This document shows, piece after piece, positions 1 to 64,000 of a stretch of DNA of 64,000 bases (within the stretch, counting starts at the first letter, position 1; every line of letters begins with the position of its first letter). The stretch is from positions 47,430,001-47,494,000 of the forward strand of contig NC_043014.1 in NCBI RefSeq assembly GCF_006345805.1. The letters run 5' to 3'. This DNA comes from Octopus sinensis. Its lineage: Eukaryota. The position numbers and the translations under genes were made by a program. A model generated the notes under the pieces. It had not been told where the DNA came from, did no database searches, and worked only from the letters and a program-made list of their open reading frames with translations.

Positions 1-500
1 TTTGGGGGAGGGGGCCAGTCAGATAGTGGATAGTTTGTTCCATTCTTTGCACAACTCTGTACATGAAAGAAAGTGTTTCTGAAAGTCATGGATGTTGTGA
101 TGCTTTTTTGATTTTATAAGCATATCCATAAGTTGTAGAGATTTTGAATTTAAAGGTAGTCAAAGTTGTGGGAAAGATGGTGGATAATTTTGTGGCTTCT
201 ACCATATCAATTGCTAAATATTGAAGCTTTAGTGTATAGATGCTTAGAGAAGCAATATGTTCAAGATATGCAATCCCCTGTCAGTCACTTACCATATCTC
301 TGGACAGCTTCCAGCAGATTGGTATTCTGGGCAAGATGGAAGTTCAGCCAGCTGTATATATATATATATATATATATATATCTTTAAAAAGCTGGTGAGC
401 AGCCGGCGAAGGTATAATTCTCTAGAATTATTATTTTGATTCCAAAATTGTTTATGGAATTGTTGGAAGAGAGACACTTCCTCCAAGGAGAGGAAGTAGA
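1..500 (-). mobile_element. Degraded CR1-type LINE, RT C-terminal region
   Basis: Minus-strand fragments read like GYAYKIKKHHNIHDF...RVV...WNKL, similar to the CR1 3' end at 63400-63735. Interrupted by (TA)n, stops and frameshifts. Confidence 0.6.
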
Positions 501-1393
501 CCTGTTACAGATAAACTTTCCTGCAACAACAATTGAACTTAACACTACATCATGGTCACTCGTGTTGCTGTGAAGTGGACTGGACTACAGGCTGACAGAC
601 TATGTCCTCAGTGATACTTATGATTAGGTAGACTTATTCTTCAAACTAAATCTCATTATAAAAAGATCCTGACATCTCTTCAACATCTTTTATTTTTCTC
701 AACTAGGGAAACCACGTAATGATAGAGCTAATAACAATGGTAATGATAGCAGATTTAATAGTAATCATGATAGCAGAGCTAATTAGTAATGATAGTAGAG
801 ATAATAGTAACCAATCATTTCCTCATGCAACTCCAAATCTTTAAGTTTTTATTATTATTATTATTATTATTATTTCCATCTTTACCACCTTCACATCACC
901 TCCACAATAACAATTACCTCTACTACCACTATCTTCACCTCCATCAACCACCACCACCACCACCACCTTCATCATCACTACTATCATCTCTATAACCACC
1001 ACTACCACCACCACCACTACAAACAACCACCCCTAATGATAACCATCACCACAACCACCAACACCACCACAACAGCCACTGCCACAGCCCATACCTGCCA
1101 ACAGAACGAAACATCACTCTACGAAAAGTTTTGCTTTGAGCCAAACAAGAAGATGCAGTGATTATGAAACAGTGAAAAAGTTGGCAGAATGTTTGAGTTG
1201 GAGATAGTGAGATTATTTAGGGCAGGGCTGCAAGGGGTAACTATTTTGACTGAAATACCTGATTTAAGGCCAGGACAGGTATATGTGGGAGAAGGTGATG
1301 CGAGTGAAGAAGTTGAGATTCGGCGGGGGTGGGGTACAGTTGTTTACGAGGAATCTAAGATTAAATAATGCCTGAATCTTGGCAATAGTAATG

Positions 1394-2010
1394 TGGTGGT
1401 GGTGGTGGCAGTTGTGGTAGAAGTGGTGATGATGATAGGAGCAGTGGAGGCAGTGGTGGTGATGGTGGGAGTGGTAGTGGTGATGGTGGCAGCAGTTGTG
1501 GTAGAGGTGGCAATGCCGGTGGTGGCAGCTGAGGTAGAAGTGGTGATGATGGTAGGGGCAGTGGTGGTTGTGGTGGTGGTGGTAGTGGTGGTGGTGGTGG
1601 TGGTGGTGGTGGTGGTGGCAGTGGTAGTGGTGATGGTGGCAGCAGTTGTGGTAGAGGTGGCAATGCCAGTGGTGGCAGTTGAGGTAGAAGTGGTGATGAT
1701 GGTAGGGGCAGTGGTGGTGGTGGCAGTGGTGGTGATAGTGGTGGTGATGGCAGTGGTAGTGGTGACGGTGGCAGCAGTTGTGGTAGAAGTGGCAATGCCA
1801 GTGGTGGCAGTTGAGGTAGAAGTGGTGATGATGGTAGGGGCAGTGGTGGTGGGGGTGGCAGTGGTAGTGGTAGTGGTGATGGTGGCAGCAGTTGTGGTAG
1901 GGGTGGCAATGCCGGTGGTGGTGGCAGTTGAGGTAGAAGTGGTTTTGGTGGTAGTGGCGGCAGTGGTGGTGATGATGGCGGTGGTAGTGGTGGTCGTGCA
2001 TCTGGTGAAG
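1394..2010. repeat. Compound (GTG)n/(GCA) repeat with a higher-order unit of ~120-150 bp
   Basis: gcagttgtggtagaggtggcaatgcc...gaggtagaagtggtgatgatggtagggg recurs 4-5 times. Confidence 0.85.
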
Positions 2011-2314
2011 CACTTGCAGAAATATGTGATGTGATGTTATAGTGAAGACAACCGGTGGGTTTTTAATGTTTGCAATAAACAAAAAAAAAAACCATCGAAT
2101 CTAAAGCAGGAACTGGCAGGGCCGTTGTCCTTTATGTTTCCGTGGACATTATTGTCTCTGGAATCAGTTGGAGAGAATAAATGATTGGTTTGTTGTAGAG
2201 TTCTCCACCACTCTAAATAACACCCATAAATTTTTGATCAATATTCTTTGTTGTGTTTAGAAATAGTTTTCACTGAACATCATCATGACCACCACCACCA
2301 ACAAGAACAGCAAC

Positions 2315-3020
2315 AACAACGCTATCACTACCACCACCACCACCACCACCATAAATAACAACACTATCACCAACACTACCAACACCATAAATAACAACAC
2401 TATCACCTACACTATCAATACCACTATCACTACCACCACCACCACCACCACCATAAATAACAACACTATCACCAACACTATCAATACCACTATCACTACC
2501 ACCACCACCACCACCATAAATAACAATACTATCACCAACACTATCAATACCACTGTCACTACCACCACCACCACCACCATAAATAACAACACTATCACCT
2601 ACACTATCAATACCACTATCACTACCACCACCACCACCACCATAAATAACAACACTATCACCAACACTATCAATACCACTATCACTACCACCACCACCAC
2701 CACCATAAATAACAATACTATCACCAACACTATCAATACCACTGTCACTACCACCACCACCACCATAAATAACAACACTATCACCTACACTATCAATACC
2801 ACCACCACCACCATAAATAACAACACTATCACCAACACTATCAATACCACTATCACTACTACCACCACCATAAATAACAACACTATCACCTATACTATCA
2901 ATACCACTATCACTACCACCATCATAAATAACAACACTATCACCACCACCACCACCACCATAAATAACAACACTATCACCAACACTACCAACACGACTAT
3001 CACTACCACCACCACCACCA
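2315..3020. repeat. ~60-bp minisatellite built on (ACC)n
   Basis: (acc)n-ataaataacaacactatcaccaacactatcaataccactatcact, about 12 copies. Confidence 0.9.
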
Positions 3021-3399
3021 TGTTCAAATACCACCACCACTATCAACAACATTATCACCACTCACCGTCTCCACCAACACCACCACCACTACCACTACCA
3101 CCATCATTTACCCAGAGAAGGGAAAGAGAATCTTATTAAGTGACCATGTAGAGAACTACTACATGGTCACTTCAAAGTGCTAGAAGTAGCAATCAGATCC
3201 CTCTCATATTACATCCTGCTGTTTTAAAACCATGTTGGAGAATGTAGTCCTTGATATTTCTCAGTCCTGATAAAGAATGGGATGGTCATAGCAGGAATTC
3301 AGGGTTTGTTTTGAGTTCAACCTCAATAACAACTGTAACCACTTTTGGCCTTTATTTCTCAAAGCATTTCACTTCAGTTTCCATATTTGAAGAAGAACT

Positions 3400-3987
3400 C
3401 CAAACCCAGAGCTGGGTGTTGTGTAGTCCCTTACACCACCCAACACCAATTTTTGTGCCGGTGGCATGTAAAATGCACCATCCGTACTTGGCCAATGCCA
3501 GCGCCGCCTTGACTGGCTTCTGTGTCAGTGGCATGTAAAAACCACCAACCGATCATGGCCGTTGCCAGCCTCCCCTGGCATCTGTGCCAGTGGCACATAA
3601 AAAGCACCATCTGTACATGGCATGTAAAAAGCACCAACCATTCATGGCTGTTGCCAGCCTACCCTGGCACCTGTGCTGGTGGCATGTAAAAAGCATCCTC
3701 TGTACGTGGCCGATGCCAGCGCTGCCTTGACTGGCTTCCGTGTCGGTGGCATGTAAAAACCACCAACCGATCGTGGCCGTTGCCAGCCTCCCCTGGCATC
3801 TGTACCAGTGGTACGTAAAAATCGCCCACTACACTCATGGAGTGGTTGGCGTTAGGAAGGGCATCCAGCTGTAGAAACCTTGCCAGATCAGACTGGAGCC
3901 TGGTGCAGCCTCCTGGCTTCCCAGACCCCAGTCGAACCGTCCAACCCATGCTAGCATGGAAAACAGACGTTAAACGATGATGATGAT
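3400..3987 (+). mobile_element. Family C retroposon (RTE-type 3' tail, (GAT)n end) with internal GTGGCA(C/T)GTAAAA subrepeats
   Basis: ggcgttaggaagggcatccagctgtagaa...catgctagcatggaaa...gatgatgat. Other copies at ~5021-5215(-), 7583-7880(-), 21900-22262(+), 27920-28225(-), 36262-36570(-), 62762-62945(-). Confidence 0.75.
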
Positions 3988-6249
3988 CGCATACATAGGT
4001 GGTCATCCATCAAACCATTGTTTGGCTGCTGATTCTCCAGTTGTGATGATGTCTTTTGCTTTCAGACATCCTTTTCCTCCATCTATAAGGATGATGAGCA
4101 CAACATAACTAAGGGCTGTATTAGTTATGATGTGTATACAATGTTGGGCTGATGTCCTCATCTTGATTGTTGCTTTCATTGCATTTCAGCTGTTGTATGC
4201 TGCAGCCTTCTTCGGGTATCTTGTGTGGAACTCGGTTGTTGTCTCAGAACTTCAGTCTAACCCTTTATTTGATCTGTCGAGGTACACTGTTCACATTCCA
4301 CTCTCTGCATTTTTTGTGACACTTTTTTTTGCTTCAGTTGATATTTTTGTGAATTACCTTAATGCCTTGCCTGGAGATTGAACCCAGAACTTCTAAGTGA
4401 CTACACTGCATTAACCAACATCTTTATATACTACATTATGCCTCTCGAGGTCGACTTTGCCTTTCATCCTTTCGGGGTCGATTAAATAAGTACCAGTTGC
4501 GTATTGGGGTCGATCTAATCAACTGGCCTCCTCCCTCAAAATTTCGGGCCCTGTGCCTAGAATAGAAAAAGAAATATAGAATTGTATTAATGTTGTGTAT
4601 TAGCTATGTATTAATTATAAGTGGCTGACCAATTTTTGGGGCCAAATTGATGCTGGTTGTGGACTTTCTCAGCTCCTCCTTCTGTTGTCAGTTGATTCAG
4701 ACACTGTGGTACCTTCTTAACAGGATTATTCACTCTTCTGTTCCCTTTTGTTTCAAACATTGTGGTACTTTCTTCATAGGGTCACCCCACTTCCTTCGGC
4801 TTCTGGTTTATTCAGACACTATGGTATTTTTCCTAATGACATTTGCGGACTCTCTTGTCGTAGACAATAGACAAGGGTTCTACAATTTCTTGCTGAACAA
4901 CTTACACAAATTACTTGTTTACAGTGTTGTATATTAGCTCACTTTCTCTATCAAATTAACATTTGTCTGAACAGATGCATAGTGTACCATGTGTCAGATG
5001 TCGAAGTGATCACAAAGCAACATCATCATCATCATCATCGTTTAACGTCTGCTTTCCATGCTAGCATGGGTTGGACGGTTTTGACTGAGGGCTGGTGAAC
5101 CAGATGGCTGCACCAGGCTCCAATCTTGATCTGACAGAGTTTCTACAGCTGGATGCCCTTCCTAACGCCAGCCACTCCGAGAGTGTAGTGGGTGCTTTTT
5201 ACGTGCCACCGGCACATGAAATGAAATGTTTTGCTCAAGAACATAATACACTCTGACAGTCTGGGAATCGAAACCATGATCCTGTGATCATGAGTGCAAC
5301 ATCCTAACCACTGGGCCATACACCCTCGTCTAATGGGGCCCACACCAGGCAGATGTCTGAAGAGTAAGACTTCTCTTCCATGACTCCGGAATGATAAAGC
5401 ATTTTAGGGAGGTGCACTAACCCCCAACTCACAGGAAGAAGGTTATTTCAGAAGTTGTTCAGTGTGACCAGGCCAGCTCTGCATAAAAGATTGTGGTTGC
5501 TGAGAAATAATTGAGGACCTCAGAGAATAGAACCTTGTCTTACAGCTAGTGCAGGTGGAATCTTTTAATCTTCTTGACACGTCTCCTTTTAAATGGTCCC
5601 TCATCTCACTGACATGCAGCAAATCTAACCGAACAGTGGCCCTGTTGACACTTGGTATGTTTATGATTGTAGAAGGAGCATTGCTATGGTACGTGCACCT
5701 GTTAGTGGTCAGTAGAGTCTGATCCTTAATTGTGCATGTGCTATATATTCCTTGTAACATAATGTATCTACGGTTACATTGGCCAGTGTAACCTTTTTTT
5801 TTATTTTTAAGGTTTGATCTGAGAGAGAGATTTTGTTGATATTTCTAATAAGTTGAGTGGCAGTGTAGCAGTTACTTCATTACTTCACTGACTTAGCATA
5901 CTGCATTGGGTGTAAAGCAAAAAGTGTGTGTGTGTGTGTGTGATCATCAATTGTTAATGTCTGTTTTCCTTGGTGGTATAGGTTGGATATAATGGGATAT
6001 ATATAACTTATATGTATAGAGTGTTGTATATAATGGATATATATAAAGGCTAAATATAAAGGTTATATAATAGGTTGTATATAAAGGGTATATATAATGG
6101 ATTATATATAAAGGGCATATATAAATGTAGGTGATAAATACATTTGTTCAACAGATTTCCATTTTGCATTATAGTGTCCTTTCTACTATCTATCGGTCTG
6201 TCTACACACACACAGATGGATGCCTTGCTATTTGCAGTCTGATGTGATC

Positions 6250-6530
6250 TTATTGTATCTCTACATTATTTACATTATTTACATTGGATGGATATGTGTT
6301 CTCATCTTGTTTGTTATTACCATAATGTTTCGGCTGATTTACTCTCCAGCCTTCATCAGGTGTCCTGGTAGAATTTTCAACCCAACTCTGGGTTCTCATT
6401 CCTAAGGTATTTTTTGCTGATGCTATTATTATTATTATTATTATTTATTCAAGGCGCTGCCTGGAATTGAACTCGTAACCTTGGGGTTAGTAGCCCATGC
6501 TCTTAACCATTATGCTATATGCCCGTGGGC
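6250..6530 (-). mobile_element. tRNA-headed SINE-like element carrying a hammerhead ribozyme core
   Basis: Minus strand: tRNA-like head with A box (TAGCATAATGG) and B box (GAGTTCAATTCC), an (AAT)n linker, then CTGATGA-A-GGCTG-loop-CAGCC-GAAAC. Confidence 0.7.
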
Positions 6531-7301
6531 AATTATAGAACAGTATTATTGTATCTCCGTTTGACACTTCCCGTTTGGATACTCTCATAGGTGTCAAGGT
6601 ATTAACTTGGCAAGTAAACTGCTGCTACAGGTGTGCTACCTCCTTGTCAAGAACCCTTAACCATAAATGACACCATCCACCTGGCTGTAAATAGGTTACA
6701 CCGTAAGCTGATGAGTATTTGGTGTGGTAAGAGGTCACAGCGAATGGGGAAGATAGTTATGGTGGTAGCAGGGATTAAATTCTGTTGAAGTTTTAATGTC
6801 ATCAAGTTACTGTTTTTAATTATTATATTATGGTGGTGATGGTGGTGGTGGTGGTGATGGTAGCGATGATGATGAAGAGGAAGATTTTATACTCTGAAAT
6901 TTTAAATATCAATAATCTAAATGGTGAATTATTGATGACATCAATAGTTTCGGTATTGATTTCCCGTAACAATGAATGCTTAGTTGAAGCTTATATCTTC
7001 ACAGTTTGTTTCTCTAAGTTTCGCATTGCTGCTACTGTCATATGTATGTATACGTATGCGTGTACAATATATATATGTATCTACGTATTTGTATGTGTAT
7101 ATATATATACCTGTGTATGTGTTCACACACACACACATCTATATCTAATAATATATTTTTTTACAGTGTATCTAGTGATTTAACCCAGTTCCCTTAATCA
7201 AATATATTGTGTGTATGTGCATGTTTGAGTGTATGTATATATGTATATAAATATATACACACACATATATATCTACATCTAATATATTCTCTCTTTTACA
7301 G

Positions 7302-7386
7302 TCTCTCTGATGGTTCGACCCGGTTTCCCAAGCTAGAAGAGTGTGCCCACTTCCATTATGACTTTGTTGAACTCGGTCAACTGCAG
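7302..7386 (+). CDS. ARHGAP32: Internal coding exon of ARHGAP32/33-like RhoGAP (PX-RICS/CdGAPr family), region just before the PX domain
   Basis: Acceptor ctcttttacAG (7300-7301) and donor CAG|GTAGAT (7387). Translates (x)LSDGSTRFPKLEECAHFHYDFVELGQLQ, matching the family motif FPKxAECAHFHYENVEFGSIQ as I recall it. Starts phase 2, ends phase 0. The upstream exon was not found in the window. ARHGAP32 vs ARHGAP33 cannot be resolved; a single invertebrate orthologue is likely. Confidence 0.9.
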
Positions 7387-7427
7387 GTAGATATTACCAC
7401 ATTGTTTTATAGAACTTACATCATTGG

Positions 7428-7459
<32 letters not shown>

Positions 7460-7894
7460 ATAATATTGTTTTATATCAGTTATATACGTTGACATACCAT
7501 TCACATACATACCCCAAAGCACCTTAAATTATATATGTATATGTGTGTATTTGTATTTATGTCTGTGTATGTAGTCTATTATGTCATCATCATCATTTAA
7601 CGTCCGTTTACCATGCTAGCATGGGTTGGACGGTTCGACTGGGGTCTGCGAAGCCAGAAGGCTGCATCAGGCCCAGTCTGATCTGGCAGTGTTTCTACAG
7701 CTGGATGCCCTTCCTAACGCCAACCACTCCATGAGTGTAGTGGATGCTTTTTACGTGCCACCGGCACAGATGCCAGTCAGGGCGGCGCTGGCTACGGCCA
7801 CGTTCGGATGGTTCTCTTACGTGCCACCAGCACTGGTATCACAGCTACAAATTCCATTGATGTTGATAGATTACGATTTTGATTTTATGTATTT

Positions 7895-8309
7895 ACTAGC
7901 AGCATAGCCCGGCGTTGCCCGGTTATGTAAGAGCCCCTAGTAGGCAACGACTAATCCCAATCTAGTCCTTTCCCTCTAGGGAACGAAGGCGCATGTGTAG
8001 GTTGCAATGTCTTCTCTTCACTCGAATACTTCTGTGTATACGATGTTCCTAGCTGTCCCTAGCTGTCGAGTTGTGTCCCCTAGACAGAAAATGTGTTGCA
8101 TATAAAAAGCTTAGATTCTCGACCCCATGTCGAATTTATTGATTTTTCTCAGAACTGGAGGAACTTTTCAAAATTTTCGCTGCGTTAGTTTTGAATTATG
8201 ACATTGGGCTATATGTGTGTCAAGTTTCATCAGAATCGGTTGAAAGCCATGGTCAGGGTGAGGGTACAACCTGACAGACACACAAACTGCCGTTTATATA
8301 GAGAGAGAT
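7895..8309 (+). mobile_element. Non-autonomous Helitron/Helentron-type element (HINE/Lep1-like)
   Basis: Begins ACTAGCAGCATAGCCCGGCGTTGCCCGG, carries caagtttcatcagaatcggttga, and ends in ACAGAC repeats plus TTTATATAGAGAGAGAT. This matches the end architecture of Helentron-derived elements. Confidence 0.6.
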
Positions 8310-8620
8310 ATCATCATCGTTATTTAACATCAGTGTTCCATGCTGGCATGAGTTGAACAGCTTGACACGATTCATCAAGCCAGGGGGCTGTGTTGAACTT
8401 CACTTTCTGCTTTGGCTGGGAACACAAAATGTGGATGAAATACGTGCGGTTCTGCTCTCATATAATTTTTCAGCAGCTTCGTAAATAGTTCTGTAGTTAG
8501 AAGAGAAATGGGAGTGTTAGGCAGATGAGTTGTGGATAAGGCTTGACACAGACAGAGCGAGCGTGGAGGTATGAACACTAACCACTTTCAGGACTTCGTT
8601 CATTTGTTAAGATGGACATA

Positions 8621-8815
8621 GGCGCAGGAGTCGCTGTGCGGTAAGTAGCTTGTTTACCAACCACATGGTTTCCAGTCCCACTGCATGGCACCTTGGACAA
8701 GTGTCTTCTACTATAGCTCGGGCCGACCAAAGCCTTGTGAGTGGATTTGGTAGACGGAAATTGAAAAGAAGCCCATCGTATATATATATATATATATATA
8801 TATCATATTGTATAT

Positions 8816-8861
<46 letters not shown>

Positions 8862-8993
8862 ATATGCTTGTGTGTGTTTGGTGTCCGTGTTGGTCCACCT
8901 AGCATTGCCTTGACACCCGATGCTGTTGTGTTTATGTCCCCGTTACTAGCGGTTCGGCAAAAGAACCGATAGGAATAAGTACTGGGCTTACAA
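8621..8993 (+). mobile_element. tRNA-derived SINE family A
   Basis: GGCGCAGGAGT(G/C)GCTGTG head, internal (TA)n/(TG)n tract, 3' end truncated at the junction with an inverted copy. Confidence 0.85.
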
Positions 8994-8995
8994 AT

Positions 8996-9323
8996 CGACC
9001 CCGGGACTATTCTTTGTAAGCCCAGTACTATTCTTCGGTCTCTTTGCCGAACCACTAAGTGACGGGGACGTAAACACACCAGTATCGGTGTCAAGCAATG
9101 CTAGAGGGAAAAACACAGGTACACAAACACACACACACACACACACATATATATACATACATATATACGACAGGCTTCTTTCAGTTTCCGTCTACCAAAT
9201 CCACTCACAAAACATTGGTCGGCCCGGGGCTATAGCAGAAGACACTTGCCCAAGATGCCACGCAGTGGGACTGAACCCGGAACCATGTGGTTGGTTAGCA
9301 AGCTACTTAACACAGCAACTCCT
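8996..9323 (-). mobile_element. SINE family A
   Basis: Reverse-complement copy adjoining 8621-8993. Confidence 0.85.
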
Positions 9324-9559
9324 CTCGCTTTTTCTCTCAACACATTTACACTTTGTCATGCATGCACACTGACATTGCACATCCAGTGAAGCATATTAGC
9401 TTAATTTCTTTCCAGTTTTTGCATGTCCTCTACACTCACGACCCATGTTTCACTACCATGTGGCATTGCTATTTGTGCACAAGCATCATACAATCACCCT
9501 CTGCATCATACATCCCCTCTGCAGCTCTGCATTTCTGAAGACAAGTGGGATGAGAAATC

Positions 9560-9800
9560 ATACAATCTGCCTTCCACTGTCAGAGAGAGAGAGAAGCCTT
9601 CATTACCAAAAGCAGTAAAAACTCTATGAATTTTCTCCAGCTGATTTTTGTTCTAGTAACTATATTTCAGAACATCCTCCTCCACTTCTAAATTGGTCAC
9701 CTAGGTAACAGAAACTATCTACTTCTAGAAATCCTTTTGGGTATTTGAGAAAATCTCATTCCTATGAAGTCTTAGTGTTTATCATTCATGTACATATGCC
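9560..9800 (-). mobile_element. RTE-clade LINE fragment
   Basis: Minus strand reads roughly LEVDSFCYLGDQFRSGGGCSE...AWRKF..LL....GFSL, the RTE segment also seen at 49400. Confidence 0.65.
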
Positions 9801-10861
9801 ACATACAAACTCTACTTTCTCTATTAACCTCTGTTTGTGATTCTTCTACACCTCTTATGTGCCCATATCTACACTGGTTACACTAAATGCAATTTGTAAC
9901 TCTACTTTTCTATATATATATCAAGCAAGGTCATTTCCTTGATAGAAGAACTGTCTGTTTTCTTGCTTGCAAGAACTTTGATCTTTGCTAATGCATATAT
10001 GCATATACATACATGTGTGTGTGTGGCTGTGTTGGTATGCAGATATGGAGTTTCCTTTGTAACCATGGGGTTTCAAGTTCTAGTTCGCTGCAGGGAACAT
10101 TTGGCAGACATCTTCTATTGTAGCTTATCAGTGGCTTGTTAACAGAATTGGTGGGTGAAAACTGCATGGAAGCCTCTTGTGTACATGTGTGTGTGTGTGT
10201 GTGTGTGTGGTTTACATTCCATGTTTTCACCTGAAAGTAGTGAGCCAAACACCGACATTAGGTTGATTATTCTGTGTCAAGCAATCACCTCCACCCTCTG
10301 CAGTTCTGCATTTCTGAAGACAAGTGGGATGAGAAATCTCTTAGTTGAACGACAGGTGAAGGTTAGCAACAGGAAGGGAATCTGACAGTAAAACAGTACC
10401 TCAATAATATTCACCCAATCCATGCTGGGAAAATGAATATAAAACGAATGAATGAACATCATATTTATCAACATCAACTTCTATCTATTCATCCATCACC
10501 TACACACACACACACATGTATTCAAATGAATATGGTACTTAAGTTAAAGGCACCAGAATTTGGTATGGTATTATCCATATAAATCAAATGGGGTGAGTAT
10601 ATTCAAAATAAGCAACAAGGATATCCAAGATAGTGTAGTACAATCGTTTCATGCTACTTCATTTTATTAAACACTGTAAGTATTACATCAGTTTTAAAAT
10701 GTTGAGCAATCTTCAGCCACATATAGAATTTTTTAATTAAACGGACAATGCACATTTTTACACTTATTTCATTTGCCAACATTACAAAGAGGGTAGATAT
10801 ATAGACAGAGAGATTAATTTCATTAAGAACATGGTGGTAGTATGTCCTTCTCTATCTGTAG

Positions 10862-10900
<39 letters not shown>

Positions 10901-12034
10901 TGTATACTGTACACTCTCTCTACATTCTTATACACCACATAACACCTCATATATTTGGTCAGTTAGGCAGCCTCTAGACGGTTACTCAGCCTTCCAAAAT
11001 ACCCGCCAAATTTTCCAATTGCATGTTTACTGTTTTAAGTATGGGAATATACACGGGACTTATATAGTTCCTCATGTACAAAAGAGACAGGATGATCATG
11101 GCTGGAACATCTTTGATTGTAGGTCTACTGGCTCTGAGCTGACCTTGGGCTAAACAACTTACCTCGTATGGCTAAGATGGTGGGGGTGCTGATGGTGCTA
11201 CAACATTCCAGTTTCTGAATAAGACAGTATTACAAACTGTTGCCATGGTTACTGTATCACGGGGGGGGGGTATTAGGGGTAGGAAGGTGGTAATTGGGAG
11301 AAACAGAATAGCTTATACAATAGTGAGTTGTGAGTTCGAATCCAGCTAATGTTAAAACCTTTCATTTCTGGAGACTAATAGTCTACATTAAGGTTTAACT
11401 CTCTCCCTTCTTATTTGTTGGCCCCTACATTATAATATATTATTATTATTATTACCATCTCTGACTCATTGTTTACCCCCTCCTCCTTCAGCACTTATCC
11501 TCCTCCCTCTCTCATTTCTTTTCTATCTGTTGCACTTACTCCCCCCCCCACCACCTAAGGTCCTGAGACAGTTTCATATCAATAAAGCCACACCTTCATC
11601 AAATGTTACAGTAGTAGTGTGGATGGAGATGGTGGTGGTGGTGGTGATGGTGGTGGTGGTGATGATGATGATGGTGGTGGTGGTGGTGGTAGTATGGTTC
11701 GTTGGTGGTGTGGCTGATGTTATACCATTTCACAGCCCAATCACATCACATCACAACCACCACCAACACCACCACCCACATTGCTATGACCAATGCCTTT
11801 AACACTACCACCCACACAACCACCTCATTATAACAATACTACTACTACTGCTATTACTACACTAATTTTGGTGAGAAATAAAATTGTGTGTGTGTGTGTA
11901 TGAATGTATGTATGTACGTGTGTGTGAGTATAGATAGATAGATATACAAACACACATATACAAGTATATAATTCTGTGTTTATATAGACATATATATCAA
12001 TCTATATATCTATATATGTGTATATATATATCTA

Positions 12035-12074
<40 letters not shown>

Positions 12075-12146
12075 CACACAGAATTATCTATCTATCTCTC
12101 TCTCTCTCTCCTCTCATCCCTCTCTCTTCTCCTCTCTCTCTCTATA

Positions 12147-12198
<52 letters not shown>

Positions 12199-12257
12199 AT
12201 ACACATACACACACACACACACATATACTATGAATTATCTCTCTGTCTATCAATCAT

Positions 12258-12290
<33 letters not shown>

Positions 12291-12887
12291 AAGATACAGG
12301 TGGTAATTTTGGCTGTTATGAAATATTTCAGTGTAATTGACTCATTGTGAGGGTCTTGTGGTGAAATGTGAGAGTGACACTGTTGACACCATCAGCACCA
12401 TCACCACCATCATCATCATCACCATCATCACCAACTTCATTATCACCACCATCACCGCCACTACCACCACCACCATCACAGCCATCACTATTGTCACTGC
12501 CGCCGTGGTGACATGCGATGATGCCATTACATGCTGCACCCCCCCCTCTTTCCAACACCGTCTCTAAATACCATTGCAACAACTAATGCAACCCCCCACC
12601 CATCCACCCACTCGCTGCTGCTGCTGCTGCTGTCGATGTTGCTGCTGCTGCTGTTGCTACAGAAATCAATACTGCTAGAATTTCCATCTCTCCGTTCTGT
12701 AAGATAATGTAGTGGAGGGGGGTGCAGAGATGTCTGTTCTGGCATTGCTTCTTTCTCACCTCTCTCTTCCCCCCCACACGCACGCGCGCGCGCTCGCGCA
12801 CACATAACACACACAGCCAGACAGTGTAAGCTAGCTGCACATTGTCTGCACTACTGCGTCACACCAGTACCGGCAGAGTACGGCACC

Positions 12888-12950
12888 ATGCAACACGTCT
12901 CCTACCGGACTACGTATCCATGGTTCTACCGCGACCAGTCTGGCTTCAAG
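12888..12950 (+). CDS. Candidate alternative first coding exon (MQHVSYRTTYPWFYRDQSGFK)
   Basis: GGCACCATG start context, 21 open codons, AAG|GTAAAT phase-0 donor compatible with acceptor 55623. Non-repetitive, CpG-retaining sequence after a CpG-rich (CG)n tract at ~12775-12800. No transcript evidence available. Confidence 0.6.
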
Positions 12951-14069
12951 GTAAATCATTCGTAGAGTTGTCAAATGTCTCACCTGTGTCGTCCATGCTT
13001 CAGTGACTTCTCAGCAACATCCTCTCTTAGTCACCTATGGTTACACTTCAGTGAATTCTTGTCACCATCTTTCTGTGTATGTATGTCTGTCTCTGTCTGT
13101 GTCTCGCCCACATTATTCCTTTAAGGAACTGGCAATCCTTGTGTTGTATCTTTGATAAAGTAAGGCAATATGACACTCACCTGCGTCGTGCTTCATTGAA
13201 TTCTTGTGATAATCATTATTAGTCATGTTTCCCTCCATCAATATGGTACATCACCTTCTGAATCCCACCTTTTACGCACTTCACTGAGTTTCAATTACAG
13301 ATCAACATCCATCTCTCACCTGTGACACACTTCACTGAATTCTAATCTCACAGTCCTGGTTTTGAGTTTTCGTTCATTCTTTGTTTATTAAAACTGTTTT
13401 GATTTACCTTTCACACCACCTTCATACTATTCATCATCATCATCACCATCATCTTCCTCATCATCACCGTTATCATCGTCACCAGCATCATTACTATTAT
13501 TATCATCACTACCATCACCACCATCATTAATACCCTCATCACTTCTATTACTACGATCATCATCGATGATCATCGTCATCACTACCACCACACTACCTCC
13601 ATCACCACCACCACCCGTCAATACTATTGTCACTACCATAGCCACCACCATCTTCATCATCATCTTCATAAAGCTATAGTTCCTGTAACCCTTCAAAATA
13701 GGTCACACCCCCCCCGTATACCGTTCCCCCCACAAGCCACCAACCTGTGAATTATGTTCTTGAGGTGGAATGAGGTGAAACATGAAAGTGGAGTGGGGGG
13801 GGAGGTGTCTGTTATTGGAAAGTCTGACTTCGGAGACAGACAGACAGACATTGCATGCTGGTCTATATATGCACATTCTTATACACACTTGAAAACATAA
13901 ACATATACACATGCTTAACTATATACTAGCATGAGGGTATATATTAAAAAATACAGACGCATACACACATAAACAGATGCCTATACATATATACACACAC
14001 AAACACATACACATCTGTTGCACAATATACACATAATCACACAATATGAACATGACCACATGCATACAT

Positions 14070-14096
14070 AAGTATATATATATATATACATATATG

Positions 14097-14134
<38 letters not shown>

Positions 14135-14176
14135 ATGTATATATATATGTATATATTGTATATATATGTATATATA

Positions 14177-14244
<68 letters not shown>

Positions 14245-14245
14245 T

Positions 14246-14279
<34 letters not shown>

Positions 14280-14346
14280 TATATATGTATATATATATAT
14301 GTATGTATGAGCGTTATATATGTAAGTATAACGTATGTTCTGTTTG

Positions 14347-14402
<56 letters not shown>
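14070..14402. repeat. (TA)n microsatellite field
   Basis: About 330 bp. Similar TA/TG/CA fields at ~12010-12290, 15080-15620, 17280-18030, 26425-26690, 31440-31570 (GATA) and 46480-46745. Confidence 0.9.
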
Positions 14403-14408
<6 letters not shown>

Positions 14409-15102
14409 ATATGTACAATTACTCAATAGTCAAGATAAAACTCTGAGTTTCAGAGTTTCTGATGGTCAGATAACCGAAGAGATGGTGCTGTGGATTTCCA
14501 CTTCGGCATCTGAAACTCAGAGTTTTATCTTGACTATCGAGTAATTGTAACATATTATTTTTATAAATAAATTTCCTCTATTTACATAGTATTGAGGTCT
14601 CTTTCTTTCTTTTGTTATCTTACCGTTTTTACCAATATATATATATATATATATACACATACACAATGAACACATACTCATACGAAGATACGAAAAGATG
14701 CATCAGAACTCATACACATATATATATATCTTCACATAGACACACACATATATACACACATCCATATTTGTACAAATGATGTCAAAATATTCCACCATAA
14801 TGCATTTTTGCGTCGCACATTCCTAGTCTGGAACTTTGAGCAAGTGTCTATCGATGCTGGACGTGATTCTTACGGTTTATACTCACACGACTACGATGTA
14901 TTTAGATATATGTATAGCATTTATGTATTTTTAATTATAAATGTCGTATATTGGGAATGAATGAGTAAAGCAAACCTTTCTTTCCAGTTTTTTTGTGCCC
15001 AATATAAAATCTTTACTGCTCTCCTTTAAACTACTTTCATTTTATTTTAACTTCATATATGTTCTCTCTCTTACTCTTTTCATATATATACGTGTGTATG
15101 TG

Positions 15103-15139
<37 letters not shown>

Positions 15140-15181
15140 TGAGAGAGAGTTTGTGTGTGTACATATATATACGTATGTACA

Positions 15182-15220
<39 letters not shown>

Positions 15221-15528
15221 ACATACATATATATATGTGTGTACATATGTATGTCCCCGTAACTTAGCGGTTCGGTAAAAGAGACCGATAGAATAAGTAC
15301 TAGGCTTCCAAAGAATAAGTCCTGGGGTCGATTTGCTCGACTAAAGGCAGTACTCCAGCATGGCCATAGTCACATGACTGGAACAAGTAAAAGAGTACAT
15401 ACGTACGTACATAAACATACATACGTACATACATATATGTATATATATGTATGTATATGTACATACATATATATATGTATGTGTATATATATATATATAT
15501 TTATGCATATGTAAATATACTTATGTAC

Positions 15529-15574
<46 letters not shown>

Positions 15575-15945
15575 ACATGTATATATATGTATGTGTATAT
15601 ATATATACATACATATGCATAATAATTGTCATGCATTAAATATTTATTAAACATTGGTGTGGTGCTTCTATGTGTACACACACACACACACACAAACACA
15701 AATATACACACACACATATCTTTAGATATCCAGTGTCCGGGATGGAGTCGAGATATCTGATGAACTAAGCTGCTCCTTCATGAAACTTTGAGTAATGCAC
15801 AGTTGAGTCAACTTGTTAATAAAATATATTCAGCTTCTGCAGTACATCCTGAGGACCTTTGTTGTCATTCATTCGTACACTCCCTTCTGTATGCCTGTAT
15901 CTTCCTGTGCTTCTCCCCCCCTCTTTCTATGTATCTACGTATGTG

Positions 15946-15976
<31 letters not shown>

Positions 15977-15977
15977 C

Positions 15978-16375
15978 TTTTACTCTTTTACTTGCTTCAG
16001 TCATTTGACTGCGGCCATGCTGGAGCCCCGCCTTTAATCGAGCAACTCGACCCCGGGACTTATTCTTTTTGTAAGCCCAGTACTTATTCTATCGGTCTCT
16101 TTTGCCGAACCGCTAAGTAATGGGGACGTAAACACACCAGCATCGGTTGTCAAGCAATGCTAGGGGACAAACACAGACACACAAACACACACACGCATAT
16201 ATATACATATATACGACGGGCTTTTCAGTTTCCGTCTACCAAATCCACTCACAAGACTTTGGTCGGCCCGGGGCTATAGTAGAAGACACTTGCCCAAGGT
16301 GCCACGCAGTGGGACTGAACCCGCAACCATGTGATTGGTTAGCAAGCTACTTACCACACAGCCACCCCTGCGCCT
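15978..16375 (-). mobile_element. SINE family A
   Basis: Full-length copy from the cttttacttgcttcagtcatttgactgcggcc tail to the cctgcgcc head. Confidence 0.9.
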
Positions 16376-17056
16376 ATATATATATATATATAATATATAA
16401 TATCTTTTAACTTCTTTCAGTCATTATACTAGGGACCTGCTGGGGCACATCTTGAAGGGTTTAATCAAACGAATCAACCCCAGTATTTAATTTTGTAAAC
16501 CCAGTACTTACTCTATCGATCGCTGTTTCCCAATCTGCTAAGTTACAGGGCTGTAAACAAACCAACTCCAGTTGTCAGGCAGTAATTTAAGAAGCTACCT
16601 TTGCAATTCCTTGGTTGCCAGGTTCAATCTCACTGTTAGGTACCCTGAACAAGCGTCATTTCACTCACAACACATTGGTTTCATCGATCCTTTATGAGTG
16701 AACTTTGGTTAGCAAAAGTACGTGGGCGAGTCAGCTCGTCTGTGTGTCCTCATATTATCATAGCTTGTGCGGCAATGTTCGATAGACCCCCCCTCCTCCC
16801 CAAATAAATGTCATGCCCAGCATCTTGATGCAAAGAGCAGCGGAATAAAGTACTGTACTTGAATAAACTAGTAGAGGTTGTCAGGAAAGGCATCCGGCTG
16901 TAGAGCGCTTCCTCAAGAAGCCTTACACCATCCCACACAAGCTTGGGGGGAAAAAAACCCAAATCATACATAAAAATAATGAAGTCGATGATTACATGCA
17001 TACATATACATACTATTTATAGGTGGAGATATATATATATATATATATAATATATA

Positions 17057-17277
17057 GGCGGTGAGCTGGCAGAAACGTTAGCACGCCGGGCGAAATGCGT
17101 AGCCATATTTCGTCTGCCATTATGTTCTGAGTTCAAATTCTTCCGAGGTCGACTTTGCTTTTCTTCCTTTCGGGGGGTCGATAAATTAAGTACCAGTTAC
17201 GCAATGTAATCGACTTTATCCCTTTGTCTGTCCTTGTTTGTCCCCTCTGTGTTTAGCCCCTTGTGGGTAGTAAAGAA

Positions 17278-17280
<3 letters not shown>
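17057..17280 (+). mobile_element. tRNA-derived SINE family B
   Basis: GGCGGTGAGCTGGCAGAAACGTTAGC head, GAGTTCAAATT B box, gtaaagaaata end. Confidence 0.85.
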
Positions 17281-17310
<30 letters not shown>

Positions 17311-17724
17311 CATATAAACACACACATATACACATAAATATATATATATATATTATATATATATATATATATACACGCATACACATGCATACAAATGTTT
17401 GCAAGTATATATATGCTATATATGTGTGTGTATGCTATATGTATACATGCATATGTATACATGTATGTGTATGGTATATAAACATTCTATATGTATGAAA
17501 TATAATATATAAATAAACATATATATATAATCTGCATATATATATACATGCATACACATGCATACAAATGTTTGCATGTATATATATGCTATATATGTGT
17601 GTGTATGCTATATGTATACATGCATTTGTATACATGTGTATGTATGGTATTACATACATTCTATTTGTATACATGTGTGTGTATGGTATATATACATTCT
17701 ATATGTGTATATATATATATAAAC

Positions 17725-17760
<36 letters not shown>

Positions 17761-17890
17761 GTAAAATAGAAAGATGAATAATCTTGTTGCAGATTAATCA
17801 AAAGTTTAACCGATACCTTGGTAGCAAAAATCACATCAATCTTCGTTCAACTCCATTTCTTCAATTCACTAATAAAATCATATATATTAT

Positions 17891-17943
<53 letters not shown>

Positions 17944-17977
17944 TATATATATATATGTATGAAATATAATATATATC

Positions 17978-18031
<54 letters not shown>

Positions 18032-18294
18032 AGGGAGAGAGAGCACACTATATAGCCCTGGTTCAAGTCTCCCCGTTCCCCTCGCTCCAAAATAAACTCT
18101 GCACCAGAAACCCGCATATTTCCAGCGCCATGTTGTTTTGTGCACTTGCATGCTTGAATGAATAATCAGTGTGTGCAATGTTTGTTGTTTTACGAGTGCA
18201 TTGGACTTTTCGGTGCATGTCTACGTGTGAATTTGCATATTTCTGTCGTTTTTATCAACGGCTGCAGATTCAAGTGTTTGCACAAGTGTATGTG

Positions 18295-18770
18295 TGTATA
18301 CACACATGCACACACTTGCACATACATGCGCACATACACCCACATGCACACACAAACACACACTCATGCACACACACATGGACACACATGCACACACTTG
18401 CACACACATGCACACACTTGCACACACTTACACACACACACACACATGGACACACATGCACACACTTGCACACACATACACACACACACATGGACACACT
18501 TGCACCCACATGCACACACACACACACACACACGCACACTTGCACACACATGCACACACACACACATGGACACACTTGCACCCACATGCACACACACACA
18601 CACACACACTTGCACACACATGCACACACTTGCACACACACATGGACACACATGCACACACTTGCACACACATACACACACACACATGGACACACATGCA
18701 CACACTTGCACACACACACATGCACACACATGCACACACTTGCACACGCATGCACACGCATACACATGCA
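18295..18770. repeat. Degenerate (CA)n/CACACATG/CACACTTG repeat
   Basis: Explains the overlapping His/Thr and Cys/Val ORFs. Confidence 0.9.
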
Positions 18771-19984
18771 GTCATATCTGACTCAGTCTGTTTGCCTGTG
18801 TGAATTGTATTGAAACTTGAAGGTGTTTTGCCCCCTACAGCATCCCTGTTCTGCCCTCCCTCCTCCCCGTCTCTCCGTTGCCCCATTACCATAGGATTGG
18901 CGGTGGTGGTGGTGGTGGTTTTGGCTGTGATGTGTCCTAAGTGAAACCTTGTTTGTCAGTGGGTGGGAGGTGGAGGAGAGGAGAGGAGCGATGAATTTTC
19001 GTTGCTGAATCAGCTGCCAACTTCTTCAGTATGAGTAACTATAAAGCATTATGGAGGAAGAGAGAGATTCATCATTGCTGAGATGGTGCTGGTGGTGGTG
19101 CTGGTGGTGGTGTTGGTGGTGGCGCTGGCAGAGGCTAAAGAGATCAATATAGCTATAAGGCAGTCACTTGCTGCTGCTGTTGTTGTTGCTGCTGCTCTTG
19201 TCTGTCTGTTTGTCTGTCCCAATATTGTTCAGCCGTTCCAACATTTGACTGTTCTTTTCCTGTGTGTCAGCCCACACAGCAACTTGACCTGCTAGAAATA
19301 GCAGTCAATTTAGCCCTTTAATCATTCTGTTGCCTTAGGAAAAGCAAAGACTGTTCTTTTCCTGTGTCAGCCCACACAGGAACTTGACCTGCTAGAAATA
19401 GCAGTCAATTTAGCCCTTTAATCATTCTGTTGCCTTAGGAAAAGCGAAACAAAAGGGGAGAAAAAAAAGGTACACATTGGTCAATGGTACACATTGGCAA
19501 GTATGTAGGAAAAGAAAATGAGAGGGTGGTCACGGTTGTATTGCCTCTGATCATAGGTCAGCTTGATCGAGGTTGACCTATCGCTAAAAATAACAACACA
19601 TCTCTTCTCTGCACAGACTTTGTCCTTCGATCACTGCTCTCCACTAAACAAAAACTCACACATACACCACTACACATACACAGACAACTAAATACACACA
19701 TTCCACACACACACTCACACTCATATGCTTCACCAATTGCTTTCCAGCTATTTCTACAGTTTTTGTTTCAACTGATCTTTTCTAAGGGACACACAGCCAT
19801 AGAGAATGGGGCCACATCAAGTAAACATCTTCCTTGGCCCTAATTATTGTAACATTTTGGAGTGATTTAGTAAAGCAAAAGAAGGTCTGTGGTGGGCTTG
19901 GAAAGAAAGATGGCAAAATATTTAGTCTGTCTGCTTTTCTTGCCTCTCTGTAATGGTAAATAATAATAATAATAATGATAATCT

Positions 19985-20190
19985 TTTTACTCTTTTACTT
20001 GTTTCAGTCATTCGGCTGCGGCCATGCTGGAGCACCACTTTTAGTCGAGCAACTCGACCCCGGGACTTATTCTTTGTAAGCCCAGTACTTATTCTATCGG
20101 TCTCTTTTGCCGAACCGCTAAGTGACGGGGACGTAAACACACCAGCATCGGTTGTCAAGCAATGCTAGGGGGACAAACACAGACACACAA

Positions 20191-20223
<33 letters not shown>

Positions 20224-20395
20224 CATATATACGACAGGCTTCTTTCAGTTTCCGTCTACCAAATCCACTCACAAGGCATTGGTCGGCCCGGGGCTATAGC
20301 AGAAGACACTTGCCCAAGATGCCACGCAGTGGGACTGAACCCGCAACCATGTGGTTGGTAAGCAAGCTACTTACCACACAGCCACTCCTGCGCCT
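19985..20395 (-). mobile_element. SINE family A
   Basis: Full-length copy. Confidence 0.9.
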
Positions 20396-20644
20396 ATGAT
20401 AATAATAATTAGAAAAAGAGGAAGAAGAATCTTTTCTACTATAGGCACAAAGCCTGAAATTATGGGGGAGGGGAGTTGATTACATTGACCCCAGTGCTTG
20501 ACTAGTATATCATTTTATCGATCCTGAAATGAGGAGCAAAGTCAGACTTGGTGAACTCAGAATGTAAAGCCAGACGAAGCATTGCTAAGCATTGTGTCTG
20601 ATTTGCTAATGATTTCACTGGCCTTTGATAATAATTTACTATTA

Positions 20645-21010
20645 TCAACCACATGGTTCCGGGTTCAGTCCCTCTACGTGGCACCTTGGGCAAGTGTCTT
20701 CTACTATTGCCCTGGGCCGACCAAGGCCTTGTGAGTGAATTTGGTAGACGGAAACTGAAAGAAGCCCGTCGTATATATATGTGTGTGTGTGTGTGTGTAT
20801 GTCTGTGTATCTGTGTTTGCCCCCCCCCCCCAACATCGCTTGATAACCGATGCTGGTGTGTTTACATCCCCGTAACGTAGCTGTTCGGCATGAGAGACCG
20901 ATAGAATAAGTACTAGACTTACAAAGAATAAGTCCTGGGGGCGATTTGCTCGACTAAAGGTGGTGCTCCAGCATGGCCACAGTCACATGTCTGAAACAAG
21001 TAAAAGAGTA
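20645..21010 (+). mobile_element. SINE family A, 5' truncated
   Basis: From caaccacatggttccggg to gaaacaagtaaaagagt. Confidence 0.85.
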
Positions 21011-21089
21011 TTGTTGTTGTTGTTATTATTTTATTATTATTATTATTATTATTATTCAAGCTGGAAGCCGGCTGAATCATTACTGTGCT

Positions 21090-21270
21090 GAACAAAATGC
21101 CCAGTAATATTTCTTTCAGTTCTTTACATTGTGAGTTCCAATTCCACCAAGGTTGGCTTTGTTTTCCATCCTTTCAGGGTCAATAAGGAAAGTACCAATT
21201 GGACACTGGGGTTGATGTAATTGGCTTATTCTCACCCCTAAAATTACTGGTCTTGTGCCAAACTTTGAAA

Positions 21271-21311
<41 letters not shown>

Positions 21312-21870
21312 TTCATTATTATTCCACTGAGGTCAACTTTGCCTTTCATTCTTTCAGGGTTGATAAATTAAGTACCAGTGAAACACTGGGGGTCGATATA
21401 ATCAACTAGTTACCTCCCCTAGAATTTCAGGCCTTGTGCCCATAGTAGAAAGGTTTATTATTATTATTAAGGCCACGAACTGGCAAAATTATTAGCATGC
21501 CAGGTGAAATACTTCAAGATATTTTGTCTGCCACTACACTCTGTGTTCAAATTCCGCTGAGCTTGACTTTGCCTTTCATCCTTTCAGGGTCAATAAATTA
21601 AGTACCAGCTAATTACTGGAGTTGATGTGATCGACTTTCCCTATCCCCCAAAATTTCAGGCCTTGTGCCTATAGTAGAAAGGATTATTATTCATGTAGGA
21701 AGCTGGTAAAATCATTACTGTGCCAGAGAAAATGCTTAAAGGCATTTCTTTCGTCTCTTTAATTTCTGAGTTCAAATTCTGTCAGGGTTCACTTTGCCTT
21801 TCATCCTTTTGGGCTCAATAAAATGTATACCAGTTGAGTACTGGGGTTGATGTATTTGACTTACCCATTT
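21090..21870. mobile_element. Cluster of about four family B SINEs in both orientations separated by (ATT)n
   Basis: Repeated gagttcaaatt...tttgcctttcatcc...aagtaccag modules. Confidence 0.75.
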
Positions 21871-23389
21871 CTTCTCATTCTACAGATGAAATTGTTAGAA
21901 TGAGCACCGTCCGTTCGTGGCCGTTTGCCAGCTCTGTCTGGCCCCGTGTCGGTGGCACGTAAAAGCACCATCTGTTCGTGTTCGTTGTCACCCTCGGCTG
22001 GCCCCCGTGCCGGTGACACGTAAAAGCACTGTCCGTTCGTGGCCGTTCGCCAGCTCTGTCTGGCACCTGTGCAGGTGGCATGTAAAATACACCCACTACA
22101 CTCGCGGAGTGGTTGGCATTAGGAAGGGCATCCAGCCGTAGAAACACTGCCAGATCTGACTGGGCCTGACGAAGCCTTCCAGCCTCACAGACCCCAGTTG
22201 ACCCGTCCAACCCATGCTAGCATGGAAAGCGGATGCTAAATGATGATGATGATGATGATGAGGGAAAAAACTGATCTGAAGTAAGATATTTCATTTCTAG
22301 AAGAGAAATAGTTAATTGATTCAACTCCATTAAGTGACTTCTACGCCTTCTGTTCTTATTGATCCAGGACGTACGAAATGCAAATTTAACCTTGAACTCA
22401 AAATGTGAACACACATATTAAGACATTGTTGCTCTACTGACTCTACCATCAACTATTATTGCCACACAACAAGACACTGTTACTTTGCCTATTCTACCTT
22501 CTACTGTCCTAAAGATGAATAATATGGTTTCTAGGTGTGTCAGTGTTAATCATAAAATGTTTATTTCCTCAAGGATCAATGTTAGGGCGTTTTATGTTCT
22601 GTGTTCCTTAATTATTTCCATGTTGGTGTTCCATAATGTTTTTCATCTCTTCTTTATTACAACCTTTTTCAATTACATGTTGGCACCATTTTGCAGAAAC
22701 TTGAAAATCCACAAAAAGTGGCTGTGGATGGGGAGGGTGGGGAAGGAGGGGGGAATGAGACAGCAGAATATTACTTTGAGGAATGCGAAGAAAAAAAAAA
22801 TATTGATAAGTATTTTAAAACATATAGGTTAGTTCAAGATCTCTGAAGAATGCTGGAGGGAGGGAAAAAAAAAGAGAGAGAAAAGTGCAAGAGTCTGCTA
22901 GCAATATTGTTGATGTTAGTAAAGTCAATTCCTGCAGAAACACAGCTTCCATCCTAATTCAAACAATTCCAAATAAAACATAACGAACGCATCAACGCCA
23001 GACAAAAACCTGCAGCAGTTCTTGGAACTATTTAATATCCTACTGAGAGGATTTTGTGTATCTAAAGTCCTCAGGCTTTTGGAATAAGGAGTTGGGGGTT
23101 CGTTTCCTTATAATTAACAACTTGCACATTGTTTATACAAACCCCAACTAGGAATGGAGACGGTGTTGGTTTCTGAATTAGGCACAAGGCCAACACTCGG
23201 GAGGGGTTTGGTCAGTACTTTTGACTCAGCCCCACCCAAGTACCTGATTGGTATTTTATTGTAGTGAACCCAGAGGGATGGAAGGTAAATTTGACCCCAG
23301 CAGGATTTGAGCTCTGAATGTAAAGGGGTAGAACAAATGGACCAAGGCGTCTTGTCTGACGCTCTACCGATTCTGTTACATGATATTAA

Positions 23390-23826
23390 CAATAATCCTT
23401 TCTACTTAAGGCACAAGGCCTGAAATTTTGGAGGAGGGGACTAGTTGATTACACTGACCTCAGTGTTTCACTGGTAATTAATTTATTGACCCCGAAAGAA
23501 TGAATGGAAAAGTTGACCCCGGCGGAATTTGAACTCAGAACGTAAAGACGAGTGAGATGCTGCTAAACATTTTGCTTGGTGTGCTTACAATACTTATTTC
23601 TTTACTTCCCACAAGGGGCTAAACACAGAGAGGACAAACAAGGACAGACAAACGGATTAAGTCGATTATATCAACCCCAGTGCATAACTGGTACTTATTT
23701 AATCAACCTTGAAAGGATGAAAGGCAAAGTTGACCTCGGCGAAATTTGAACTCAGAACGTAACGGCAGACGAAATACGGAAACGCATTTCGCCCGGCGTG
23801 CTAACGTTTCTGCCAGCTCGCCGCCT
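23390..23826 (-). mobile_element. Two adjacent family B SINEs
   Basis: Reverse-complement copies at ~23390-23590 and ~23595-23826. Confidence 0.8.
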
Positions 23827-24559
23827 ATCCTACAAACCTTCTGCATTCAATGTCTATGTCTGCGTGCAGTACACTTTAATGACAATAATAATAAAAATGA
23901 TAATAGCTCCACATTTTGGCAGAAGGCCAGCAATTTCAAGGAAGAGGACATGTTGATTACTTCGACCCAAGTGTTCAACTGGTACTTATTTCTTTAACAC
24001 TGAAAGGATGAACGTCAAATTCAACCCTTGCAATAATAGTGATGATGATGATGATGATGCTTTATATTGCCTCAAGGGCAATAATAGACACATTGAAAGT
24101 ACAAAAAGAACCCCCAAAGAAACACATTTGGATATACAGACATCTCAATGTGAAAATGTGTGGTTCTTTGGGCAAGTGTCTTCTACTGTTTGTTATTCTA
24201 CTGTAGCCACACAACAACAAAGCACATGTGAGTGGATTTGATAGCTGGAAACTGTAGGAAGCCCTGTGTATGCATACAAGCATTATCGTTACAGAGGCAA
24301 AATTGTTTCTTTCCAGTCTTCCGCAAAAACGTACCTGACCTTGGCCATGAAGAAACAGGTGAAGGCTGGCAACAGGAAGGACATGGAACCATAGGAAATT
24401 TGTCTCGGACAAGTTCTAACTGACCCATGGAAGCATGGAATAGTGGCTGTGATTGTATTCCGTGTGTGTGTGTGTGTGCTATCACTGGTGTATTGTGCTG
24501 CAGAAAATGTATACTAGCAATCCTGTTTTTGTGTGTGTGTGTAACAAGGTCTCCTACAC

Positions 24560-24778
24560 CAGTGGTTTTCAACCAGGGTTCTGCGGAACCTTAGGGTTCC
24601 GCCAGTACAGTCCAGGGGTTCCACAAGAAGTTACAAAAACGCTAAAATCGACAGTAATTTTTAATTCTCCTGTGCAGATATGTGTGCATAAGACTATTAA
24701 ATTATTGCACAGGGGTTCCTCGAGCCAGTGGAATGTTTTCTTGGGGTTCCGCTCCAGCAAAAAGGTTGAAAAGCGATG
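24560..24778. mobile_element. hAT MITE, same family as 33699-33899
   Basis: High internal similarity; 8-bp TSD TCCTACAC/TCCTACTC (7/8). Confidence 0.85.
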
Positions 24779-25139
24779 TCCTACTCAGTTCTAATTTGTT
24801 TGATGTATTTAATGGTGGTGGTAGTATTGGTAGTATTAGTATTAGTGATGATGGTGTGTGTATCATCAGCTCTAGTAGCTCTGTTACTGTAACTCTTACT
24901 ACCACCAGTGTGTACAGCCACTACTTTAGTGCTTCAAGTGTGGAGGGGAGGTTGGGGAGGAGGGAATGCCTGCCTTATCACTGTTGAACTGGATCCTTCC
25001 TCTGACAATCCTTTACTGAGGAATTCTGCCTGGCACCTGTTATTGTTCTTACTATTGTTGTATGTTGTGATTGTTCTTGTTGCTGCCTGTAGTTGTATCT
25101 CCATTCAGCACACCCAATACACTGTTTGTCTTTCGCTCT

Positions 25140-25343
25140 CTCTGTCTGTCTCATTCATACTCTCTCTCTCACACACACGCTCTCTCTCTTTCACTCACAC
25201 GCTCACAAACACACTCTCTCTCTCTCTCACACAAACACACTCGCACACTCTCTCCCTCTCTCGCACACACACACTCTCTCTCGCGCACACACACACACTC
25301 TCTCTCGTGCACACACACACACACTCTCTCGCACACACACACA

Positions 25344-25383
<40 letters not shown>

Positions 25384-25513
25384 CTTTCTCACACACACAC
25401 ACACACACTCTCTCTCGCACATACACACTCTCTCTCTCGCACACACACACACTGTCGCACACACACACACTGTCGCACGCACACACTGTCGCACACACAC
25501 ACACTCTCTCTCG

Positions 25514-25604
<91 letters not shown>

Positions 25605-25740
25605 TTTCACTCTCACACTCACACATACTCTTTCTTTGTCACACACACATTCTCTCATCCACACACTCTTTTATACATCTACACACATATTCTCACTTAT
25701 GCACGCACTCTCTCTCTCTCTCACACAAACACACACCCAT
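25140..25740. repeat. Interleaved (CA)n/(CT)n repeat
   Basis: Low-complexity tract. Confidence 0.9.
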
Positions 25741-26038
25741 CACGCAAATGGTTTAGCCATGACAATATGAAAATAGAGCATTAAAACTATGACAACGATA
25801 ACAAATCTACACCCATACACATTACCACACTGTCATACAGCACTGTACATATGTGTGTGTGTAGATGATGTATATATGTATTTTTCTGCATGCAGCATAT
25901 ACATACATACATACACATTTATATATATATATTCATTGTCATAATTAGATATAATTTTAAGAATATGGTCCTTTTCCATACCGAAAGACTACTTGGTGAA
26001 ATTTGTTGATTTTATTAAATTATATATATATATAATAT

Positions 26039-26424
26039 AGGCGCAGGAGTGGCTGTGTGGTAAGTAGCTTGCTTACCAACCACATGGTTCTGGGTTCAGT
26101 CCCACTGCGAGGCATCTTGGGCTAGTGTCTTCTACTATAGCCTTGGGCCGACCAAAGCCTTGTGAGTGGATTTGGTAGACGGAAACTGAAAGAAGCCCGT
26201 CGTATATATATATGTTTGTGTGTCTGTGTTTGTCCCCCTAGCATTGCTTGACAACCGATGCTGGTGTGTTTACGTCCCCGTCACTTAACGGTTTGGCAAA
26301 AGAGACCGATAGAATAAGTACTGGGCTTACAAAGAATAAGTCCTGGGGTCGATTTGCTCGACTAAAGGCGGTGCTCCAGCATGGCCGCAGTCAAATGACT
26401 GAAACAAGTAAAAGAGTAAAGAGT
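26039..26424 (+). mobile_element. SINE family A
   Basis: Full-length copy. Confidence 0.9.
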
Positions 26425-26659
26425 ATATATATATATATATATATATATCTCACACATATTTATATATATAATATATATTTATCACATATATATATATAAT
26501 ATATATTATCACATATATATGTATATCCACGCATGTATAAATATATATATATATATTATATATATCTCACACATATTTATATATATAATATATATTTATC
26601 ACATATATATATATATAATATATATTTATCACATATATATGTATATCCACGCATGTATA

Positions 26660-26696
<37 letters not shown>

Positions 26697-27254
26697 TGGT
26701 AAAAACGGTAAGATAACAAAAGAAAGAAAGAGACCTCGGTATTATGTAAATAGAGGAATTTATCTGTAAATATATGGGTGTTGGACAGCTGGAGTTTGAA
26801 AAGATGCAGTGGCGAGGCGGGGCTCGTGGGGTCCGAGCTAAACCCGCCCCCACTCCATCCGTAATGTCTTCTGGTCTGTTCAATCATTCGATTCTTGTTT
26901 TAATTATATTGTCATTTTTTTTGTAAATTTTTTTAATTTCATCATTTTGTGTAATTAACATTCGTTAGTCTGACCCCATATCAGATTGTATTGTCCCCTC
27001 TATGTTCGCCCCTTGTGGGTAATAAAAAAAATCAGATGCTCAGAGTTATTGTTAGTAAGATGGTTAATAATTTTATGGGTTTATGTGTGTGTCTGTGTGT
27101 CTGTATTAAATAGCAAATAATAATTATTTCCATTTTTGAAGTATTGCATTGCCAGATGCCCTAATTGATGGCAAATCCTTTCAAGTTGCCTCTAGCAGAA
27201 TGCCAGTCTATGTAGTGCATGTACTCACTCTCGTACCTATTTTATATATATATA

Positions 27255-27648
27255 CTCTTTTACTTGTTTCAGTCATTTGACTGCGGCCATGCTGGAGCAC
27301 CGCCTTTAATCGAGCAACTCGACCCCGGGACTTATTCTTTTGTAAGCCCAGTACTTATTCTATCGGTCTCTTTTGCCGAACCACTAAGTAACGGGGACAT
27401 AAACACACCAGCATCGGTTGTCAAGCAATGCTGGGTGACAAACACAGACACACAAACACACACACGCATATATATACATATATACGACGGGCTTCTTTCA
27501 GTTTCCGTCTACCAAATCCACTCACAAGGCTTTGGTCGGCCCAAGGCTATAGTAGAAGACACTTGCCCAAGGTGCCACGCAGTGGGACTGAACCCGGAAC
27601 CATGTGGTTGGTAAACAAGCTACTTACCACACAGCCACTCCTGCGCCT
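27255..27648 (-). mobile_element. SINE family A
   Basis: Full-length copy. Confidence 0.9.
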
Positions 27649-28504
27649 ATATATATATATATAGCTGGTATCTCATCAATATATCGACTGGAAGCCTGAA
27701 AGCTTTCAGCAGTCTTGGGTTGTGTTGGCTTCTCCATCATTTCTGAACAACATTGATATTACCAGGGCGATTGTTGTGATCCACACTGTAGCATACACTA
27801 CCCCCACCTCCTCTTTATTGGCCTTGTGTTGGCTGCTACAACCAGCTGTAACTATTCCAACTTGCCATTGGATTTCTTCTTCTTTGCTGCCAGTTGTGGT
27901 CTTACGCAATTCTGCCATATTCATCATCATCATCATCATTTAGCGTCCACTTTCCATGCTAGCATGGGTTGGACGGTTCGACCAGGGTCTGGGAAGCCAG
28001 GAGGCTGCACCAGGCCCCATTCTTGATCTGGCAGTGTTTCTACGGCTGGATGCCCTTCCTAACGCCAACCACTCCGTGAGTGTAGTGGGTGCTTTTTAAG
28101 TGCCACCTGCACAGGTGCCAGATGAGGCTGGCAAACGGCCACGATCGGATGGTGCTTTTTACGTGCCACCGGCACAGGGGCCAGACGAGGCTGGCAATGG
28201 CCACAATGGTGCATTTTACGTGCCATTAATAACTCAAACTTAAAACAACCCATACCAACATGGAAAAGCAGATGTAAAAATGATTATACACACACAACAC
28301 ACACACACAAATGTGTGTGTGTATATGTGTGTATCAGTTTACTGTTTTCAAAGTTTTGAATACATCATATACAGTCTATACATAGACATATACACCTACA
28401 GTTTCCAGAATTCTGCTGTCTATGGTTTAAATTACAGTTTGGCAGTGGCGTAAGAGTGGTGGTGATGATACAGCGGGGGAGGGAATATTTATTAACTTGA
28501 ACAG

Positions 28505-28520
28505 CCTCTCTCTCTCTTTT

Positions 28521-28558
<38 letters not shown>

Positions 28559-28668
28559 ACTTTCTCTCTCTCTCTCTCTCACTTTCTCTCTCTCTCTCTC
28601 ACTTTCTCTCTCTCTCTCTCTCACTTTCTCTCTCTCTCTCTCTCACTTTCTCTCTCTCTCTCGTCTTC

Positions 28669-28705
<37 letters not shown>

Positions 28706-28790
28706 TTTTCTTTCTCTCTCTCTCTTTTTCTTTCTCTCTCTCTCTTTTTCTTTCTCTCTCTCTCTTTCTCTCTCTCTCTCTCATCTTCAC
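28505..28790. repeat. (CT)n polypyrimidine tract
   Basis: About 290 bp of almost pure pyrimidines. Confidence 0.9.
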
Positions 28791-29216
28791 TCTTTCTGTT
28801 TTTATTTCTCTTTCCCTCTCACCACACACTTGCTAGAAAACTGTATTGCGCACCTTTTAACTTTACTACAACTACTACAACTACTACTACTACTGCTGCT
28901 GCATCTCTGCCACCATCCACCACCACCGCCATTGCCAGAATGCCACTGATAAAGCTGATTCCTACAGGTAGATGAAAATCTCTGCGAGAAGAAACTTCTT
29001 CCCTACACCCCTCCACCCACCACACCCAAGACACCTCCCTCTCACAGCAACAATAACAACATGGCTTTCTACATCCTTCTTGCTGATGTTCAGCAGTGGT
29101 GATGGCAGGGGTGGTGACTGGCGTGACTATATCTATGGCTATATAGATATATAGACAGTGGTCACGGTGATGATAAGTACAGGGCAGTCTGACTATATGC
29201 ATGAATATATATATAT

Positions 29217-29603
29217 AGGTGCAGGAGTGGCTGTGTGGTAAGTAGCTTGCTAACCAACCACATGGTTCCGGGTTCAGTCCCACTGCGTGGCATCTTGGGC
29301 AAGTGTCTTCTGCTATAGCTCCGGGCCGACCAATGCCTTGTGAGTGGATTTCGTAGACGGAAACTGAAAGAAGCCTGTCATATATATGTATGTATGTATA
29401 TATATATATCTGTGTGTGTGTGTCTGTGTTTGTCCCCACCAACATCGCTTGACAACTGATGCTGGTGTCTTTACGTCCCCGTAACTTAGCAGTTCGGCAA
29501 ATGAGTATGATAGAATAAGTCCTGGGGTCGATTTGCTCAACTAAAGGCGGTGCTCCAGCATGGCCACAGTCAAATGACTGTAACAAGTAAAAGAATAAAA
29601 AGA
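29217..29603 (+). mobile_element. SINE family A
   Basis: Full-length copy with small internal deletions. Confidence 0.85.
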
Positions 29604-29699
29604 CTGTGAACCGTGTGATTATATGTGTATGAATATATACACAGTGGTCAGTGTGACTATATGGACATTAGGACATAGACAGTTTCCACTCTTGTTACA

Positions 29700-29890
29700 C
29701 CAACTACTGACCATTCTTGTACAGTGTGCAACAAGAATGCCTCCCACAGCATGCCAGGCTGTTTTTTTCAATCGCTTTCATGAAGTTCCTGAAAGACCAT
29801 CATTTTGTATGGATGCTATTTGAGATCGGTGTGTAAAATTCCGACAGCTCAGTTGGACAACTGTAAAGCCGAAGCATGTTTATACCCTAT
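29700..29890 (-). mobile_element. Tc1/mariner transposase relic
   Basis: Minus strand reads KHASALQLSN*AV.ILHTDLK*HPYKMMVFQELHESD, the HTH-to-catalytic linker (ILH.DL..HPYK...QEL) of Tc1/mariner transposases, with in-frame stops. Confidence 0.75.
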
Positions 29891-30351
29891 TTTCTGGCAT
29901 AAGGGTTGAACTTTCAGACTAAAATTTACTGTTTAAAAAAAAAAAAAAGGTAGGTTGACTTGTACACCAAGATGACTTTGGAGGACTCCAAATTCCATGT
30001 GAAACGTTGCAGAACTCGGAAAGATAGTTCTAAACTCTTGGTAGGGCTACCCTTGGTGGCAAGGTCAAAGATGAGGGCCCAGACAAAGCATGATCAACCC
30101 CCCAAAGATCCTAGTGATGCAACAAGCTGATGATGATTTTGGCAGATCTCATCACTGGAACTAGGGGATGAAGTGAGCTATGTATGACAGACATGCTACA
30201 GAAGGTACCACTCAAAACTATAACTGGGTCAGTGGCATTCCATTGCAGTTTCATAACTGGATCCTGCATATCTCAATGTATATGTGCCACAGAAGAAGGT
30301 CATGAAATCAAGTGTGTGGGTCACTTACTGGCAAATTGGGGTCTGCCTTAA

Positions 30352-30572
30352 CCCTTTAGCATTTAAAACCGGCCGTATCCGGCCTAAATATTCTACCAGT
30401 TTTATGTTAAAACTGGCCGGATCTAGCCTCTTACACCTAGCCTACAATGTCTTTCTAAAACTAAATAATCACATCATGAAACTGTCTTAGCTACAAGATA
30501 ATGCATGGTTAATTCAAAGCAATGTGAATAAGTAAGCAGAGCATTTGACAGAGTAATCTGAATGCTAAAGGG
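30352..30572. mobile_element. piggyBac-like MITE (family D)
   Basis: 12-bp TIR CCCTTTAGCATT/AATGCTAAAGGG flanked by TTAA on both sides (30348-30351, 30573-30576). Confidence 0.85.
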
Positions 30573-31020
30573 TTAAACAAATCCATGCCATTAGCACTTT
30601 CTTCTATTCTGATTGTCTTTTACCTCTAACCATATGAAGACTCTGTTACGTCTGCCTAAGTTCACTAGAGTTGCACCGATGGTTGTATAAAATATGGGCG
30701 GTTTTTCAGATGCTTCCTGTATTTCAAATTAGTGATTCTCTCATCACTAATTTAACTTTGCATGATTTTGGTGAATATAGTGAGTATGCATATCATCATC
30801 ATCACTTAACATTCAGTTTCCAAGCTGGTATGCGTAAGAGGATTCAACAAGTTCTGACAAATTAGGCGTCTGTGTCATATATTGCAGTTTCCACATTGGG
30901 ATGGGCCTTTTTCTACAGCAGGATGCCCTTTCTAATGCCAACCACCCCAGAGTGTACTGGGTGCCTTTTTCATGACACCAACACAAGTGAAGGTCATCTT
31001 ATAACTTGCAAGGCTAAAGG

Positions 31021-31071
<51 letters not shown>

Positions 31072-31236
31072 TAAGGGTAGAAATTGATATTAATCAATTA
31101 AAACCAGTGGCCTAGCATATTTTTAAAACATTCGAAGATTAAAAATTGTTTTACATACAAAATTTAGAGGACTGACCACTAACAGCATATAGGCTGTCCA
31201 CTTTTAGTGGTCAATCCTCTAAATTTTGTATGTATA

Positions 31237-31272
<36 letters not shown>

Positions 31273-31455
31273 TGTAGTCACATGCAAGTGTATCTGTATG
31301 TATATGCATACATTTATTATACATGCATACACATAGTGTGTGTGTGTGTGTGTGTGTGTATACACACACACATACATATATTATACATGCATAAACACGC
31401 ACATATGTATATAATGTATGTATACATGCATAGATATAAATAGATAAATGCACAT

Positions 31456-31499
<44 letters not shown>

Positions 31500-31504
31500 C
31501 AGAC

Positions 31505-31563
<59 letters not shown>

Positions 31564-32115
31564 CAGACAGATGTAAGGAGCAGTTAAGGAAAGGAATGTT
31601 TTCACAGCTGCCTCACTTTACCACAACATCCACCCGCCTCTTCTCTCTAATATCCTGCATACACCCCATTCACAGACCCACCACCGCTGCCACTACCACC
31701 ACCATTTTCTTAAACACTTCCCAACCATTTAAATAAGCCCAAACTCTATTTTGTATTTTGTTTCTTTCACTGTAAACTTCCGTCACAGAAACAACTGTGT
31801 TTGTTAAACATTTCACAAATTACTTAACCTTTTGGAAACTTTGGCTTGGCTGTTTCTCTTTTAGGTGATGGCCATAACTCTTGGGCCTTACTCTCTTATC
31901 AAATAAATCAAATAAGGGAGACACACACATTTACATATGCATTCAAACTTATTCTATTGGTTTCTCTTGCCAAACATCTAAGTTATGGGGACATAAATAC
32001 ACCAACACCAGTTGTGAAGCAGTGGTGCGGGGACATAGACACAAATACACACACATAGGTTGGACCGTTAGCCCCTACACGCAATTTTTTTCTCTACTTG
32101 TTTCTTTTCTGTGTA

Positions 32116-32153
32116 TCTTTCTGTCGAAGAGCTTAGGCTCGAAACGTAAAAGA
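32116..32153 (+). ncRNA. Minimal type I hammerhead-like motif in a Penelope-like fragment
   Basis: TCTTT-CTGTCGA-A-GAGC-TTAG-GCTC-GAAAC-GTA-AAAGA. Stems I and II pair, stem III is the palindrome ACGT, and core A6 is T. Confidence 0.55.
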
Positions 32154-32248
32154 CTTGTTTTATTTCTATTCCCGAGCGCCATACTAATACATTATTTGTT
32201 TGTACTCCACCTGCCTTCGTCTTTTGTTTATTTTTGTAAACCTTCCCG

Positions 32249-32285
<37 letters not shown>

Positions 32286-33304
32286 TATAAGTAATACTAA
32301 GTAATTAAGGGTTTAGCAACGATTTGCCTCACCACACACCGAATTTAGCAGTCAAAGAGTTATAGCTATTCCTTTCTACTAAAAGGGAGATCTCAGTAAA
32401 ACCACAGCACTTGAAAGGAAAACACAGACAGGCAAGAGAGAAAGAAAATGACGACAATATATATAAATATATATATACACAATGCACTTCTTTCAGTTTC
32501 CATCTACCAAATCTCTCAAGGCTTTGGTCAGCCCAAGACTATTGCCCAAGGGGCCACACAGTAGACTGAACCTGGAACCATGGGGTTTGGGAAGCAAGCT
32601 CTTGCCACACCTGCACCTATATATATATATATATATTTCCTTCTGGTCATTCAAAATGTGACCGCGTGTGTACCGTTGGCGATTTTTTTTTCCTCCGTCT
32701 TTCCTTCTCCTGTGTTTCCAACGAAGAGCTCCGCTTGAATCGTTAAACCCTCCTTCTTTCCTGAGTGTCCAATAATACTATATTTGTTCCACATCCCCGC
32801 GTTGTTGTGTTTTTTTGTGCTTTCATATTTGGATTAACTATATATGTAATACATATATAATATATGGTTTAAAATTGTATTAAAAAGACAGAGGTAAGTG
32901 GAGGTACAACAAACAAGTTGTATAAGTTTTGATGCTCAGGAAAATGGAAGAGTCGCTTGACATTTCAAGCCTGTGCTCTTCTCCAGAAAGGAATAAAAAG
33001 AGAAATCAGATAGAGAGAAGGAAAAAAATGGAGAGAGAAAAAAATCACATGTATGTAGATTTTAGCAAGACTGAAGGGGCCCCCAGTGGCTTTGACCTGT
33101 TCCACTCCAAAACAGCAGGCATTGGTCTTGTTGGTATTCAGATTTCAAGAATTGTAAATCAAATATTAACATATGGTAGAGGAGGAAACCAAAGGGTCAA
33201 TGTTCAAGAGAGAAAGGATTGGGGGTTAAATAGCTAATACAGAGCCTGAGTGGGAGGCAGGGTCAGGGTGGGTCTAGGTGAAGTTGATCTGCTTTAAAGA
33301 TACC

Positions 33305-33525
33305 TATTTCTTTATTGCCCACAAGGAGCTAAACATAGAGAGGGGACAAACAATGACAGACAAACAGATTAAGTCAATTATATCGATCCCAGTGCGTAAC
33401 TGGTACTTATTTAATCGGCCCCGAAAGGATGAAAGGCTAAGTCGACCTCGGCGGAATTTGAACAGACGGAATACCGCAAAGCATTTCGCCCGATGTGTTA
33501 ACGGTTCTCCCAGCTCACCCGTCGT
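33305..33525 (-). mobile_element. SINE family B
   Basis: Reverse-complement copy. Confidence 0.8.
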
Positions 33526-33698
33526 ATCCCAGCTCACCATCATAGAGTGAAGAGAGAGAACATGTCTGTGAGTTAACTTATGTTGGATGGCCATCTTTAG
33601 GATGTGGTCTTGTATGTCTGTGTGTAGTTGTAGTCATAACATGGATGTTAGGCCAGCTAGAAATACCAGCCAAATGCCCCTTAAATCACACTCTAGGG

Positions 33699-33899
33699 CA
33701 GTGGTTTTCAACCAGGGTTCCGCCAGTACAGTCCAGGGGTTCCACAAGAAGTTACAAAACTGCTAAAATCAGCCGTAACTTTTAATTCTCCTGTGCAGAT
33801 ATGTGTGCATAAAACTATTAAATTATTGCACAGGGGTTCCTTGAGCCAGTGGAATGTTTCCTTGGGGTTCCACTCCAGCAAAAATTTTGAAAAGCACTG
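33699..33899. mobile_element. hAT (Charlie/Buster-like) MITE
   Basis: TIR CAGTGGTTTTCAA/TTGAAAAGCACTG with a perfect 8-bp TSD CTCTAGGG (33691-33698, 33900-33907). Confidence 0.9.
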
Positions 33900-35030
33900 C
33901 TCTAGGGTCTTAAAAGAAAGAGAAAATAACACATTGAATGAGGTCATCCTAGATACTCTGTATTATGAATAACTGACTGGATGGTCATGGCTTGATGGCA
34001 TTTGATCATAGGGCTGCTGAATGAAAACTGACTTGGGGCTAAACAGCAAATAAAGTATCTGTTAAACAAGTCACTTGACTCTCCGAGTGTAGAGAGTGTG
34101 CGCATATGTATGAGTGTTTCTTTAGTCAGTGTATCACATGAATCTAAATATATATTTTTAGAGAAGGGGTTTCACTGCCTCCCATCGTAGCCCAAACATG
34201 GCAAGCATATACGTAACAGGTTTATTACTAAAATACATTCCCTCTGCAACTGTGTGATCCCCTCTCTCTCTCTCCCACCACCACCGCCTCTTCCTCCTCC
34301 CCACCTCCTGCTCCTGCTCCTCCCCTCTCTTTCTTGTTATGTAATTATGAAATATTAATTACTGTCCTCCTTGCTTCGGTTTTCTGTCCCCTCCAGCCAA
34401 CTAAGTCACCCTTAAAAACTCCCTACTAATAGGTAGTTGTTACTTCCTTTCAGCCCGAGTACGTTCCACCCTCGTCTCTGTTGGTTACCTGGTTCTTTAT
34501 TGTTGTTGTTGTTGTTATTCTTGTTGGTGTTCTTTGTTATTTTTGTCTAAAAATTGTTTGTTTCTCTTCTATTTCTTCTGCGATTCTTTGTGTGTGTGTG
34601 TGTGGCGGTGGTCGTGGGAGGAAGGGCTCACATTTCTTCACTGATAGCGAAAAGACGAGGAGGAAAGGAACAGTGTTCCTCCCTTCTACCTTTGTTTCTC
34701 TCTTCCTCGCTTCATCTCCCTCACCCCCCACGCCCCTCCCTGCCTCCCTTTCAGCAAGTGTTCACTTTCATTTATTTCCATCCCCAGTTCATCTTACATA
34801 AGTTGTTGTTGTTGAGGTAACCCCTGTCAGTCCTTTACACAGCAGAGACCTACCTATTGATGCCGGCCCAGCTCTGATAAGAGATTTAGGAATTGCAATA
34901 AATATAGTGTTGAAAGATGTAGAATACATTGGAATAGTGTACAACTGTATTAATAGCTATACACACTGTATGTGTGTGTGTGTGTGTTGATGATTGCGTT
35001 GATGATACACACACAAATGGCTATGTATGC

Positions 35031-35106
<76 letters not shown>

Positions 35107-35108
<2 letters not shown>

Positions 35109-35308
35109 TCTTTTACTTGTTTCAGTCATTTGACTGTGGCAATGCTGGAGCACCGCCTTTAGTCGAGCAAATCGATCCTGGGATTTATTCTTTGTAAGCC
35201 CAGTACTTATTCTATCGGTCTCTTTGCTGAACCGCTAATGTTACGGGGACATAAACACACCGCCATCAGTTGTCAAGCAATGCTAGGGGGACAAACACAG
35301 ACACACAA

Positions 35309-35360
<52 letters not shown>

Positions 35361-35524
35361 GATGGGCTTCTTTCAGTTTCCGTCTACCAAATCCACTCAC
35401 AAGGCTTTGGTCGGCCCGAGGCTATAGTAGAAGACACTTACCCAAGATGCCACGCAGTGGGACTGAACCCGGAACCATGTAGGTTGGTAAGCAAGCTACT
35501 TACCACACAGCCACTCCTGCGCCT
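35107..35524 (-). mobile_element. SINE family A
   Basis: Full-length copy. A 5' fragment of a + copy follows at ~35635-35820, where a family B SINE begins at the microsatellite. Confidence 0.9.
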
Positions 35525-35819
35525 ATTTATATACATATATTCTACAAATGTATTAGTAGCTGTATACATTGTTCATATATGCGTGGGTATGTTTGGTTGT
35601 ACAAACTGAATAAATTGAACTCAAAACATGAGTAAGCGCAGAAGTGGCTGTGTGGTAAGTAGCTTGTTTACCAACCACATGGTTCCGGGTTCAGTCCCAC
35701 TGTGTAGCACCTTGGGCAACTGTCTTCTACTATAGCCTCGGGCCGATCAAAGCCTTGTGAGTGGATTTGGTAGACAGAAACTGAAAGAAGCCCGTTGTAT
35801 ATATGTATATATATGTGTG

Positions 35820-36047
35820 TGGCAAGCTGTCAGAATCGTTAGCACGCCGGGTGAAATGCGTAGCCGTATTTCGTCTGCTGTTACATTCTGAGTTCAAACT
35901 TCGCCGAGGTCGACTTCGCCTTTCATCCTTTCGGGGTCGATAAATTAAGTACCAGTTGCGCACTGAGGTCGATGTAATCGACTTAATCCTTTTGTCAGTC
36001 CTTGTTTGTCCCCTCTGTTTAGCTCCTTGTGGGCAATAAAGAAATAA
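35820..36047 (+). mobile_element. SINE family B
   Basis: Full-length copy. Confidence 0.8.
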
Positions 36048-36607
36048 GAAGTGTGTACTTGAGTACTGGTATCAAGGTAATCCATTAATTCCCCCAACTC
36101 CCTCTCAAAATTGCTGACCTTGTTCCTAAGTTAGAATGAATTTGCTTCCTCACTACATTGCACCTTGGACAAGTATCTCTTCTACTATAGTCCCAGACCA
36201 ACTAAAACCTTGTGAGGGGATTTAGTAAACAAAAACTGAAAGAAGCCCATCAGAATCATCATCATCATCATTGTTTAACGTCTGCTTTCCATGCTGGCAT
36301 GGGTTGGATGGTTTGACTGAGGACCAGCAAGCCAGAAGCCTGCAACAGGCTCTAATCTAATCTGGCGAGGTTTCTACAGCTGGGTGGCCTTTCTAATGCC
36401 AACCACTCCAAGAATTTAATGGATATGTTTTACATGCCACTAGCATGGGAACCAGTCAGGCAGCACTGCTTTTTATGTCCCATTGGCACAGACACCAGTC
36501 AGGCGGTACTGGCAACGGCCACATCAACGATTTCACTTGACTCAGTTGGTCTTCTCAAGCACAGCATACTGCCCAACGACTGAAGGATATATATATATAT
36601 ATATGTA

Positions 36608-36638
<31 letters not shown>

Positions 36639-37014
36639 GTGTGTATATATCTTTGTGTTTGTCCTTGTCTCCCACCACTGCTTGATAATCAGTGTTGGTG
36701 TGTTTACATCCCTATAACTTAGTGGTGTGGCAAAAGTGACTGATAAATACCAGGCTTAAAAAATAATAAGTACTGGATTTGATTCTTTTGACTAACAGCT
36801 TGTCAAGGTGGTGCCCCAGCATGGTCACAATCTAATTACTGAAACAAGTAAAAGATAAGATTATTATGAACAGCAGGGAATTGAGAGAATTGGTAAAGCA
36901 TCAGAATAAATGCTATATGGTATTTGTTTTGGCTGTTAATGTTCTAAGTTCAAATTCCAGCAAGGTCACCTTTGCTTTTCATTTCTCTGGGTCAGTAAAA
37001 TAAAGGAAGAATTA

Positions 37015-37127
37015 CAACCGTGTTTCGTGGTCTGCTACCACAACAGCTCCTTTATAGGATCCAGTTAGCTCAAGACATCATCAGGAGGAACCACGTCCAG
37101 TTTCGGCCCCTACTCCTCTACCGTTTT
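37015..37127 (-). ncRNA. Candidate type III hammerhead ribozyme
   Basis: Minus strand GUA-GAGGAG...UUCCUC-CUGAUGA-U-long stem II-GAAAC. Core intact, stem III imperfect. Confidence 0.4.
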
Positions 37128-38025
37128 GATGTGCCCCCCCCCCCTTTCGGAGGTGTTTTCAGCTCTGGTGTTGGGTGCATGTCTTCTTTCTTCTTCTTTC
37201 GAAGAAAAAAGAAAAACAAAGATCAAGTACTGAGGTCAATGTTGTCAACTTACTCCCACCCTTCGAATTTGCTGGCCTTGTGCCTAAATTTGAAGCAGTT
37301 TTTTCTTTTTTTTTTTATTTTGTATTGAAATGTAGACATTTTTGAAATAATTCCATGGAAAGTTGGGTTTTAGCAGGATTTATTTAATCAAGGGAATGAT
37401 TTTTTGTTTTGCAATGAAAGAACTCGGGAATGTATGGACAGCTGACTTTTAGTCATTGTTTTGAGACAATTGTTCTTTATTCAGCATAGTTTCCATTTCT
37501 GGTTTATCATTAAGAGTAGCTAGCAACAAGTGTAGTAGCTATAGTAACACCCACAACAATTTCAATAAAAGTTTTCAAATAATAGCATAATATATAAAAA
37601 AAAAAAATGAGTTAGCAGATACAACAGATGTTTGCACTTTAACTTAAAAAAAAAGGGAAAAAAATGATATTTCAAATGCCTCTTATAGCAATAGTTGCAG
37701 TTTTGCTAGCATTGCTAACCAGAGGGAGGTGATCAATATAGACCAGCTCCTGGAAAGATTAGAATGTAGGAGGAATGTGTTACAAAGGATAGTACCTCTT
37801 TGCCTATGGAAAGGCTCATTCTTACATATAAATGACTGGGCTCTTCCAGAAAAAAGTGAGGAGATTAATATTATTCAGTAGTACAGTTTTTATTTCTGGC
37901 TTTCACTGTACCACCAAGGTTAGCTCTGTGGGTCTTAGGTAGTGTTTTACTCTCCCTGTGCTACCCATCATAGCTCTGTGGCTCTTGGGTAGTGTTTTGT
38001 TTTGGTTTTGTGCGAGCTGGCTTCA

Positions 38026-38256
38026 GGCGGCGAGCTGGCAGAAACGTTAGCAAGCCTGGCAAAATGCTTAGCATTATTTCGTCTGCCGCTATGTTCTGAG
38101 TTCAAATTCCGCCGAGGTCGACTTTGCCTTTCATCCTTTCGGGGTCGATTAAATAAGTACCAGTTACGCACTGGGGTCGATATAATCAACTTAATCCGTT
38201 TGTCTGTCCTCGTTTGTCCTCTCTGTGTTTAGCCCCTTGTGGGTAGTAAAGAAATA
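38026..38256 (+). mobile_element. SINE family B
   Basis: Full-length copy. Further degraded tandem copies at ~38690-39100. Confidence 0.85.
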
Positions 38257-39279
38257 AGTTTTGTACTCTATTGACTCTTTGCTGTGTTATATGCATATAC
38301 ACTATCTAGCAGCACTATTTTCTGCATTTTACACATATTTTTAAGTCCCAAAATTTTGGTCATGTGTTTGTTTGCCTGTGTTTTGATCATTCCCATGTTA
38401 CTTATTAATAGAAGGAGTGTTTCTGTTTACAGCCCTACCCCCCCCTAATTTTGGTTATCTCCATTTCCAGATTTTCATATTCGGTCAATTCCATCATTTC
38501 TTTAATACATTCTCATCATCTGTCATGGCTTACTCTTTAGTTGAATTAACAGAATCAGTAGAGCACCAAACAAAATACCTTGTGATACATGCTTCTGGAG
38601 TTCAAATCTTGCTATGGTCAAATTTGCTTTCATCCTTCTGAGATTTTTTAAAAATAAAGTACCACTGAAATCATCATCATCATACATGGTGAGGTGGCAG
38701 AATCATTAGCACGCCAAACAGAATGCTCAGTGGCATTTCATCAGTCTTTACGTTTTGAGTTCAAATTCCACCAAGGTCAGCTTTGCATTTCATCCTTTCA
38801 GGGTCAATAAAATAAGTATCAGTCATGCACTGGGGTCGATGTAATCAACTAGCCCCCTCCCACAAAATTTCAGGCCTTGGGCCTATAGGAATGAGCTGGC
38901 AGAACTGTTACTGTACCAGACAAAATGCTTAGCAGCATTTCTTCCAGCTGTACATTCTGAGTTCAAATTCCACCAAGGTTGACTTTGCCTTTCACCCTTT
39001 TGATGTCAATAAAATAAGTATCGGTTGAACACTGGGGTTGGCGTAACCAACTTTCCCCTTCCCACAAAATTTCAGGCCTTGTGCCTATAATAGAAATCAA
39101 TATTATTGTTATTATTATTTCATCCTCTCTTTAATAGCAATGTCGGTTTTGTTCACCTGATTCAACATTTAAAACATAAAACATTTTTTTCTTGCAACTA
39201 ATTATCAATTCACAATTCAAGCATGTTAAGGGCATCAATCTCTCACCATGTTGATCTTGAAGAATCTGTGAGGTTGTAG

Positions 39280-39615
39280 ACATAGTACTTGCATTCTCCG
39301 AGGGCTGTGGATGTAGTACTCACATCCTCCGAGGGCTGTGGATGTAGTACTCTCATCCTCTGATGGCTGTGGATGTAGTGTAGTACTTGCATCCTCCGAG
39401 GGCTGTGGATGTAGTACTCGCATCCTCCGAGGGCTGTGGACATAGTACTTGCATCCTCCGATGGCTGTGGATGTAGTACTCTCATCCTCTGATGGCTGTG
39501 GATGTAGTGTAGTACTTGCATCCTCCGAGGGCTGTGGATGTAGTACTTGCATCCTCCGAAGGCTGTGGATGTAGTACTTGCATCCTCTGAGGGCTGTGGA
39601 CATAGTTATTGCATC
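39280..39615. repeat. 31-bp minisatellite with a 129-bp higher-order unit
   Basis: Unit GTAGTACTTGCATCCTCCGAGGGCTGTGGAT, about 10 copies; a variant with extra GTAGT recurs 129 bp apart. Confidence 0.9.
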
Positions 39616-40687
39616 CTGGCCAAACCAGTGATCAGAATAATGTTGATGATGATGATAATCCTTTCTAATATAAGCACAAGGCCTGAAATTTTGTGGGGGG
39701 CTAGTCAGTTACATCGACCCCCAGTGTTCAACTGGTACTTACTTCATTGACCCTGAAAAGATGAAAGGAATTATAATAAAAATAATGATACATAGTCGAT
39801 ACATAATTAACCTCCTCTGAAAAAAAAAATTGCAATTTTCCAGTGTAAACTCCTTGTAAAGGTATGTATGTATGTACATGTGTATACTGTATGCACAAGT
39901 ACATATTTGTGCTTAATATATGCACATATCATCATCATCATCATCGTCGTTGTTTAATTTCCGCCTTCAATGGATATGTACATGGAAGTGTTTTTGTAGG
40001 TACATAGATGTGTGTGTGTGGATAATTGATACACTGGCAAATATGTCTACTGCTTGCAATGCCTGTTTTATCATCCCTGGCAACGGTTGCATGAAATAGA
40101 AGCGAGCTGATTTCCCCCCAGGAGAGGAAGTCTATTTACTGCAACTAACATTCCCCCCGCGATCTGGTTGTTATCATTTCCTATCAGCTAAATAAATAAA
40201 TACAAGTACTAGCAGCAAAATACTCTGAGTAACAACTCATGCAGACTCAACTGTGAATATTAGATATTCCCCTCTACCACTTTACTCCTGGGTTACACGA
40301 ACCTCTGACATTCCAACCCACTGCCATCTCTGTCAACATTGCCTTGTATAGACATACCTGCTTCAGAGGACTGTTCTCCTGTCACACATCCCTCTCATCT
40401 CTGTCACTTGTGCTTCTCTCTCTATAAAGAGGTCGGTGAGCAAGCAGAGCCGTGACGTTGTAAAGTTGCATCGAGGTTACGGCTACCTGTCTAGTGCTGG
40501 TGCCATGAAAAATGCACCCAGTACATTCTGTAAAATGGGTGGTGTTAAGATGGGCATTTAGTTATAGAAGCTAAGCCAAAGTAAAACACGCAAACGAAAT
40601 GGGGTCCTTGACCCATCAAGATGAGCAGTACCCACTAAACATGTACTAACTCATCCAACCTGTACCAGTAGGGAAAGTATATGATCA

Positions 40688-41890
40688 TCATTGTTTAATG
40701 TCCCTTTTTCCATGCTGGTATGGGATGGGTGACTCGGCAGGAGCTAGCAAGGCCAGAGGCTGCACAAGATTCTGCAGTCTACTTTGGCTTGGTTTCTACA
40801 GTTGGATGCCCTTTCTAATACCAACCACTTTACAGAGTATGCCGAATGCTTTTTACATGGCACCAACCCCAGTGCCTTTTACATGGCACCAGTGCCTTTT
40901 ACGTTACACCAGTGCCTTTTACATCACACCAGTGCCTTTTACGTCACATCAGTGCCTTTTACATCACATCAGTGCCTTTTACGTCACATCAGTGCCTTTT
41001 ACATCACACCAGTGCCTTTTACGTCACATCAGTGCCTTTTACATCACATCAGTGCCTTTTACGTCACATCAGTGCCTTTTACATCACACCAGTGCCTTTT
41101 ACGTCACATCAGTGCCTTTTACATCACATCAGTGCCTTTTACGTCACATCAGTGCCTTTTACATCACACCAGTGCCTTTTACGTCACATCAGTGCCTTTT
41201 ACATCACACCAGTGCCTTTTACGTCACATCAGTGCCTTTTACATCACATCAGTGCCTTTTACGTCACATCAGTGCCTTTTACATCACACCAGTGCCTTTT
41301 ACGTCACATCAGTGCCTTTTACATCACACCAGTGCCTTTTACGTCACACCAGTGCCTTTTACATCACATCAGTGCCTTTTACATCACATCAGTGCCTTTT
41401 ACATCACACCAGTGCCTTTTACGTCACATCAGTGCCTTTTACATCACATCAGTGCCTTTTACGTCACATCAGTGCCTTTTACATCACACCAGTGCCTTTT
41501 ACGTCACATCAGTGCCTTTTACATCACACCAGTGCCTTTTACGTCACACCAGTGCCTTTTACATCACACCAGTGCCTTTTACGTCACATCAGTGCCTTTT
41601 ACATCACACCAGTGCCTTTTACATGGCACCAGCACTAGTGCTTTTTATGGGGTACCAGTGCCTTTTACGTGGCACCAGTGCCTTTTACATCACACCAACA
41701 CCAGTGCCCTTTACATAGCACCAGTGCCCTTTACATGGCACCAGTGCCTTTTACATGGCACCAGTGCCTTTTACAGGGTACCTGTGCCTGTTACGTGGCA
41801 CCAGTGTTTTTTATGTGGCACCAGCACTTGTGTTTCTTACGTGGCACCAGCACCAGTGCCTCTTACATGGCACCAGCACCAATGCATTTT
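40688..41890 (-). repeat. Family C element whose internal module expanded into a 20-bp minisatellite (about 37 clean units, ~40890-41620)
   Basis: Unit AGTGCCTTTTACRTCACAYC, continuous with the family C tail on the left. Confidence 0.9.
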
Positions 41891-42559
41891 ATGTGACGCC
41901 TTGGTTCTAGGATACCCTGATGATGATGACATAACAGTATTAAGTACTTTAATCCAATGACAACTCAAACCAGTCTAAAAGCCGCAAGCATATGCACTCG
42001 CATGCACACACATGATTACATATAACATAAGTATGTGTGTATCTGTGTTTGTGTATCGTTCCATCATTTGCTGATGTAAAACTGAGTCTGGGTTCCCCTC
42101 CACACAGACACAGCAGCCCCATCACTCAGCTATATTTGGATTTACTGTTGTATATATTTAACTGTGATTAACCAAGATAAAACAAATATTTAGCTAATAT
42201 GTTGGGAATCTCACAGAGTTTGCTATTTCCAAAACACTGTTGCGTTAGGCGATCCAGCTCCTTGCAAAAATGTAGCAGTACCGTGTGCACACACACACAT
42301 ACACACACTTGCACACACACACGCTTGCACACACACACACGCTTGCACACACATGCATGCATGCACACACATACACACACGGTGTGTGTAATGTTATGAG
42401 CAACACCCCTTTATATCTTCTAGTTCCTTCGCTACTGATGTTGATATTCTCACCTGCTTACTGTAGCAACTTGATGATGAAGCTGGGTCCCCCCTACCTA
42501 GACCCTGCCCCGAAGGAGAGAGAGAGAGAGAGAGATTTTAATCAGTCTCAGTGATAGCC

Positions 42560-43112
42560 AAATGTAGCAGTGAAGGATCTAACCTGGCTAATAGCTGTCT
42601 ACCTAAAGAAGGGTTTGCCAGCCGTAGGTAGGTTGGGGTCGGTCGGTCGGGCTGGCTGGTTGGCTGGCTGGCTGGCTGGCTGGCTGGTTGGTTAGCTGGC
42701 TGGTCCTCTGAGACAGACAGACAGACAGGCAGTCGGACAGAATGAGTGGTGGGGAGAAAGCTATGAACAAGCCAAGCTCGGTAGCGCACACAAGTACTGC
42801 TATTATTACTCTGTGTATATCTATCTACACATGAACAATGTTAGTGTTGGACTGCTGATGTTGCTTCCCCCTCCCCCCCCACCGCCGTCCTCCTCCTCCG
42901 ACGCCGCCGTCGCCACCACCACCATCACCAGCGCCGACGACGACGACAACAACAAGTACTTTCTTTTCCCCTCCTCCTCTTCTCTTCTCTCTCTTCTAAA
43001 CTTGTGGTGGAACAAACACACAAGGCAAGTCAGTTCTGTGTGAAGAAGAAGAAGAAGAGATTTAAGAAACTTTTTACAGGATGTTCAGGGACTTACAGCA
43101 GGAAAGGAGGAG
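42560..43112 (+). promoter_or_regulatory. GC/CpG-rich promoter or 5'UTR-like island ending at a donor site
   Basis: Retained CpGs (ccgccgtcc, gacgccgccgtcgcc, gacgacgacgac) and (GGCT)n, ending in GGAG|GTAAAA at 43113. Stands out against the AT-rich background. Confidence 0.35.
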
Positions 43113-46100
43113 GTAAAATAGTAGTGGTAGTAGTAACGTTTTGTATTGGTGGTGGTGGTGGTGGTGGTGGTAGTGGCGATGGTGGGGAGTATTGGATTAA
43201 TTAGTCGGCTCCAGGGTTACTATTTGTTATCTTTCTCTCTCTCTCTCTCTCTCTCTGCTTGTGCTGTGTATTTTACAACTTGTGTTAAGAGAGACACAGC
43301 ATACACAGCAGAGGTGGCTGGATCTGTTAGAAATAGCCACCAGATCTCCCTCGTCTTAGAAATGAGGAGGACCCATCAGATAACGTAGTCCTAGATATAC
43401 CTAGACAGGATATCTTTCTCTCTCTCTCTCTCTCTACTTGTGCTGTGTATTTTACAACTTGTGTTAAGAGAAACACAGCATACACAGCAGAGGTGGCTGG
43501 ATCTGTTAGAAATAGCCACCAAATCTCCCTCGTCTTAGAAATGAGGAGGACCCATCAGATAACGTAGTCTTAGATATACCTAGACAGGATGGTCACTGAT
43601 GAAAATGCGTTTGATGATAGGTCTGCTTGATCGCGTTTGACCCGGGGCTAAACTACTTACAATAAGCACAGCTGAAGAGGTGAAAATGTAAACAGCCCCT
43701 TTTTGCCAGTATTCTACTTCCTTTCATTTAGGAATTTGGTAGTTTTACTTTTGTGTGTCTGTCCAGGAATTATCTGTGGATATCTCACTACTGCTACCCA
43801 CTGGATACTATTGCATGTACTGATATCAAAGTATTGATAATGACAGTGTTGTTGTTGTTGTTGTTGTTAATAATAATGGTGATGATGATGATGATGATGA
43901 TATTGGCAGTGGATCTGACTAAATATCTTCAACAGAACACAGCTTGTGTCATTTCAAACTTGGAATCTTACCACCCTATTCTGTTGGAATATCCCACTTT
44001 CACATGGATTAAACCACAATGGATTCTACCGGAATTGAGGATTTTACCCAGTGAAGGAATTTACCTTGGAAACTACTTGGGATTTATGTGAAATTTTTTT
44101 TCCACGAAATATTTGAAAAGTTCATCTTTATGGCAATCCCTCTTCCTCATCCTCTCTCAATAGACCACCATGTTGTTTTTTAATAATTATATATTAATGA
44201 TTACCTGTCTGTTAAATACACTCACACATATCTTTAATACACACACACACACACACACACCACACATACACACACCCTTGATACACATACATACCTTTCC
44301 ATGTACACATCTAATACAGCACCCCTTTGCATACCCAACCCTTACACATAGTTTAAAATCTTCCATAGATTCTTTGTTTTTATTTTGTGTTTTTTTTTGT
44401 GTGTGTGTGTGTGTTTTTGCCCATCCTGTCTGTTAAAATTCCTGCCAAGGTGTAAAAATATCGGTAAAGTCTGTAATTCTTACTCATTGAACTTAAATAA
44501 TCTGCTACTCCTTACCACCATAACTTTAGAATCAAGTCTTATGCCCAGAGCAATTAAATTTATCTTAACTGGTCAAAGTTATTACTGCTGGTCCCTGCTA
44601 TAATTAGTATGTTAAGTATATGATTACTGGTCCTTTGTACGACCAGTGTATAAGTTATAGGCTCTTTTGTATAATTAGTATGTAACTAGTGTCCCATTGT
44701 ATGACTATTGTATAAGTAGTGGCCTTCTATGACCTACAGGGCTACTGGTGCTTCAGCCCTTAGCCAACAATGTACACTGCTTTCCAGTTACTTTCTTACT
44801 TTAAATTTGTAAAGTGATTCTCTGCTATTTATTACCAAACTGTTGTTTGTTGGTTGTTGTTGTTGTTGTTGTTGTTGTGTTCAGTGTGTTGAGTAACAGG
44901 GGGCACCTTGCACTCTCAAAATAGGGTAACAACAACTTGACGAAAAGAAAAAGTACTATAGTCACCTCTTATCACACACACACACACACACCCACACACA
45001 CCCTCTCTCTCTCTATTTCTCTATCTTTTTTTGCTACATAAGACCAAGCAATAATGTCTGTGAGGTGTTCATTTTACAGCACATCTTCACCACCCTTGTT
45101 CCACCCCATTATCCCCTTGTTTTATACTTTAAAGAACTTTTTAATTTGAGCTTTCATCAGCTCAGAACACCTTGCCATCCCTTACCGTCCCTTGTTGTCC
45201 CCTACTGGCTGTTTTCTTACACAATATATCGCCACTGTGAAATGTTAATTAGGAAGTAACTATAGCAATTTAATTGTCTTGTGTTCAGAAATTACTATTT
45301 ATACAGTAATTTTTTTTTGTCTCGTTAAAAACCTCTTTCTCTGATCTACAGACATTCTGATACACGTTATAATTGATAAAACTAATTAAGTTTCTCTTAT
45401 GAAAAATAGGTTTCTAGATTTCCTATCTTTCAATCCTTGCGCATTCAGAAACTCATAAAAAGTTGCTTGAGCTGGAATTGGTCCTAAAATACATTTGTAT
45501 ATATACTCATACTGTGTATATAATCATACTGTATATATAATCTAACTATATATGTAATCATAGTGTTAATACAGATGGGTTATCATGACAAAGAAAGATA
45601 GAAAAAAATAAAACAAGTACTTAACATATTTTATTAATGAAGCAATTTAATCTAAAACCAAACTGAAAATATTCTTCGTTCTTTAAAAATACTTTGGTAA
45701 AAGCTTTATGTAATAATTAAAATCTTTTCTGTATAATTATTTACTTGTAATTAAGCAGAAATAACAAATATTAGAATTGTGATAACAGTGATTTTTCCAT
45801 CACTTTCTGGACTTTCCTTCATTGAATATATTTTTGATGAAAGATTTGGGCAAAAGATTTCATTATTTCTGCAGGAAACACCTAACAACCTCTGATTGCT
45901 AATTCATTTTAGTTAATCATCAAGATAGTTTTTTTTTTTTGGTTTTTTTTTTTTGGCTTTATTTATTTTTACGTCACTGAACCATAAACAATCCTTCTCC
46001 CCTTTCATTGAGTTACTTCACATGTTTACCACTCCCTCTGACCAACCACTCTGGCTTATTGTTTGGGCCTTTTGGTCAGTAGGCACAAACACACTAGGAT

Positions 46101-46204
46101 GACTTCACAAGGGAGTAGTACTATGAGGGTTTGTGAAAGGGATTGCAGCATCCAACAGATTTAAAGGTGGTGGTGTTGTTGTTGTTGTTGTTGGTCAGAA
46201 AAGG

Positions 46205-46366
46205 ATGTCTGGAGGAGGAGGAGGAGGAGGAGGTCGGCCGCATGGTCGGTGTTTTAGTAACTTTGACTTGGAACAGGATTGGCAATCCCAACTGGATGAT
46301 GAGGAAGAGCTCTCTGAACTACAAGTTGATAACATTTCCGACTTCTTTCGGGAAATGACTGTAGAG
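46205..46366 (+). CDS. Candidate alternative first (or cassette) coding exon (MSGGGGGGGGRPHGRCFSNFDLEQDWQSQLDDEEELSELQVDNISDFFREMTVE)
   Basis: In-frame TGA upstream (46124-46126), ATG at 46205, 54 open codons, GAG|GTTAGC phase-0 donor followed by a pyrimidine-rich intron-like tract. A possible phase-0 acceptor CAG ends at 46198. Confidence 0.6.
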
Positions 46367-46707
46367 GTTAGCATTGACTTCAGCTTCATTCCCCCCTCCT
46401 TCTTTCTCTTTCCTTCTGCATTTCTTCCTCTCACCGCCACCCTTTGTCTCTTGCTTCTTCTCCAATCTCTATAATCTCTCTCTCTCTCTCACTATCTCTC
46501 TATCCCTCTATCTATCTCTCTATCTATCTATATCTATCTATATGTATCTATCTATCTATATCTATCTATCTATCTATCTCTCTCTCTATCTCTCTATCTA
46601 TCTATCTATCTCTCTATCTATATCTATCTCTCTATCTATATCTATCTCTCTATCTATATCTATCTCTCTATCTATGTAAATATATATACATATATGTGTA
46701 TATATAT

Positions 46708-46743
<36 letters not shown>

Positions 46744-47479
46744 AAAACGTATTTTTCACATCTGGAAGCAATGTCGTAGATTTATTATCTAAAATATTTA
46801 ATCCTTATGTTGTGTATGTGTACATGTTGCAGGGTATGTATTTTATGTGTGGATGGAGGGTATAAACATATATGTGTACTTTTCCCCATTATTGTATGTA
46901 CTGGTTTGTGTATGTATGTATGTATGTATGTGTGTGTGTGTATACGCCTGTCTGTGTGTCTAAACTGGAACTCACTATAAATATACTAAGGCTACACAAT
47001 TCCTATCTGTTTTCCATTTCATTCTATTTAAGGGGACAATCTAGTCTGGAGTCCACAACAAGGGGTTTTATTCATTGTTTCTCTCTCTGCCACCCACCCA
47101 TTACACACCTCTACCATTTACGTGTATGTATGTGTGTGTGTGTGTGTGTGTGTTGGTCTTTCCACATGCGTGCACGCACACACACATACACACATACACA
47201 CACTCACTGTATATGTGATGCAGTTAAATAGACTCAGATGTAGCTTTTTGATGTCGATGGGTGGGGCCTCTGTCAGCTGCGATTGTGTGGGTTGTGGTTG
47301 ATGAGTGACATTTTTGTCAGTCAAGATTGTGTGGGTTAATTATAGGGAGGACCCTGTTCGCTACAATTAAGTATTTGTGATTGGAACGAGGGCCCCATAT
47401 CAGGTGTGATTGTGAGGGTGTTGTTGCAGTGAGGCCCTTGTCAGCTTGTGATTGTAGGGACGTCTTATAACCATACATC

Positions 47480-47892
47480 TTTTACTCTTTTACTTGTTTC
47501 AGTCATTTGACTGCGGCCATGCTGGAGCACCGCCTTTTTTAATCGAGCAACTCGACCCCGGGACTTATTCTTTTGTAAGCCCAGTACTTATTCTATTGGT
47601 CTCTTTTGCCGAACCGCTAAGTAACGGGGACATAAACACACCAGCATCGGTTGTCAAGCAATGCTAGGGGGAAAAACACAGACACACAAACACGCACACG
47701 CATATATATATATATATATACATATATACGACGGGCTTCTTTCAGTTTCCGTCTACCAAATCCACTCACAAGGCTTTGGTCAGTCCGAGGCTATAGCAGA
47801 AGACACTTGCCCAAGGTGCCACGCAGTGGGACTGAACCCGGAACCATGTGGTTGGTAAACAAGCTACTTACCACACAGCCACTCCTGCGCCT
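47480..47892 (-). mobile_element. SINE family A
   Basis: Full-length copy. Confidence 0.9.
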
Positions 47893-48559
47893 ATATCTTT
47901 GAAGTATTATGTCATGTTTAGATGATTTTTTAGAGACACAACAAACTAAACTCCTTTTTTTCCCCCCCCCAGTTTTCTGAACAGTAAGGGACAAGCCCAT
48001 AGCCTAATGATGCAGTTTGAGCATGGACCCTGTTGAAGGTAGTTGTTTGTGAAGAACTGGATTTTTGTTAAAGAAGATGATGGAACGAGGCAGAGAGAGA
48101 TATGAATGGATGTAGTTCACTGTGTTGTAGAGAATTACACTTGATCTCACTGTGTGTTGGGCACTTGTTGAACAAGGCCCTGGTTACTGTAGTCTCTTTA
48201 AAGGTTTCTGCATGGTCTCACTTATTCATAGGTGTGGTGTGGGTTTGCTATACAACATCTAGGTTACATGAGGGCTATTGTGTCAAAGAAGGTGTTATTG
48301 AGTTATGAAATGTGGGCATGGCTGTGTGGTTAGGGAGCTTGCTTCCTAGCTACGTGGTTCGGGTTCAGTCCCACTGCGTGGCACTTTGGGTAGGTGTCTT
48401 CCGCTATAGCCCCGAGCCGACCGGAGCTTTGTGATTGAATTCGGTAGGCGGGAGTTACTGCCGTGTGTATATGTGTGCGTATAGCTGCTCAGTGCCTCTC
48501 CGAAAAAGAGAGAGAGTATCATTTTTGTGTGTGTGTGTGTGTGTGTGCATATATTCAAC

Positions 48560-49870
48560 AGGGTACCTCAATCCCTGATGTGGTGGTCTCTGCAGAAGCT
48601 AGATGAATGGCTCATGAGAGCTGTCCAAGCCATGTGCAGGGATGCTGTTAATAACATCACAGCTAACTATGAGTACAGTGGCAAATTTAGCATGTAGGCT
48701 GGAGTTCAGTAGGGTTCAGTCCTGTCCTCTATACTATTTATTATTGTCCTCCAGGCCATCACAGAGGAGTTTAACCCTTTAGTGTTTAAACCGGCCATAT
48801 CAGGCCAAAGTTGTCTTCCTGTTTTATGCTCAAACCAGCCAGCTCTGACCTCTCACACCTACCCTACAAAGTCATTCTAAAAATAAACAGGGAGATCATC
48901 AAAATCTCAGAGTTACAAGATGCTGTACAATTAATTTAAAACGATGTGATTAAACAGGCTTTACATCTGACAGAGTAATCTAAATGCTAAAGGGTTGCTT
49001 GTGGGAACTCCTTTATGCTGGTGACCTTGTTCTGACTGTCAAAATAGTTGCAGAATTAGAAAAGGAATTCTAGGTGTGAAAGCAAAACCTGGAATCAAAG
49101 GGCCTTAAAATTTACGTAGCAAAAATCAAAGTCTTAGTAAGCAGGAAAACTGGCAGTACACTAAACCCTTCATGAAGATATCTGTGTTCAATATCTAGAA
49201 AAGGTGTAGATAGAAATTCCTCCATTTGCTGTATCCAATGCAAGCTATGGACACAGAAGAGTTGTGGCAGAATCACTATGAAATTAACAAAGACTTTGTC
49301 TGTAGTAGATAGACAGGAGTAATAAACACTAAGAACCCACCAGAAGTGACCTAATTAGTAGTAAAAGAAGATGTTTTGAAAGTATAATTGCTCGAATAAG
49401 AACAGGCTGGAGAAAGTTCAGAGAACTATTACCACTGTTGGTAACAAAAGACCTCTCTTTCAAAGTAAAAGATATATTGTATAATGCTTCCATACAAACA
49501 GCAATGAAACATGGGCCATGAATGCAGGGGACATGTAAAGACTAGAAAGAAATGAAGCTAGCATACTCTGCTGTACAATGTCTGTGTGCATGTATGATGT
49601 GTTGAGAGGAAAAATTTGGCATTAGAGGTCAGATGTAGTGTGCATGGGAGAGTTTGCACTGGTATGGCTTTGTAATGTATGTGGATAAAGACAGCTGTAT
49701 TACAAAGTGATCGCAAAATGTGGATTGAACCTGAGGAAGAGGGAGACTTAAGAAAATGTGGGACCAAATAATGAAGTCTGACCTCAGGTTGTTGAACCTC
49801 AAGGAGATGACAAGGGACCAAAATGAGTGGCAATTTATCATGCTCAAAAAGGACCTGTCCTTCCAGTAAA
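48560..49870 (+). mobile_element. Degraded RTE-clade LINE reverse transcriptase region (interrupted by a MITE)
   Basis: Fragments read DEWLMRAVQAM, QGSVL/LLFIIVLQAITEEF, WELLYAGDLVL (YADD-like motif), ARIRTGWRKFRELLPLLVTKDLS. Many stops and frameshifts. Confidence 0.85.
48775..48994. mobile_element. piggyBac-like MITE (family D) inserted in the RTE relic
   Basis: TTAA-CCCTTTAG...ATGCTAAAGGG. Internal sequence similar to 30352-30572. Right TTAA damaged. Confidence 0.75.
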
Positions 49871-50189
49871 AATGAGGTCCTAAAAACATGTTGTCACTGT
49901 CGATGCAACACCCTATTAGCACCTATCAAACCTTCCCAGCAACTCGTTTTCATAATGCCCACCCCTACCTCATTCCTATCTAAGGTATTATTTATTGCTC
50001 AGCTGAACTGCATATATTCCATTCCCTTTTTGTACTTCTAATAATCTGTCTTCTTGGAACCACACCCCTTGTCACCCATCCTGCATCATTCCTAACACTA
50101 TTCCTTACCGCTATATGTCCACTGAACACCCATTTCACCTAAACACCTTATTACCTCAGTCATCAACACCCCTTTTTTTTTTTTCCTTT

Positions 50190-50596
50190 TTTCTTTTTAC
50201 TTGTTTCAGTCATTTGACTGCGGCCATGCTGGAGCACCGCCTTTAGTCAAGCAACTCAACCTCAGGACTTATTCTTTGTAAGCCCAGTACTTATTCTATC
50301 GGTCTCTTTTGCCGAATCAACCGCTAAGTGACGGGGACGTAAACACACCAGCATCGGTTGTCAAGCAATGCTAGAGAGACAAACACAGACACACAAACAC
50401 ACACTTGCATATATATATATATATATATATACATATATACGACGGGCTTCTTTCAGATTCCGTCTACCAAATCCACTCACAAGGCTTTGGTCGGCCCGAG
50501 GCTATAGTAGAAGACACTTGCCCGAGGTGCCACGCAGTGGGACTGAACCCGGAACCATGTGGTTGGTAAACAAGCTACTTACCACACAGCCACCTA
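50190..50596 (-). mobile_element. SINE family A
   Basis: Near full-length copy. Confidence 0.9.
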
Positions 50597-51420
50597 TAAC
50601 TTCCTATATCCTCTTCACTATGTACACTTGATCTCTGTCACTGTGCATCTTTTCTCCCCTCTACACTTCACCTCACATGCTACCTATCCATCTGCCTTTA
50701 TTCTCTGTTCATCTTCTTGTACCTCGAATGTATGCCCTGATACCTCATCTCCACCATTCTACCTCCCTTTCTTGCTGGGGGTAGCCATGTACATCCTCTA
50801 CAGCAAGACACCTATTCCTGTCCCTCTTTCCTATTTTAGCCTTTGTTCACCTGGCACAAAAACTACCTCCCTCTATACTGCAACCCCTTCCCCACTCTGT
50901 GAAAGGGTCTTGTCTTTCATGTACTTAGTGACCCCCACAAGTACTGATACCACAAACAAAAAAAAAACACCCAGTACACTCTGTAAAGTGGTTGTCATTA
51001 AGAAGAGTATCTAGCTGTAGAAACCTTGCTAAAGCAGACACTGGAGACCAAAACGGCCCCTTATATTAGTTGGATGCTGTCAAATCGTTTAACCCATACC
51101 AGCATGAGATACAGATGTTTAATAATGATGATGATGATAAATCCCAGTTTTAGAAAAGGTCTACCATGTCCATGCATGCTTTAAGAGGCAACTAAAAGGC
51201 TTGGTAACCACAATGCTCATCTGATTGTAAAACCCTCAGAAAATCCATGCCAGCGTAAAAGCAAGCATAAAATGATGATGATGATGATGTATAAATTCCA
51301 CTCAAATAAGATGGTTATGACTTGTAGAGCAGAAGAATTTCTAAGCACCATAGAAACCTCTTTCAAACTGTCTTTTATTTTTGATTTGTCCCTATGTCAA
51401 GAGACATATGTGACAGTTTT

Positions 51421-51454
<34 letters not shown>

Positions 51455-51469
51455 GTGTGTGTGTGTGTA

Positions 51470-51527
<58 letters not shown>

Positions 51528-51529
<2 letters not shown>

Positions 51530-51852
51530 AGCACTCCATCGGTTACGATGACGAGGGTCTCAGCTGATACGATCAGTGGAACAGCCTCCTCGTGAAATTA
51601 ACGTGCAAGTGGCTGAGCACTCCACAGACACGTGTACCCTTAACGTAGTTCTCAGGGAGATTCAGCGTGACACAGAGTGTGACAAGGCTGGTCCCTTTGA
51701 AATACAAGTACAACTCATTTTGGCCAGCTGTGTGGACTGGAGCACCGTGAAGTAAAGTGTCCTGCTCAAGGACACAATGCGTCGCCGGGAATTGAACTCA
51801 CGACCTTACGATCATGAGCCAAATGCCCTAACCACTAAGCCACACACCTTCA

Positions 51853-51853
<1 letters not shown>
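51528..51853 (-). mobile_element. tRNA-derived SINE sharing the family G 3' tail
   Basis: Reverse complement of the family G tail (cgtcgtaaccgacggagtgc...gtgtcacgctgaat) joined to a different middle and a tRNA-like head. Confidence 0.75.
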
Positions 51854-51902
<49 letters not shown>

Positions 51903-52407
51903 ATATTCATTCATGTACATACGCATACAACAGACAATGTATATACTGTTAAGTATATTAATGGTGTATAATATTGTGTGTGTATGTCTGAGTGCGTCAC
52001 TATTCACACATAATACTACTAGTTACCTCAGTATATTTAACTAATCTAGTTTCTCCTCTAACTAGTTCTGGACAATTAGTTAAGAGGTCAGTTGTTGCCA
52101 ATAGTTACTACACTGGATCCATTAGACAGGAACTGTTACTTTTAATAGACTTACTTCCTATCCCCGGGCAGATTCCTCTCTCATTCATTTAGCACAGTAG
52201 GAAGATGGGTGGGTAGGTGGATAAACTCCAGCCTTATAGAAGCTCAAGATATAGAAAGAGTTAACTCAAGTAATGGTTAGTTGTTTGACTTCCCACCACG
52301 GCCACCATTATTTATGATAGCTTAATCACTTGGGGAGAGCAACGTTGATGACACCATCTTTTAGGGTGTCAGAGATATGCAAGAGAGAGGGAAGAATTTA
52401 TCATTAA

Positions 52408-52809
52408 CCTCTTCGCATTTAGATTATTCTGTCATGCATTCGGCTTTATTTCAATGATGTGGTTGTTTATTTTTAGAATGACATTGTCGGGTAGGTGTGA
52501 CATGTGAGAGGTAGATCAAACTGGTTTTAACATAGCACAGCTAGAATATTTGGGCTGTGTATGACCAGTTTAACCCTTTTGTTACCATATTTATTTTGAG
52601 GTGCTCTGTGTTTCTTTCAATTAATTTTAAATATAACAAAGAATTTAGTAAAATAACTTAGTTATCGTTAAGCTGGTGTTAGGAACGTAAATTGTAACTA
52701 AGGTCTGGTGGAAGATTTTAATTCAAAACTTATGAAAACAAGACGTTTGTACTCAGAGCCAGAGCCGGTTTCAGCCAGGTTGGTAACGAAAGGGTTAAAT
52801 GCTAAGGAG
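52408..52809. mobile_element. Family D MITE (opposite orientation) with a nested family E MITE
   Basis: TTAA at 52404-52407 and 52810-52813, degenerate TIRs, internal similarity to family D. Confidence 0.7.
52574..52794. mobile_element. piggyBac-like MITE (family E), nested
   Basis: TIR CCCTTTTGTTACCA/TGGTAACGAAAGGG (13/14 match), TTAA duplicated at 52570-52573 and 52795-52798. Confidence 0.85.
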
Positions 52810-53068
52810 TTAAACCCAAAACCTGGCTTGAGTACTTGCAACCAAGTGGGTTTTACTAAAGGCTTTCAAGGAAACGACAGGGATCAATTACCTTTATTTA
52901 TAACATGTTGGCCTGGTTATTATTACTGTTAGAATTAGCTTCAGTAATAATTACTTTTTCTAAACTCTTTTTTTTCTTCTTTGTTAGAGCAGCCTGTCCC
53001 AACCTTTTAACATCTTGACCATTTTGACCAACAAATCCTCTTCAACATTTTCCTTTTAAAATATTTAA

Positions 53069-53247
53069 CCCTTTAGTATTCAGATTAGTCTGTCAAGTGT
53101 TATGCTTATCTATTCATGATGTTTTAAATTAGTCATGCATTATCTCGTAGCTTTAAGATTGCCGTAATTTGACTGTATATTTTGAGAATAACATTGTAGG
53201 GTAGGTGTAAGAGGCCAGATACGGCTGCTGATTGGAATGCTAAAGAG
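53069..53247. mobile_element. Family D MITE
   Basis: TTAA-CCCTTTAGTATT...AATGCTAAAGAG-TTAA. Confidence 0.75.
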
Positions 53248-53264
53248 TTAAATATAAAAACAGT

Positions 53265-54495
53265 TATCATCATCATCATCATTGTTTAATGTCCGCTTTC
53301 CATGCTGGCATGGGTTGGATGGTTTGAGGACTGGCAAGCCAGAAGGCTGCACCAGGCTCCAGTCTGATCTGGCAAGGTTTCTATGGTTGGATGCTCTTCC
53401 TAACGCCAACTACTCTGAAAGTGTAATTAATGGGTGCTTTTTATGTGCCACCGGCACAAGGGCCAGTCAGGCAGTACTGGCATCAACCACACTCGAATGG
53501 TGCTTTTTATGTGCCACCAGCACGGGAGCAAGTCAGGCGGCACTGGCAACAACCATGCTCAAATGGTGGTTTTTATGTGCCACCAGCACTAGGCATCAAC
53601 CATGCCCGAATGGTGCTTTTTACGTGCCACTGGCACTGGTATCAACCACACTTGAATGGTGCTTTTTATGTGCCCCAAGCACCAGTCAGGTGGCACTGGT
53701 ATCAACCACACTTGAATGGTGCTTTTTATGTGCCACTGGCACTGGTATCAACCACACTTGAATGGTGCTTTTTATGTGCCCCAAGCACCAGTCAGGTGGC
53801 ACTGGTATCAACCACACTTGAATGGTGCTTTTTATGTGCCCCAAGCACCAGTCAGGTGGCACTGGTATCAACCACACTTGAATGGTGCTTTTTATGTGCC
53901 CCAAGCACCAGTCAGGTGGCACTGGTATCAACCACACTTGAATGGTGCTTTTTATGTGCCCCAAGCACCAGTCAGTGGCACTGGTATCAACCACACTTGA
54001 ATGGTGCTTTTTATGTGCCCCAAGCACCAGTCGGTGGCACTGGTATCAACCACACTTGAATGGTGCTTTTTATGTGCCCCAAGCACAGTCAGGTGGCACT
54101 GGTATCAACCACACTTGAATGGTGCTTTTTATGTGCCCCAAGCACCAGTCAGGTGGCACTGTATCAACCACACTTGAATGGTGCTTTTTATGTGCCCCAA
54201 GCACCGTCAGGTGGCACTGGTATCAACCACACTTGAATGGTGCTTTTTATGTGCCCCAAGCACCAGTCAGGTGGCACTGTATCAACCACACTTGAATGGT
54301 GCTTTTTATGTGCCCCAAGCACCGTCAGGTGGCACTGGTATCAACCACACTTGAATGGTGCTTTTTATGTGCCCCAAGCACCAGTCAGGTGGCACTGGCA
54401 TTGACCATACTTGAATGGAGCTTTTTACATGCCACCGGCATGGGTGCCAGTCAGGCGGCACTGGCATCGGTGACAACAACGATTTCACTTGACTA
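53265..54495 (-). repeat. Family C element whose internal module expanded into a 60-bp minisatellite (about 12 units, ~53630-54390)
   Basis: Unit GGCACTGGTATCAACCACACTTGAATGGTGCTTTTTATGTGCCCCAAGCACCAGTCAGGT; three successive 60-nt lines are identical. Confidence 0.9.
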
Positions 54496-55048
54496 AATAT
54501 TTAAGTCACTCACTATGCAAGTACATCTCCATAAATATTTAATGATATTTACAATTGCCTCTTTGAGGGGAAATATTCTACAGAATTTGTTTGCAGTAAA
54601 TGTTGTGTTGTGACTTTTATTATGCTTCTTGAAGTTTAATCTAGAACATTCATTGACATTTCATCACATATTTCAAAAGTAAAAAATTTTTGTTTTTACA
54701 ACTTTTCACAATGTGGCACAGTTTGAATTACGACCCAAGCACAACAGGGCTAACATGTTGAAAGCATTTGCTGCATGTTGTATTGCAGTTACCTGTCTAA
54801 TTAGTGTGGTGAGGTTACTTGTGTAACAGTGTGGTGAGATTGTCTAATTAGTGTAGTGAATTTACCTGTTTTATAGTAAGGTGAGGTTATTACTGTTAGA
54901 TTGCCTGTCTAATTAATGTATATCAACCATGCTATACAGTACTTACCTGTATCACCTGTCTAACTCTATGTAATAATATTAGTCTTTTAGTCTCAGTTCT
55001 GTGGACTGCATCTAATCCTGTCTACTATCATTGTTTCTATTCTCAACA

Positions 55049-55438
55049 GTGTGGAGGCGCAATGGCCCAGTGGTTAGGGCAGCGGACTCGCGGTCGTAGG
55101 ATCGCGGTTTTGATTCCCAGACCGGGCGTTGTGAGTGTTTATTGAGCAAAAACACCTAAAGCTCCACGAGGCTCTGGCAGGGGATGGTGGTGATCCCTGC
55201 TGTACTCTTTCACCACAACTTTCTCTCACTCTTACTTCCTGTTTCTGTTGTACCTGTATTTCAAAGGGCCGGCCTTGTCACTCTCTGTGTCACGCTGAAT
55301 ATCCCTGAGAACTACGGTAAGGGTACACGTGTCTGTGGAGTGCTCAGCCACTTGCATGTTAATTTCACGAGCAGGCTGTTCCGTTGATTCGGATCAACCG
55401 GAACCCTCATCGTCGTAACCGACGGAGTGCTTCCATCC
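55049..55438 (+). mobile_element. tRNA-derived SINE (family G), full length
   Basis: A box TGGCCCAGTGG, B-box-like GGTTTTGATTCCC, CpG-rich (young); flanked by a 77-bp direct repeat. Confidence 0.8.
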
Positions 55439-55622
55439 AATAATATTAGTCTTTTAGTCTCAGTTCTGTAGACTGCATCTAATCCTGTCTACCATCATTG
55501 TTTCTATTCTCAACAAGTATTTTGCCCCCATCATCATCATCATCATCATCATCATTACCACCACTAATCCCCTTCCAGTTTATCGCCCTAATCCTGACCA
55601 TGCTGTGTATTGTGTGTTTCAG

Positions 55623-55853
55623 CTGCAGTTATGCGAAGAAGACCAGGAAAATTACCATCATCGAGGGAACGAGGAAGGAGAGCTGCAGTTTATGTTGCGG
55701 GTTATGTCAAAGGACAAAACCTGGAACATCCGACGCAGCTATGACAACTTTCGCATGCTTGATAAACAGCTACACAAATGCATCTTTGACCGACGCTTCA
55801 GCCATCTGCCAGAACTTGGCAGTCAGAGTGATATTTCGAATATCACAGAAACA
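55623..55853 (+). CDS. ARHGAP32: Internal coding exon, PX domain of ARHGAP32/33-like RhoGAP
   Basis: Acceptor gtgtttcAG (55621-55622), donor ACA|GTGAGT (55854). 231 nt, phase 0/0. LQLCEEDQ...KTWNIRRSYDNFRMLDKQLHKCIFDRRFSHLPEL matches the family motif WIVKRSYEDFRVLDKHLHLCIYDRRFSQLSEL. Confidence 0.95.
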
Positions 55854-56567
55854 GTGAGTCCATTTTCATGCTAAATTTTCTTGTTTTATTTTCAGGGTTT
55901 AAGCATTTAAGTGTGGGTTGGCTAGTGCTGTAAATTCAGTCTGTTGTAGAAACTTTCACAGCAGTTTATTGTTGTTAGTTGCATGTCTTTCTCTGTAACT
56001 ACGGTGGCTTCTGTTTGAAATCATTAGATCAGAGTAGAAGAGAAAGTAATTCTATATAAGACTATATATTTACCTTTATACTATAGTTATAACACCTACA
56101 AAGACTGTGAACATCAGATAAAGGGCCCTAATTTACACCTAGTTGGAGTTTCATTGACCTTCTGTCAGTCTATATATTCTGTGTATATTCTCCTATATGA
56201 GGGAATAATGAAAAGTTCCTAGCTTTAAGGGTATCATGTAGGGCCTGAAGTTCTTTTACAGAGCTTAGAAAAACTGAAGGACTGTTGCCGCAAGTGTGTG
56301 AGTCCAAGACGGGGATATGTTGAATAAGATCATAATTAATTGATCCTTCTATATTTTCTCTTGCCCAAAGTCAGGAACTTTTCAGTATCCCCTTCTAAAG
56401 CATTATTTCTTATATTCCATACTTTGGTCTGCAATTTTTCAGATTAGATTGTTGTGCCTTGTTGAAGGATTTCTTTAGTGTAAGATTGACGGAATGTAAT
56501 CCTTTAGATTTGTTGGGGTCAGCAGAATGATGTTTTCTGTCCAAAGTTAACTTGGTACCAATGTCCT

Positions 56568-56800
56568 TATTTCTTTATTGCCCACAGGGGGCCAAACATA
56601 GAGGGGACAAACAAGGACAGACAAAGAGATTAAGTCGATTACATCGATTTCAGTGCATAACTGGTACTTATTTAATCGACCCCGAAAGGATGAAAAGCAA
56701 AGTTGACCTTGGTGGAATTTGAACTCAGAACATAACGGTAGACAAAATAATGCTAAGCATTTCACCTGGCGTGCTAACGTTTCCGCCAGCTCGCCGCCTT
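56568..56800 (-). mobile_element. SINE family B
   Basis: Reverse-complement copy. Confidence 0.8.
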
Positions 56801-56989
56801 GAACCAATGTTCTACCATTCCTTCACCTATAAACTATGTATTTATATTTAATCTGTGGACAAATAGAGTAGTATGTCTTGCTTAAGGACATAATATGAAG
56901 TACACTGAAGAAAACTCAATTCCTGACAACTGTCATTATTGAGAGTATGGGTGGGGACAGATACAGGACCATTATAGCCCTCACTTTAT

Positions 56990-58000
56990 TACTAGCACTG
57001 CCCTACAGCTAAAGATAGTCTTTTGGATTCATTTGTGCTACCACACTGGTAATGTGTTTATGTAAGTTATTTAGAAGTGGTGTCTCCAACATCTGGTGGT
57101 CAGTACCTCTCAGACCAGTAACATTGATGTGGTCGATGTCCAGGTTTAAAATGTTCTGGTCCACATCTTCAGAATAAATGTATGTGAGAAAGGGAGTATC
57201 AAATTTATACCCTAACAACAAAGAAACCTCACTAAAGACACCAAAATACCCTATACTCTTTACTCTCTTTTACTTGTTTCAGTCATTTGACTGCGGCCAT
57301 GCTGGAGCACCACCTTTAGTCGAGCAAATCGACCCCAGGACTTATTCTTTGTAAGCCTAATACTTATTCTATCGGATCTCTTTTGCCGAACCGCTAAGTT
57401 ACGGGGGCGTAAACACACCAGCATCGGTTGTCAGGCGATGTTGGGGAGACAAACACACACACACACACACACATATATATACGACAGGCTTCTTTCAGTT
57501 TCCGTCTACCAAATCCACTCACAAGGTGCCACACAGTGGGACTGAATCCAGAACCATTTGGTTGGTAAGCAAGCTACTTACCACACAGCCACTCCTGCGC
57601 CTGTCACCCTTTGGTGACAGTCTTTAACTGGATTGCTTAACTTTTCCCCTGGACATCTCCCAACTGTAGTTTGACTTCATGAGGGTAAAAACAGTTCATT
57701 TCAATGGGTTCATTTCAAAGCCACTGCAAGTGAAAAGTGTTGACTGTATCAACTGACCAACAACTTTTACTTGGTCATTACATAGGGTGACAAGTGAGTG
57801 GTTAGGAAATTCTAAGATGGGTGATGTTAGTGTGATTCATGTTCTGGATGGAAATAGGTGATGGGGGAGGTCTAGTGGGTATGTAGTTCTGTTGTGGAAA
57901 GATTGAAGGTTTGTGGTGGGCCCCAGTAAGGAAGGATGAAATAAGGCCAGGAGGATGTTTGGACCAATTTTTGTAAACATTGGTGATTGAGAGAGACTGC
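56990..58000 (-). mobile_element. Possible LINE endonuclease-region relic split by a SINE
   Basis: Minus-strand fragments DIDHINVTGLRGTDHQML (SDH-like) and HLRIS/GQLIQS resemble an APE domain. Heavily degraded. Confidence 0.35.
57258..57601 (-). mobile_element. SINE family A with internal deletion
   Basis: Lacks the ctttggtcggcccgaggctatagtagaagacacttgccc segment. Confidence 0.85.
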
Positions 58001-58275
58001 AGTTGTGAGTGCCTTGGGAAAGGAAAAAAAATAAGGGAGTCAACCTCAACAGCAAATGAAGGAGCAGTCCTTAGATGGTCCAGTGCCTTCTTTGACATTC
58101 TCCTGCAAACTCCAAGGTAGAGGTGGTGCTCTCCACTCCTGTAAGACAATCCACTTAGGAGGAGGCCACTCCAATGTAAAATCTACAGCTTGCTGATCAC
58201 CAGATAACTATATTATCTATCTTCCAAATCTAAAGATTGGGATTGGATTCTGCTGACCGACTCGACTCGCTTTGA

Positions 58276-58495
58276 TCCTTTTGTTACCTTATTTCTGTTA
58301 ACCTATGCAGCCTTAGTTTCCATTGATTTCTAAAATAATGGAAAGTTTAATAAAATAACTTTCTCATTGTTAAGCTGGGGTCTGGATCAAATTAGCATAA
58401 AATTTTTATGGGAGCTTATAATTCAGACCCCTTTAAAACAGTAAGTTTACGTCATTGAACCTGAGGCAGTTTCAGGCGGGTTGGTATCAGAAGGG
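58276..58495. mobile_element. Diverged family E-like MITE
   Basis: ccttttgttacc...ggtatcagaaggg ends and internal similarity to 52574-52794. Confidence 0.55.
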
Positions 58496-58499
58496 TTCA

Positions 58500-58690
58500 G
58501 ACTCTTTTACTTGTTTCAGTCATTTGACTGCGGCCATGCTGGAGCACCGCCTTTAATCGAGCAACTCGACCCCGGGACTTATTCTTTTTGTAAGCCCAGT
58601 ACTTATTCTATCGGTCTTTTTTGCCGAACCGCTAAGTAACAGGGACATAAACACACCAACATCGGTTGTCAAGCAATGCTTGGGGGACAA

Positions 58691-58727
<37 letters not shown>

Positions 58728-58899
58728 CATATATATGACGGGCTTCTTTCAGTTTCCGTCTACCAAATCCACTCACAAGGCTTTGGTCGGCCCGAGGCTA
58801 TAGTAGAAGACACTTGCCCAAGGTGCCACGCAGTGGGACTGAACCCGGAACCATGTGGTTGGTAAACAAGCTACTTACCACACAGCCACTCCTGCGCCT
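58500..58899 (-). mobile_element. SINE family A
   Basis: Full-length copy. Confidence 0.9.
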
Positions 58900-59214
58900 A
58901 CTAAGAAAAGCCTAAAACACTTGTGGGTGTGATGCTCTCTTACGCAAGATCTTCAGACATGAAGAGACTGCCATCATCATCAATGTCCCCACAACAAAAT
59001 AACTGACTTGAAATAGATGGAGGAGGAAGAGGGAGTGGCAGTGATAGATTATGGTGGTGGTGATGTTGGGGGACATCTGAAATGCTAGGTTTGAACTCTT
59101 AACATGCTGGTCAATAGCCCATCACTTTAATTAACCAACTGATTTAGATTTTAGAATCAGAAAATTACTGCCTTCTTCACCATCATCAGACAAGGATCTC
59201 ATCATTGTGTATCC

Positions 59215-59720
59215 ATAGGAGTGGCTGTGTGGTAAGTAGCTTGTCTACCAACCACATGGTTCTGGGTTCAGTCCCACTGCGTGGCACCTTGGGCAAGTGT
59301 CTTCTACTATAGCCTTGGGCCGACCAAAGCCTTGTGAGTGGATTTGGTAGACGAAAACTGAAAGAAGCCTGTCGTATATATGTATATGTGCGTGTGTGTT
59401 TGTGTGTCTGTGTTTGTCCCCCTAGCATTGCTTGACAACCGATGCTGGTGTGTTTATGCCTTGCGAGTGGATTTGGTAGACGGAAACTGAAAGAAACCTG
59501 TCGTAAATATATATATGTGTGTGTGTGTTTGTCCCCCTAGCATTGCTTGACAACCGATGCTGGTGTGTTTACGTCCCCGTCACCTAGCGGTTCTGCAAAA
59601 GAGACCGATAGAATAAGTACTGGGCTTACAAAAGAATAAGTCCCGGGATCGAGTTGCTCGACTAAAGGCGGTGCTCCAGCATGGCCACGGTCAAATGACT
59701 GAAACAAGTAAAAGAGTAAA
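59215..59720 (+). mobile_element. SINE family A with internal tandem duplication
   Basis: Segment ccttgtgagtggatttgg...gctggtgtgttta occurs twice (~59330-59457 and ~59458-59570). Confidence 0.85.
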
Positions 59721-60339
59721 GAGAGTAAATATGTCAGCTCTTGTCAAACACTATAGACATGTGTGTGTGTGTGTGTTTATGTATATGATTGTAGGGTGAG
59801 ATTTGAGGGAGGTTTGGTTGCTATATCTAACAGGAATAATGAACCTGTAAAAGGAAATTCTTATGGGTTCACTATTACTGCTGTGTGGTGCAATATTTGT
59901 GCCTGTGGTGTGTGTATATGTTATGTCTGATGTGTGTGTATTACGTCTGATGTGTTCGTGTTATGTATGATGTGTTTGTGTGTTATGTCTGATGTGATTA
60001 TGTCTATAATGTGTGTGTGTTTGTGTCTGTAATGTATATGTGTGCATGTGATGTGTGTGTATGTATGTGTGTGTGTGTGAAGAAGGAAAATGGCCAAATT
60101 TGCCCCAAAGATGAAAGATGTCCCGTTTGAGGTCAAATTACAACTGAGCTGTTTCTTAGTCTCGTCACATCTCCTTTTAATTAATTAGAGATGGGACGAC
60201 TTGATATCATACAAGCTCCCTAATTGGACGACGCCCCGTATTGATGTTGTCATGGTTATTGCTTCCTGTTCTTAATAAATGCCATCAGTTGGTGATGGTA
60301 GGGGGATAAGACTAGATCCAGAAGCACTTATACACTTTC

Positions 60340-60752
60340 TCTTACACATACATCTACACACACACTTACAAACATACACCTACACACATACACACACACA
60401 CACACACTTACAAATATACACCTACACACACACACACACACACACTTACAAACATACACCTACACACACACACACACTTACAAACACACACCTACACATA
60501 CTTTCTCTTACACATACATCTACACACACACACTTACAAACATACACCTACACACACACACATACACACACTTACAAACATACACCTACACACACACACA
60601 CACACTTACAAACATACACCTACACACACACACACACACACACACAAACATACACCTACACACACACACACACACTTACAAACATACACCTACACACATA
60701 CACACACACACACACTTACAAACATACACCTACACACAGACACACCTACACA
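60340..60752. repeat. ~30-bp (CA)n-based minisatellite
   Basis: cacacttacaaacatacacctacacaca repeated about 11 times. Confidence 0.9.
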
Positions 60753-61101
60753 CATGAAATGATACTTCAGATTTGTTGCTATGGTTTCAGTTAATTAAAC
60801 TGACATACTTAATATGACATATTTTCATTTAAAAACAACCCTTCCCCCCTCTCCCAGTTTTTTTAGTAGGGTGCAGGGATAGTGAAGACAATGGGCCAAT
60901 GGTTGTGATGGACCCCTATCTTCTGGATGTGGGATATTAGAGCTTTATCTGATAGATTGACTGGGTGTTTCGCCTCCCTGGGTATCTGGTTTCCCTATGT
61001 TCCATGCCAGCGGGGAGACTGAAAATATAGTTATGTAGCAGAGAGGAAAGCATGTTGCTGCAGCTGGTCTGGAAATGAGAAAAAGTGGGAAATTGTGTGT
61101 A

Positions 61102-61502
61102 TAGGCGCAGGAGTGGCTGTGTGGTAAGTAGCTTGCTTACCAACCACATGGTTCTGGGTTCAGTCCCACTGCGTGGCACCTTGGGCAAGTGTCTTCTGCT
61201 ATAGCCCCGGGCCGACCAATGCCTTGTGAGTGGATTTGGTAGACGGAAACTGAAAGAAGCCTGTCGTATATATGTATATATATATATGTATGTGTGTGTG
61301 TGTTTGTGTGTCTGTGTTTGTCTCCCTAGCATTGCTTGACAACCGATGCTGGTGTGTTTACGTCCCCGTAACTTAGCGGTTCGGCAAAAGAGACCGATAG
61401 AATAAGTACTGGGCTTACAAAGAATAAGTCCCGGGGTCGATTTCCTCGACTAAAGGCGGTGGTCCAGCATGGCCGCAGTCAAATGACTGAAACAAGTAAA
61501 AG
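61102..61502 (+). mobile_element. SINE family A
   Basis: Full-length copy. Confidence 0.9.
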
Positions 61503-62052
61503 AGAGAGAGAGAGAGAGTATGTACTGTAAGTTTTGGTATCCAAGTCAAATTTTTCAGGCCAAAATTTCCAGACAAAAAAATGACAGGTCAACTTTATGC
61601 ACCTAGATAATTTTTAAAGGACCTAAACAAGTACATATAAAATTCAGCAGGATTTGGAAAGATAGTGATGATGTTTATTTACACTGCATGCTTACACCAT
61701 ATACTATGTTGACTTGTATACCAGAAAATACAGTATGTATGTGTGTGTGTCTCTGTGTGGGTGTAAATGTTGCTGGGAGGAAGAGGTGTGTCCTGTTGGC
61801 ACCCAGTCAGTAAAAGTAAAACATTCTACCGAAGAAAACAAGTTATGAAGGAATTTCAGCATGACTTCATCATGTTGTATTGTCAGCCAGCTCTGTTACA
61901 TGGTGTTAGATAAAGTTATATCCACTGTGTCTGAATAAAAGATGGGATGGTCGAGGTTGGAACGTCTTTGATTGTAGATGTGTTAGGGATAAAAAGCAGC
62001 ATAATTTCATTCGTATCATCACACTACCATACAGCATAATGCATATTATACC

Positions 62053-62468
62053 TATTTCTTTATTACCCACAAGGGGCTAAACATAGAAGGAACAAACAAG
62101 GACAGACAAAGGTATTAAGTCGATTACATCAACCCCAGTGTGTAACTGGTACTTAATTTATCGACCCCGAAAGGATAAAAGGCAAAGTCGACCTCGGCGG
62201 AATTTGAACTCAGAACGTAACGGCAGATGAAATACCTATTTCTTTATTATCCACAAGGGGCTAAACATAGAAGGAACAAACAAGGACAGACGAAGGGATT
62301 AAGTCGATAACATCAACCCCAGTGTGTAACTGGTACTTAATTTATCGACCCCGAAAGGATGAAAGGCAAAGTTGACCTCGGCGAAATTCGAACTCAGAAT
62401 GTAACGGTAGACGAAATACTGCTAAGCATTTCACCCAGCGTGCTAACGTTTCTGCCAGCTCACCGCCT
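62053..62468 (-). mobile_element. SINE family B with duplicated 3' ~185 bp
   Basis: tatttctttatta...cacaaggggctaaacatagaagg...gaaatac occurs twice in tandem before a single head. Confidence 0.85.
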
Positions 62469-63047
62469 GTGGTGGTATAATGCTTCACTACCACCACACC
62501 ACACTACAAAAGCCAGTATCACATGACCACACACACTACTAAAACGCTGTCTACAAAAGCAACCAATCCACACTTGCTCTATTATGTTCAATCAACTGGA
62601 CTGGCACATTTGAGTAACTAGGAAGAAGATGCAGTATTAATTCATATCCATCTCTTGATGTAAGCATGAAGACTGAGTTACAGGGAAGGGAAGTGCTATG
62701 TGATGTTGTGGCATTCATATTTTCCTCATGCTTGAGGAAACTGCATCAAAAGAAGTGAGCTTATCATCATTATCATCATCATTTAACGTCCGCTTTCCAT
62801 GCTGGCATGGGTTGGACAATTTGACTGAGGTCTGGCGAACCAGACTCCAATCTGGCAGAGTTTCTACAGCTGGATGCCTTTCCTAATGCCAACCACTCCG
62901 AGAGTGTAGTGGGTGCTTTTACGTGCCGCCGGCACGAGGGCCAGTTTGGTGGTTGTAAAAAAAAATAGAAGTTTTTATTTGTTGTTAAATGTCACCCTTT
63001 TCCACCTCTCTTTCTCTCACACTTTTGTCTGTCTGTGTGTCCTTCAG

Positions 63048-63140
63048 GAGATGCAAGAACTGCTGCAGAAATATCTGAAACGGTTCTCATCCATTGCTGG
63101 AAGTATGATCTACTGCGGCTCCATACTCAACTGGCTCGAG
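63048..63140 (+). CDS. ARHGAP32: Internal coding exon, end of PX domain of ARHGAP32/33-like RhoGAP
   Basis: Acceptor gtccttcAG (63046-63047), donor GAG|GTAAGA (63141). 93 nt, phase 0/0. EMQELLQKYLKRFSSIAGSMIYCGSILNWLE matches the family segment YLSRLSAIAGNKINCGPALTWME. Confidence 0.95.
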
Positions 63141-63144
63141 GTAA

Positions 63145-63179
<35 letters not shown>

Positions 63180-63399
63180 TCTCACTTTATTCTCTAACTC
63201 CACACACAACTTGTCACATGACTGGCATCAAAGTTCTTTCATTGGTTGTAACTAAATAACAAGATGTATTCACACTTGAAATTCTCCTTGCAAAAGGTCT
63301 TAAAACTAGTTTAACCATTTTAAATTTGTCTTTGATATTCCCATTGTACACACTGAGCTGTACATGATTAATTATGAATTACTTAATTTTCAAATTCCA

Positions 63400-63735
63400 A
63401 ACTCCACCTGTCTAACACTCATGGACATGTTTACAAAGTCAGAAAACAGCTCAGCTCCCATGACTTCAGGAAACATTTTTTCACGCTGAGAGTTGCTGAA
63501 GCATGGAACAAACTGCCGGCATCAGTTGTTAGTTGTCGGAGCACTGCATCCTTCAAAACTTCCATGCTTCCTGAGATTCACCAACACTACACCTGATTTT
63601 CTCCCCTCCATACACACGCAAGCATGTATCAGGCTCATACACTGTTTGCTTCCCAGACATTTGTACATTACTGCATATGCTTTATATGCACTTTTGACAA
63701 GTTGTGGTGCACCTGAGCACTGTAGACAATAATTT
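63400..63735 (+). mobile_element. CR1-type LINE 3' end (ORF2 C-terminus plus 3'UTR)
   Basis: Translates SNTHGHVYKVRKQLSSHDFRKHFFTLRVAEAWNKLPASVVSCRSTASFKTSMLPEIHQHYT*, the typical CR1 ORF2 terminus (RGH..K...FF..RV...WN.LP..VV). Confidence 0.85.
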
Positions 63736-64000
63736 CAGTATATTATATTTATATCTGACAAACATATGACATGCAAATTAGTGTAATCATTACAACAAAT
63801 TTCTAGTTTATGTTTGTTTTAATTAGCAATTCTCTATAAGTGAATGCTCTTTGTAAAAAAAATAGTCTAACTTAAATATAAATCACTTATCTAACCCCTA
63901 ATTCACACTACACCAATGACAAGTAATCATCTGCAGCAGCAACACTGTCATAAGCATGAGAAACAATTCAAACAGAGAAAGATAAACACACTTTATAGAA

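Follow-up and report, generated by a model that had tools for sequence, protein, structure and literature searches.

Does the 48-kb intron that precedes the PX domain of an octopus RhoGAP-family gene hold alternative first exons, and what would their use change in the protein? We considered this question in a window of 64,000 nucleotides of Octopus sinensis DNA (contig NC_043014.1, positions 47,430,001 to 47,494,000 of the forward strand; coordinates below are those of the window). A first-pass annotation, made from the letters alone, had proposed that the intron hides a battery of alternative first exons that all end in phase 0 and fit one acceptor. Two exons of this kind, which we call A and B, very probably do serve as alternative first exons in an ARHGAP32/CdGAPr-like gene, each splicing to position 55623. 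They are not hidden, since both are already in RefSeq, and they represent ordinary alternative-promoter use.

The gene and its constitutive exons

Judging from its coding content, the window carries the 5′ portion of an Octopus gene orthologous to ARHGAP32/ARHGAP33/CdGAPr. Three exons were located by tblastn with human, Elysia and Argonauta proteins as queries. These exons and the intron are as follows.

7302-7386, + strand: canonical coding exon (S)LSDGSTRFPKLEECAHFHYDFVELGQLQ, 85 nt; AG at 7300-7301, GT at 7387-7388
7387-55622, + strand: intron of 48,236 nt that separates the motif exon from the first PX exon
55623-55853, + strand: common acceptor, first PX-domain exon LQLCEEDQENYHH...NITET; phase 0 at both ends
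63048-63140, + strand: next constitutive PX exon EMQELLQKYLKRFSSIAGSMIYCGSILNWLE; phase 0 at both ends

The first base of exon 7302-7386 closes a split codon, LSDGSTRFPKLEECAHFHYDFVELGQLQ follows, and the exon finishes in phase 0 with a peptide ending in ...RFPKLEECAHFHYDFVELGQLQ. It encodes an FPK...AHFHY motif together with the first two residues of PX strand β1. The encoded peptide corresponds to residues 91-119 of isoform X1, identically in O. sinensis and O. bimaculoides, and the exon also matches an Argonauta hians protein (P0003). The Argonauta gene for this protein spans 120 kb. The first PX exon (231 nt, 77 codons, LQLCEEDQ...NITET) is preceded by ...gtgtttcag, followed by GTGAGT, and common to all PX-containing isoforms. 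The splice sites and frames bear out the earlier proposal that these two exons join in phase 0. The intron between them is full of SINE copies, microsatellites and minisatellites, and houses both alternative first exons.

Public records of the octopus gene (LOC115221295 in O. sinensis, LOC106869848 in O. bimaculoides) carry only the name 'uncharacterized protein'; the product is a PX-SH3-RhoGAP protein. The PX domain (Pfam PF00787, 26.8-27.1 bits against a gathering cut-off of 21.6) is encoded by 55623-55853 and the following exon. The SH3 domain, recognized through Pfam SH3_1/SH3_2/SH3_9 matches, and the RhoGAP domain are encoded beyond the 3′ end of the window, and both were identified in the matching isoform proteins; PF00620 (RhoGAP) is among the precomputed matches of P0152, P0003 and related proteins, and the full isoforms contain it. 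Three features of the ARHGAP32/ARHGAP33/CdGAPr subfamily are present: a PX domain, an SH3 followed by a RhoGAP domain, and the pre-PX motif.

Two first exons with a shared acceptor

The features relevant to the alternative 5′ ends are the following.

12888-12950, + strand: coding part of exon A, MQHVSYRTTYPWFYRDQSGFK; donor AAG/GTAAAT, phase 0, spliced to 55623
12751-13050, + strand: CpG-rich island, candidate promoter/TSS region of exon A; single-copy in the window
46205-46366, + strand: coding part of exon B, MSGGGGGGGGRPHGRCFSNFDLEQDWQSQLDDEEELSELQVDNISDFFREMTVE; donor GAG/GTTAGC, phase 0, spliced to 55623
42701-43112, + strand: candidate non-coding leader exon or promoter island; donor GAG/GTAAAA; CpG count at about the 91st percentile or higher

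As first described, the islands at 12888-12950 and 46205-46366 each consist of an ATG (with A at -3), an open frame (21 codons in exon A, 54 in exon B) and a phase-0 GT donor. Flanking simple repeats aside, both are single-copy within the window. The two junctions predicted from them, 12950>55623 and 46366>55623, reproduce annotated proteins exactly. Isoform X12 of O. sinensis (XP_029647312.1, P0256) opens with the exon A peptide at 100% identity and runs straight on into LQLCEEDQ...; so does isoform X9 of O. bimaculoides (XP_014771254.1, P0253), likewise at 100% identity. When the 54-residue peptide of exon B is joined to the downstream sequence of O. sinensis, the product matches isoform X10 (XP_029647308.1, P0281) exactly; the exact exon B construct was not found for O. 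bimaculoides. X12/X9 and X10 accordingly contain two mutually exclusive 5′ coding exons with their own ATGs and one acceptor, and these RefSeq entries are the same objects as those deduced from the sequence, in both N-termini and PX-exon junction. No paper on octopus alternative first exons at an ARHGAP32-like gene was present among the top literature matches.

The pattern of an ATG, an open frame and a phase-0 GT is by itself no better than chance. When we required an ATG 5′ of the donor, an open frame of 20 codons or more in phase 0 and a donor score no lower than that of the real 46366 site, 22 plus-strand donors in the intron qualified, those of exons A and B among them; with a looser threshold the numbers are 42 for the plus strand and 73 for the minus strand. 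Apart from exons A and B, the stricter set comprises 20 sites, which resemble repeats or random ORFs. Exons A and B rise above this background because they are exact annotated N-termini and because of homology to a spliced cuttlefish-like transcript.

The frequency of the formal pattern bears on whether exons A and B might be artefacts of annotation or noise in transcription, with cryptic intronic starts taken up by Gnomon that give no functional isoforms. Such an origin would fit the nature of the Octopus evidence, which consists of RefSeq computational models (Gnomon), and the modest size of exon A, just 21 residues for which no counterpart was detected outside Octopus. Its identity between the two Octopus species (21/21) is weak evidence because the proteins are already 96.5% identical overall. 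We nonetheless regard an artefact as very improbable, since exon A was annotated independently with an identical peptide in two Octopus species and exon B has a homologue in an assembled, correctly spliced decapodiform mRNA.

Conservation of exon B in a decapodiform transcript

This mRNA is a cuttlefish-like Logan RNA-seq contig (L001, from SRR24189505; encoded protein P0275), so that the exon B-type junction is present in spliced decapodiform RNA, whereas the Octopus junctions are those of RefSeq models. The contig encodes MAEGSTRPCGGCFDEQ...SELFRQLALE/LQLCEED, with in-frame stops 5′ of the ATG. In its downstream part it shares 98.5% identity with ARHGAP32 of Acanthosepion pharaonis, and its exon boundaries match 55623 and 55853/63048; nucleotides 328-561 align to 55621-55854 of the window and nucleotides 567-653 to 63054-63140. 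When the whole window was searched in six frames, the contig N-terminus matched only at 46226-46366 (E = 8e-4). Pairwise BLASTP against exon B gives E = 8e-7, and the Smith-Waterman score is 60, compared with 21 ± 4 for shuffled sequences, none of 5000 reaching 60. On this homology, exon B is common to octopods and decapodiform cephalopods. Its start codon, frame and junction have thus been kept on both sides of the octopod-decapodiform split, a conservation that noise would not show. A protein search with P0275 as query found no further cephalopod N-terminal variants.

We also considered 46199-46366 as a cassette exon, for which its length of 168 nt would be frame-compatible. This reading was rejected: no listed isoform has the segment internally, the product would exceed X1, the longest listed isoform, and the stop codons 5′ of the ATG in the cuttlefish-like contig also contradict it.

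Candidate promoters

Separate promoters for the two first exons would be expected, and CpG density varies between the sites, with a high value around exon A, a low one around exon B and a moderate one in the 43-kb island. Exon A lies within one of the three most CpG-dense 300-nt windows in the 64 kb, and its island at 12751-13050 contains 18 CpG per 300 nt, at about the 99th percentile of the window. Exon B is situated in a CpG-poor stretch, and its promoter may consequently be elsewhere.

This leaves a possible, if somewhat doubtful, arrangement in which exon B is a second exon: transcription of X10 would begin farther 5′ at a non-coding leader, such as the 43112 island, which would splice to the AG at 46197-46198. 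Then 46199-46366 would carry the start codon and the protein would be unchanged, with the promoter elsewhere. The 300 nt 5′ of 46205 are at only the 45th percentile for CpG and 42701-43112 is richer; an AG stands 7 nt before the exon B ATG, and the GAG/GTAAAA donor at 43112 might feed it. Against this, no transcript support was obtained, the tract before 46199 is G/T-rich and not pyrimidine-rich, and a TTTAAA box about 40 nt 5′ of the exon B ATG is compatible with a local TSS. The cuttlefish-like contig does not decide the matter, because its 5′ UTR is without similarity to the window: the 5′ UTR and first exon show no nucleotide similarity to the window upstream of the PX exon.

Promoter-like islands ending at donors had been proposed at 43112 and 34816. 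The GT donors are indeed there (GAG/GTAACC after 34816), but no transcript or homology support for either island was obtained in this analysis, and only the 43-kb one is moderately CpG-rich. A CpG peak at 21.9 kb was rejected as a further promoter, as it consists of a tandem repeat and a SINE; the SINE tail matches the window at 10 places, in three cases only partially or more weakly.

Relationship to known alternative-N-terminus systems

Clustered protocadherin and UGT1A arrays resemble this locus in that several first exons meet one acceptor. That the octopus gene is such an array, with many paralogous variable first exons of which one is chosen and spliced to constant exons, is very improbable. 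At least five further alternative N-termini exist, as an array would suggest, and these join an exon (HGIVPIFD...) upstream of the window. With only two exons supported in the 48-kb intron, 'battery' was an overstatement. Unlike those of the arrays, the octopus exons are few and mutually unrelated (in an all-against-all BLASTP, no comparison among exon A, exon B and the canonical N-terminus was significant), and the peptides they encode are short and apparently form no domain. The lack of similarity between exons A and B points to plain alternative-promoter use and not to a paralogous variable/constant array. Of the variable-first-exon/constant-exon design originally envisaged, the swap of the N-terminus stands and the paralogous array falls, the exons being mutually dissimilar.

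There is no real difference from ordinary alternative first exon use, except that here the skipped exon carries a motif invariant in 47 sequences. Vertebrate ARHGAP32, a member of the same family, derives N-terminal isoform diversity from the 5′ end of the gene as PX-RICS (isoform 1) and RICS (isoform 2). RICS is not known to have an SH3 domain. It lacks the PX domain (PMC4799364), which in vertebrate ARHGAP32 mediates phosphoinositide (PI4P) binding (PMC4799364, PMC4742909). Unlike vertebrate RICS, Octopus X10 and X12 retain PX and SH3 and exchange only the ~119 pre-PX residues. Because the octopus isoforms keep both domains, the vertebrate long/short pair is not an equivalent switch.

The pre-PX motif and the PX fold

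The motif FPK(L/M)xECAHFHY is encoded at 7324-7359. Across 47 aligned homologues, drawn from molluscs, arthropods, vertebrates and other animals, its residues F, P, A, H, F, H and Y never vary; a second set, of 75 sequences, likewise shows no variation in HFHY. Gene models without the motif occur in some other taxa. A literature search found no paper that mentions the motif. The expectation that the alternative first exons would drop the conserved segment FPKLEECAHFHY before the PX domain proved right: both isoforms are without FPKLEECAHFHY and keep the PX exon.

In AlphaFold2 predictions, PX strand β1 spans the junction (L118-Q119/L120-Q121-L122, pLDDT ~91), so that the alternative isoforms keep the PX core; a three-strand-plus-helices fold is confidently predicted for X1 residues 118-236. 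A first model (X1 residues 1-321) was weak overall, with the SH3 domain also at low confidence, and the low pLDDT of the motif in it was given little weight. In a second model, which included RhoGAP and used 75 sequences, ...FPKLEECA has pLDDT <50 and HFHYDFVE ~65-70, rising to ~91 from L31 (X1 L115) onward.

Implications

The most plausible picture is one in which the 48-kb intron houses the first coding exons of two internal transcription units, ending at 12950 and 46366, each with a start codon of its own and joined through a phase-0 donor to the acceptor they share at 55623. X12/X9 and X10 retain the PX, SH3 and RhoGAP domains and the long tail, and 21 or 54 unrelated residues stand in place of the ~119-residue canonical N-terminus with FPK...AHFHY. 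The isoforms would then differ in whatever the motif and the N-terminus do, for example in regulation or in partner binding beside β1.

The result mainly validates the reading of raw sequence alone, which recovered both alternative first exons and was correct in their coordinates and junctions. For specialists, one of these exons is conserved from octopods to cuttlefish-like decapodiforms, and both isoforms omit a pre-PX motif that is invariant in 47/47 homologues and has no described function. Vertebrate ARHGAP32/33 members have been linked to phenotypes related to autism and schizophrenia (PMC4799364, PMC4742909). Isoforms that carry the pre-PX motif and isoforms that lack it offer a natural comparison for its role in the ARHGAP32/33 family. 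Speculatively, FPK...ECAHFHY could be a short docking or partner motif at β1, and the exon B promoter, predating the octopod-decapodiform split, could serve as a regulated switch to a motif-less isoform. If true, the switch would act on the localisation or GAP control of PX-SH3-RhoGAP isoforms.

Results

The 48-kb intron at 7387-55622 belongs to a gene of the ARHGAP32/ARHGAP33/CdGAPr family, which encodes PX and SH3 domains in its N-terminal region (by Pfam) and RhoGAP downstream. Its exons in the window, and the two alternative first exons considered here, are the following.

Exons of the ARHGAP32/CdGAPr-like gene
7302-7386, + strand: canonical exon, AG before and GT after, encoding (S)LSDGSTRFPKLEECAHFHYDFVELGQLQ and ending in phase 0
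12888-12950, + strand: exon A, coding part, ATG plus 20 codons, donor AAG/GTAAAT
46205-46366, + strand: exon B, coding part, ATG plus 53 codons, donor GAG/GTTAGC
55623-55853, + strand: first PX exon, good pyrimidine tract and AG, then LQLCEEDQENYHH...NITET (77 complete codons), then GTGAGT
63048-63140, + strand: further exon, the third of the gene within the window

A query of exon B plus the PX exon against 1.84 billion representative proteins matched a 2555-aa Argonauta hians protein, 91% identical across the PX exon. The phase-0 join of 7386 to 55623, previously read from the DNA, is confirmed because this protein contains ...SLSDGSTRFPKLEECAHFHYDFVELGQLQLQLCE.... With the Argonauta protein as query we retrieved a 27-member Octopus cluster (90%-identity clustering); listed in it are RefSeq isoforms of the O. 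bimaculoides gene LOC106869848 and the O. sinensis gene LOC115221295, along with O. vulgaris models. The word-indexed protein search missed proteins that share 77 consecutive identical residues with the query (P0152), and negatives from it do not equate to absence.

Both islands that the first-pass annotation had proposed as first exons spliced to 55623 correspond to annotated isoforms. For exon A, MQHVSYRTTYPWFYRDQSGFK opens both XP_014771254.1 (O. bimaculoides isoform X9) and XP_029647312.1 (O. sinensis isoform X12) and runs directly into LQLCEEDQ, which is exactly 12888-12950 joined to 55623; CpG density here is among the highest in the window. For exon B, isoform lengths suggested an unlisted O. 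sinensis carrier of ~2528 aa, and a construct joining translated 46205-46366 to the downstream part of the O. sinensis protein, submitted to exact-match look-up, proved identical to isoform X10 (XP_029647308.1), run of eight glycines included, in line with a 46366 to 55623 junction. This identity points to O. sinensis, or a species very near it, as the source of the window. The same construct on an O. bimaculoides backbone gave no exact match by look-up, reflecting either a residue difference there or an isoform that is not annotated.

The arrangement of ATG, open frame and phase-0 GT is not on its own above chance. Phase 0 is automatic, since reading begins at an ATG. With the score of the 46366 site in a simple donor weight matrix as cut-off, 22 plus-strand positions in the intron have a phase-0 GT that equals or exceeds it and closes an ATG-initiated open frame of 20 codons or more. 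A looser threshold gives 42 donors of this kind on the plus strand and 73 on the minus strand. For both first exons the case had to be decided on evidence external to the window.

Exon B is also conserved in decapodiforms. The decapodiform cluster includes P0275, a protein of 443 aa predicted from locus L001, a Logan RNA-seq contig of 1677 nt (SRR24189505). It begins with MAEGSTRPCGGCFDEQMNNILWDDFTSKAAMDYSEISVPKVSELFRQLALE and continues into LQLCEEDQENYHH...; the rest of the protein matches Acanthosepion pharaonis ARHGAP32 at 98.5% identity and Octopus at ~90%. In-frame stops precede the ATG of L001, which therefore represents a true alternative 5' end, and they rule out a cassette exon. At the nucleotide level L001 aligns to 55621-55854 and 63054-63140, and its exon boundaries are therefore those of the window.

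Comparison of the P0275 N-terminus with exon B
Pairwise BLASTP: E = 8e-7, with 34% identity across 50 residues and both peptides ending on the junction
Six-frame search of the 64-kb window: single match, 46226-46366, E = 8e-4
Smith-Waterman: score 60; 5000 shuffles give 21 +/- 4, with 0/5000 reaching 60

On these alignments the P0275 N-terminal peptide is homologous to exon B. Octopods and decapodiforms therefore have exon B in common, together with its start codon, its frame and its junction.

The broader proposal of a battery of first exons in the intron holds for these two. GT donors directly follow 43112 and 34816, where further islands had been proposed, but neither island has homology or transcript support. 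Since the 43-kb island is moderately CpG-rich and the stretch immediately upstream of exon B is CpG-poor, there is room for a non-coding leader exon, which could possibly be spliced to 46199. Five other N-termini (MFDVQNIYG..., MVDNSLHL..., MDGWRSK..., MWLCCRQQ... and MACLHLRL...) match nowhere in the window; all join an exon starting HGIVPIFD, which must lie upstream of it. The gene therefore has many alternative 5' ends across its length, two of them in the 48-kb intron.

Another alternative N-terminus is conserved between O. sinensis X8 (MACLHLRLCLQFNIRGM) and a decapodiform transcript (MACLQVPLCLQFNVRGM) (proteins P0265 and P0279), and in both it likewise joins the HGIVPIFD exon. Upstream of the window the gene therefore has a further alternative first exon of ancient origin, the second after exon B.

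A SINE-like element of ~170 nt has about ten matches on both strands, three of them partial or weaker, and its copies may lie behind several CpG-rich, promoter-mimicking spots, the one checked directly being at 21.9 kb. Long ORFs in the large minisatellites, one of 420 aa, are spurious and repeat-derived. Complex microsatellite arrays also contain ORFs, the longest 284 aa, in several frames on both strands and rich in His, Gly, Thr, Val and Pro; these are not genes.

Repeats in the window
22090-22260, 3825-3987, 5021-5194, 7584-7746, 27921-28091, 30910-30963, 36255-36422, 40792-40829, 53266-53425, 62763-62915: SINE-like matches
39283-39617: minisatellite, unit 31 nt x 10.5
40869-41796: minisatellite, units 20/40 nt x about 45/23 copies
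53737-54427: minisatellite, unit 59 nt x 11.6
1264-3139: microsatellite arrays

Discussion

Exons A and B, both already present in public annotation, probably represent ordinary alternative-promoter usage. An analogy with protocadherin or UGT1A clusters fails, as exon A, exon B and the canonical N-terminus are mutually unrelated in sequence. The switch also differs from the vertebrate long/short pair PX-RICS/RICS, whose short form is not known to contain SH3. That form is described as having no PX domain (PMC4799364).

What the alternative exons replace includes a motif, FPK...AHFHY, just before the PX domain.

7324-7359, + strand: pre-PX motif, FPKLEECAHFHY

Residues F99, P100, A106, H107, F108, H109 and Y110 (canonical numbering) show no variation in an alignment of 47 homologues that spans molluscs, arthropods, vertebrates and other animals, and HFHY likewise does not vary across a second set, of 75 sequences. 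Conservation of the motif exceeds that of most PX positions (alignments A1 and A2), and we found no mention of it in the literature searched. Gene models from a shark (Carcharodon carcharias, P0321), a tick (Amblyomma americanum, P0232) and a sea slug (Elysia marginata, P0001) likewise begin on or close to the PX exon and have no AHFHY; they may be genuine alternative 5' ends or models cut short.

In AlphaFold2 models, PX strand beta1 (L118-Q119/L120-Q121-L122) spans the exon junction, and confidence in the better of them, the one with RhoGAP included, is ~91 from L115 on, ~65-70 for HFHYDFVE and <50 for FPKLEECA. Because beta1 straddles the junction and confidence is high from L115, the PX core is kept in the alternative isoforms, with residues just before and at the start of beta1 swapped. 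The alternative first exons also drop both the invariant motif and the far N-terminus, which is conserved too, an exchange that may alter lipid binding, localisation or regulation.
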